The notes under the pieces: generated by a model
What the model saw: only the letters and a program-made list of their open reading frames with translations
The model's database searches: none
Told to the model about the DNA's origin: nothing
Assembly (NCBI RefSeq): GCF_036971445.1
Contig: NC_091479.1
Coordinates: 90,210,001-90,274,000 of the forward strand
Direction of reading: 5' to 3'
Source: Narcine bancroftii
Taxonomy: Eukaryota
Length of the DNA: 64,000 nucleotides
Shown here: positions 1-64,000 of the stretch, piece after piece
Layout of the letters: every line of letters begins with the position of its first letter
Numbering within the stretch: the first letter of the stretch is position 1
Made by a program: the position numbers and the translations under genes

Positions 1-345
1 AAAGTTGTTCTTAGCCAATTGTTTCCCTACCTACACCAAAGCAACATATCCAAAAAATTCCAGTCAGGTTATAAGGCCCATCATAGCCCAGAATCAGCCT
101 TACTAAGAATATATCATGACTGACTCAGGGACGGAGCTCTGCCACTCCTGGACCTTAGCGCAGCGTTTAATACTGTGGTTCACACCATTTTAATAATCAC
201 CTCCGGCACGGCCATAAAGTGGTTTAAATCTTATCTTAGTGATTAACTTTCTCAGTCAACATGGGCAAATTTTCATCCGCTCTGCCACCCTTTCCTGCGG
301 GGTCCCACAAGGGTCTATTCTGGACCCCATTCTCTTCTCTGTGAA
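1..345 (+). mobile_element. L2-clade LINE RT fragment (decayed)
   Basis: FQSGYKAHHS, LLDLSAAFNTV, WFKSYLSD and CGVPQGSILDPILFS motifs. Confidence 0.8.
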
Positions 346-736
346 ATCATTGATTGCTATAATCATTTCAAAAGCAATTTCAGGTTCAAGTTAATTATAT
401 TTCCAGCATTGTGTACAATGTTATTGCTACATCCGAAAACTGAAGAACTTGTATTTCTTATGACCATGGCATTGCAGGTGAGCTGATGTATTCCACCACA
501 CTACTGGTAGCATTAGTCATTAAAGCTTACTGACACACTTGCCTGCCTTTCTTGCTGTGAGCTGTATTAGATTTGCAACAGAAACAACCAAGAAGATCCT
601 CCACAACATTAAGAATTGGTGACCAATATGTAAAATAACTAAGAAATTATTGGCAAGGTTTGTGCATTACTGTACTCCAATTGTAGTTACACACATCCCT
701 CTTCCAGCTTTACATGCTTCTGAACAATAGAGATAT

Positions 737-1474
737 TCCTTTGGCTTGGCTTCGCGGACGAAGATTTATGGAGGGGGTAAAAAGTCCACGTCAGCTGCAG
801 GCTCGTTTGTGGCTGACCAGTCCGATGCGGGACAGGCAGACACGATTGCAGCGGTTGCAAGGGAAAATTGGTTGGTTGGGGTTGGGTGTTGGGTTTTTCC
901 TCCTTTGCCTTTTGTCAGTGAGGTGGGCTCTGCGGTCTTCTTCAAAGGAGGCTGCTGCCCGCCAAACTGTGAGGCGCCAAGATGCACGGTTTGAGGCGTT
1001 ATCAGCCCACTGGCGGTGGTCAATGTGGCAGGCACCAAGAGATTTCTTTAGGCAGTCCTTGTACCTTTTCTTTGGTGCACCTCTGTCACGGTGGCCAGTG
1101 GAGAGCTCGCCATATAATACGATCTTGGGAAGGCGATGGTCCTCCATTCTGGAGACGTGACCCATCCAGCGCAGCTGGATCTTCAGCAGCGTGGACTCGA
1201 TGCTGTCGACCTCTGCCATCTCGAGTACCTCGACGTTAGGGGTGTGAGCGCTCCAATGGATGTTGAGGATGGAGCGGAGACAACGCTGGTGGAAGCGTTC
1301 TAGGAGCCGTAGGTGGTGCCGGTAGAGGACCCATGATTCGGAGCCGAACAGGAGTGTGGGTATGACAACGGCTCTGTATACGCTTATCTTTGTGAGGTTT
1401 TTCAGTTGGTTGTTTTTCCAGACTCTTTTGTGTAGTCTTCCAAAGGCGCTATTTGCCTTGGCGAGTCTGTTGTC
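737..1474 (-). mobile_element. RTE-clade LINE copy 1, 5'-truncated, 9-bp TSD
   Basis: Near-identical to the 3' part of the 747-aa RT ORF element. TSD TAGAGATAT at 728-736 and 1475-1483. Confidence 0.95.
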
Positions 1475-1659
1475 TAGAGATATACATACTGAAGATTGAG
1501 CTTGATTTTACTGGAGTCCTTTTTATTTCCAATTTCACACCTCTGTTCTAACCTGCTCAGTTCCAAACTCAACAAAATTAATCCACTGATATCTTGGTTG
1601 TTTCCGTTGTCCCAGCTTCCATTGCTTTTTGGATTTTCATTAACCAATGTGTGAGAAAA

Positions 1660-2650
1660 AACTTCCTGTTGGCATTTAACACCATCACCCCCTCAAAAGT
1701 GATCAGCAAACTCCAAAAACTGAGAGTTAACACCCCACTGTGTAATTGGATCCTCACCTCCAGACCACAATCAGTGAAGATTGGTAAGAACTTCTCCTCC
1801 ACAATCTCCATCAGTACCAGAGCACCCCCTGCTCTACTCATTTTACACCTTCGACCACGTGCCTCAGTATGACAATATCACCATCTACAAATTTGCCGAC
1901 AACATCATGGTACTGGGTTGTATAAAGGGGATGAGTCAGCGTACAGGATGGAGATTGAAAACTTGGCTGAATGGTGCCCCAACCACAAGCTTGCACTCAA
2001 TGTAACCAAAACTAAGGAACTGATTGTTGACTTCAGGAAAGGAAAGTGAGAAGTATACAATCCAGTGATCGTTGGGAGATTGGAGAAGGTGAGCAAATTT
2101 AAGTTCTTCGGAGCCACTATCTTGGAGGATCTTTCCCAGACCCAACACACCAATGGCATCATGAAGAAAGCATGTCAGGACCTCTACTTCCTCTGGAGTT
2201 TTCAGAGTTTTGGTTTGACATCAGAAACCTGGCAAATTTCTACAGAGGTGTGGTGTAAAGTATGTTGACCACCTGCATCATGGTCTGGTATGGAGACACC
2301 AATACCCCTGAGCATAAACCCCTCCAATGTGTAGTGGACACAGCCCAAGATATTGTAGGCAGAACCCTCCTCACTATTGAATACATCCCCAGGCAACACC
2401 TCCATTGGAGAGCAGCAGCAATTGTCAAAGACCCACACCACCCAGCAAACACTCTGTTCTCGCTGCTGCCATCAGGAAAGAGGTATTGGTGCCAGACTCG
2501 CACCGCCAGGCTCAGGAACAGCTGCTACCCCTCCATCATCAGACTCCTCAACATCAAACTCAATCAGAGACTCAATTAATGACTCTTACTTGGGCATTTT
2601 TATTATTTTTCTTTTTGTTCTCTCTGTATTGCATATAACCAAAATTTTGG
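1660..2650 (+). mobile_element. Rex1/Babar-like LINE 3' part (decayed)
   Basis: AFNTITPSKVISKL, YKFADN, NVTKTKELIVDFRK, FSLLPSGKRY and TARLRNSCYP motifs across frameshifts. Confidence 0.8.
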
Positions 2651-2754
2651 GCATGAGCCTTTCATTAAGGTATGTACAAAATGTAGAAAGATGTTCGAAC
2701 AAAATGGTTTGGCAGGGGATGAGGGCTGGAGGAGGAAGACAGTTCTACAGGAAG

Positions 2755-3290
2755 GCCTTCTCTACTTCGGAGAGCATGGACACAGACTGGGAGATTTCTT
2801 CGCTAAGCACCTTCGTTCTCACTGCATCAATGGCAGGGATCTCCCACTGGCCAACCATTTCAATTCTGCACCCTACTCCCATGCAGGCCCGTCTCTCCAT
2901 GGCATCGTACTGTCAAACCAAGACCACCTGTAAATTGGAGGTGCAACCATTACTTTCCGTCTGGGCACTCTCCAACTGCATGGCATTAAAGTCAACATTA
3001 ATTTCTGCTGGCCCCCTCCCTGTGCTCCTTTCCTCCAGCTCCTCTCCATTCACAGAGCTATTCCCCCCCATCTTGTTTACTGGTGGGTCCTCCCCACTGT
3101 AGCCACCTTTCACCTCCTGCCTGTGGGACTGTGGTTCTCCCCTGCCCCTCCCCCCCCACTATTTTGTTCGGGGACCTGCCTACATTTTCCTTGTACCTTG
3201 ATGAAGGGCTCAAGCTCAAAATGTTGGTTATTGTTTTTATCTTTGCTCTGTAATGAACACTGTTTATCCCTGCTGACTTTCTCTACATAA
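2755..3290 (+). mobile_element. Penelope-like element 3' fragment (GIY-YIG C-terminus plus pseudo-LTR)
   Basis: LYFGEHGHRLGDFFAKHLRS..PLANHFNS..TCKLEVQ..FRLGTLQ, followed by a pyrimidine-rich tract and TTGATGAAGGGCTCAAGCTCAAAA. Confidence 0.8.
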
Positions 3291-4091
3291 GGAATGTGTG
3301 TTTTATCTCATCAAAGGAAGTGGTGGCTCTGCACCTACTCCAAGTTCATCACTGTAAACATCCCAATTAGATTACCCTTTCAACTTGCCTGCTGTTCCTA
3401 AAAAAAAAATGACAAAATATATTAATTATTTAAACTTACAGATTGTTGACAAAATTCCTCGGGGCCTACATGTATTATCTGACATCCAGGCAGTAAAGAG
3501 AACAAGACATGAAAAATCTCATGAAAAGTTATTGACTTGAAGCTCTAATATTTTTCTGATCTTATAGATGAACATTTCTGACATTTTCTGTTTATTTCAG
3601 GTGTTTAGCATGCAGGTATTTTAGTTTTATATTATTTCTTACCTTAGTTTTGGCATCCAAAGATGAAGACATTGGTCGATTCACAGTTCAATCAGGGATC
3701 CGCACAATTGAAGATGAGGCTACAGATGTGGTCCATACAACTGTAGACCATTCCAGATGGGGCATAACCAAGTCTCAAGACAATTGAAGACGGTTTGGTC
3801 AGAACTCCTGTGTGCAGCTTAAGGTAATGCTCTAGCTTTGGTAAGATCTGGGTACAACTAAACATCAGGCATAACCAAGATCGATGTGAATGAATGTGGG
3901 GCTCCAGGACTGGCCAGACCAAATCTGTGCATCAGCAAGTATTGTTTTAGATAAGGTCTGACCAAATCATTGCGCAGCTGAAAGTGGGGTATAACCAAGA
4001 CTCTGTCCAACTCATTTGGATGTTTCAGCTGTGGATTACCCAAGTTCCTGAACCACTAAAAGCTGAGCTCCAGCTGTGGTCAGACTATGTA

Positions 4092-4258
4092 CTGTAAAAT
4101 CTCTGTTATGTCGAATTCAAGTAACCAGTTTAAAACAAAAATCAGGGAATGTAAAATCGGCACTCATTGCTATTAGTTTGCAATCTCAACCAACCGGAAA
4201 ATACACTCATCCAGCATCTACTAATCCCCATAGGTGTTGGATACCAGGGGTTTTACTC
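4092..4258 (-). mobile_element. TA-flanked pogo/Tigger-like MITE (same family as 19304 and 25531)
   Basis: Reverse complement of the CAGTAAAACCCCTGGTATCCGGCACCTATGGGGATTGGTAGATG end. Confidence 0.75.
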
Positions 4259-5550
4259 TATATTGATTGATCCAAGATCACCAACGTAAGTTTCATGCTG
4301 CTTCACACATCAGATCTAAACACATTCTCTGGAGACACTAATAAGATACATTGTCTTGTCAAGGTGGAGCTGGGAGTCACCATTTATTCCTCTGCCTAAT
4401 GGGCAGAGTCTATGATTAATTGCCGGGGTAATTTTACTCTGGAGTGGGAGCTCTTTTTAAAATTCAGACCTCTCAAAAGGTTAGAAGCCACAAAAAGAAA
4501 CAATTTTCATACAAATATTTAAAATGGAATGAATGCAAACTCCCATGTGCAACAACGGCATCTTGTTATCATTACCATTGGGTTGCCTCTTGTAGCTGGA
4601 ATTTAATTCCGAGCTTGTAATTGTACAGCTTAAAAAAGTCCCCAGTTATGTTTATTAGTAATAAATAGTCTCCAAAGAATTTTGTTGTAGAGATTTTCAA
4701 AATAATAGTCCTGAAAACATCTTCACCAAAGATGCATGTACCTTCCAGGTATTCTTTTCACTTTGATGGTTTACAAATGCTATTTAAAAAAAAAATTGAT
4801 TGAAAAGAGTGGATTTTAAAATTGTATTATCAGTGGAGCATGATGCATCTTTCAAGCCCGTCTTAATATTGTTCCAGCAGGGGGAAGAACTGAGTTTTTG
4901 CTGCTAAAAAGGTCAGAAAATATGCGCAACCTACCCTCTGCTAATCACCGTGTTCAGTAGCGTCTGCCATTGGAAGAACCCAAAGTGTCAATGACCTGCA
5001 AGTCACCTCGTCCAGGAACCCACCCCGCTTCACATTATTTACATACAATTTATTTTTTCTTCATCAGCTGAAATTTTTGACTTATTATGCTAGTATCATT
5101 CAAAAGTAATCTTCATTTATGCTTGGAACCTCATAGAGGGGTGAGGCAGCTACTTGGGGCATCACAGTGGAACACGATTATCCCACTAACTATAACGAAG
5201 AGTAAAGTAAAGCACAAAAGTCTGCTAACGCAGTGATTGAAGCAAAAACACAATGGTGGAAAACTCAGCAGGTCAAACACCTTGCTTGAACGGCTCAAGC
5301 CCTGAAACACTGGTGATGCATCTTAATCTTTGCCTCATGACGTACACTATTCAACCTGCTGAATTTCTCCAGCATTGTTTTTAATTTTTTTTTAAACAAA
5401 GAGAATATTGTCTGATTTTCCAAAACAAATACCAAGGAAGGATGTGTTTCCCTCAAATTAAATATTTAGCCATTTAGTGGTGTATTGAAATGTTAAGAAA
5501 CAAATACCTGTGGTCTTCAATAATGTGGGATATTAATTTTATTATAATTA

Positions 5551-6214
5551 CAGGTACCAAAATTCTGAAAACCGTACATTTTTTCCACAGATGTCGTCCG
5601 CACACCAAAGCTCGCGTTTGGTGTCCAACAAGACCAATCCCCGTCCAGTGCCGTATCTCAGGGCTCCTACCAGTCAGATGCGACTATGCTGTTCATGGAC
5701 TTTGAAGACTGTGAACGTGACAAAAGGAGCTGCAGAGTCCCTTATGGGCAACAGAGAGAGGCAGAAAAGGAAGCATCTGCCATTATCAATAGCGCAGAAA
5801 GAAGAGTTATTGCAGAAGCTTGATCGTGTTGTATCTGTGCGGCATCTTACTGAAGTTTATGGTGTGGAAACTACCACCATATAGCAGAAAAATAAGTTGT
5901 TGAAGTTTTACAATGACAGTGATGACCAGAAACTAATGAATACCACCATCCTGGGCCCCCCCTACCCCCGTCCAGCAAGGCCGCAAATCCCCATCCAGTG
6001 CAACCAACAGCCTGTCCAGCACTGCAGAAAACCCCACCCAGCGCTGCTGCAACCTTTGTCCAGAGACCCTTCTAGTTGGAGTGTGTCTTTGTGTTGCGCG
6101 AATCTGAAATCAGTACAATTACTTAATGTACCCCCATTTCTATTATTCTATTATCTGAAAAATTCCAAGAAATGTCGGGTCTCCAAGGATTTGAGATAAA
6201 CGATTATATACCTG
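5551..6214 (+). mobile_element. Internally deleted Tigger/pogo DNA transposon (Tigger4/Zombi-like)
   Basis: TA|CAGGT...ACCTG|TA ends. Transposase N-terminal HTH fragment KRKHLPLSIAQKEELLQKLDRVVSVRHLTEVYGVETTTI, then LLKFYNDSDDQKLM. Confidence 0.8.
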
Positions 6215-6257
6215 TACTACATGCCTGACATTTTCTTCCTATGTGAAAGAATAACAT

Positions 6258-6263
6258 TTTATT
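6258..6263 (-). terminator. HMGA2: Polyadenylation signal AATAAA of HMGA2
   Basis: Plus-strand TTTATT at the distal end of the TE-free UTR. The resulting UTR length is similar to the ~3 kb mammalian HMGA2 3'UTR. Confidence 0.7.
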
Positions 6264-9147
6264 TCAATGAATCATTTACTGATGGTTCCTACTATAAATC
6301 AGCCTCAATAAACTCTGAAACGGTGGTTGAGTCCGTTTATGAAACCAAGGGAGATCAGTCATAGCTATAGGACCCTTTTAAGTTCAGCACTAATTTCAAG
6401 TGGTCTATTCAAGTGCTACTTCGAATTAAAAAAAAAGGGCACTCTGTGATAAGAGTCCTTGGCACTGTGTTCAATCACATAAACAGTTATGCCAGTGTTA
6501 AAATGATAAAGTCTCAGAATCAACATGGGGATCACAGAGGTTATTACATTTATTTGTGCTGAACAGACAGTGACAATCCTTAAAATGAACCTTCTCAGCA
6601 AGCAAGCATTTCGAAGTACAATCAGACAGCTTTTCTAAGTGAATAGCAAAGCAATAAAGTTACGCACTCAAGGTACAGGGAGAGCAGTCTATCATTTTCA
6701 AGCTCCCCCACAAACCAAGACTAAAATTCGTAAAATGGCAGAAAGTTAAATGTCCAGTCTTTTCTCGAGGTGACCAGTCAGAAGAGAACAGTCATATAAA
6801 ATTTATCTCCCAAAAAAATAAACTATGTATAAAAAAATTTATGATGCACTCTCTGGTCTACTGGCCATAAACAATTGAATAGGTTTTCAGCTTGAAACTG
6901 AGGTAACAGTAGGCCCCAAGAGGTAGTAGTGTGTAATTGATTGTACAACATCCAGAGAAATACATGATAAACATTAGCATTTGAGAGGCTTCCCAGAGCT
7001 AAATGTCCAACACTCAAAAGGCTTCCTTACTTTACGTTAGATGAAAAACTGAGGTAAAACTTAACAGGGTTCTTTTAACTTGAAGTACATTGAGTGACTT
7101 TGCAAACAAATCATAAGTTGGAGGATTCAGACAACAAAAAAAAACGTGGGGGAAAATACAACCAGATATTAGCTCAGTCTTCAAAAAGCAGACAGGTTAA
7201 GCACCATGCTGTCTGAGGAGCTAGCTGAGTTTATGTCAAGGTTTTATAAATTATGATGGAAGCCAGAAGAAATCAGCTTTGGTTGTACTTTGGCTCAACA
7301 CTAAAGCCTTACTGTCACAGATTCTCCTGAGAAACTACTCCCTCCCCATCTTCCCGGCCCATTATATGTTAGAAGGAGCAATATTGACAAGCAGAGAAGC
7401 AAGATAAAACTCTACAGAAGAAGCATTTAAAAATAGATCTGGTTGAAACATATTACAAAAAAAGTTTAAAAAAAAAAATCACATTTGTGTAAAATACATG
7501 AAAATATGAATCAAGTACGTTTCTTACAATCTACTAATTTAAACGCATATTCTTGATTGAATTATACAAAAAACTGGGCCTGTATTTTTCACCTATAAAG
7601 CTTCACTTTTCCTTTGAAGGTTTCAGAATAGAAAGTAATTTAAAATGCTTTCGTGTCCAAGATTATTTTTTTCTTTTTTTTTTACAAAAATACTTTGACT
7701 AGGGATTAGTTGCAGTCCTAAAATTTTAAACAATTTTTTTTAAACTGGTGATGATAATAACAAGGCTGTTCCTTTTTTTAATATCTGGAGGTAGGTTTTG
7801 GTCAATGATTAGTCCATTTGCCTTGAACGCATTTGAGGTACAAACTTGGAGAGTTATTTTTCAAACACTACTGATAAAAAAAATGAAAAATAAAAGCATT
7901 AGAAACATTTCCATTTCATTAATTGTAACATAAGAAAACAAAAGGATCTGTTAAAAAGCAATGAGTAATTCAGTTAAAAAAAAATTCAAGTTAAAAAAGT
8001 ACAAACGGAAAATGAGTTGCATTAAAAGCAACTCAAAAATTAAGCAATTATATTGCAATACAGAAATGCTTTCAGGTATTCTGGTTTCCTCTATTATTAG
8101 TTAAATTGCAGAACCAAAATGAATCTACAGGTATCAGTGTTTATCTGTCCATGAATTTGAAAAAAAAATCTGCATTGTATGTGTATAGCAGCATGTACCC
8201 AAGAGGCTGTCAAACTAATTGAATTGATCGGAGGTAGTTACAGATAATGGGGTAATATTGCAACCATCACTAAAAGTGCTGTTTTGACTGAGTATTCTTT
8301 TGGACTGTTGGGAAGGAGGAGGAATGGTTTAAGGATCAATTGCACAGCATGTTGTTCCCAAAGTCAAGGAATGCATTTGCTTGACCAAGCCACATGTCAG
8401 TGCATTAGAGGTAAAGTTACCTGTAAATGAGATTCTTATAGACAAAAATCGGTTCCCTTTCCAAGTCTTAATGACTTACACTGAAGTGGAATTTCTGGAT
8501 TTCCTTTTGTTAAAAAAAAAGTCAATTGTTCATTTGTCCCTTCAGATGCGGAATATAATTTTAGGTGTTAACAGCAGAATTAAATATATACATAAAAATC
8601 AGCCCTAGGATTTTCCTGAATTTCAGTAAGTGAAAAACATCAATTAAAAAAAAAGTCTACTATAAAGTTTCTCTAAGAGCAGTGCCTATCCCTCATTTTA
8701 GGTGTTCTATACAGGGGGTTCACTAAGTTAGGGAGGGTGGGTGCTTAACCATTTTTAACCAGGAAAGTTGGTTCTATCAAAATGCCCATATTTTGGCTGT
8801 GCATATGGTGATTTCTTCTTGCATTATTTTGTGCCTTGTAATGAAATATATAACTCTCTTTTGACCCACTCACCCTTACTTAGCAGCTCGATAAACTATA
8901 GGTATGTTGAGAATTTAAAAAAAACAGTAATTAAATGTTGCATTATTAATCTGTGTCCCCTGTGTTACAGCAGTTTCTTTTTCACTAAACCTGGGACTGT
9001 GAAGGGATTACAAAAAAAAGGTCGATTGCAAGTCTTTCAGAGGATGTGTTTCTCCTCAGGATAAAGTGGACAGACCAATGTTAATTTGGGGGAAAAAAAA
9101 AGTGGTCAAGGTAGTGTCTTCTCCCTTCAAAAGACCCAACTGCTGAA

Positions 9148-9155
9148 TGAGGTAG
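9148..9155 (-). promoter_or_regulatory. let-7 8-mer target site (CUACCUCA), UTR position 21-28
   Basis: Plus strand TGAGGTAG equals let-7 nt 1-8. Confidence 0.9.
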
Positions 9156-9175
9156 AAGTCAAATAATGTGGTTTC

Positions 9176-9223
9176 TTAATCTTCCTCTGTGGATTCTTGC
9201 GAGGACGTTCCTTCACCCTCTTC
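9176..9223 (-). CDS. HMGA2: HMGA2 terminal coding exon (exon 5), acidic C-terminal tail EEGEGTSSQESTEED*
   Basis: Minus strand: pyrimidine tract tttgtttgtcttttcAG, then 48 nt GAA GAG GGT GAA GGA ACG TCC TCG CAA GAA TCC ACA GAG GAA GAT TAA. Same length, phase and motif as the mammalian HMGA2 tail EETEETSSQESAEED*. A let-7 8-mer follows 21 nt after the stop. Confidence 0.96.
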   Translation of the reverse strand, partial: EEGEGTSSQESTEED

Positions 9224-9810
9224 CTGAAAAGACAAACAAAATTTTATTATGTCAGACAACTCTGTTTAATAATATTGTCCTGCCCTCCTTTCCACAGTGA
9301 CCAGCTCAACAAGCAGTGCTGTTTTTTTTTTAAATTGCTGAAGTATTTTGGGAGGCCTCCAACCAGATATCATCAACCGCAAATTTGAGAAAGAGTGCAT
9401 TGATTAAATTCCAGTTAAACCACAAATAAATCTTCTACAGCTGATGTCATTACCATGTCTTTGAGGAACTTAAAAGCATTAAAACGTTGTAAGGAAAATA
9501 GCAGGACGTTATAAATGATTCAATCCATTTATCAAATGTTTACAGCATTAAATCTAGTTAGCATTCAACATTTATCCCTTAAAATAACTCCTTCAAAATG
9601 GCTCTTTGAATATTTTCACATTTATTTACTAAAAAAAATAAAGCAAAAGACTGTATTATGTGGTTTAACATTTGTCACCTCATAAACCAAGTACTGCCAA
9701 GGATGGCCACCTTAAAATGGCTTACAACTGTTTCATAGTTAAATAGATTTGATTTTCCACATGGCTTCATTTTGTCTGGGTTGCGAGCTGACACAATTTA
9801 AAACTCTCTT

Positions 9811-9958
9811 NNNNNNNNNNNNNNNNNNNNNNNNNNNNNNNNNNNNNNNNNNNNNNNNNNNNNNNNNNNNNNNNNNNNNNNNNNNNNNNNNNNNNNNNNN
9901 NNNNNNNNNNNNNNNNNNNNNNNNNNNNNNNNNNNNNNNNNNNNNNNNNNNNNNNNNN
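9811..9958. other. Assembly gap (148 N)
   Basis: Run of N. Confidence 1.
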
Positions 9959-11454
9959 AAGAGCAGCATGGAGAAAAACACTAGGTTTTAATCACAGGCC
10001 ACTGCTCTGCAATCCTCTTTTCAAAGGTTTCCATGATCCCAACGTCCAAAAAGGGTGTAAATCCAGGAAACAAACATGCAGTATTAAATGAATGGAGGAC
10101 AGTTGCAACATATTACTTTAGCTGCGTCCCGCCATCAGATTTCACACCACTTTTGTTTAGTCTGCTTTAGGTTATGTGGGAAATGTGGAGTGCATGAAGT
10201 GAAGGCCCCCTGCTAACCTCAGGGCCTCAAATATTTAAGCCAGTAGGCTAATGCCTCTTGACTAAGTAGTAGGCCATGACCCTGAGAGACTCTCTGGGGG
10301 ACAAGCAACAGAGAAAGATGTAGCTTGATCAAAGCTTCAGCTGGAGTAAAGAGGGCAAAGTCAAGTGTCAACTGCCCTATGCCTCAGCCACTTCACTTAA
10401 CATTTACATTCTCGAAAGACATGATAATCCAGCAGATATGCATATTTCTAGCCCGGTACAAATAAGTCAATATTGCTTCCAGTCAAGACACCGACTAATT
10501 CACCCAACTGCAATTAAACTGATAACATAATAATTGTGCTTCTCAAGGTTTGCACTTGACAGCTTGTATCTGCCTTACTCACCAAGGACTAAGTGCCTCA
10601 GGATCAAACAGTCAATTTAACATCAAGGAACTCTGGCATTAAGAATCTAAAACATTTTTGTAAATGTTTCACTAATGAAACAAAACTAAACATAGGGCTT
10701 CATCCATAGGCTCAAGCCTGGATGCAAATTGTAAAGATATAAAAGAAATACCCTTGGGCAGGAAGTTTCAGTTCACTTAATAATATTAACAAGTCTGACA
10801 GATTCCCTGCGCTCTTTTTAACTAAAAGGTGTCTGCCAGATAGCTGATGTATAGCTTATACTTAGAATGGGTGCAACCATTCATTTAGTTTGTCAGCTCG
10901 AAAACAGTTTCACTTAAAATAGCTGGAGAACAATGCCAGTGCTTTGAAATAACTTTCATTTGGCAGGGAAATAACAGCAAGCATACCATCTTCCCAGAGA
11001 CCCATTTCAGGTAAGGCACATTATTGGCACAAGTGAGGCAGGTATGAATTACATTTTCTGTAAATGAGAAAATAATCTTTAGCAATAAAAAGGGAACTAA
11101 ACCGTGGGAGACTTGGCCAATTTGCCAGCATAACTAGCAAGTTATATTTTGTCTAATTAGAACCTGCACCCACTGTACTTCCTTTAATGGTGTAGACTTG
11201 AAATGGTTTCAGTCTCAAAAGAAAATTAGTTGCCTTTTACTTTAGGTGCCAACTATGAGCTGCGAATGATCAACAGTCATACATTATTTTAGACATGAGG
11301 AGCAAAAATGAGGGAGAAAAGTTGTTTAAGAATGTGATTCAAAAGCAAAACATTACATTTTAATGCTTGAAAGAATGTAATTGAGGGCAATTCCAGCTGG
11401 CATATTCTTACTACACCATCTCTGTGTTTCAATTTGCACAATTAAACTGGTCTC

Positions 11455-11650
11455 ATAACCGGCGCGGTTAGCGCAACGCTGTTACAGCGCCAGCAACCAG
11501 GGTTCAAATCTGGCACTGTCTGTACGTTCTCCCTGTGTCTGCCGGAGTTTCTTCCGGGTGCTCCAGATTCCTCCCACTGCTCAAAACGTAGGGCAACAGG
11601 GTGGCATGAGCTCGTGTGCCGAATGGGCCTTTTATCAAGCTGAACGTTTG
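11455..11650 (+). mobile_element. tRNA-derived SINE
   Basis: GGCGCGGTTAGCGCAACGCTGTTACAGCGCCAGC..GGGTTCAAAT B-box head and TGTACGTTCTCCC..TCCGGGTGCTCC core, shared with other copies. Confidence 0.75.
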
Positions 11651-12049
11651 TATGCCTCAAGTTTACAAATTTAACTTAATCATAATGCCTTTCACAGATC
11701 ATAAAACACCAAGGATAGAGGAGGAAGAGGAAAGTTCATTTAATCCATCGTTTATATTACAGATTTCTTTTTCCTATTCTCTCCACTTCCCCTTACCATT
11801 CTTTTCAATACACAGTTTTACAGGGAAAAATCTGTCATGGAAAAGCTATCATTGAATGAGCCCAAGTCCGGGTGGGGGGGGGGGGGGGGGTAGAAATGCA
11901 TTATATTCTTGGTTATTTCAGGGGAATTTTGGACCATATTTTGGTCATTTTCATTCACAGATGCAACTAAGTTGTATAATTCAGATTTTTATGCTAAGTG
12001 AATGCATGTACATTTTTATATGAATAAATATTAATACTTTCGAGATGGA

Positions 12050-12400
12050 GAACAGAGAAACTTTAGAAAAGGTTCAGGGGGAGGTTAGCAGGTTACCTTT
12101 CAAAGGTCTTCAGTTACCAGGATTGACTGAGAGAGCAAGGGCTTTATACTTCAGAAAAAAATGTTGACTTTGAAGAGGTAGGATTGAGGTCTTTAAAATA
12201 ATGAAAGGATTAGACTTGCTCCAAGCAAATAGGCTATTTGAGCTTAATAGCTTAGGTAAGAACAAGAGACGTAATAAGCATATAGTTAGATACCAAGAGG
12301 CACTTCCTTTTGCAGAGTCTGACCTCTGGAACAAGTTGCTGGCACATGCAGAAACATTTTACTGATGGACAAACAAAAATTGTTGGGTCATGGTGTGGGG
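12050..12400 (+). mobile_element. Old CR1 LINE 3' fragment
   Basis: Degenerate LEKVQ..RG..IEVFKIMKGLD..LWNKL motifs. Confidence 0.55.
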
Positions 12401-12994
12401 GCAGGGGGGAAAGGGGGGTTATTGCCTAAATACAGTGATACTCCAAAACTTAATTTATATCAATTGATTGTGTGGCGATCAGTGGGTTTGGAATGGGAAT
12501 AGAGGTAATAGCATGTCAGTCACATCATATTCCCATCAAAAGCATTATAGATTAGAAGTAGAAAGCCTCCTGGTTTAGGGAGTCCAACGCCACATGTTCC
12601 ACTGGCCTGGATTTAGTTCAATTCACATTCCGTTTAATTTTGTGAATTCTCCATGTTTGTAGGTTACATCAGGTTGGAGGATTTGGATGGGTTGCCCATC
12701 TGAAACTGGCTGAGAAGTGTGCTGGGCCTGCCTATTGACAGCTTCCTCACAAAGGGTCCCATGCTGTTGTACCGTGGCAAAATCTACCCAATGTCCCTAC
12801 TCTTTACGGTTACCTAACAAATGATGGAGATTGTGATCATGTGGAAAGTGAGTGAAGACATGGCTTAGTTGATTGAGCATCCCTCACCACTCTGTTATTT
12901 TCCAGGATTAACTTTATAACAAGAATACATAAACAAAGAAAGGGAAAGAGAGTAAATAGAGTAAAAATGGGACCCCACTAAAATTGAAGGGAAA

Positions 12995-14135
12995 GGTTAA
13001 ACAGATTAGGAGTTTATTCCCTGGAGTGTAGAAGAGTGAGGGGAGATTTGAGAGAGATAAACAAAATGATGAGGGGTATAGAATAAATGCAAGTAGGCTT
13101 TTTCTGCTTATGGTAGGTGAGCTACAAGCCAGAGTATATGATTTAAATGTGAAAGGGGGAACATTAGGGGAAAATTCTTCACATAGAGAGTGGAACGAGC
13201 TGCCATCTGAAGTGGTGATGCAGGCTCAATTTTAACATTTAAGAAAACATTTGGTCAGGTACATGGATGGAAGGGGTATGGACTGGGCGGAGATCAGTGG
13301 GACTAGGCAGATTAATAGTTTGGCGCAGACTAGAAGGGCCAAATGGCCTGTTTTCTGTGCTGTAATGTTCTTTGGAATCAATGCAGTTAACTTTCTGTCG
13401 AGCCACATGTGAAGAACGGTCCTCAATGAGTACTTCTGTTTTTACTGTGGAGAAAGACATGGGGAATGGGGCAGTCAGGGATAACAGTCAGTATTACAAT
13501 TGAGGAGATGTTGAAGGTCCTGATGTGCATGAAGGTAGATAAATCTCTTGGGTCTGATCAGATATATCCAAGGACACTGTAGGAAGCTGGAGATGAAATT
13601 GTAGATGCCCTGTTTGTGATTTAGGAGGTATCATTAATTACAGGTGAGTTGCCAGAAAACACCAGGTTGGCAAATATACGTTTATTCAAGAAGGGCTGCA
13701 AGAGAAAGCCTGGGCACTACAGACCAGTGAGCCTAACATCTGTAGTCGGTAAGTTACCGGAGAGTATTCTGAGGGAAAAGATACACGTGCACTCAGACGA
13801 TCAAGGACTGAGGAGGGATAGTCAGCACAGTTTTGTAAGTGAGAGGTCACGAATCACAAATCTAATCGAGGAGCTTGAAGAGGGCTGAACTGCAGGTACT
13901 GTATGTATGGAGTTCAGTGAGGCATTCGATAAGGTTCTGCTCTGGAAAGTCAGATCGCGTGGGATCCAAGGTGAGATAGCAGAATGGATAGAAAATTGGC
14001 TTCATGAAAGAAAGCAGATGGTGAAAGGTTGCTTTTTGGACTGAAGTGACTAGTGGTGTGCCACAGTTTTTGGTGTTGGGCCCATGGTTATTTGTCATGC
14101 ATATCAATGGTTTAGATGAGAACGTACATGGCATC
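12995..14135 (+). mobile_element. CR1 LINE fragments (a 3' end, then a separate RT-proximal fragment)
   Basis: LGVYSLECRRVRGDL..WNELP; then LNEYF..VFTVE, LFKKGCKRKPGHYRPVSLTSVVGKL and VTSGVPQFLVLGP. Confidence 0.8.
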
Positions 14136-14384
14136 TGGTTTCTGAAGGAAGCTGGTCACTGAGACTTCTGACTTGGGGAAGAGTGCTGCCACTGAATTAA
14201 GCCCAAGTCTAAAATATTTAAAATGTGGCTTTGTAAATGTTTTGAACAAACTTTTACTTCATACCTTAAAGAACAGCTGCCTGCATTTAAAAAGAGATAA
14301 TGCTATTGCAATTTAGATGAATCTGTGAAATGACACAGATACAGTTGACTACATGTGGAACTGATACTACTAAAGTAGGGAAAA

Positions 14385-14970
14385 AAGTAAATCACAAAAA
14401 TCTGTAGACATCGTGGTTGAAGTAAAAATACAAAATGCTGGAGAAGTTCAGCAGGTCCTTATGTAGCAAAGGTAAAGATACAGAAACAATGTTTCGGGCT
14501 TGAGCCCTTCATCAAAGTATGAAAGAGTGTTAGCGAGTGTCTGAACAAAAGAATTTGGGGGGTGTGAAGAGTGGTGGCAAGGGCAGGAGATGATAGGTGG
14601 AGAAAGGAGGGAGCAGACAGCAGCAGTGAGGGAGAGGAGGGATGGCTGGGTGGATGGAAGGATAGGAAAGGAGGAGGGGGAAGAAAAGGCGAGCAGATTT
14701 GATGGAAAACAGTAAAGTCAATGTTAAATCCATCTGGCTGGAGTGCCCAGATGGAAAATAAGGTGTTCTTCCAATCTGCAGGTGGTCTGGGCAGTGGGGG
14801 GGGGGGGGGGGGGTGGAAGATAGTACACAAGGCCATGGACAGACATGTGAGCACGGGAGTGTGATGTGGAATTGAAATGGTTGGCCACTGGGAGGTCGCT
14901 GTGGTTCCAAATGGAGAGGAGGTGCTGAACGATGCGATCTCCCAGTCTGCGACCGGTCTCTCCGATTCAG
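14385..14970 (-). mobile_element. Penelope-like element 3' fragment with hammerhead-like motif
   Basis: Reverse strand IGETGRRLGDRIVQHL..PVANHFNS..LQPDGFNIDF and pLTR TTGATGAAGGGCTCAAGCCCGAAAC. Confidence 0.82.
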
Positions 14971-15759
14971 TTTTTAGACTTTGGGCAAGAGGTTAACACC
15001 ACTCGCCCAGTGTGAAGAGCTGCTAAAAAGGAGAGAGGTGGATTTGTACTGAGGTACCCATGTATTCAAGCCTCCACTCTCCCTGGGATTGAAATTTTCA
15101 ATGAAACGGACATGGGACAATTGATTTCCCAAGGCAGCTATGGGGTGATACTTCATTAAAAACTATGTCTGGTAGTGATGTTACCAGAACTCAGCCCAAC
15201 AGAATGTCAGGAAAATCTTAGAGTGGTCAGAAGCAGGCAAACATTAATTATGTTACATGGAACATTCAGGATTCTACTCCCATTTACCATTCCCAAAGTC
15301 ATTCTGCACCAGATCCCAAGGTAGGGCAGCAACTTTCCTTGGGAGTCCCCTCCTGCACCTAACGTGCACCAGTTAACTTCAATCCTACTGGAGATTTGGG
15401 AAAGCAATGAGGAAATCAAGCTATGGTTGACCTTTGTTGCAAGATAATTTGAGCTCAAGCATCTATGCATCTTGGACTAAATCCACCGGGACTCTCAGTT
15501 CACACAGCTCCATGGAATGATACCTTTACGGCAGAGGGAGTGCACTGAAGGCTCACCAGCTTCATTCTTGAGATGGTGGATTTGTTGCACAAGATTAAAT
15601 TGAGCAGACGGGCCACTAGTCACTTAAGTTCAGAAGAACGAGAGCTGATCTCATCAAAATGTAAAAGAATTATAATGATATCGGATCAGAATGGACATGA
15701 CAGAAATATTCTTTGATATTAAAGGGGCCCCATATTTCCGCCCCCCCCCTTAAAAAACA

Positions 15760-16225
15760 TAAGAGGCCCTTTGGGCCACAATGCCGTGCTGTCCTGTATA
15801 AACCCTACTGCACAACGATCTAACTTTTCCCTCCTCATACCCATAACCCTCAATTTTTTTCTTATGCACATTCTCCAATCCCGGTACGGCTTCTCTGCAC
15901 CTTCTCTGCATCCTTCATGATTAGGTGACTAGACACCAATATTCCAAGTGTGATCTAATGACTGTTTTATATAGCTGCAACATTACTTCACAGTTCTTGA
16001 ACTCTGTACCCTGACTAACAAAGGCCAGCACAGCGCACATCTTCTTAACCACCCTATCAACCTGCTCGGCAACCTTAAACAGACTGCAGGCCTTGACCTC
16101 AAGATCCCTTTGTTCCTCCACATTGCCATTAACCATGTACTCCATCTACAAGTCCGAGTTTCCAAAATGTATTACTTCACACTTATCTGGATTGGACTCC
16201 ATCTTCCATTTCAAATTTTCCAATC
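15760..16225 (-). mobile_element. CR1 LINE fragment
   Basis: EEQRDLEV..QVDRVVKK..MLQLYKTVIRSHLEY (ORF 15921-16145). Confidence 0.8.
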
Positions 16226-18114
16226 GTTGCCCTGCCATTAATCGCTTCGAAAGGAGATTGACCACATTATTGGAGCGTGTGTGTCATTAGGAGGACATTG
16301 AGCACAACTCCTATCTCAACTTAGCCACTGGAACCAGTAAACACTAAGCACTATTTTACACTCTCACTGCACTGAATAATATTTTGTTCACGCATCAACT
16401 TTACCAACAGAATGCAAGAGAATTTCCACTCTTTGTTTTCATTTAAAATAATTCAAAAACAGACCAAAAATGTTAAGACTAGAAACTGCAAATGCTGGAA
16501 TCTAAAACAAATAAAAAGCTAAAGAAACTTAGCTTAAGGAATAAACATCCTTTTATGACCAGTTATCTGTTGAGCCTCAATTACAGAAGCAACCTCTCTC
16601 GCAGAATGAACTGGAACAAAACCCAACCTGATGTTTACCAATGAGAATCGGTACTATGCACTGCTCCAAAACATTTCTTATAATCCCGTGAAAGGAATTC
16701 AGAATTGAATTCCCACTCAAGTCCAGGGGTAATGCTACCTGTGTTCTTTAATTTAGGGAAAGCAACTTCCAGATTCAGTTTTTGGAGCCTGTTGTTGAAG
16801 AAGCAATCAAGAAGAAATGGGCAAATAACTTCAAACCATCAGAAACCTGCTGAATCTTACCAAGTCTTTGGACAGGAAGGTCAGGCTGGTACACTAGGTC
16901 ATGAAGTTCAGCTTCTGATCATTACTTTGGTCTCTGACTGCAATTTTTGTGCAGGAAAGCTTGTAGGATTTAACCAGCAAGTTATTGGGAAGTCAGAACT
17001 TGCTGGAAAAATGATGTTCATAAACATTTTAAAGTAAATTTTCTCTACAGGCGCAATTTTCTCCAGGGTACAACTTCAAGTACATGGATCACCTCTGGTA
17101 CTTTATGCGTCAAGAGCTACAACGTCTGTTGTCCTGGACTCCTCTCTCTTGTTGAAAACGACCTTCCCTGCATCACCTATAGTGGTGAAAGACATTAACC
17201 ATGTACTCCATCTACAAGTCTGAGTTTCCAAAATGTATTACTTCACACTTATCTGGATTGGACTCCATCTTCCATTTCAAATTTTCCAACCCAATAGTTG
17301 CCCTGCCATTAATCGCTTCGAAAGGAGCCGTGTAACTTTCTGGAAGTCAGCAGTTGTGGACTGGCAGCATGTTATCGACATGTGGAGTTCACATCGCTCG
17401 GACCCCAAAAGGTTTTCCCTCACTCACCTCAACAAATCTGAAGCTGGTTGAAGAATAACGTGAGTGATACCAGCAACAACAGCCACTAGAGAAGCAAATC
17501 AGTAATAAAAACAGAGGAATCTTCATGTAGAAATGAAAGAATTCTGATTCATTTTCTTTCAGGTTTTTGTGATCATATTTTGAGAGAACTAAGGTATATA
17601 ACTGGGTAATTGGGGTCATTGACTGGGAGTATTTCCAAAGCAGTCAATGAGAGGGAACCAGTTGAATCAACATGTCCACCCTAGAATCAATGGTTCAAGT
17701 TCCTTTGCAATGACTGGTAAACTGGAAGCAAAGCTGACACTGGTGAGGGAGGTCCAGGCTTATGGATAAGATATTAAATTGCTGTTTCATCTGATCTTTA
17801 ATGATCATTTCTAATACTGAGTGAGACTTATCCCAATGTTCTGCCCAAAATTTCTCCCTCATCCAATAACTCAACAAGTGAATTTATCTGGATATTATCT
17901 CATTGACTTTTCAATTTGAAGAACTGTATGCTCTTATATTCCAGTGCAAAAATCACATGCATTTCAGATGCTGTCTGAAAAGTAAGCCTCATTATTCTCA
18001 TCTCCAAAATATTCCGCTATGTTTCCAGGAAATCATGGCATGGCTTTTCCTTAACCCCAATAAATTTTAATCGGCATGGTCAGGGGTTGCTCTTTCTGAT
18101 TACCCTTACTGGAA

Positions 18115-18310
18115 TGGGGCAGCATGGTTAGCGTGACATTATTACAGCGCCAGAGACCCAGCTGTCTGTAAGGAGTTTGTACGTTCTCCCCGTGTGTGCA
18201 TTGGTTTTCTCCGGGTGCTCTGGTTTCCTTCTACCCTGTAGGTTAATTTGTGTGTAATTGAGCGGCAGGGGTTTAAATGCCTGGAATCGGGTTCTACCGT
18301 AAGGTAAACA
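18115..18310 (+). mobile_element. tRNA-derived SINE
   Basis: Same head and core as the 11455 SINE. Confidence 0.75.
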
Positions 18311-19303
18311 AAAATTTAATCTCATTTTGCATCTGGGTATAGATGGAACTTATTCTTGGCTGAGATGACTCTTCAGTACAATTATCGGATTTGACTTTTT
18401 GCCCTCAGAGTTGGTTCTCTGCTTGCACACAATGGTCTAAACATTCACCTCTGAAAATGTCATCTTCAGCTAAAAAAACTCACTTGGTAAGATTGTTTGA
18501 TGCACATAAAAATCAATGGGCTGTTGGCTAAGAGATCTAAAACATCTTCAGGTTGCAAATTAAGATCAATGAAAGCTTTCTACATCAGATGTTTACCCAG
18601 GAAATTACTGGAGAGAAGCTACCTTTAACTCTTCTGCAACCAATTAAACATGACCCAAGTTACTTAACTGCCATGATTTTTTATGAGTGCTGATTTGAGG
18701 CAGCGTTGAGGTCACTGGCTCAAAGCCATTCAAGGTCCAGCTATTGAATCCTAATCGTGATGTGCCTCCAGTTTTTACTGAGAGTCCCAATCAAGAAACT
18801 ACATGCAAGTTTCCTGCTTGGAGTTACAAGAACCCTCTCAGGGTAATACAATACTTAACAAAATCCTTGTGGGGCAGGAAGGGCAAATGTGTTTTTCGAT
18901 GACCAGGAAGAAAATCTTGAGATTTTCTACGTCACAATACCGCAACTCCATTAGATCATACATAGCTCCAGAGTCCAGCATCCACAGACTATTGTATGGC
19001 TCCTACCTGCTTGCTCTGTGGCCTGTGAGCCAAATAAGTTCCTGGCTTTTAGCATAATTCCCTTGTGCTTTGATTGTCAAATACATCTGCTTGATTCCAA
19101 ACTTTCGGATCTCATCAGGTTTCTAACTTAAAGATTATTGTAATCGAAAAAACTGCTACAGAGACACAGGTCACCAGCCCCAAAAGGTGGGTAAAATATA
19201 CAGCCAAGAAAATGAAACATCAAGCATTATGATCTTGTCGATCTAAATGCACCTTAAGGCACTTCATGGATAATTTTGCCTTTCTTGCTGGCATTTGTAA
19301 ATA

Positions 19304-19952
19304 CAGTAAAACCCCTGGTATCTGGCACCTATGGGGATCGGTAGATGGAGGAAAAGTGAGTTTTACAGTTGCTTGAGACAGCATGTCGCGTGAATAGAGA
19401 ACTAATGGTGAGGCACACCATTTTTAACCCTTTGGACGCAGGCCAATTTTAACCTTTCATCACACAGTATATAGTCCAGACTGGGACAACGGGTAAACCG
19501 CAGTATGAAGACCAGTTCGAACCAGCTGGTGATTGGGTGTAAAACCAGTCCTGGAATAGGGGGACATGGAATATATGCACTTGTTAGTAGTCCCTGAAAA
19601 CACGGACATGGAGTATATGTGTTTGTTGGGGGTCCCTGAAAACAGGGGACATGGAGTATATGCATTTGTTGGGGGTCCCTGAAACAGGGACATGGAGTAT
19701 ATGCATTTGTTAGTAGTCCCTGAAACAGGGACATGGAGTATATGTGTTTGTTGGAGGGGGGGGGGGGGGGGGGGAGGTCCCTGAAAACAGGGACATGGAG
19801 TATATGCATTTGTTGGGGGTTCCTGAAAACAAGGACACCAAGTCCAAAGGGTTAAACTTGCATATTTTTTACCCATTTATTTTCCGTGATCTTTTTTGCT
19901 GGTTGCTTGAGATTGCTGGTTGCTTGAATTCCGGATAATAAGGGTTTTACTG
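19304..19952 (+). mobile_element. TA-flanked pogo/Tigger-like MITE hosting a nested piggyBac-like element
   Basis: TA|CAGTAAAACCC ... GGGTTTTACTG|TA inverted termini. An uninterrupted sister copy lies at 25531-25757. Confidence 0.85.
19428..19851. mobile_element. piggyBac-like non-autonomous element with an internal ~40-bp minisatellite
   Basis: TTAA|CCCTTTGGAC ... GTCCAAAGGG|TTAA (TTAA at 19424-19427 and 19852-19855). About 6 units of GGACATGGAGTATATGCATTTGTTGGGGGTCCCTGAAAACAG at ~19560-19837. Confidence 0.85.
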
Positions 19953-22181
19953 TATAATATAACTGGCAGTGAGACTGCAATCAGCTCACTATTTGCCTAC
20001 AGTGTTTTCACTTGTGAGATAAACTGTAAACAATGATGGCTTAAATTCCAGCACACCATAAATGCATACATTGTACAGGCACTGTGAAACACAGTTGCAT
20101 ATACGGTGCAAGTGGTGCATCTCTTCAAGTCTTCATTTATCAGTGCCGACCACCCAGCTTGTTCGTAAACACGTACACATTTACACAGCCAAAGTTTATC
20201 AAAATCGTAGCATACCACATAAAAACTCTTGTCAAAATTTGAGCCTTTTTGGAAATCCCTCTCGCCCCTCCTATATAGAAAGAATAAAAATTGACAAAAA
20301 AAAAGCAGACCTAGGACTGCTCAGGTACTAAATTTAAACATATCTGACCAAGGGGAATCCAAACCTCATGAAAACCTGGTGGATTTTTAAGCTTTCTTTT
20401 TATATCCAACTCAACCTGACCCAACTACCTCATAACGTCAAACATGTTAAGTCTCACACAAGGGTTAATCTAATGGAAGCCAGAAGTTAAGTTTTGAAGG
20501 CATTTGTAGCGAAGTGGGGGGAAAAAACCTTGGTAAATGTATTTATAAAGTCTCAGCTGGCCTGACCCAGCCAAACCTGACCCCTATCTGAATGTTTTAT
20601 CAGAATATACCACTGATCAATCTGAGCCCAACGGTCAATTCCCATTGGACTTTGAAAGGATCAGTAAAGCCCATTAAAAAATAACTCCAGATGTTAGAAA
20701 TTCTGTTACGATTGTAAATGAAAATATTTAGGAAAACAATTGACCTGTTCCTATCAGTTTCTTTGTGCACTTACAGAGAGAATAAACGGAACCCTGAAGC
20801 AATGCTCAGAATTTGGGACCATGAAGTTCACCATGACCTCTTGGAATCCTATCAATGTCGAGACAAAATAAAGTGTAACCCTAGACTTTTTACTTGGGTC
20901 AGTGCCGGAGAAAAATAAAATTGAGCTTTATTTAATACAGAAGCCGGATACACTTTTATGAATATGGACATGAAACTGGCTGGTCACTCAGGGTAGGTAA
21001 TTCTACATCTCTGGAGACAGGTCTCACAAATGATAAGAACATCCGGACTTGGGACTTAAGTTTATCATAAGCATTATTTCTACCCAGGTATGAGAACATA
21101 CACTTGTATCCCCAAAGTTCAGTCTGAAAGTCGCATAAAGGAAGGAATCCCATGTTCAGACTCTGCTCTCTCAATGTTACTTAATAGGGTGTGACTACCC
21201 TGTGGTTAGGAGGCTGGAGCAAGGCACTCACGTAATTTTGTGATGAGATATGCTGCTCATTTCACCAGTTATGAGGAGCTCCTGGGGTCTAGCATCAATC
21301 TGTCGATGCAAATCTGCACTAGCTAATTCTCTAATGGAAAAAAGAGGCCAAGGGGTTCATTGAGGGGCAAGGGTGACATCAAAGTTGCTCGGAATCAATA
21401 ATAATGTACCTGGAAAATTCATGAACGGAGCACAGAAATGGTGATGTTACTAAATGATGGGCAGGGCACATGGAAGGGTGAATTACAATAGAACTCAGCT
21501 ATAAAGTTGAATTTGAAGGATTGGCCAAAAATCGTAATTAACAGTTCAAATGCAAGGGCGATGAAAGGGAAATAAATCCTACAATGTTCTGGCCACAAGC
21601 TGAAGATGACAAGATTAAGGGCAAAGTACGATAACCCCGCTGAATCTAATACGCCCATGTGCAGGATAAGAAAAGACATTGAGCCTACAGAATTGGCCAC
21701 ACAGTGAATACTATACCTAAATCCGCTGAATAAAATGGAACAATATTCATACTGAGGCAGAGGAACAGACCATTTAGTCCCTCAAGTTAGTTTTGGCATT
21801 CTTCGTGATCTGTGACATATTTCCACATTTGCAAGTTAAAATATCTGTAGATCTTCATACCTCAAAAAATAAAAACCAACCTCAACTTAATGTTAACCAT
21901 TGTCATAGCTTTAATTATCCATTGTGGGGGAGTTGAAATCATCCAGACGTGTGGGAGAAATGCTTCCTACCTTCACTTCTGAAAAACTGGCTTGAAGTTT
22001 TACCTATGCTCTTGTTATCCTAGATTTTCCATCAAGAGATAATTGATGTGGTCTATCCTTTTAATAATATCATATAAAAAAAACATCAGTCAGATCACCC
22101 CTTAAATTAAATTTCCTGTCCTGGCCTCTTTAGGAATGGAAATATTGTTCTGGTAAATTTACATTGCACTTACTCCAAAGC

Positions 22182-22714
22182 CAATATATCTTTGCCAAGA
22201 TGCCAAGAGCTACTCACAGATCACCAAGCGACGCTTTCATCAGACTACAATAGATCTTTGCCAAGATGCCAAGAGCTACTCACAGATCACCAAGCGATGC
22301 TTTCATCAGACTACAATAGATCTTTGCCAAGATGCCAAGAGCTACTCACAGATCACCAAGCGATGCTTTCATCAGACTACAATAGATCTTTGCCAAGATG
22401 CCAAGAGCTGCTCACAGATCACCAAGCGAAGCTTTCACCAGACTACAATAGATCTTTGCCAAGATGCCAATAGCTACTCACAGATCACCAAGCGAAGCTT
22501 TCACCAGACTACAATAGATCTTTGCCAAGATGCCAATAGCTACTCACAGATCACCAAGCGAAGCTTTCACCAGACTACAATAGATCTTTGCCAAGATGCC
22601 AAGAGCTACTCACAGATCACCAAGCAAAGCTTTCACCAGACTACAATAGATCTTTGCCAAGATGCCAAGAGCTACTCGCAGATCACCAAGCGAAGCTTTC
22701 ACCAGACTACAATA
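22182..22714. repeat. Minisatellite, 8 x 66 bp
   Basis: Unit CAATAGATCTTTGCCAAGATGCCAAGAGCTACTCACAGATCACCAAGCGAAGCTTTCACCAGACTA repeated head to tail with no spacers. Confidence 0.97.
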
Positions 22715-22739
22715 TAACTCAACCTTCTCCAACACAACA

Positions 22740-24380
22740 AAGTAAAAGCAGAAACAGCTGGAAATATTCAGTTGGTCAGGCAGCAATGGTGAAAAGAAAA
22801 TCTTCCAAATCAATGACCCTTCCTCAGACTGGGTTGAGAGTGGAGGGATGTCAGTTGTCAGCGGGACAGGGGAGTGAGGAGCAAATCATAAGACCGAATG
22901 GAGATGGGCGAAAAGAGGACAGGTGATAAGAAGTAGGAGAACTGACCACTGGTGAGGCATTTATAAGAAGATCAGTGTGAAGGGGACTTAACCATGACAC
23001 TGGGAAAGAACTGGGAGAGCAGGTCACCTGAAGATGAAAAATTCAACATTCATTCAATAAGGTCGCAAAGTGGAGGGACAAGATGATGTTCTTCTGATTT
23101 ATGTTAGGCCTCACTATGGCTCTGGAAGAAGCCACAAACAGACAGAAATATCAAGCACCGTCATCCTGAGAACTGGCCCACCTCAGGGCTGGGTGCTTAG
23201 CCCGCTCCTCCTGAACAAGCTAATGGCCCATGACTGGAACGCCAGATCCAGCTCCAACATTTATCAAGTGTACCTGTCTGTCGGCGGCTTCTTTCACAGC
23301 CATAGTGAGGCCTAATGTTAACTGGAAGAACATCATCTTGTCTCTCCACTTTGCGACCTTATTGAATGAACGCTGAATTTTTCATCTTCAGGTAACCTGC
23401 TTTCCCAGTTCTTAAGTCCCTTCACACTGATCTTCTTAAAAATGCCTCACCAGTGGTCGGAACTCATAGTCCTTATCACCTGCTCTGTTTTAACCTATCT
23501 CCATACAGTCTTTTAGCTTCTCCCATCGGGAAATAGATACAGGAGTATCAGAGCCAGCACCACTAGGCTGAGGAACAGGCAGTGAGAATGCTGAACGACC
23601 AAAGGAACTGCTCTCACTAACCACGCGAGGCTCATATTTACAAAATAATATTTATTTGCATATACAATTACTTATCCTGCATATGCATCGTTGGTCTGTA
23701 TGTGTGCTATGTCTCGTCGTGTTCTGAGTGTTTCGCACCAAGGATTGGAGAACGCTGTTTCGTCGGGTTGTACCTGAGCAATCAGATGACAATAAACTTG
23801 ACTTGAAAGAGAGTAGGGCGGAGAATTCAAGTGCAGGAAAACGAGGCTCAGGGTCACCCCAACACACACGTTCTGCAGAGCGATCACCCAATCCGTGCTT
23901 GGTTTCTCTGACGTAGAAGAGGCAACGTTGTGAATACTGAATTCAGTCGACTAGATTGCAAAAAGTGCAAGTTCACCTGGAATGGTACGTTTGGGTCCCT
24001 GGATGGTGGGAAAGGGAGGGGTGAATGATTAGGTGTGGCAACTCCTCCATTTGCATAGGAAGGTGCCGTGGGAGACAGAATAGTGGGTGAGGTCAGGGAA
24101 TCATAAAGAGAACTGTCTCTGCAATATTTAGAAAAGGGATGAGAGACGAGGATGTGACTGGTAGTGGGATCTTGTTGTCAATGGCACAAATTGCCAACGG
24201 ATAATACGATGAATGTGAACCAGGTGGGGGGAGCTGAGGGAAAACGCTGAATAACAGAGGAGCTCCAGCAGGGTGAGAGCAGACTTGTGGGCGACTAAGG
24301 TAATATGTTTGAGAGCTCTGTTCATTAGTCAGAGGGAAAGCCATATTTCCGGAAGGAGGACAAATCTTAAGAATCAGAAG
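22740..24380 (-). mobile_element. Decayed Penelope-like element interrupted by a Rex1/Babar-like LINE (+, ~23146-23805)
   Basis: Penelope-like GIY-YIG and pLTR remnants on the minus strand. The Rex piece has TGPPQGWVLSPLL, LPSGNRYRSIRASTTRLRN and an AATAAACTTGACTTG tail. Confidence 0.65.
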
Positions 24381-25530
24381 AACTCATCATTTGACAAGTT
24401 CAATGCAAAGAAACTTAAGAGAAAGGAATGACGTTGTCACAGGAGGCAGAGGGAGAGTATGTATAGTTAAGGAATCTGTGATACCACACAGAAAATGGCC
24501 ATTCTTGTTGTTGTACTCTAAGAGAGGCACTGGAAGGTGATGATACAAGCAACTAAGGTGATAACTAATGCGCCAAAGCTGCAAGGATAGTTAAAGATTG
24601 CTCAAACTGAAGCAATACTTCCACAGGGATATACAATACAAACTTTAACTCTGTTGAGATCAAGCCAGGAACCTGGGTGCATGCTTTGAAAGGAACTTCC
24701 AGTAGGTTAAAGTAGGCAAACATATGGAATCCACTGCTAGGGGAACCAGATAATGTGGGAAAATTAGAGAGAATTGGATACATATTTGAGAGGGACTGAA
24801 AGGCATTAGTTTCCAGGATTTGCCAGATGGACTACAAAGTCTTCCATTACACTTTAAGGTCAGGTAAATAGGATTCTAGGGCATTTTGATATTTGACCAG
24901 CCCTTCTGACTCACTAATTGACCCTGGAGAGGAGTAGATCTGCCACTGAGGGCCCATAATTCTTCCTATTTAATTCAGATGCCTCTGCAAGCCAGTGCCC
25001 AAAATGAGTTGAGTGAACTTTGCTTGTCAAGCAGGAGAAAGATTGCAAATGTTTCAGCAAATTGTGTTCCTACAGGGAATGTGCATGCATTCCCATATTG
25101 TACTAACAGAAAATCTATTCTGTGGAGACTTCTCAGTTATTTGGTTTAAATGAGGTGATGGGATTTCCATGTGTCAAGCTGACGAAACAAAACTCACTGA
25201 GATGAGAACCAGTGCAAAAGAATTGCTGGTGTTAAGCTCCATTAATGGCTCGGATGGCAAAATCAGATACTTGTTTCTGTTCCACGGACCTCAGTGGGTG
25301 GGTGGCTGGGGGGCAGGGTCACTGCTACTAAATGCCATCCACTGATCCTCGCCAGAAAGTGCACATCAGTAGCTGCTAGTTTAGAACGCAGTCAGGCGTG
25401 GCTCCAGGGTATCAATAATGGAACAGCCTGCCAGTGAGACCGGTACCTTAAAATGTGCACTGATGTTGTGCCTTCCTCCACCCTGCGGCATTAAAGAGTT
25501 GCTTGCAGTTGCAGTTTCTTTTCCAGTGTG

Positions 25531-25757
25531 CAGTAAAATCCCTGGTATCCGGCACCTGTGGGGATTGGTAGATGCCGAATAAGTGAATTTCCCGGTTGCT
25601 TGAGACAGCCTGTTGCGTGAATGGAGAACTTATGGCGAGGCGTGCTAATTTTAAGCTTCCATATTTTATACCCATTTAGTTTCCATGATTTCTTTTTTTT
25701 CCCTGCTTGCTTGAGGCTGCCGGTTGCTTGAGTTCTGGATAACAGGGATTTTTACTG
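25531..25757 (+). mobile_element. pogo/Tigger-like MITE (empty-site version of 19304-19952)
   Basis: CAGTAAAATCCC ... GGGATTTTTACTG|TA. Single TTAA at the position where the sister copy carries the piggyBac-like insert. Confidence 0.85.
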
Positions 25758-26838
25758 TATTCGCATCTTTTTAATTTACATTAAGTATGAGAGTTGGAAA
25801 CAGGGAGGGAAGAGCAGAAGAAATATAAATGTATGCTCAACACTCCAACACTTGAATTCTCTGCCCTACTCTCTTTCAAGTCAAGTTTATTGTCATCTGA
25901 TTGCTCAGGTACAACCCGACGAAACAGCGTTCTCCAATCCTTGGTGCGAAACACTCAGAACACGACGAGACATAGCACACATACAGACCAACGATGCATA
26001 TGCAGGATAAGTAATTGTAATGCAACAATCGTTGCAGATAAAACTCTGATTAATTAGTACTGCAGGAAAAAAAAATTCTCCATTTGAAAGAGAAGAGGCA
26101 TTCTCAATATGGCACACAAATGTTGGAGGTCTATGGAGGGTTAACCGGAATTGTTCGGGCTGTAATATCTCTCCTGGCTTATGGCCAAAAAACTGCAGTG
26201 ATGCTGAAGCTTTGAAAATTAATGTACTCATTATGGTGCATTGGTTTTGTGTGACATCTGATTTTCCAACCAAACGTTGCATTTCACGAGAAGCTGGACA
26301 CATTAGCTTGAAAATTTTAAAAAAAAGGATTCTTAACTTTCCAGTCTCTGGATTGTCACCATCACACTGACAAGAATGTGATCTACAGACTACATTTCTA
26401 ATTGTGGATCAAGTTCGCTCCTTCCACTCCGGTTACCAGTCCGCGCTATACAAGAAAAGGTTAGTTTAAATAAAAAGGCCATGTGTATGTAACCCCAAAG
26501 TCTTCAACAAGATCAGAAGTTTTTAAACTGATCCAGACTACCACATGGGAAAGACATCTGTTACGATAGTGAAGGAAACAGATGGAAAAGGAAGAGATTC
26601 CTCAGAATGTAGTGTAAGATTTACATTATCCGCCATGAACTTCCATGTAGTCCCCATGTTTATACAATTTATCACTATTTCCTCAGACAGCTGAGATTAG
26701 GAAACCCACATGAGCTCATGTCCTTGTTACAGTATTAACTTCAAATTTGAAAGCAGTTCAGACTCTCTATAATCCTTATTTTCGATACTTTTTTGTTTCA
26801 CCCATTATTTTATATTGCAAAACAAAAGTCCACACTAC

Positions 26839-26871
26839 CTGAGCAGGCTTCTTCTGGACCTCTTGCTGCGG
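26839..26871 (-). CDS. HMGA2: HMGA2 exon 4 (33 nt), PQQEVQKKPAQ
   Basis: Minus strand: ttattacAG|CCG CAG CAA GAG GTC CAG AAG AAG CCT GCT CAG|GTagtg. Canonical AG/GT, phase 0, and matches mammalian exon 4 PQQVVQKKPAQ at 10/11. Splices in frame to the 9223 exon. Confidence 0.95.
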
Positions 26872-28439
26872 CTGTAATAAAATAAAATTACAGTTAGATG
26901 CCATCCAGTATTAAAGCTGTTTATCTCCCTGTAACCGTAAGCACATCAACACATCAGTGTGAAATAGCCTTGCCTGATTTGCGTAAAAGGAAAATGGACC
27001 TTCACGTTCATTTACTTCCACATCTCTCATTTCTTCATAACCAGTAAGCTTATACCTGCATATCCCTGTAACCTTTCACAACAGAGGAAATGTTATGCTA
27101 AGAAAATAGGGCTTTGGTTACGCAGTCTGAATTAATTTGACTTCTGCGTGCTGTGGCTAAAAGAAGCACTCCGAGTGAGTTGCCAGCTCGCTAGCTTTTT
27201 TTTCCTATGAATTAATTCCTGACAGTTCAATGAGGGAAAAGACAATGTCTGAATCAAGGCCAGTGTTGGCTCACTGCCCAGTATGTGTCGGAGTAATTTT
27301 ACCAGCTGCCCTTCCAAAAAAAACACTCAATCCTCCCATAATCTCAACAAATGGACCATCGATGATGCAGAGACAGAAAGGCGCGGGGGCAGGGGTTTGC
27401 CATTGCTTATTCTCAATCCTTCTTGTCCCATCAGGCAAGCTCCAGGCTAGGCCCCACCATCTGATTTTTATGAATGGCTCAGGAAAACAGATTGAGTGTG
27501 ATATATTTCTAATTGTCATTCATGAAAAAAGGCAGGATTTACACATTGCTCAAGAAACCTGGTAACAATTGAAGTTGCAGAACCTTATTAACAAGTGCCT
27601 CAGGTTGTACTTCAAGAGTTATTGGCTTTTGGGTTCTTCCGAAAGATTTAACCCTATAAATACCTGGTTTCCTTGCATCAAAAGAAACGGGATTTGCACA
27701 GACAACACCCTCCGGTCATTTTGCATTGCTAAAATATATTGCTTTAATACTATGTCAGGCCATGAATCAAAATGCACATTGTACTAATTTATATCAATAA
27801 CAAAGAAATGCTCTGCTCAGAACTGCTTTAACAGCACAGATGAAATACTACACCCCACAGCAAAACCTGCATTGTTGCTTAAATACATTTGAGCAGTCTT
27901 AGAAGCTCATCAAATTATACTTAACAGAAAAGGAATTTTCTGTCAGTAGAAAATGACTTGTAGGCCAGGCTCTGTGAAGTGGGGTTTTCTTTAAAACCTT
28001 TTGTTTTGTTTTCCGAGCTCTCCAACTTTGTTTTTTCCAACAAATCTACAAAAAAACTTCCAGCCAGTGTAACAAGTGGTGGGTACATAGCCCGAGGCTG
28101 TCTGCTATTAATTGCCTGACACCTCTTACACAGCCTATTGTAAGACTGAGCCTCCACAGATTCCAAATTGGAAATGAGACACCTTTGCAGTTCATGGAAA
28201 TAAAATATTCCATTTATGTCATGGGAGGGAGAGGAAGAGGAAAACAGCTTCAGAATGTGTAGAATTAAGCAGATTGAGTAACTTTTACAAAATTGTTGAG
28301 CTCTTAAACTAGTCCAAACCTATATTTTCCTTTATGTAGTGCAGTGTTTTTACCAAATGATACCTTTACATTGTAGGATGCTTAGCTGTTACCAATCAAC
28401 ATTTCTTCAGAATATAGGAAATTGATTACCATTCTTAAT

Positions 28440-28625
28440 TTAGACATACAACATGGTAATGGGCCCTTTTGGCTCTCAAGCCCTGTGCTGCCCAACCCAG
28501 CACATTTTGAAGTGTGGAAGGAAATCCATTCAGACACAAGGAAACCGTACAAACTCCTTACAGACAGCACCGGATTCAAACCTGGGTCATTGGTGCTGTA
28601 ACTGCATTGTGCTAACTGTGCCACC
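28440..28625 (-). mobile_element. tRNA-derived SINE
   Basis: Reverse complement of the SINE head and core (GTACAAACTCCTTACAGACAGC, GGATTCAAACC). Confidence 0.75.
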
Positions 28626-28633
28626 CTCTAAGG

Positions 28634-29623
28634 CACACATGTCAAACTCTGGCCCGCGATATAATTATATTTGGCCCGCAAGATCATTTCAAAAATGTAT
28701 TAGAGGTGGCCCGCTGGCCGCCGCGCCAGTATAGCACATGCACAGTATTACAACAAATCCCAGAATGCATTGGCGTCAGCCTGCTAATCGCCCCCACCTC
28801 CTCTGTTTACGTTACAGGGTCTCACCGTGGACTCTGGTTTTGGGGCCTGGCCGGTGTCAGGGGAAGCCAAGGCTGCTTCCCAGCGCCCGGAACCGGAGGC
28901 CTCGGGCCTGACCTCGCCTGGACCGTTGCCCACTCCCCCTCCCTGCCGCAGGCCGACCCGCGACACGGTGATGGGGCCGTTGATCCGCCGAGATGCCGCC
29001 TTGCAGCGAGAGCCGATGCCCCCGCACTGTCGTTGTCCAACCCAATCACCCGCAAACCCCGCCCTCCCGCACACAGGCCTGAGTAAGGATTATGAACTTT
29101 AATCTCAGGATAAAACGATCTTCCAATAGTTTCATGTCACAGTGATAAATATATTCCTGGTTAAATATGGTCCTGCACCTGGATACAAGCTCATTAGGCA
29201 TAAAACTTGAAAAGTGTGTAAATCAAAGGATATCTGTACCAATGGCAAATAACCCTGCTAGAGTTCATGCCCACAATCAGTCACCCATTGGATTGTTTCA
29301 GGAATCATGTTATTCTCCCACATTCTCAATAGCCCTCAGATTTTACTATTCGACAGCACACTAGCAACATTTGACAAATCCTCTATAGAGAAATATTATT
29401 TATTGAATATTTTATTTCTCATTTGTTAATGCTTCTGGAAAGAGTTATCCAAAACTATTATTAAACATTTATTTTAATAAGAAAAAGTTTAACATTATAT
29501 ATGTTGAAAGAAGAGAAAACATGCAGATGTTGTTGAAAATTTTCAATAAATATTTAGTTTGGCCCTCGACTTAGTCCAAGTTTTTAATTTTGGCCCTCCA
29601 TGAATTTGAGTTTGACACCCCTG
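28634..29623. mobile_element. hAT (Charlie-like) non-autonomous DNA transposon with a GC/CpG-rich interior
   Basis: Perfect 8-bp TSD CTCTAAGG (28626-28633 and 29624-29631). Termini CACACATGTCAAACTC / GAGTTTGACACCCCTG with subterminal TGGCCC motifs. Confidence 0.88.
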
Positions 29624-31599
29624 CTCTAAGGGAAGGCGACCCTCTTATTTTTAATTTCGACATACAGCATGGTAACAGGCCATTTCGGCCCACGAGTCCC
29701 TGCCGCTTAATCACCCTACAACGCTGCGGGCCGAAATGGCCTGTTACCTTGCTCTATATCTAAACTAAAAATTAAAAGGCTGGCCATCCCTGCTCTAACA
29801 GAAAAGTAGGTTTTAGTGTAGCACGGTGTGATGCTGAATAGTAGATGGAACTGCGATTTCAGAGTTCATGGAGCCTGTTTTGATCCTCAGTCCAGGCAGC
29901 GTTCTGTGTGGAGTTTGTGTGTTCTTAATGTGACCATGTGGGTAGTCACACAGCTCTGAAGGAGGCTTTTTGATCCATGGAGCCAGCACCAACCATTTAT
30001 CATTCATCCCCTCTTTTTTATTTTCCCACAACTCCACCTAGATTTCACCATTCACCTGCACAATAGCAATTTATGGTGGGCAAATTAACCACACAATGTA
30101 CACTTACCCGCGCCTTTGGAGGAAACCAGAGCACTTGAAACCACCCACTCATGTGGAGATAGAATGTGCCAACTCCACACAGACGACACTGGAGGCCAGA
30201 AATGAATCTGGGCCACTGGTGCTGTGAGGTAGCAACTCTACCAGCTGTGCTTGCCCTTAAATCCAAAGATGTGGTTGGTACATTTATTCCTTGATCCTAT
30301 TGTCTGTGGACAATAATGAAAATTGAGATAAAGTTGATGGGCATGTGATAAAGAATGTTACAGGAAAACTTGAGGAAACAGGATTGATCGGATTGGTGAG
30401 ACTTGATGGACTGCAGTGCTGCCTAGAAAGGAAACATGGTAACGATAGTCTTGGACCTTGAAGGTCCTTTAAATATTTAACATATCACTGGTATGATGCC
30501 GCCTTCGCAATGCAGCACTGGCTTATTTCACCAGCACTGTTGAAAATCAAGGGCAGGTGGCAGATGGAATCAAGGCATGACACAGGGAGAGTTGGAAACC
30601 AACAGAGTTGTGGCTGCAGAACCCACCATTACGTTAAAATGTACTTGAATGAGCATAACAAAGGGGGTAACCTTCAAGCCTACACACAGAGGTTTTGCTT
30701 TATTTGTCACAGTGAGAAGTGTTCCTCTGCAAACACGCTATCAGGTTTTCTCTAACGTTTACAGAGTGTAGGATTGCAGTGAAAAGAAAGATCAATTAAC
30801 AGCAGCATGAGAGAACAATTGTGTGGTTCATTCAAAAACCTGATGGCTGCAGGGAAGAAACCGCCTTTAAGCCTGTTGGTGTGCGCTTTCACACTCTTAA
30901 GCCTTCTCCCTGACAGGAGAAGAGAGGAGAGAGTTTGTCAGGGGCATTGGTGGGGGTGGGGGGTGTCTTTCAGTATATTGCCTGTCTTTCCAAGGCTGTA
31001 GAAGATGTAGTTGAAGTTGATGGAGGGGAAGTTTTTGTTTTGTTCTGAGTTGCATTCTCTACTTTTGGCAGCTTCTCCCAAGAATGAGATAGAAAGTGTA
31101 ACCCAAACAGGCCCATCTTTGAACAGGCTATTCATGGGCCAAGATCTCTTTTGGTGGGGAAGTCTCCATAATTTTAATTCCTCTGACCACCAAACCAGCT
31201 TCCCTGTATTTCCATATTTAATGAAAGTATTTACGAGCAACTAAACAATTCCAACACCATGCTTTGACACATCATCACTCCAATTTCCTACCACTCCTGG
31301 TCCGTCCAGGTTGCTGACTCCAGAAGTTATTAGGGATCGTCCCTCCCTGCATTTTGTGCAAGCGAGTCTTCGCTGTTTCCTGCAGTTTGAGCTGGTTCTG
31401 TGATGCAGCAGATTTCAAGTGGGTGTTCATTTGGACATTTTGATCCTGTGGTGCGCACAACTTATCTCTCCGTTCATATTATTCAGGTTTGTCTCAGGAT
31501 CAACATGATATATTTTTCTAGAAACCCATGGTCATGAAGCATTACAAATCGCCAAAATACTCTCTATCCTGCTGTGACTATGAAGCTGCGATCACAAGA

Positions 31600-32050
31600 A
31601 AATAATTCCGATTTATTGTCAGGGTACGTACATAATATTACATGCAACCCTGGGATTCTCTTTTTATGCAGGGCACAGCAGAATTACCACTAATTGGTAG
31701 TGTAAACAAACTAAGAATTGTAAACAGATAATGATGACAGACAACTGCCTGTGCAATAGAGAGAGAGAACCAAAGAAAATCAATAAAATGCACAAAAGTC
31801 ATGAAATGAGTCCCTGATTGAGTTTGTCATTAAGGAGTCTGATGGTGGAGGGGTAGCAACTGTTCCTGAACCTGGTGGTGCCAGTCTTGTGGCACCTAGA
31901 CCTCTTTACTGATGGCAGCAGTGAGAGCAGAGCACGTGTTGCGTGGTGTGAGTCTTTGATGAATGTTGTTGGTCTCTGATGGCAGTGTTCCCTGTAGATG
32001 TACTCAAGAGTGGGTAGGGCTTTGCCTGTGTTGTCCTGGGCACAGCCCAG
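31600..32050 (-). mobile_element. Rex1/Babar-like LINE 3' fragment
   Basis: Reverse strand SLLPSVKRSRCHKTGTTRFRNSCYPSTIRLL, the same 3' end as 1660-2650. Confidence 0.75.
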
Positions 32051-34719
32051 GACTTCAGCTTCTTTTCTGTGCCAGTCCCCCAGTCCAATGGTCTAGAATT
32101 TGGGTGGAAGGTTAAAAGGGGGAAAGACATCACAATCTAAAGTCAAGGGACATTACCCCTGGTGCAGGTCCCAGTCAAACAGTGGGGGAAGAATTGATCT
32201 ACTTAAAACATGAATTGGTGGCATGATGGTGGAAAGTTACTGAGATGGAGAGTGGGGGAAGTCGACGAGGAGGGAAGTGTAAGCCGAGAAGTTAATTTGT
32301 GCCTCTTTTCCCTGCCCTCTCTTTGTGTGCTTTGTCTGCTCAAAGATAGCCTTCAGATTTGTGAAACACCAGCTCCAGATGAGATGCCAAGGCTAATGAA
32401 TCTCACATCAGAGCACCTAGCTATTAGAAGGTTAACATATTAATCATTGTCGAAATAGAGCAACTATCATCAGATCATGTTGTTCACATGATCAAATGTC
32501 AAAGAATGCCCTCAACCAGTGAATCCACTTGAATATATTAAGTTAAACAGGAAAGTCTGCAGACGCTGTGCTTGCGGTGCAATGGCAGGAGAAATTCAGC
32601 AGGTCACGTAGCATCTATAGAAAGTAAAGGGCAACCAAAGTTTCAGGGCAGGTGACTGAATAAACAGGTACGGTGAGTGCAAAAATTTTGTATTACTTTA
32701 GATTTGAAAAGGCTTATGAATACAACCTAAAAAGATGAACAGGACTTTATTAAGCACTTAAGAAATAAACAGCTCCTTGAAACTGCTATTCAATAATTGT
32801 TGGTTTCCCTGCTATGTATCTACTGACCTCCTATAATCTACAATTTTTATTTGTAGTTTGAAAATCCAACATGATGTATTGACTGTATTCAACAACTGAT
32901 TCAACTAAAACATCATGATCGTGATCCCGTCATTGTTCCTGCACCATATTCATTCAGCACAGGATCTGGGCTGAGCCAGGGTGTCAATACTTATCTATGG
33001 GGACCACACAGCGATGGTGGATACCATTACGAAACAACACAGAATGAGCAGTTTTTGCTCACGGTTGATGTATTAATTAAATGCCTCAACGCCAATGGAA
33101 ATATAATGTCATTTTTTTTTTAAGTTATCAAATTCCTTACAGCTACTCACCTCCATTTTAAGTAAACTCATGCAACCATTTTTTTCTGAACAACCAGGTT
33201 CAGAAATACTTTGTGAAGGATAAGAAGTTGTAAACACCCAACTACTGCCAACACAGCACACCCCAACAGCTCAGCTTCTCCCAGCCAGTGGCCCAGATCG
33301 GCAGTCATGTACTTCAGGAATGGCCAGTCTCCTCAGTCGTAAAACTGCTGAATCAATATTGCCTACTCATTTGCCTACTCATAGTCCATTCCATTCCCTT
33401 TGCCACTTTCACTGCTCCTTCATTAAATTGAACCATTAGATCCACCTATTGCTGCCCCCCACTTCCCATTTTCCCATGTGGAGCTTAGGAAAGATGAATT
33501 ATGATGTTAGCTATCATCAACCAAGGTAGTCACAAATTTCTAGCTGAAGCCAGCCAAAACCAATGATCTGTTGTACCATTGAATGCAATCCCAGTATTCA
33601 CTGACAAATCCCACTTAAAAATGTAACTGTGGTCTGTATCTCATTATTCCTAACAACTGAATATTTAAAGCAGCTTCAATTTTGCCAAATTGATACATAT
33701 TATCTAACAGAAACAGGAATTTGATAATGCTGATATGTTCAAAGGAGGGTTCCAATATGTAAATTACTCTTCACGCTTTCATAGAGACACATACTCCAGA
33801 ATCTATGTGACGTTACCAGAAAGCATGTAATGAACTGTGGGATAGGTCAGCCAATATCGCTTGGTAGGACAAGTTCACACGGGAACATTGTAAAATGAAA
33901 CCTGTCAAGTCACACCTGGAAACTGAAGTGTACTTTAAAATTTGAACTTGGGCCAAAACTTAGCGCAGATTAACTCTGTTCAGTCCTTAAACTCAAACTG
34001 CACCTGAATGCACAGCCACTGCCTAAGAAATAGGAGCAGGAATGCTCTGGCATTCAGCAAGATCACGGCTGATTTGGCTGTGGACTCAGCCCGATTTATC
34101 TGCCCATTCTCTACAACCCTTAATTTCCCAATTCTTCAAGAATCTGTCTTAACTATCAGTACAACTCTAAATGAAGTTCGCCGTGATTAGCCAACAACTG
34201 TACTCTGTTCTAATAGAAGAAAGGCCATTTCTTCTAAGCCAAAGGATCGGCTAAAGAGAGTTGTTCACTTTTTAGTGATGAAAAATATTGAAGTGCTTCG
34301 CAGATTCTGATACAAGTTTCTCAGAGCAGCTCCTCAGTGTTCAGGGGAGATGGTTGCATCTTGTACCAGGCATTCAGCAAGATCACAGCTGATCTGGCTG
34401 TGGACTCAGCCCGATTTATCTGCCCATTCTCTACAACCCTTAATTTCCCAATCCTTCAAGAATCTGTCTTAAATATATTCAACCAGGCAGAATTTGCTTC
34501 TTTCTCGGATAGAGAATTCCACACTTTTACTGCTCTTCTGATTTCAACATGAGGCAATAGAAAATTCTCAAAATTTTCAACAGATTCTAAGGTAGTTGTG
34601 ATGGGATTAGTTGATGGACAAGAGAAACAAGAGTAAAATATCTATGAGATACTATCCAAGTAATGTTCATAAGATTCAAGATTATTTTATTGTCATGTAA
34701 TAAAACAGAAAATGCAGTA

Positions 34720-34795
34720 CAATAAAACCCTGGTATCCAGCACCTATGGGGATTGGTAGATACCAGATAAATGAATTTTCTGGTTGTTTGAGTTC
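34720..34795 (+). mobile_element. Truncated copy of the pogo/Tigger-like MITE
   Basis: TA|CAATAAAACCCTGGTATCCAGCACCTATGGGGATTGGTAGATA. Confidence 0.7.
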
Positions 34796-35200
34796 CAGCA
34801 GCTGCACTGCACAAAATTTCCTCAAGGCAGACAAAGACTTGCTATTGGCGGAAATTGCCCCCCAGAACCCCTTACGGTCAGAGAAAGAGAAGCAAAAGAG
34901 AGCCCTTCCCCCAGAGTCACCGAATGTCCGTGGATTCACCTCCAGTGTTCCTGCAGCCACAGACTTGTCCAAATCATGATAATGTGACAGGAAGAAAACG
35001 TTCCAGAAGGTGAATCTATAGAACAGCTTTTCTTTGTTAATGCTCTTCAAACTTTGCAAATGGTGAAAGCAAGTTGAACCAATAAACAGGATTTTTAAGA
35101 TGGGAAAAAAGTGAGAAAACCCTTTTATGTACTGTGGTGGAGAAGTTCACCAATAATAGCTTAGTCGCACTACTACTGGTCATTTCTAGTTTAGCTAGGG

Positions 35201-36508
35201 CTATTGGTTCTCAACTTTTTGCTTTCCACTCACATACCACTTTAAGTAACCTCTTAACTATGCCCTAGGTGCTCTGTGGTTAGTAAGGGATTACTCGCAC
35301 CAACCCTCTTTTCAATCTTCTTCAGCATGATGCTGAACCAAGCCATGAAAGACCCCAACAATGAAGACGCTGTTTACATCCGGTACCGCACGGATGGCAG
35401 TCTCTTCAATCTGAGGCGCCTGCAAGCTCACACCAAGACACAAGAGAAACTTGTCCGTGAACTACTCTTTGCAGATGATGCCGCTTTAGTTGCCCATTCA
35501 GAGCCAGCTCTTCAGCGCTTGACGTCCTGCTTTGCGGAAACTGCCAAAATGTTTGGCCTGGAAGTCAGCCTGAAGAAAACTGAGGTCCTCCATCAGCCAG
35601 CTCCCCACCATGACTACCAGCCCCCCCACATCTCCATCGGGCACACAAAACTCAAAACGGTCAACCAGTTTACCTATCTCGGCTGCACCATTTCATCAGA
35701 TGCAAGGATCGACAATGAGATAGACAACAGACTCGCCAAGGCAAATAGCGCCTTTGGAAGACTACACAAAAGAGTCTGGAAAAACAACCAACTGAAAAAC
35801 CTCACAAAGATAAGCGTATACAGAGCCGTTGTCATACCCACACTCCTGTTCGGCTCCGAATCATGGGTCCTCTACCGGCACCACCTACGGCTCCTAGAAC
35901 GCTTCCACCAGCGTTGTCTCCGCTCCATCCTCAACATCCATTGGAGCGCTCACACCCCTAACGTCGAGGTACTCGAGATGGCAGAGGTCGACAGCATCGA
36001 GTCCACGCTGCTGAAGATCCAGCTGCGCTGGATGGGTCACGTCTCCAGAATGGAGGACCATCGCCTTCCCAAGATCGTATTATATGGCGAGCTCTCCACT
36101 GGCCACCGTGACAGAGGTGCACCAAAGAAAAGGTACAAGGACTGCCTAAAGAAATCTCTTGGTGCCTGCCCCATTGACCACCGCCAGTGGGCTGATAACG
36201 CCTCAAACCGTGCATCTTGGCGCCTCACAGTTTGGCGGGCAGCAGCCTCCTTTGAAGAAGACCGCAGAGCCCACCTCACTGACAAAAGGCAAAGGAGGAA
36301 AAACCCAACACCCAACCCCAACCAACCAATTTTCCCTTGCAACCGCTGCAATCGTGTCTGCCTGTCCCGCATCGGACTGGTCAGCCACAAACGAGCCTGC
36401 AGCTGACGTGGACTTTTTACCCCCTCCATAAATCTTCGTCCGCGAAGCCAAGCCAAAGAAAGACTTAAGGTGGTAGGGGAGCTGAGAGAAAAAGGTTGTG
36501 AACCACTG
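35201..36508. mobile_element. Palindromic hAT MITE (~140 bp) split by RTE copy 2
   Basis: Termini (c)TATTGGTTCTCAACTTTTT / AAAAAGGTTGTGAACCACTG and inner ACCACTTTAAGT / ACTTAAGGTGGT. 8-bp TSD AGCTAGGG (35193-35200) / AGTTAGGG (36509-36516). Confidence 0.8.
35294..36462 (+). mobile_element. RTE-clade LINE copy 2, 5'-truncated, inserted into a hAT MITE
   Basis: ORF with LLFADD RT motif and C-terminal CX2CX12HX3C. 3' end GAAGCCAAGCCAAAGAAAG. The ORF-track N-terminus (MVSKGL) comes from the host MITE. Confidence 0.95.
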
Positions 36509-36874
36509 AGTTAGGGAAAGGCCTACCTTAATGCTGTTCATACCAATCTAACCTGGTGCAAGATGCAACCATCTCCCCTGAACACTGAGGAGCTGCTCTG
36601 AGAAATTTGTATCAGAATCTGCGAAGCACTTCAATATTTTTCATCACTAAAAAGTGAACAACTCTCTTTAGCCGATCCTTTGGCTTAGAAGAAATGGCCT
36701 TTCTTCTATTAGAACAGAGTACAGTTGTTGGCTAATCACGGCGAACTTCATTTAGAATTGTACTGAATTTACACTTGTAGAGTCTTAAAGGCAGAATGAT
36801 GCATATTTTAAGGGACTGAAGAAGCAATTATGAACTTACAGGAAGTAACTGATATAATGAAACATATAGCAGCT

Positions 36875-37343
36875 TTTCTTTGGCTTGGCTTCGCGGACGA
36901 AGATTTATGGAGGGGGTAAAAAGTCCACGTCAGCTGCAGGCTCGTTTGTGGCTGACCAGTCCGATGCGGGACAGGCAGACACGGTTGCAGCGGCTGCAGG
37001 GGAAAATTGGTTGGTTGGGGTTGGGTGTTGGGTTTTTCCTCCTTTGCCTTTTGTCAGTGAGGTGGGCTCTGCGGTCTTCTTCAAAGGAGGTTGCTGCCCG
37101 CCAAATTGTGAGGCGCCAAGATGCACGGTTTGAGGCGATATCAGCCCACTGGCGGTGGTCAATGTGGCAGGCACCAAGAGATTTCTTTAGGCAGTCCTTG
37201 TACCTTTTCTTTGGTGCACCTCTGTCACGGTGGCCAGTGGAGAGCTCGCCATATAACACGATCTTGGGAAGGCGATGGTCCTCCATTCTGGAGACGTGAC
37301 CCACCCAGCGCAGTTGGATCTTCAGCAGCGTGGACTCGATGCT
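36875..37343 (-). mobile_element. RTE-clade LINE copy 3, 5'-truncated, 11-bp TSD
   Basis: TSD ATATAGCAGCT at 36864-36874 and 37344-37354. Same 3' end as the other copies. Confidence 0.95.
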
Positions 37344-38269
37344 ATATAGCAGCTATACCATCATTTAACACAATAACACCCTACTCCTGGTTGTAAAGAA
37401 GAGGCTTTCCTTGCAGTAGAGAGTAATGATAATGAAATGAGGAGAACAAGATCAAAATGAGGTATTTAACAGGCTATTGGGACTATTTCTAAACAACATT
37501 AAATTCTTAGCAGCTTCCAGCCAATATAAGCAGAGAATGTCATTGAGAGAACTGATCTTCCCGGAAGGGAGAGGATTCAAGTCTAATATTGTTGGATGGC
37601 TCGGAGGATGTACTAAGAAAATTAGCAAACAACTTGCAAGTTTTCTTTAACACAAAGTCCTCTGAGAAAGGAAATAGTAAATTAGGTGATAAAGCTGAGA
37701 TAGCAGAAACTTTGCAGGATAATGTGGGAGAATACCCTATGGTCTCTTTCCTACAAACTGTTGACACCGCGTTCTCTGCTAAATCACGGGATTTTCAATC
37801 CAGTGTGATCCTCAGTGAAAAGCTCAAAACATTCACACTATATTATAGTTCTTTGTAAAAATGATTTATACAGTTTATCTGTTCTGATGTAGAGAGGGAC
37901 CAGCTCCAAATGAAAAAAAGTGACAAGAGTTCAGTCTTCTTCCCAAACATGCATCGGTTAAAATTAGATAAGTGATTCTAAAACGATAGAAATTAAACAG
38001 GTTGCTTCACATCATGGCTACAAATTGACTTGCTCTAAGCATTCCTCTATGTCACATTATTCATTACCTTATGTTGGCTGTAATATGAATTACATTTTCA
38101 ACTTAACCCTGCATTTACAAGGCATCTGGATTGGAATGTACAGATTGCTCTTTACATCTCCTTCAGGTCACCCCAAGGCCCTTGCAGCTAATTAGATCAC
38201 TATTGTAACATTGGAAACATAGCAGCCAATTTGTGCACAACCAGCGCCCACAAACACCACCAATGGGGA

Positions 38270-38670
38270 AAGTAAAAACACAAAGTTGGGGAAACTCAGC
38301 AGGTCAAACCGTGTGCTTTACATAGCAAAAGTAAAGATAAGTAACTGACGTTTCGGGCTTCATCTAGGTCTGGACAAAATGTAGGCAGGTGCCCAAACAA
38401 AATGGTGGGGAGGGGGCAGAGAAAGGAGCACGATCCCACAGGCAGGAGGTTAATATGGGTGGATATGGGCAGGAGGAGACACCAGCTAACAGGGGGAAGG
38501 GGGATGGCTCTGTGAATGGAGAGGGAAGGGGTGGAGAGCTGGAGAAAAGAGAGAGGGACAGGGAAGAGAGGGAGAATGAGGTTTAGCAGAAATCAGAGAA
38601 GTCAATACTAATGCCATTCTGTTGGCCAAGTGAGAGAGCCCTCAGACAGAATATTATGAGCTGGTCCTCC
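38270..38670 (-). mobile_element. Penelope-like element 3' fragment
   Basis: Reverse-strand match to 2940-3290 (pLTR, TGACGTTTCGGGC, purine-rich tract). Confidence 0.7.
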
Positions 38671-41600
38671 TCCTTTCACTCAACTGATGGGGACACTAGT
38701 TTCTAGAAATGTTGATCGGCAGATAAACTTTGTCAGATATTTTCCCTGTTCTTATTCAAAATGCTGCCATGGGATATTTAACATCCACTTCAGAGTCCAA
38801 ATTAAACCTCAGCTTAACATTTCATCCGAAAGTCAGCATATGGGCCAGTGGAACACTCCCTCAGTGTTACCTTGCCCAGAGTTGAGCCCAAGCGTATGGG
38901 TTTGAATCTGGAGCTTGCCAATAAGAGAACTATCCCCTCTGTCACAGATGATGCATTCATTTAAAGCTCTTGCAACTAAGATGACTTACTGCTTCAGAAT
39001 AAACAAATACCTTGGAATGGAAGAGATAGTGACATCCTGACAGGAAAGTGTTTTCTTTCAGAAGATTTGAAGGCAGGAAGCAAAGTGATTTTTGCACAGA
39101 AAGTTTCAAAAGGTCGGGATGTAATGTCAAAAAAAAGTTGCTCTGCTGAGGGGAGCCTGGAGTGAGGAACGGGTGATAATCCGGTGTCTGAGGAGTGGGA
39201 CGATGAACAGCTGGAGAGCATCGGTCACGGAGGTTGAAGCAAGTCCCCGGAGGATTTGAAAATTAGGCTTTTGAAGTCAATTCACTTGGGTACAAGGAGC
39301 CATGGGCCGGGAGGTTCTGAATTAGTTGGAGTTTGCAGAGGGTGAAGTGGGAGGTGGGGAAGGGGTAGGGGCAGGGAACTAAAGAGAACCAGATGTCTGG
39401 CAAGGAGAAAGGTTGGAAATGTCAGGCTTAGAAGGTTAAGAAAGTGTGAACTGAGCTTAGCTGCTGGCGAGAAAGTGGTCGGGCTTTAGGCAGCCAATAT
39501 TATGTAGTCCAAACATATAATACTCCATAGTTTACAGCAATAAACCACATGTAGGAGCCCCAGCACAAGCCAGACTTTATTCAAATAGATGGAAAATTGG
39601 GCAATTTTTTTTTGGTGACATGATCCTCAGCGTCAGATTTTCCTCTGGGTAAAAAGGCAAAGAAAATTACCCAACTACATTTCATTTCAAGTTGGGTACG
39701 GATGGAGTGAGATATTGTGAGATATTGTGAGATCCTCAGTTGTTTGAATAATTAAGGGGATATTTTTAATCTATTCCAGCAAATAGACAAGGCCTATTCT
39801 GATATCTCTTAAACAGCAGCAGGAAAACCACACATTTTGGCAGAGAATTTTTTTTTGTTGTTGAAGAACTGCTTTGGAGATTAACTGCCAGAACACAGGG
39901 TGGGTAGGGATTGATTTTGATTCTATAAAAAGCAACTATGCAGTTCCCAAATAATAGAAAAGAAAGTGTTAGTTATAATAGTATTGCCCATCTCCTAAAA
40001 GTCTTGACAAGTTGACAGATACCAGGTTTTTCCCCAAATTAGCTTTGTGTTATTTTTCTCTAATTTCCCTTTTCCAGGATATGCCATGATTAAAGGCCAG
40101 GCATATGACGCATGGAGCTACATTATTTCTGAATGGGTGGCATGTAATAGGTTGCCTTTTCCCATCTTTGCATTCATCACATTCACCGTCTGTGACAATG
40201 ATGTAGTTTTGTCTGCTTATCAACTGGTAGTCACCTTCTGGGAGCCCTGTGTGAGTTAAAGCATGCAGGATCAGGAAATGCAGGCTGAGACATCAGAGGC
40301 CAATTAGGCCAAAGTGTAATTGGCCTCCATTTTAAAGTCAGACATTATCATTATTCGTTTGAAATTTTTAAGTTTCCTTTCTGCAGCTCATTTACAAATA
40401 ATTAACAACTTGCATTTAATTAGCTCTTTTAATGCAAAGGTCGTTAAAGGAAAGTTATCAAATCAAGTTTAACACCATGTCACATTAAGAGGTAATAGTT
40501 AGAATAACCTCGTGGTAATGGGTAGATTTTAAGGAATGTATGATGGAAACTTCCACTGCAGAATTCGTAGACAGGATGTACTGGTTAAAAAAAAATCACA
40601 GGGTCAAATAGAAAACACGGCAACTCCATTACCTGCCTCACATCTGTATGCTGCTGTTCCTCTATCTCTTTTCTCACATCCCACTTTACCCTGCTCTGAG
40701 AGAAGGCTTACTGGACTACTTCCTGGATTGGGAGGTTATCTTGAGGGTCTTTACTGGGTGGAGAGAATAGACTTCCTCAAAGGTGGTTTTCACAGTAGAG
40801 ATAGATAGGTTCTTGGAAAAACAAAGGGATAGAATGTTACCAGAGAATGTGGAGTGGAGGCTACAATCAGTCCAGCCATCATCATGTTGAGAAGAAATGG
40901 CTCGAGGTGGAGTGACCTGCTCCTCCTATTTCTTATTTTTATTGTCTTAAATTTTCCTTTCACTTTTTTAAAAAATCACTGAAGATAGGAAATAAGAGGT
41001 GGGGAGGCAGGGAAGGAGGACACCGAAAGTGGCAGAGCAGTTTCAGGGAGACTGTAGCCCCTGGAGTCTCCCCATCCTTCCCCTGCCCTATCACTTCCTC
41101 CTCTTCTCACCTTCCCACATCAATTCTGACTCCCGTCACCCCTCCTCGCAACTCCCCAGTTTTTGCTGAATGTTAACCTTCACTCTCCGTTGAGGGTCGT
41201 GGACAAAGGCCTGAAACTTACCGCAAATATTTTCCAAATTTTCTCACCTACTCTACCTTTCCACCCTTTTTTTTGGCCTCAAAACAGGCAGAGCCCAGAA
41301 GCAAATAGCGCAATCATTTAAGCAAAATGGAGTGAAGTAGCAAGCTGCCTCTTCTTATCCATATACCTTACAGCAATTATAAATGGCCACAATTAGCACT
41401 GGTCCAGAAAATGTAGAATTCTGATATTCCAGTGCCATGTGGTCGATGCTCCTGACCATTTCAATCTGCTAACAGCAAATATGCCCAAATTTGAAGGCCT
41501 TATTCCATGGGTCACGATGGAATAATCGTCCAACAAGGGACAGCAAATTGTGGAATTCAGAACAAAGACAGGACCCTCAGAGAACTGTGGTTCTATCAAC

Positions 41601-41758
41601 ATTTATGGGAGGAAAGGTGTCAGGCCATTTCAGGTCAAGATCCGAAATCAGGACTAAGTAGGAACAGGAGAGAATGCCTGGAAATAGCAGTGTGTAGATG
41701 GGTAGGATGGAAGCTGGTAGGTGATAGGTGGAACCAGGTGGAGAGGATGTTGGGCGGG

Positions 41759-42095
41759 TGGAACCAGATCTGGGAGAGGGTCTGGGACAGTGCCTTGTAG
41801 GTGATAGGTGGGGCCAGATATGGGAGAGGGGTCTGGGACCGTGCCTTGTAGGTGATAGGTGGAGCCAGATATGGGAGAGGGGTTTGGGACCGTGCCTTGT
41901 AGGTGATAGGTGAGGCCAGATATGGGAGAGGGGCTTTGGACCGTGCCTTGTAAGTGATAGGTGGGGTCAGATATGGGAGAGGGGTTTGGGACCGTGCCTT
42001 GTAAGTGATAGGTGGGGTCAGATATGGGAGAGGGGTTTAGGACTGTGCCTTGTAGGTGATAGGTGGGGCCAGATAAGGGAGAGGGGTCTGGGACA
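41759..42095. repeat. G-rich minisatellite, ~6.5 x 51 bp, inside a Penelope-like remnant (~41530-42730, minus)
   Basis: Unit CCTTGTAGGTGATAGGTGGGGCCAGATATGGGAGAGGGGTCTGGGACCGTG. CCTTG recurs at 41793, 41844, 41895 and 41946. Confidence 0.93.
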
Positions 42096-44359
42096 GGTGT
42101 ACAGCTTCATTACTGTGTGTGGTAACTTTGGTGAGAGTTGACCAACAGTAACGGACTCAATTTCTCTAATGCCTGATGCCTCAACAGGTGGAACCAGAAG
42201 AGGAAGGAACATTGGGCAGGTGGAAACAAGTGGGTGGAAGGAATAAAGGAAGAGGAAAACTAGATGGACAGGTGAGTATGCGTGGAGGAGAGCACCAGAG
42301 GGTGTGGGTGTCCTGAGAATGGAAAATTCAATATTCATACATTGGTTGTAAGGTATGAAGTGGAATATGAGATTTTGTTTCCAAGTATTTGTTTGCCCTT
42401 CCCAAAGCCATGAGAGAAAAAAAAACGCTGAGGACAGACAGGTCATTATGAAAGTTGGAGAAGCATTGGATTCAAACGTGGCCGGAAGCTTAGATGACCA
42501 TGGAAGACAGAGTGCAGGTGATCCTCAAAATGATCACCTCGTCTCCACTTGGTTTCACCAACATAAAGGGGGCCACGTCAGCAATGAGTGAGGTTGGCCA
42601 GGGAGGAAAAGGTGGAGTGAATCTCAGAGGATGGCTTCATCCAGCATGGAGGCTGCTACATCTTGCATTGGATCAAAGGGCTAGGGCCTCGGAGGATCAA
42701 GGGGCAAGGGTAGTTGGGTGAGGAAGGCATGATTGGAACTGCAAGCACAATTCAGACAGGAAGAACTCAAATGAGTTTCTGAAGTAACTCAGCCTGGATT
42801 TGATTACTCCTCTGTCACTCTATCTAAGCACATTTTCAATTGCATGGCATTACAATACACAATGTCATGCAATCAATTTTCTAGATCATTAATTTTTAAA
42901 CTTAAGAAAATACAGCTGGAGATGACCAATTTGCTCCATAACTTGTAGCAGAGGACAGGTTTTGCACCAATTTATTCACATTTAGAAAACATACAAGAAA
43001 TATTTTCAAACTGTTTCCGCAGCATTGTTGGAATAAATGCGAAAGCCAGATTATATGAATTGAGGAATTCCCGCAGAATTCCAATGAAAAATTTAAGGCA
43101 AGAAGTGCTGCTAATTGGAACAATGGTAAATCGAATCTGATCAGAACGATGATATTTGATGTTTTTAAATCAGTAAACACAACGAAATGCAAAACCAAAT
43201 ATTCTTCAATCGTTTTCAAGGGCAATCGATGGCTCCTCATCATGGTCACTGCCTTTGGAGACTAAAAGACCGTGTAGCTATAAAATGGCGTTGATCTAAG
43301 AGTACCTTGTGAGTAAAGAGATCACGAGAATATGACCCGCATTTCTGCACCAGTTACAGTAGAATCTCTGCGACACACTGCAAAGTCCATTGTTCGCTGT
43401 TCACGACCAGCAAAAAGAAAATAAGGAGTGGAAGGTGTACAGCTTCATTATTGTGTGCAGTAACTTTGGTGAGAGTTGATCAACAGTTATGCATACAATT
43501 TCTCTAATGCCTAATGAACTACAAAGATTTTAACAATGACATTCCGACCTCCTTTATTAATTACTTCTGCCAAGATGCAAGACTTTATGTATGAAATGCT
43601 ATTCTGAAATAAAAAATATAACAAGCAGTGGAATCAAATATTCCACTTTCTAACTGTGGAAATTAATCAGACCTAGACCTCAAAAGGAGTTTTTGTTTCG
43701 GATCGGTGGATAGGATTGGTACAATGAGGGCCATACAGTAGTCCAGCTACGTCACGGCTCCCATGACCAGGATTCATCCCTAGCCTTTGGTGCTGCCTGT
43801 GAGGAGATTGATATTCTTTGCAACTGTGTGTGTTTCCCCTGGGTGCTCCAGTTTCTTCCCATATCTCAAAGTCATTCAGGTTAGAGTAGGTTCATTGATC
43901 GCTATAAATTACCCTTAGTGAATGGTAAAATCTGGGAAGGTAACAATAGAGGGGGGGGGGGATTAAAATGAGTAATGTAAATTGATGTTTGATGGGCAGC
44001 ATGAAATCGGTGGGTCAAAGTGCTTTATGTGCTTCTGTGCTTTATGACAAAGTCACTCTGGCATTTAAGTGCTCAATGGTTCTTTCCATCTCCTGCTAAT
44101 CACTCTCTCTCAGAGAAAGTTGATTTCTGTCTTTTAAGTTGCTATTTCTTCCTTCTGGTCAAGCAATCCCTCCACTCAATCTCATCGCGAGATAGAAAAC
44201 TCAGAAACATAGAGAAAGGACGTCAAGAAGTGAAACATGAAAATCTGTAGGCACTGTGGTTGAAGTAAAAACACAATGCTGGAGAAACTAAGCAGGTCAA
44301 ACAGTGTCCTTTATATAGCGAAGATAAAGATAAACAACTTGCAGAAATATAGAACATTG

Positions 44360-45570
44360 CACGTTAGAAACAGGTCTCTTTGGTCCTTCTAATCTGGGCT
44401 GAACCATTTTTTTTTGCCAAGTCCCACTCCATAGCCCTCCATACCTCTCCCATCCATGTACCTGTCCAAATTCTTCTTAAATATTAAAATTGAGCCCTCA
44501 TTCACCACTTCAGCTGGCAACTCGTTCCGCACACCCACCTCTCTGTGTGAAGTTCCTCCTTATGCTCCCCCTAAATCTTTCCCCTTTCACTCTTAACCCA
44601 TGTCCTCTGGTTTGTATCTCACCTATCCTCATTGGAAAAAGCCTATCTACATTTACTCTGTCTATCCACCTCATAATTTTAAATACCTCTATCAAATTTC
44701 CCCTCATTCTTCTATGCTCAAGGGAATAAAGAACTAATCTGTTTAATGTTCCCCTGTAATGTTCCCTGTACAAGGACTGCCTAAAGAAATCTCTTGGTGC
44801 CTGCCACATTGACCACCGCCAGTGGGATGATATCGCCTCAAACCGTGCATCTTGGCGCCTCACAGTTTGGCGGGCAGCAACCTCCTTTGAAGAAGACCGC
44901 AGAGCCCACCTCACTGACAAAAGGCAAAGGAGGAAAAACCCAACACCCAACCCCAACCAACCAATTTTCCCCTGCAGCCGCTGCAACCGTGTCTGCCTGT
45001 CCCGCATCGGACTTGTCAGCCACAAACGAGCCTGCAGCTGACGTGGACTTTTACCCCCTCCATAAATCTTCGTCCGCGAAGCCAAGCCAAAGAAAGAAGA
45101 AAGAACTCAGTTCCTGAAGTCCGGGCAACGTCCTAATAAATTCTCTCTGTACTCTATATTAATGATATCTTTCCTGTAGTTAGGTGATCAAAACTGCACA
45201 TAATACCCCAAATTTGGTCTCACAATGGCTTATACAACATTAACATAACATTCCAACTCCTGTACTCAATACTTTGATTTACGAAGGCCAATATGCCAAA
45301 AACTTTCTTTACAACCCCATCCACCTGCAACATCACTTTAAGGGCATTATGTATCTGTATTCCCAGAGTGTATACCACTCTCCATACTTTCCTACCATTT
45401 ACCATGTATGTCCTTTTTTGGTTTGTCCTTCCAAAATACAACACCTCACACTTGTCTGCATTAATTTCCATCTGCCATTTTTCAGTCCATTTTTCCAGCT
45501 GGTCAAGATCCCTCTGCAGGCTTGGAAAACCTTCTCTGCTGTCCACAACACTTCCAATCTTAGTGGCATC
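44360..45570 (-). mobile_element. CR1 LINE 3' part, interrupted by RTE copy 4
   Basis: LQRDLDQLEKWTEKWQMEINADKCEVLYFG and LYSLEHRRMRGNLIEVFKIM..TRGHGLRV. Confidence 0.88.
44768..45103 (+). mobile_element. RTE-clade LINE copy 4, short 3' fragment inserted into a CR1 remnant
   Basis: Same 3' ORF/UTR with an AAGAAAGAAGAAAG tail. The CR1 sequence ...ccctgta|actcagttcc is split around it. Confidence 0.93.
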
Positions 45571-48500
45571 TGTGTTGCCCTTAATGCTGCAGTGCTACAT
45601 TAAACTGCAATCTCAGTACCATGGTCCAGAATATAGGGAAACCAGCAGTTAACTCTTACTTCATACTCATGGCAGAAAATGTGATGTGTGAGTCAAAGGC
45701 CTCACTTACCAATGTAAAAATACTTGTGCGCTCTTATCTGTGCAGACAATTACAGCCCAGAATAGCACGGGATAGCTTATTCAGATCTTCTCGACTCATC
45801 GCAGGAATCACTATTGTACCTGCACAGTGAATTACCAATTCGAAAACCAATACAGGATGAAATATGCTGGCCTGAACCTGGAGATCAGCAGTATTCCAAT
45901 TTCTGAATGGTGAGGGAATTAAACCATTTATATAAAACAGAGACTCCTTACACTTTAAATTAAAAACCAATGTTAGATTCGTTAGGGCAGTTTCAGAGGT
46001 AATACAAGTTGCATCCAGATAAGGAAAAATGATTCCTCTTGTGAGAGATGGGAAAACTGATCTAAAATTATGAACATGAAGGAAACTAAAATTCATACAT
46101 CAGTTAATGGCTGTAACCAGTACAAACAGAAGAGGATGGCAGAGGATTGTGGGGGAGAGTGGGGGGGGGGGGGGATGGAGCCATGGGGGTGGGTGGAATG
46201 AGCCAGTTCATTCAAGTGCAAAATAAGGACTGAGCACAACTTTACATCAAGTCTTCTGTACTCAGTCTCTGCCACACTTCAAGTCCTCGTCAATTAGAAC
46301 ACATGCAGAAAACTGGAACAACGTAGTAATGGACAATGGTCATAGTCCAAACAAGCTACTGAAAGAATGGAGCACTCACTGTCAGAAATAGAAAAAGACG
46401 CAAGTCTATCAATTTATTCTTCAGTTTATCTTCAAATAAGATACCATTGCAAAGCTATGCAGATTATCACGTGACAATGAACTTTTTTGTTTAAAAACTG
46501 CAGGTGCTGTGGTAATGTGAAAAGTGTTGAAAACATCCAGTAGATTAGGCAGCATGTGAAGATAAAGAAAATAGAGTTAACACGCTAGATCAAAAACAAA
46601 TTTCTATTTTCTCTCTTGCCACACACGTCAGAGGAACTCTAGTGGGTCAGCAAGCAGCCGTGGAAGACAAAAAAAAATGGCTTAGCCCAAAAATTTGACT
46701 GTTGTTTGCCTCACATGGATGCTGCTTGATCTACTGAGTTGCTCTAGTAATTTTTTGTGTGGCTGCAGCTTTCCAGATTCTGAACTCTCTCTCGTTTACC
46801 TGTTTTCTCTTTCTCTCCCCCCCCCACCCCCCCCCACCCCCCCCCCCACTCCATTTGTGACAGAGTCTTCAACCCAAAAGGTGGAAGTGTCTTTCTCTGA
46901 CCACAGATTGTGCTTGATCTAAATGTTTTCACTATTTTTATTTATGGTGAAAAGAAGCCGGATCAGGGTCTGATAAAGGAAACAAGTAAAGGCTGATTGA
47001 CAATTCAGAGGGGAAACAGCATTGTAAAGGAAAGCAGGTAAGTCCCACAGGACCATAAAGCTCGATGGCATTACCAATTGCGCAGAGAGCAGTAGAAGAT
47101 AAAATGTAAAAAGCCATTTCACTCTAGGTCGAAAATTGCTGGCATTGCAATACACAAACAATCACAGAAATCAGGCAAAACTATTCTAATTATTACTTCA
47201 ATTATGTAAAATTCAGCACCAAACAACAGACATCTTTATTTATTTATGCACAGGATCTGCAAAGGTCATTGTTCAGCTCAAATGAAGAAGCAGCATACTC
47301 CTGAGGTGAGATATTAAACTGCTCCGGCAGGTGAATGTGCAACAACCATCACAGTAATGACCAGCTTTGAGGCCATTCAAAAAAAACTTATCCTCTCTTC
47401 AGGAAGCTAAGTTAAAATACAGAACAAGTTACACTAGGGCTGCACAAAGAACCCAGCTTCGCATTTTGAAATATATTAAACAAAAACAAACTAGCGGTGC
47501 ATGTTTAAATCTTCATTTGTCTGTGATTCAACATTGTTATTCACTTGATAGATATATTCTTCCCTTTCACCAGTCATTTAGAACTGCTTGTATGTAGCCA
47601 TAAAACTCAACTGAAGTTTTAAGCAGTTCCAAAAGGTGATCATTATCGAGGTATGAAATACTGGAAATATATATATTTGGGTTGCCTGATCAGGCTGAAT
47701 ATTTAAGCTTTTGCAGTTCTTTGGAAGCTCTTTAGGTGGAATCATCAGAATGGGATCAATGTAAAAATCTATTTATTTTCACCTCAATGAAACTAATCTT
47801 TACAGACCTTAGCTCCAAAATATTTCCATACAAAGAGCAAAAGGTCACGCTCAGTTCGCAAAGTATTGTGAGCACACAGCTACTGAAGTTGCAGCACGCT
47901 GAACATCCACTCAAAATATACGTGCAGAAACACGGCTAGATTTTACTAGAATTTATTTTTTACTGAGAATAGATCATACTGTCACTTGCACAACTCCTTG
48001 TTCAGTCTAACTTGTAGATTTATAAGCACACCTCAGACAGCCCCTGTACAATTTCTCATCAATTCTACAGTTATTTGTATGGCCATTGTGACTTCCTAAC
48101 TCACTGACCCGTGAACATTGGGATTTTCAGTTTATTACACTGAATAGCAGATGCAATGCCTCATCTTTCCCCAAATTCCAATGCTTTCCTGTTCACAGTT
48201 TTACCCCAGAACGGATCATACATGTGCTTTCATTCACTTGGTGCGGGGTGCTTTTACAGCTCCCCACCCCCAAATCCAATCTTGCGTAGCTTACAGAAAA
48301 ATAAATCCGTACAAAGATGGAGCATGCAGCCAGTTACGCTGACCTTTAGCGTGACCTCTTGGTGTTCTGTTGGAGACTGCAAAACCACCAAGGGAAACCC
48401 ACCTTCAATCATCATTAAACTTGACCTGACAACTACTCCCTATATGCTTTATAACTGCAGGGCTATGGTTGGCAGTTTAACAACAAAAGCAAGATGATTA

Positions 48501-49124
48501 GATGCAATCAAGAATTAAACTTCAAAGGCTTTGCCAGTGTCTGCTTACATTACCATTTTTGATGGAAATGAGCCATAATTGACTGTGGGATCTATCATCT
48601 TACTTGGAAGGGCAACCTTGCACAAGAGCTCCAAGTATTTGCAGTCATTAAAAAAAGATAATAAGAGTTTTACTTTTAAAAAGTTTTGCATCAAAACATG
48701 AAAGAAAACAACTCACCAAGTTAAATCAATGCCTCAGTGCTGTAACTATTATCTGACATCCATTGTACAAAAAAGAAAGCTGCCTGCATGAAGTTAACTG
48801 ATCAAAACATGTATTAATTGACATTTCTGAGAAGCAATTTGTTTAAGCTATCTTGGTGAACACAGAGTTGGGATGAAGGAGATGAGTGGGTGCAGATACA
48901 TCAACTTGGCAGTTTCATCATGCTGGAGTCTTTATCCTAATTTGGGTGGGAAATATGTACGTCAAGCAATTAGATATGAACTGAATACGGTATTTAATCA
49001 AGTATAGAAATCATTACCATTTTAAAATTAGCATTACCACAACTTCCTTGAAGTTAGGAAAGCTTTCAATAGTATTTCACAAATTGGAATAAGGTAATTA
49101 ACATTAAACTGGAAAGACTTTAAG

Positions 49125-49350
49125 GCGCCATGGCCAGCGCAACGCTATCACAGCACGAGCAACTCGGGTCAGAATCTGAACCGGTCTGTTAGGAGTTTGT
49201 ACATTCTCCCCATGTCTGCGCCGATTTTCTCCAGGTTCTCTGGTTTACTCCCACCCCTCATAAAATCGTGCAGGGTTTCCAGGTTAATTGGTGTATTCGG
49301 GCAGCATGGGCTCGTGCGCCAGACGGGGCTGTTACCATGCAGTATCTTGA
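49125..49350 (+). mobile_element. tRNA-derived SINE
   Basis: Same head and core as the other copies. Confidence 0.7.
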
Positions 49351-50415
49351 AATCAATTTGTTTTAAAAATAAGGGACTGAAAGAATATAATTTTAAGGAA
49401 TTTTGTAAAAATGGAAAAGAGAAAAGACACGAGCAACTCAGGCTGCTGAATAATGTTCTATTAATTGTGAAAGAGTGGGGTGAAAGAGGTCAGGGATACC
49501 CCAGATGTCAGGGTTGAAGGAATGCAGAGAATGAACTTCAAATATACATCTCTTCAAATGTTTCAAGGGTGGAGGAGGTGATACAGGGATCAGGAATCAC
49601 AAAGTTGTCTCAAGATTTGAACATGGGGATTATAACTTTTTTTTAAAAATGTTGAGTTGTTTCTGTCCTGGCAACCATCAGAGGTCATCCAGCCCCAGGT
49701 TGGAAGGGCAAATCAGACTTAGCTTGGGGTTTGATACAGAAAAGCAGAGCAAAAAATTACCATACTTTATTCTTGCTCTCACTAAAGCTTTGAAATACAG
49801 ACAGTTCCTAGGTTTCATTTCGGAGTCTATTTTTCCATAAATCAGAAACATCCTTTCTCTAAAATGAATTCATTACTTTGCATGCACGCGATAAAATGTT
49901 TTAATTCATCAAATATTTGCCTTTACATTATTCATAGTTAAACTTATGTATATATACTGTACCCAGTTGTTAATGAATAGAACAAACAGTTTCTTATTAT
50001 CTTGATTTTTTTTAAAACTTATAGGAGAATTTACATAAAGTCAGATTTAAATTTAGACATACAGATTTAGGGGTTAAAGTTTCTAAAATATTTAAACATC
50101 TTCTCAAAGAAAACTTCAGTCCTCCAGACATGTGAAAGAAATCTTATCTAAATGATTCCCCCCCTCTCTATGTCGCTTGTTGGTAGAATTAACGTCATCA
50201 AAATGAATGTTCAGCCTAAATTTTTATACTCATTCCAGGCAATTCCGATTTTTATACCAAAGAAATTTTTTGATTCAGTTGAATCTATTATCTCTTCAGA
50301 TATTTGAAACCAGAAGTGTCCAAAGTTGAATAAATCTCATTTACAAAAATCAAAAAAAGGTGGGGGTTTTGCTTTGCCTAACCTGAGACATCATTATTGG
50401 GTCATTAATATTAAA

Positions 50416-52781
50416 CCTCAAAGCAAAGCTCGACGTTGCAACCCGCCTCACGGACCCGTCCCCTGAAACCCTCTGGGATCAGTTGAAGACTACCATACTG
50501 CAATCCACTGAAGAGGTACTGGGCTTCTCCTCCAGGAAAAACAAGGACTGGTTTGACGAAAACAGCCAGGAAATCCAGGAGCTGCTGGCAAAGAAGCGAG
50601 CTGCCCACCAGGCTCACCTTACAAAGCCGTCCTGTCCAGAGAAGAAACAAGCCTTCCGTCGCGCATGCAGCCATCTTCAGCGCAAACTCCGGGAGATCCA
50701 AAATGAGTGGTGGACTAGCCTCGCCAAACGAACACAGCTCAGCGCGGACATTGGCGACTTCAGGGGTTTCTACGAGGCTCTAAAGGCTGTGTACGGCCCC
50801 TCACCCCAAGTCCAAAGCCCGCTGCGCAGCTCAGACGGCAAAGTCCTCCTCAGCGACAAGATCTCCATCCTCAACCGATGGTCAGAACACTTCCAATCTC
50901 TTTTCAGTGCCAACCGCTCAGTCCAAGATTCCGCCCTGCTCCAGCTCCCTCAACAGCCCCTAAGGCTAGAGCTGGATGAGGTTCCCACCCTGGATGAGAC
51001 ATATAAGGCAATCGAACAACTGAAAAGTGGCAAAGCAGCAGGTATGGATGGAATCCCCCCAGAAGTCTGGAAGGCTGGCGGCAAAACTCTGCATGCCAAA
51101 CTGCATGAGTTTTTCAAGCTTTGTTGGGACCAACGTAAACTGCCTCAGGATCTTCGTGATGCCACCATCATCACCCTGTACAAAAACAAAGGCGAGAAAT
51201 CAGACTGCTCAAACTACAGGGGAATCACGTTGCTCTCCATTGCAGGCAAAATCTTCGCTAGGATTCTACTAAATAGAATAATACCTAGTGTCGCCGAGAA
51301 TATTCTCCCAGAATCACAGTGCGGCTTTCGCGCAAACAGAGGAACCACTGACATGGTCTTTGCCCTCAGACAGCTCCAAGAAAAGTGCAGAGAACAAAAC
51401 AAAGGACTCTACATCACCTTTGTTGACCTCACCAAAGCCTTCGACACCGTGAGCAGGAAAGGGCTTTGGCAAATACTAGAGCGCATCGGATGTCCCCCAA
51501 AGTTCCTCAACATGATTATCCAACTGCACGAAAACCAACAAGGTCGGGTCAGATACAGCAATGAGCTCTCTGAACCCTTCTCCATTAACAATGGTGTGAA
51601 GCAAGGCTGTGTTCTCGCATCAACCCTCTTTTCAATCTTCTTCAGCATGATGCTGAACCAAGCCATGAAAGACCCCAACAATGAAGACGCTGTTTACATC
51701 CGGTACCGCACGGATGGCAGTCTCTTCAATCTGAGGCGCCTGCAAGCTCACACCAAGACACAAGAGATACTTGTCCGTGAACTACTCTTTGCAGACGATG
51801 CCGCTTTAGTTGCCCATTCAGAGCCAGCTCTTCAGCGCTTGACGTCCTGCTTTGCGGAAACTGCCAAAATGTTTGGCCTGGAAGTCAGCCTGAAGAAAAC
51901 TGAGGTCCTCCATCAGCCAGCTCCCCACCATGACTACCAGCCCCCCCACATCTCCATCGGGCACACAAAACTCAAAACGGTCAACCAGTTTACCTATCTC
52001 GGCTGCACCATTTCATCAGATGCAAGGATCGACAATGAGATAGACAACAGACTCGCCAAGGCAAATAGCGCCTTTGGAAGACTACACAAAAGAGTCTGGA
52101 AAAACAACCAACTGAAAAACCTCACAAAGATAAGCGTATACAGAGCCGTTGTCATACCCACACTCCTGTTCGGCTCCGAATCATGGGTCCTCTACCGGCA
52201 CCACCTACGGCTCCTAGAACGCTTCCACCAGCGTTGTCTCCGCTCCATCCTCAACATCCATTGGAGCGCTTATACCCCTAACGTCGAAGTACTCGAGATG
52301 GCAGAGGTCGACAGCATCGAGTCCACGCTTCTGAAGATCCAGCTGCGCTGGATGGGTCACGTCTCCAGAATGGAGGACCATCGCCTTCCCAAGATCGTGT
52401 TATATGGCGAGCTCTCCACTGGCCACCGTGACAGAGGTGCACCAAAGAAAAGGTACAAGGACTGCCTAAAGAAATCTCTTGGTGCCTGCCACATTGACCA
52501 CCGCCAGTGGGCTGATAACGCCTCAAACCGTGCATCTTGGCGCCTCACAGTTTGGCGGGCAGCAACCTCCTTTGAAGAAGACCGCAGAGCCCACCTCACT
52601 GACAAAAGGCAAAGGAGGAAAAACCCAACACCCAACCCCAACCAACCAATTTTCCCTTGCAACCGCTGCAATCGTGTCTGCCTGTCCCGCATCGGACTTG
52701 TCAGCCACAAACGAGCCTGCAGCTGACGTGGACTTTTTACCCCCTCCATAAATCTTCGTCCGCGAAGCCAAGCCAAAGAAG
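50416..52781 (+). mobile_element. RTE-clade LINE copy 5 (2.37 kb), 5'-truncated, inserted into an L1 remnant, 9-bp TSD
   Basis: TSD AATATTAAA at 50407-50415 and 52782-52790. Uninterrupted RT ORF. Confidence 0.96.
50483..52726 (+). CDS. RTE retrotransposon ORF: reverse transcriptase plus C-terminal zinc finger; N-terminal AP endonuclease lost by truncation
   Basis: Motifs KAAGMDGIPPE, NYRGITLLS, QCGFR, FVDLTKAFDTV, GVKQGCVL, LLFADD, FTYLG, QLRWMGHV, CNRCNRVCLSRIGLVSHKRAC. The frame stays open upstream to the insertion junction, so the TTG start is not a true start. Confidence 0.93.
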   Translation: MKTTILQSTEEVLGFSSRKNKDWFDENSQEIQELLAKKRAAHQAHLTKPSCPEKKQAFRRACSHLQRKLREIQNEWWTSLAKRTQLSADIGDFRGFYEALKAVYGPSPQVQSPLRSSDGKVLLSDKISILNRWSEHFQSLFSANRSVQDSALLQLPQQPLRLELDEVPTLDETYKAIEQLKSGKAAGMDGIPPEVWKAGGKTLHAKLHEFFKLCWDQRKLPQDLRDATIITLYKNKGEKSDCSNYRGITLLSIAGKIFARILLNRIIPSVAENILPESQCGFRANRGTTDMVFALRQLQEKCREQNKGLYITFVDLTKAFDTVSRKGLWQILERIGCPPKFLNMIIQLHENQQGRVRYSNELSEPFSINNGVKQGCVLASTLFSIFFSMMLNQAMKDPNNEDAVYIRYRTDGSLFNLRRLQAHTKTQEILVRELLFADDAALVAHSEPALQRLTSCFAETAKMFGLEVSLKKTEVLHQPAPHHDYQPPHISIGHTKLKTVNQFTYLGCTISSDARIDNEIDNRLAKANSAFGRLHKRVWKNNQLKNLTKISVYRAVVIPTLLFGSESWVLYRHHLRLLERFHQRCLRSILNIHWSAYTPNVEVLEMAEVDSIESTLLKIQLRWMGHVSRMEDHRLPKIVLYGELSTGHRDRGAPKKRYKDCLKKSLGACHIDHRQWADNASNRASWRLTVWRAATSFEEDRRAHLTDKRQRRKNPTPNPNQPIFPCNRCNRVCLSRIGLVSHKRACS

Positions 52782-54224
52782 AATATTAAATATATTATTT
52801 TCTGGATTCATTACATAGATAAATTGGGGGACAGCCCAGAATGGGGATCCATGGAGCTGAAAGGTTTTAACAAATTTGCTCTGGCTACACTACTTGATGA
52901 CCCCTTCCGTTTTCTTTGCTTAAGATGAATAAATTAATAGGCAGTTCGGTCATCAAAAAATTCATTATGGATTTGGTTTCAATTCAGGCGCTGTTTTGAA
53001 CTGAAATTTATTTTTCTTTATCTGCTCCGATTATTAATAATTTATTTTTTACTCCAACTTGCCTTCATCATGTTTTTCGTAAATGGAAAGTAAAGGGTAT
53101 CATTTTTTTACTTATTTGCAGGAGGCTGCTTTGAGCATTTGTCACACAAATTTAATCTCCCTAATTTTCATTTTTTAGATTTACTGAGAAACCAAGTTAC
53201 CACTTTTCCATTCTCCCATGAGAGTAATTGTATTGACTTTTTTTTTGGTTAAATCCTTGTCAAAAGGATTTAATAGGATTCATTTATGGATTAATTTCTG
53301 AAATACATTGCATTTCTATGAATAAAATTAAGAGTGTTTGGGAGAGCAACTTACGAACTATTCTTTCTAAGGATATATGGATCAACTGTTTAAAATTGGT
53401 CCATTCCTTTTCCATTTGTGCATGTTATTCACTTATTCAAGATAGTTCATAGAGCACATTTATCCAAAGATAAATTAGCTACAATTTTTCCTACTATCAA
53501 TCCTTTATGTGACAGATGTCGTAATGGGGTGGCTTCCTTATTTCATAAGTTTTGGTCCTGTTCAGCATTAAATCACTATTGAAAGGATATTTTTCATGTA
53601 TTTTCCTGTATTTTCTCAGTTACTATTCAACTTCAACCCATTACAGCCTTATTTGGTGTGGTGATAGAGAGCAGTCGATAATCGGTGTCGTATTTCCATG
53701 TGATAACTTTTCCCACTTTAATGGCTAGAAGGTCTATTTTGCTAAGATGGAAGGACTCTATCCCTCCCAGTTATGCACATTGGACAACCCAAACCTTATC
53801 ATGCTTGAACCTCGAGAAGATTAGATGTAATGTTTTGAAAACTGAAATTAAGGTTGATAAAATGTGGGCCACTTTCAGTGCTTAATGAATAATACAATAG
53901 TGTTCTGTTTTGTATATAACATATGAAACGTTTATACTCTCTTCCTTAATTTACTTCTTTACAGATAAGGCAATTCACCAACGTACTGTTACCCTTTTGG
54001 TGGTTTAAGGCATCCCAGTGGCTTATACTTTTTAGTTTAGGGGTTATAATTTTAGGATAAATTAATTAGTCTTTTTATCCTTTCCTTTTTTTTTTGCAGA
54101 AAGAGATATAATATTGAATTTTGTCTGTTTATTAATCATTAGTTGTGACTGTTCATTTTTATTCAAGGATGCATTGTAATTACTTTGTACCTGTACAGTA
54201 TATTTTTCTTGTTCTTGCACTTTT

Positions 54225-54229
<5 letters not shown>

Positions 54230-54259
<30 letters not shown>
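54230..54259. repeat. (TA)n microsatellite
   Basis: About 15 TA units. Confidence 0.95.
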
Positions 54260-54265
<6 letters not shown>

Positions 54266-54277
54266 TTGATTTAAAAT

Positions 54278-54490
54278 ATTTAGACATATAGCATGGTAAC
54301 AGGGCCTCCCAGCTAATGACCCTGTGCCACCCAATTACATCCAATTGACCTCCAACCCTTGTACGTCTTGGAGGAAACCAGCTATGGAGCACCTGGAGTC
54401 ATGGGAGAATGTACAACCTCCCTCCAGACAGCGCTGGATATGAACCCCGGTTACTGGCACTGTAACACCATCACACTAACCACGCCGCTC
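54278..54490 (-). mobile_element. tRNA-derived SINE
   Basis: TTTAGACATATAGCATGGTAACAGG tail and reverse-complement core and head. Confidence 0.7.
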
Positions 54491-56079
54491 CTTTACGTAA
54501 GCCAAGTCTTCCATATAGTTCCTTTTTTACGGAATTTCTCATAATTCAAAGAAGGAGCTTTAATGTACCAAAAACATACTTTGTGGCTGAAAAGCAGATC
54601 GCCAATGTAAAACCCAGTTGTCGAAACCTTAAAATAGCTTATCACACTATTGATTTGCCTTATTTGCATACACTTCACTTGGTGACCTGGCATAATTTTT
54701 AAAAAAAACTTTGTTTGGGGCACCATTTCAATAGCAAGTGGACATTCTCACCCTTCTCCCTCCCCAATTAAATTAATAATGCCCAACAGAGGAAGATTTT
54801 TTTTAAATAACAAAAGGTTAAAGAATATTTATTTCAAGCGCTGCTTTTCAATTGATACTCTCTCAACATAAATAAGTGCATGATCACCTGAATTTGGGTA
54901 ATGTTCTCCTGATTCAAGATTCTCGGGATCTGGCTAGGCCAGAATGTTATGCGTAGTTTACTTTTGTGAAGATGGGGCTGAGCCAAATACTTCTCCTTGT
55001 GCCCACTGCCATCCTTATTATTAAAGACTGTCCTAGAATCTTGTGGTTGGTACATCTGTGGGACTTGCTCAGCCACTGCCAAGTCAATCATAGGGCCGGG
55101 AGTTTGGCATCTCAACAGACCAGATTTTCATTGCGAGCCAGGATGGGATGTAAGACAATCAATCTGCCAACAGTCGCCACTATTTTCAGTGCCAGTTTAA
55201 TTAATGTACAATTTTAATATGTGTAAAGCAGCATTTGAATTCCCATTTCCAGATTTTCAGTATTTATGGATCAACAGGCTACTCTGCTATTACTGATTTA
55301 AGCTCTTGGTAGATAAAAACAAAATGTTTATGAACTTTATTGCAATGAGGTACCTCATTGAACAATGCAATGATGCCCTAATCATAATTAAGTTCATCAA
55401 TCCAACAACTTTTTTTTGAAAAATATGTCACAATCAGATTTATTATAGTTAAGCTAGTGGAGTTGTTCAAGTGAACCGGTACGGACTTGAGGGGCCGACA
55501 TGGCCTGTTTCCGTGCTGTAAACGGTTATATGGTTAATATCAATAAAAGATGTGTTACCAACTATTTCTATAAAGTGTGACATCAATAAGAATTCAAAGA
55601 ACACCTTTGGTGTAGAATTCTCCTCATATTAAAACAGTCTGGTATAATGCAGGAACTGAACTAAACAACTTACATATTTCCTCTGAATGAAGTCTACGTG
55701 CTCTGTTACTTAAGAAATGTGTATCCAGAGCAGCAGCGGTCAAACCCACAACAGCAGCTTTGTGATCTTCAGAGGAATGTTTCCCGAGCTTTGTTCACCG
55801 TGAAAGGATTCATTAATGCTCCTGCCCCATCAAATGGCAGGCCATTGCCATGAAAGGCACCTATCAGAGCCAAGAGTGCATTCAGTGATTAGAGGGAATT
55901 TGCCAAAGAGCCTTTGTGACCATGAAAAATGTCTACTCCAGAGTGGAATGTGGAAAATTCCTGGGAGCACAGGCTCTCTTTGTTGGCAGCTCAAGCTATT
56001 CTGGAACAAATAAAAGCACAGACAAATTAGATCTCCTCTCCACATAACCCCCCCACCCCCCAATCAACCCCCCCTCCCA

Positions 56080-56080
<1 letters not shown>

Positions 56081-56144
<64 letters not shown>
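56081..56144. repeat. (CA)n microsatellite
   Basis: About 32 CA units. Confidence 0.97.
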
Positions 56145-56148
<4 letters not shown>

Positions 56149-56249
56149 AATACAGGAAGGCTTGAGGGAAGGTCCATCATCTCCTTTCTTCAACCCCCCA
56201 CAAAAAAAAATAAAAATCTCAGTGTGGGTGGATGGTCCAAACTAAAAAG

Positions 56250-56485
56250 GACAGCACGTTTAGCGCAGAGGTTAGCGCGACTCTGTTACAGCGCCAGCGA
56301 CCGATACTTGGGGTCCCGAGCTGTCTGTAATGCAGTTTGTATGTTCTCCCCATGGATGCATGGGTTTCCACTGGGTGCTCCGGTTTCCTTCAAAAACGTA
56401 CCGGGAGTGTAGGTAAATTGGGTGTGATTGGGCGGCATCGGCTTGTGGGCCAAAAAAGCCTGTAAACATGCTGTATGTCTACATT
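56250..56485 (+). mobile_element. tRNA-derived SINE
   Basis: GGTTAGCGCGACTCTGTTACAGCGCCAGCGACC head and conserved core. Confidence 0.75.
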
Positions 56486-56519
56486 TATTTTAATTGGGTT
56501 TTTTTTTCAAAATCCCACA

Positions 56520-57030
56520 AGAAAGGATGTGATGTTGTTGGAGAGGGTGCAGAGGAGATTTACTAGGATGATTTCTGGAATGCGAGGGCTAACGATGAGG
56601 AATCTTTGGCAGCTTTTGGGTTGTATTCGTTGGAGTACAGGAGAATGAGAGGGGATCTCATAGAGACATTTCGAATTTTGTAAGGTTTTGACAGAGTGGA
56701 TGTTGACAAGATGTTTCCCTTGGTGGATGAATCAAGGACAAGGGGTCACAGTCTTAAAATTAGAAGTTATCCATTTAAAACAGAGAGGAGGAAGAACTTC
56801 TAGTCAGAGGGCCGTGGATCTGTGGAACTCACTGCCGCATACAGCGGTGGAGGCCAGATCATTGGGAGAATTTAAACAGGAAATTGATAAGTATCTAATT
56901 AGTAAGGGATTCAAGGGATATGGGGAAAAGGTTGGAAATTGGAACTAGGTGCGAGCATAGTTCAGCTTAGTGTAGACTCATAGAACAGACTTGATGGGCC
57001 TAGCGGCCTGCTTCTGTTCCTTTATCTTGT
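56520..57030 (+). mobile_element. CR1 LINE 3' end
   Basis: LERVQRRFTRMI, GLYSLEYRRMRGDLIETF, SRTRGHSLK and QRAVDLWNSLP. Confidence 0.88.
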
Positions 57031-59214
57031 GAAGTTTATTCTCATGCTCAGAGTATTTACTAAGAAATTCTACCTCTTTGTCAGCCCTCAAGTATACTAG
57101 CTAAACGCAACTGGCTGGAGGAATTCTGTGTCAGTCGAGTAGCATCAGTGGGAGGAAAAAGGATGGTCGACGTTGCAGGCTAAAACCCTTCATGCGTATT
57201 AAGAGGGCAACGTTTGCCACTGCATGCACACTGTCAGCGCAGAATAAACTCAGTGGTAGCATTTACTTCACGAGCGAGGCAAAATGCAGATGCCGTGTAA
57301 ACGGCTACTTGATTGTCAGCATGGACATAATGGGCTGAAGAGCTGCTTCATGCTGCAAGACTACGTTTATCCATGCACACTACCACCTTCCTTCCTCACA
57401 CTTTCAAGCGGCTTAATATTTCTTGGCGCTATTACTCCTAGTATTACAACTTAAACCAGTGGCCAAGTCAAGTTTTACACAGATTCTCTGGGGACAAATA
57501 ACACTGCATTCAGACAGGCTTTAACATATTAGCTGTTTTAATGTATTGGCCTGCACTCTGGCAATTTCCAATGAGGAATTACTAGAAATCTGTTAACTTT
57601 AAATTATGCAAAATAATGTGGTGTGATATCAAAGTTGCTGAGAACACACACACACTACAGAAATAGAAAGATGTTTTATTCTTCTGTTTAGTTGTTCCCT
57701 TGGGTGGTAGGCCGCCTCTCTGGTTTTGTGTATTCTTTGGTGACTGATGAGCCCAACACAGGAAGAGCAGACTCTTTCACAGAGGAGGCAGGAGTGCCCA
57801 ACGGCATAGTAATTCTCGAAAACTCAACACCACTTGATTGGCAACCCCTATAACATCACCCCCACAAACATTCCTTCAGTTCATCACCAATGCACAGCAA
57901 AAATAGGAGAGACAATCTGCAAAATGCATTCCAATTTCTTGCCGGGCAACTTGCAAAAGCCTCGGTCTCTTTCAGCAAGGGCAGCAGGTGTCAGGCAAGA
58001 CCATTGGCTGCAGGTTCCCTCAGCAATTGTCCTGACTTGGAAATAAATTACCAGTCGTTCACTGTGATTGGGTCTCAATCCCTCAACTCCCCTCCCAATA
58101 GCAATGGGGAAAACCACCAGAAGCAACGCAGCAGCCTGTGATCCCTTTGACAGCAATGAAGTATGAGCAGTAGATGCTGAGTTTGTCAATGGTCTATAAT
58201 CACATTTTAAAATATTATTGCTTTAGAATTTTACTCACCCTGAATAACACGTGCAGTGGCATCTCCTTTCCCATAAACTCCCTATCTCTTTATCTGCATT
58301 GGCAGCAAGGGAGACCAACCATCAGGTTGTACAATGTTACACCAGCTATATGAAACACTGACTGTGGCGAGCCAGACTCGGGCAATTAATGACTCCAATG
58401 GTTCCCGACACATTCATGCGGATAAGATAAAGCTGGAAAGGAAATGTTAAGTCTGTGTAAGATAAAGCTGGAAAGGAAATGTTAAGTCTGTGTAAATACA
58501 AAGGAATTGGAAGCAGAAAGGATGGGAAGTGAATTCCAAGGCCAGCAAAACACGTGGATCCAGGGAACAGAATCTATGAACAAACTGCCATTGCTGTTTG
58601 GAATTCCATGTCAGCAAGCAACAGGGTCACAGGAAGGCATCAAAGAAACTCCAAGGAAAAGCAAAGAAAAACCAGGGAATGAGATGCAAATCTGGTTAAC
58701 AGTCCACTGAATCATTCGGCAGATAGCAGCTGATAGATGGATTCGAAAAAAAAGACAACACTAACACAAGAATATTCCAAATTGAAGGAGAGAAGCAAAC
58801 ATACAAGGAGAGGAAGTAGATTAGAAAGACTGACGGAACGCTAAAGTTTTCTTTTTACCTTTTTTTTCTGTTTGTTACTTTAAGTGCTTTTAGTTGCTTA
58901 ATTTTCAGTTTTTGGGGGAGAGAAGGAAATTGTAAGTAAGCTGACATACCTCTGAGAAGTGAGGTAAAAGAAAGTGTAATCTCGCTAAAAAAAGAGTTGT
59001 TTTTTCAGATGTGATACTAAGTTTTTGGAAAAATTGAAAAATAATATTTAAAAAAAAGACAAGCAAACGTACGGTAAATAATGGCCTAGAAATTATAGAA
59101 AGCAACAAAGTTGGGCTTTAAGAAATAACTGCAAATTTTGTTACTTGAAAGGATGGTTTGACAACCATAGGGCCTGAACTGTGGATGAGAGGGAAGGGAT
59201 TGGGGGCAATGGAG

Positions 59215-60165
59215 CCTTGTACCATCTATTCACTGCAGTGATACAGTAGGTGGGGATGAGGAGTGGGTGCAAGAAGGAGCAATGGGAGTCATGAGAACAC
59301 CTTGGCTACGTCAACCACAATGGCAATAGTGTGGATCTCCCAGTGGCCACCCATTTCAATTCCCCAATCCCATTCCCTTGCTGACATGTCTGTCCATGGT
59401 CTCATGCACTGCCAGACTGAGACCACCTGCAAATTGGAGGAAAAACATCTCTTCTTGGGTCTGGGCATCCTTCAACCGGATGGCATTAACATCAGCTCCT
59501 GTTAAAACCCTCCCTCCCCCTCCCCCACCCCACCCCCCATTACCTTTCCCCCAGCTCTCTCTCTCATTTTTTTAGATAGACTTTGTGAGATTTTACCAGG
59601 TTTGAAGAATGTCTGACATCTCGGCATTGGTCGTTCGCAAATCTCCGTTTCTGTACACGAGTTTAGACAGCGTACCGGGAGTGCGCTTTACGCGTCATTG
59701 ATATGTCCTATTCATTAGCCTGTTATTCATGGAATGCCTGCGGTTCACTTTAGACTACAGGCATTCCAGGAAATCGACAAGGGGTCTAAAAGGCAAAACA
59801 TCAGAATGGGAATAGCACCCTCATTCCAGTTCTGAGCTTTATACACACCATGTATTCCAAGAAAATGGGAATAATTTCCTGGAACACAGCAGCTGTGTAA
59901 AAAATATTTCTCTCTTTCATCCCTTTTCCCTCTGTCTCCTTTCACAGAGCCAACATCAATTCTCACCTTTCCTCTTATCATATCCAATTCACACCCTTTT
60001 GGCTTTTGGCCTGCCTTTCTCTCTTCAGTCTTTATTTAGGCACCTTCCTGTTTTCGCTTACACTTTGAAGAAGGGCTCAGGCCCAAAATAACAGTTTATA
60101 TCTTTACCTCCTGTGGACACTGCAAGACTGGCTGTGTTCCTCCAGGATTTCGGTGTGTTTTTACC
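59215..60165 (+). mobile_element. Penelope-like element 3' fragment, interrupted by a ~335-bp insert
   Basis: MSVHGLMHCQTETTCKLEEKHLFLGLGILQPDGINI and pLTR TTGAAGAAGGGCTCAGGCCCAAAA. Confidence 0.8.
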
Positions 60166-60861
60166 CCCAATTTCCTTTCCTGTTTTACTTCAGAAAAATG
60201 GGAGTGAGATTGTGCAATGGAAGGGCAAAGTGTATGACATAATGGGGAGGGGCAGATATTATCGATTGGTAGATCATGGTAAAGGTTGTAAGGTGTATGA
60301 GGCATCTCACTGGTTGTCTCGGTTCAGTACTGAGCAGGGAAGACCAGATCAAATACATCCATTCCTGAGATGATGTGGTCCAAAGCTCCCCAGTAATGGC
60401 CCAAAGGAATTATTTCCTTGTGACTGATGTCAACCCATGCACCAATGAAGCTGAAATCACATCCTGGAGACATTGGCGACTAGCCAAATCTGTGTTGTTA
60501 AATTTCTGGAGCAAAGCAAAATCACCTGGAAATGGTTCACACTGTTTACACACAATCAAAAAGAAAATCTTGTGGCACTCCAACAAAAAAGTTATTCGCC
60601 CTGAAAAGTATGCAAGAATTGTGGTGTCAGATATCACAAGCAAGAAAATTAAACAAAATCTATACTTCAGGTGGGAATAAATAGAAAAGTTAAGCCATTT
60701 CTATTCTCAAAATAAATCATTTTCCCATATCCCATTACTTTCACACAATGAGATTTGTAGGAATGCAGGGAAAGATGAATTCATGACAAGCTTCTCGTTA
60801 AATCTATTCAAGCATCTCCAGAATCCAAAACCCATCTTTCAAGTCATGACATAAACATATT

Positions 60862-61330
60862 GTTAAGTCTGGTATGGGGGAAACACCATTTTGCGGAAAG
60901 CCCCGCAAAATGTAGTGGACACAGCCACCCCACCATCTAGAACAACTACAGGGAACGCTGCCATCGGAAAGCAGCAGCAATCATCAAAGATCCACACCAT
61001 TCAGCACACACCCTGTTCTCGCTGCTGCCATCAGTAAAGAGGTCAAGATGCCACAAGACTCGCACCACCAGGTCCAGGAACAACAGCTACTCCTTCACCA
61101 TCAGACTCCCCAACGACAAACTCCATCAGGGATTTATTTAAGGACTCTCACTTTTGCACTTTATTGACTTTTTTTCCTTTCTCTCTGTATTGCATGGTCA
61201 AATTTGTTTACACATGTACGTTGAGCCAGTTTTTTTTTTGCACTGCCAATAAGTATTAATTCTGCCTTGTCTGCAGGAGAAAGAATCGAAGGGTGATGTC
61301 ATGAATATGACACTAAATCTGAAATTTGAA
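60862..61330 (+). mobile_element. Rex1/Babar-like LINE 3' fragment
   Basis: VWYGGN..VVDTA..KAAAIIKDPHHSAHTLFSLLPS. Confidence 0.78.
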
Positions 61331-61409
61331 TCTGATTAAGTAAATGACAGTTTGACAAAAATGATCCAACATTACAAATAAAAAAAAAAGAATCACCAGA
61401 AACTAGCCG

Positions 61410-61950
61410 GTGGTTCGATGGAAGTGGCATCACAAGTCGGGCTTCCCTTCATTGTTGGTCAGGGCACAGAATACAGGAGCTGGAACATTATTTTAATACT
61501 GCACAAGATGTTGTAGAGGTCACACGATGACGTTAAGAAGGATGTCATTAAGCTGGAAAGAATGCAGGAAAGATTCATGAGGATGTTGTTGGAATTACAG
61601 GGTTTGAGTTTTCAGGAAAGGCTAGAGAGGTTGGGACATTAGGTCTGAAGCACAGGAGGCAGAAGGCGGACATCTATAAAATCATCACGGGCGTAGACAA
61701 TGTTATCAGTCCAAATCTAATTTTCTCCAAGGGACGGTAGTGAGAAAAGAAGATTTAAAGTAGGACCTGAAGGGCACCTTTTTCCACACAGAGGATGATA
61801 ATGTGTGGAATGAGCTACCAGAGGAAGTGATCATTGTAATGTTAAAAAGAAGTTTCGACAAGTACATAGCAAGAAAAGACTTAGATGGATATGTCAAAAT
61901 AACAAGGCCATGAAACTAGCCTAGGAAGATAACAAGGTTAGCATGGACAA
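61410..61950 (+). mobile_element. CR1 LINE 3' fragment
   Basis: KDVIKLERMQERFMRML..DLKGTFFHT..VWNELPEEV. Confidence 0.75.
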
Positions 61951-61961
61951 GTTTAATTTTT

Positions 61962-62197
61962 TATTTAGACACACAGAACGGTAACAGGCCATTCAGCACA
62001 TGAGTCCATGCTGTTCAATTTACCCCCAATTAACCTACCCCCCCAGTACATTTTTGAACAGTGGGAGAAAACCCACGCTGACAAGGGGAGAACATACAAA
62101 CTCCTTACAGACAGCGTGGGATTCGAACCCAATTCCAGTCCCGATTGCTGACGTTGTAAGGGCGTTGTGCTAACCACTACGTCAACCGTGCCACCCA
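61962..62197 (-). mobile_element. tRNA-derived SINE
   Basis: GGGATTCGAACCC B-box on the reverse strand and ACAAACTCCTTACAGACAGC core. Confidence 0.78.
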
Positions 62198-63579
62198 AAG
62201 GGCCTAGAACTGCGCTCTAAAACACTGACTCAAACTCCAAATTTGCACAAGAACATCGTCCTCATAAGAAACAGACAAATAAGGTGTAATGCAAAAAAAG
62301 AAAAGGATTAGGATTACATCCATGCTCCAGGCTTTCATTTGGAGAGGGTTCCAGATTTGAACTTGCATGGCCTTTACCAACTGTGTACAACGGGAAAAGC
62401 AACCTTCAATCTCTTCTTCCACTAGTGAGAGCAAAAATAATTTCTTTGTATTTTTTCACCAGCAATGATCCTGCTACTGATTAGGAGAGAGCCCTGAGGC
62501 TGTTGCACCTCCCTGAGTTTATGCACGATTTTGAGATGAGGGACGAAGACTGCAGATGACACCAAAATGGTTAGTTGGTGGGGGGCAGTGAAGGAAATGT
62601 TCAAACACAGACAAATAATGACATCCATATCAAGGTAGACGGATGAATGGTAAATATGACTTCACCTACACAATAAGGCACGATGATAAGCTTAGGCAAG
62701 GGAGAGAGCAATGGGAGTAAATAGTACGTGTCTGCAGGCTTCAGAACTCGGCACAGCAGGAGCGCAAGTAGGGTATTGCCCAATGAAACCAGTCAAGTAT
62801 GATTCGAAGCGGTAAAGAAAATTAATCTGGATTCTGGGCCCATAGCAAGAGAGAGACAGCAGGGGGTGATAATGAGTTTGTACAAGACACTGGTATTACC
62901 ATGACAGGGGAGAGGATGGGGGATCGTGTACTCACTCCCGTTGCCACACGAAAAAATGAACGCGCCGCCACTGGCAGCAGAGCTGAACTGGGTAATCCGA
63001 TTGACAGCTGAAAACATCAAGAGGAAAGGCTGAAAAGGTACTCATTTGCGGGATGTGGGTGATGTTTGTCAAGATCAAGGTTAACTTGCTCCCATTTTTC
63101 CCCCCCAGACATGCAGTACTGTAACAGGCCCTTCTGTCTATGCGCCCAAATACCCCAATTCACCTACGTTTTGAAGAGTGGGAGGAAACCGGAGAACTTC
63201 CTTGCAGATAGCACCAAATTAGAACCCAGTTCACTGGTGCACACCATGCCAGTTCTATGGATTCTAAGTTGATTGATGAAGCCTATGTGGGACCTCCAAA
63301 CGCCACCAAGGTACGACAGGAGTGGTCACTTTGAGTGGTCAGGGGCAGATATTGTCTTTAGTCGGTCAGGTTGTATAGTTTCAGACGGTGAGAAAATCCT
63401 TGAAATAGTTTTCTCACTCCTAGAAATCTCTCACTGTGAATGAACTTGGAATTGAATTTCTGCTATGGGGTCTGTAATTAGGCATGTACCCATGCATCAG
63501 ATGGTAATTCAAGTCTCGTTTCAGGAGGTGTTAGTTGTTGGGTTCTCAATGGACAGCAATGGAATTTGTATTGCCTACC

Positions 63580-63905
63580 AAAGTTTATAAAATCATGAGG
63601 TAGGGTAGGGGAATTTAAAGCTCAAGGGCCAAGATTGAAGGTGAGAGGGGAAAGATTTAAAAGGGACCCTCAAGGTCCCTTCTTTACACTGAAAGTGGTG
63701 GGTATATGGAATGAGCTGCCAAAAGAAGCGGTAGAACCAGGGACAATTGTAATTTTCAACAGATATTAATATTAAAAGGTACAGGGAGAGGACAGATCAA
63801 GAGAGACATGGGCCAAATTCAGGCAAATGGGACTAACTTGGTCGACATGAACAAGTTGAGTCAAAGGGCCTGTTTCTGAGCTGCAGAACTCTACAACTCT
63901 AACCT
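63580..63905 (+). mobile_element. CR1 LINE 3' end
   Basis: VYKIMR..LKVRGERFK..VVGIWNELP and the typical GGGCCTGTTTC tail. Confidence 0.75.
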
Positions 63906-64000
63906 GATTGTTTCAAGTTCAGTTTTATTGATAGTGGCTTTTAATTTTTGATGAATTAATTAAACAATTTAATCATTCCAGGTAGAAATTCTTATTTCAG

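Follow-up and report, generated by a model that had tools for sequence, protein, structure and literature searches.

The question raised by this locus is how several short segments, each lying close to a second copy of itself, came to be duplicated within a 64,000-nucleotide stretch of the Narcine bancroftii genome (NC_091479.1, positions 90,210,001 to 90,274,000; hereafter, the window). A first-pass annotation had suggested an undescribed system of local copying, and had offered germline repair by local copying or reverse-transcriptase template jumping as its mechanism. Our analysis makes it likely that the five pairs are neutral scars of local copying that arose at different times, four through germline break repair and one through a LINE insertion.

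Results

Five pairs of short local copies

Self-alignment of the 64-kb window recovered all five annotated pairs (E1 to E5) at, or a few bases from, the positions given for them.

16127..16256, + strand: E1, likely donor; 5' end of an old LINE fragment that we take to be CR1-like, plus 43 bp of adjoining sequence
17193..17327, + strand: E1 copy, likely acceptor; direct, 98.5% ungapped identity, one 5-bp slip duplication
22890..23145, + strand: E2 donor; left flank of a LINE insertion, within an older host repeat, presumably Penelope-like
23271..23512, - strand: E2 copy; inverted left-flank copy that stops at the insertion point, with a collinear LINE piece on either side
23656..23833, + strand: E3 donor; 3' end of the LINE together with 27 bp from its right flank
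25849..26025, - strand: E3 copy; inverted, 99.4%, with a 7-bp slip repeat at the left junction and a 6-bp hairpin at the right junction
34156..34370, - strand: E4 copy; inverted 215-bp copy of 36552-36766, 98.6%, with a 2-bp microhomology (GG) at the right junction
36552..36766, + strand: E4 donor; bordered on each side by the 3' end of a young RTE-like LINE copy
42091..42182, + strand: E5 copy; direct, 88.5%, inside a presumably Penelope-like repeat beside a 51-bp minisatellite
43430..43520, + strand: E5 donor; without a further copy in the window

The duplicated segments measure 88-239 bp (median 177), and donor and copy lie at most 2.4 kb apart in every case. Identity ranges from 87 to 99% across pairs, which bears out the earlier suggestion that the events differ in age. 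Transitions and transversions between copies number 1/1 (E1), 20/11 (E2), 1/0 (E3), 3/0 (E4), and 7/3 (E5), a transition excess that is expected of genuine mutations. When the five RTE-like copies and the tandem arrays were excluded, the pairs of at least 80 bp and at least 85% identity in the self-BLAST lists were E1-E5 and a duplication flanking E4, all within 2.4 kb; the chance that all five pairs would fall within this distance is about 2e-6, with thresholds chosen after the fact. We found no third full copy of any insert or junction in the window. A search of the window for further doublets (exact repeats of at least 14 bp, outside arrays and RTE-like copies) returned 27 seeds less than 3 kb apart. 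These belonged to the five events and a fold-back or to smaller features (two terminal inverted repeats, three short tandem duplications, and one palindrome); two matches are likely due to chance, and there was no sixth event.

Composite repeat families, or chimeras of assembly or amplification, would offer a different account of these pairs. E1, E2, and E3 include repeat sequence, amplification is known to produce local inverted chimeras, and seven of the ten copy junctions are without read support. We compared contigs from two sequencing runs, X1 and X2, possibly of the assembly's own sample, with a stretch that contains the E2, E3, and E4 junctions (six of the ten copy junctions; E1 and E5 fall outside it). 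Contigs spanned three of these six, namely the two E2 junctions and the one on the right of E3, without a single difference and at a depth of 7-8. This is the depth of unique DNA, whereas true repeats reach bins up to 4e5, so none of the three bridged junctions behaves as a dispersed composite element. For the left E3 junction and both E4 junctions there was no bridging contig among the pieces listed. A contig from a further run, X5, which belongs to a second study, carries the LINE 5' junction of E2. Copies that differ by up to 13%, mostly by transitions, and the lack of a third junction copy in the window also speak against chimeras and composites, which we consider very improbable overall and already largely refuted for E2 and E3. 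The junction contigs at single-copy depth thus agree with the annotation's view that independent transposition and composite families do not explain the copies. That only three of ten copy junctions are found in run contigs, from a sample that may be the assembly's own, counts against our preferred explanation of local-copy scars as well.

For none of the events did we see an empty (pre-insertion) site, and therefore direction of copying, deletions, and true microhomologies are inferred throughout. Among the pieces listed for a related organism (organism C), which are 3.3-4.5% different in three of the eight listed records and more in the remainder, no contig lay over an acceptor site of E1, E3, E4, or E5. 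A metagenome scan with a repeat motif for long fish or shark contigs yielded three contigs of 1.6-2.8 kb, which had no local repeats and no BLAST match to the window at E 1e-5.

A LINE insertion with a probably captured flank

The E2 pair (22890-23145 and 23274-23512, inverted) is 87.0% identical with 17 gap columns, and its copy sits between two pieces of one LINE that share the same orientation.

23147..23270, + strand: internal LINE piece; reverse-transcriptase region on the sense strand, 5' end of the insertion
23509..23806, + strand: LINE 3' part with tail, presumably Rex1-like; its first four bases, TCTT, are common to the inverted copy

The reverse-transcriptase assignment of the internal piece is based on its translation and on an RVT_1 match that is weak and below the cut-off (E=0.027). 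A Pfam search of the Penelope-like and Rex1-like C-terminal pieces gave no match, and these family names are our assumption. Each of the two runs, X1 and X2, provided a single contig spanning both E2 copy junctions, and contigs of X1, X2, and X5 crossed the LINE 5' junction. In the run contigs, loose ends of other copies of the family start at 23509. When the LINE flanks were joined in silico, they aligned with a different copy of that repeat (score 92.5, compared with 46 for the best of 100 shuffles), and E2 is thus a LINE insertion that interrupts a recognisable target. The candidate explanation that E2 is the inverted end of a Penelope element itself was ruled out, because the host repeat continues past the LINE.

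The inverted segment is a 239-bp copy of a 256-bp flank, ends at the junction, and retains two target bases that are missing from the flank. This exact end point suggests that the copy was made in the same event as the LINE insertion. As for its age, one organism C contig appears to cross the LINE 3' junction by about 30 letters, and another, provided that its listing is complete, has copy-type letters at five of six diagnostic E2 positions; these weak hints would place E2 before the split from organism C.

E2 has a counterpart in human L1 biology. There, 22 templated flank copies were found among 3,598 L1 insertions, described in tumours, with templates of less than 250 bp within 15 bp of the site, and an experimental system gave 3+3 such cases (bioRxiv 10.1101/2024.08.27.596794; PMC11702581). 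Like those copies, E2 has a short template that starts a few bases from the insertion site and was apparently integrated during LINE insertion. Unlike them, E2 is a germline event, is old (13% diverged), and involves a Rex1-like element rather than L1; moreover, its copy lies between two collinear LINE pieces, with the sequence from the reverse-transcriptase domain to the tail skipped. We propose that reverse transcription of the Rex1-like LINE would have halted after ~300 nt, that the cDNA end may have used four bases to anneal some 257 bp away in the left flank, which it then copied up to the nick, and that it would then have returned to the LINE RNA for ~124 nt more. The reverse-transcriptase jump that the annotation had put forward is plausible for this one event, as is break repair for the other four.

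Four events resemble known local duplications

In an earlier description, Thomas et al. reportedly presented related "doublets". Repair-mediated duplications (RDs), which are two-copy local duplications, were described and counted in ten vertebrate genomes, mammals, chicken, and zebrafish among them, by Pace et al. 2009 (PMC2671141); with the L1 flank copies described as well, the suggestion of an undescribed system finds no support. In that survey, RDs have a mean size of 162 bp (median 147, maximum 619), a distance peak at ~1.2 kb with 824 of 1,136 within 5 kb, and a range of ages; their junctions carry microhomology, filler, a deletion, or a short target-site duplication (TSD) of 4-21 nt, without poly(A), and their rate follows L1 activity in primates.

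E1, E3, E4, and E5 appear to match RDs in size, distance, and junction scars. Their copies of 135, 177, 215, and ~90 bp, respectively, exceed the 50-bp minimum for RDs (range to 619 bp), and the gaps to their donors (937, 2016, 2182, and 1255 bp) fall between the RD bounds of 50 bp and 5 kb. None of the four has a poly(A) or poly(T) tail. Microhomology, filler, or a small deletion is found in three of them (E3, E4, and E5), as judged without empty sites, and at E3 and E5 any TSD is short (7 bp). The set studied by Pace et al. differs in that it contains no cartilaginous fish and excludes repeat sequence, which inserts here often contain. No report of RDs in sharks or rays was found among the literature matches listed.

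The E1 alignment has 128 matches, two substitutions, and one 5-bp indel. Its left boundary cuts through continuous repeat sequence, and 17193..17327 is the likely acceptor. Neither junction shows a clear microhomology word or filler (again judged without an empty site), and a 936-bp insert with a 130-bp duplication could account for E1 in place of a repair copy. The E3 pair is 7 bp longer than first annotated, and a LINE tail lies within it, followed by 27 bp of flank. Its 6-bp hairpin and 7-bp slip repeat were looked for post hoc; in a sample of 3,000 random positions, 0.7% and 1.2%, respectively, reached as much. E5 has a 5-bp microhomology (AGGTG) on the left, a 7-bp word at both ends, and a short filler on the right; a longer degenerate repeat around it is weak. 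Both E4 and E5 interrupt host repeats.

E4 is additionally bordered by a duplication that the first-pass annotation did not contain.

34049..34156, + strand: first copy of the E4 flanking duplication; 108 bp, in an old CR1-like 3' region
34369..34476, + strand: second copy; direct, 96.3% identical to the first

At 108 bp, this duplication far exceeds the TSDs of RDs, which sets E4 apart from them and counts against our explanation; E4 is more aptly described as a tandem duplication that carries a templated insert. Its acceptor site would have been duplicated as from staggered nicks or re-copying.

Polymerase-theta end joining and MMBIR/FoSTeS share with these events microhomology, slip or hairpin fillers, the E4 combination of tandem duplication and insert, and a fold-back at 29.6 kb. 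Typical theta inserts are much shorter and closer to the break, and the enzyme is not readable from sequence.

An RNA template is improbable

Alternatively, all copies could be RNA-templated, with cDNA of pre-mRNA or LINE read-through patched into breaks as class 2 TSI or orphan transduction. All events lie inside a transcribed gene, an RT-competent family was active, and the E4 donor directly adjoins the 3' ends of two RTE-like copies. In addition, class 2 TSIPs are germline insertions without tails and with junction microhomology and added bases (PMC5110952). The same source presents TSIPs as patches drawn from distant parts of the genome, probably through RNA. The donors here, by contrast, all lie no more than 2.4 kb away; moreover, tails are absent, and donors lie on either side of their acceptors and in both orientations. 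We therefore judge this reading unlikely.

Fold-backs and the host gene

Two fold-backs had also been annotated, of which the one at 29.6 kb held up.

29629..29791, no strand assigned: fold-back; a head-to-head pair of SINE-like 3' ends whose 63-bp arms (85.7%) extend ~18 bp past the repeat tail

Contigs span its right end, and a short template switch is a plausible origin. The arms of the other, at ~5245-5380, are only 28-29 bp long and are pieces of a dispersed repeat (14.4, 38.3, and 44.2 kb), presumably Penelope, for which Pfam gave no match. Both arms match dispersed copies, and we read this fold-back as two ends of the repeat. Inverted end arrangements are given as typical of Penelope (PMC3846280).

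The window contains two exons of a gene that we take to be HMGA2-like.

9176..9223, - strand: last coding exon, EEGEGTSSQESTEED*
26839..26871, - strand: 33-bp exon, PQQEVQKKPAQ, flanked by AG/GT

Mammalian HMGA2 intron 3 is a site of somatic rearrangement, and all five events fall within 27 of the 64 kb, which had suggested a local hotspot in a fragile intron. Against this, the clustering does not reach significance (P=0.11), the last intron holds E1-E3 while only E4-E5 are upstream of the 33-bp exon, and no event was found in the upstream intron beyond 43.5 kb (~20 kb). A hotspot at this locus thus has little to recommend it.

Discussion

We favor local-copy scars of ordinary kinds as the explanation for the five pairs. 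For E1, E3, E4, and E5, a free 3' end at a germline break would have annealed by 0-5 bases to nearby DNA, copied 90-215 bases from a template 1-2 kb off on the same or sister chromatid, and then come off and been rejoined, leaving short fillers of slip or hairpin type. The route may have been synthesis-dependent strand annealing or polymerase-theta end joining, which the sequence does not separate. The breaks behind the three young events (E1, E3, and E4) might have come from the endonuclease of the RTE-like LINE active at that time: the five RTE-like copies differ by 0.3-2.4% (10 of 10 pairs), the age class of these events. This hint is a weak one, as the link is a coincidence in age and four of the five RTE-like copies have no templated insert.

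The apparent density, which the ordinary model alone leaves unexplained, is far above published values. Five events in 64 kb correspond to 78/Mb (95% CI 25-182), and the three events with less than 1.5% divergence, coeval with the RTE-like LINE burst, to 47/Mb (CI 10-137). Published RD densities, measured in another way, are 0.62/Mb of TE DNA in human and 0.19 in zebrafish, with 15 human-specific proximal RDs (PMC2671141). The mechanism could therefore be the same but its rate one to two orders of magnitude above that of mammals, relative to point mutation and retrotransposition. Three of eight datable young insertions in the window are templated, compared with 15 of 3,364 human polymorphic insertions (Fisher P=7e-6; for the non-repeat event E4 alone, 1/6, P=0.03), and at a true density of 5/Mb, at least four events in 64 kb would have P=3e-4. 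On the other side, the window was flagged for its cluster and is not a random sample; it is a single window with crude denominators, and at 20/Mb it would be nothing unusual (P=0.04). Furthermore, the Pace pipeline accepts a case only where the acceptor falls in an annotated TE, the two TE halves are in register to within 30 bp, and the insert is single-copy and non-TE (PMC2671141). By our reading it would drop most or all of the five events, which makes the published densities floors. Events per unit divergence are also inflated where substitution is slow, and one shark has a rate of 7e-10 per generation. On balance, a raised rate is possible but somewhat doubtful. It is unlikely, though worth stating, that local templated copying is a major germline insertion route in this lineage, contributing 10-100x more per substitution and retrotransposition than in mammals via LINE endonuclease breaks; if true, genomes with slow point mutation would be steadily rewritten by short local duplications.

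These events add clean instances of an already known mutational process, from a lineage absent from the published survey, and E2 appears to be a well-preserved germline case in which a LINE other than L1 captured its flank. Should the density prove to be genome-wide, vertebrates would differ greatly in how point mutation is balanced against repair-made duplication. The view of shark and ray genomes as slow-changing would then need qualification, and thousands of datable scars would become available for testing the link to LINE bursts.

Sequence context

The window is repeat-rich vertebrate DNA (64 kb, GC 41.9%, a single 148-bp gap), presumably of a cartilaginous fish given its repeat families, and contains two exons of a gene that we take to be HMGA2-like, with exon numbering assumed likewise. 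A long AT-rich stretch without repeats beyond its last coding exon (~7400-9175, minus strand) is probably the 3' UTR. The repeats presumably belong to CR1, Rex1, Penelope and RTE; among them, Pfam confirmed a single domain, the RVT_1 reverse transcriptase of the long RTE-like copy (E=1.6e-34).

Exons, young LINE copies and tandem repeats in the window
9176-9223, minus strand: one of the last two coding exons, AG/GT splice sites
26839-26871, minus strand: one of the last two coding exons, AG/GT splice sites
733-1476: young RTE-like LINE copy, 5'-truncated
35294-36460: the same
36875-37343: the same
44768-45097: the same
~50443-52780: the same
22182-22714: minisatellite, 66 bp x8
41757-42094: minisatellite, 51 bp x6.6
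19561-19754: minisatellite, 41 bp x4.6
58423-58495: short young tandem duplication, 35 bp x2, 100%
39707-39733: the same, 10 bp x2.7
7967-7998: the same, 17 bp x1.9

Five RTE-like copies in 64 kb constitute a recent, dense burst, and the longest has an open frame of ~770 codons with the RT domain retained. Two of them lie tail to tail (35993-36461/36875-37343, 414 bp between, 97.9% identical over 469 bp) as a stable inverted pair, which could fold in the pre-mRNA. The 5' junction of the copy at 44768 (44745-44770) carries an 11-bp duplication of adjoining flank, a miniature templated insert. All three minisatellites arose within old repeats. A repeated 7-bp word bounds the 66-bp unit, and the 41-bp array sits inside a TTAA-flanked element (19423-19856) with 15-bp terminal inverted repeats.

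Five local copy pairs are present

All five pairs of locally copied segments proposed by the first-pass annotation were found in the window.

Copy pairs, with orientation and identity
E1: 16127-16256 and 17193-17327, direct, 98.5%
E2: 22890-23145 and 23271-23512, inverted, 87.0%
E3: 23656-23833 and 25849-26025, inverted, 99.4%
E4: 34156-34370, copy of 36552-36766, inverted, 98.6%
E5: 42091-42182 and 43430-43520, direct, 88.5%

Their differences show an overall transition excess. Once the five RTE-like copies and the tandem arrays were left out, E1-E5 and a duplication flanking E4 were the only pairs of at least 80 bp and at least 85% identity. All lie within 2.4 kb (P about 2e-6 for random placement of five, thresholds post hoc), and a search of the window for exact repeats of at least 14 bp brought up no further event.

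We aligned four read runs to 22720-35290, which holds six of the ten copy junctions. Contigs from X1 and X2, runs of one sample that is possibly the source of the assembly, span three of the six (both of E2, the right one of E3) with no differences and at depth 7-8, that of unique DNA; repeat bins reach 4e5. A run from another study, X5, spans the LINE 5' junction of E2 (36 letters, no differences), and among the matches listed none crosses the other three junctions. Because the junction contigs show no differences at unique-DNA depth, an assembly artefact or a composite repeat family is an unlikely reading of the pairs.

Two fold-backs had also been proposed. That at 29629-29791 was confirmed and may plausibly stem from a template switch; the other, at ~5.3 kb, proved to be two dispersed-repeat pieces with 28-bp arms, arranged as at 2635-3231 and resembling Penelope's usual inverted ends. 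A Penelope-like fragment at 2635-3281 carries part of its end in inverted orientation (116 bp at 77.6%), arranged as at 5205-5388. The fold-back at 29629 begins at the end of a ~1-kb high-copy hAT-like element (28630-29625, 8-bp target duplication). This element is very deep in X1, X2 and X5 but almost missing, in bin 29020-29439, from X6, a run of a related organism, and is therefore lineage-specific.

Anatomy of the copies

E2 differs in kind from the other four. The sequence to the left of 23147, joined to that on the right of 23806, aligns as one host repeat with another window copy (score 92.5 vs 46 for the best of 100 shuffles); therefore, a LINE inserted there. The insertion runs from 124 bp of RT-region sequence through an inverted left-flank copy to the LINE's last ~300 bp, both LINE pieces sharing one orientation. 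The copy terminates at the insertion point, retaining two target bases missing from the flank, and its other end has TCTT in common with the LINE.

E4 has an A-X'-A layout, in which a 108-bp stretch stands on both sides (96.3% identical) of the 215-bp inverted copy of 36552-36766, with a shared GG at the right-hand junction. Its donor lies between two young RTE-like copies, ~1 kb from the acceptor once the intervening 1.17-kb RTE-like copy is removed. In E3, the 3' end of a LINE and 27 bp of its flank were copied inverted 2 kb away; one junction bears a slip repeat of 7 bp and the other a hairpin of 6 bp (matched by 1.2% and 0.7%, respectively, of 3,000 random positions). Beside the 51-bp minisatellite, E5 interrupts a Penelope-like repeat; copy and donor have AGGTG in common at the left junction, and the right one carries short filler. 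In its likely direction, E1 copies one end of an old CR1-like fragment together with 43 bp of neighbouring sequence; it might alternatively be an insert of 936 bp accompanied by a duplication of 130 bp.

Known classes and local density

The pairs had been put forward as an undescribed system. In humans, Pace et al. 2009 (PMC2671141) counted 824 duplications lying within 5 kb (median 147 bp, distance peak ~1.2 kb) with microhomology and filler and without a tail. They report the same class from rodents, dog, cow, chicken and zebrafish; its rate tracks L1 activity. In two further studies, 22 of 3,598 L1 insertions in long-read tumour data had templates <250 bp from <=15 bp of the site, and experiments yielded three target inversions and three templated inserts from nearby. 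Since both this class and L1 templated insertions are published, the system is not undescribed. Among the matches listed, a literature search returned no measurement of such duplications in sharks or rays.

Nor was the suggested HMGA2 intron 3 hotspot supported: P for clustering is 0.11, and the last intron holds three of the events. The rate of local templated copying in this lineage might be far above that of mammals, which we consider doubtful. Five events in 64 kb give 78/Mb (CI 25-182), and Pace et al. give, per Mb of TE DNA, 0.62 for human and 0.19 for zebrafish, a comparison that is not like-for-like, as their stricter filter would apparently discard most or all of E1-E5. Templated copies make up 3/8 datable young insertions here vs 15/3,364 polymorphic human insertion events; however, the window was chosen for its cluster, and events per unit divergence are inflated where the clock is slow (7e-10 per generation in one shark). 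If the true rate were 5/Mb, such a window would still be rare (P=3e-4 for at least four events), but at 20/Mb it would not (P=0.04).

Mechanism

For E1, E3, E4 and E5, break repair with a short excursion onto neighbouring DNA is the best model; synthesis-dependent strand annealing, polymerase-theta end joining and microhomology-primed replication are indistinguishable from sequence as its route. For E2, a cDNA end may have invaded the adjoining flank, run off at the nick and returned to the RNA, which most simply explains why the copy ends at the nick. The three young events are 0.6-1.5% diverged and the E4 flank duplication 3.7%. Because the five RTE-like copies (0.3-2.4% apart) fall in the same age class as these three, the data suggest, but do not show, that the breaks behind them came from RTE nicks. 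Together, the five events are real, most likely neutral, mixed in mechanism and of a known kind.
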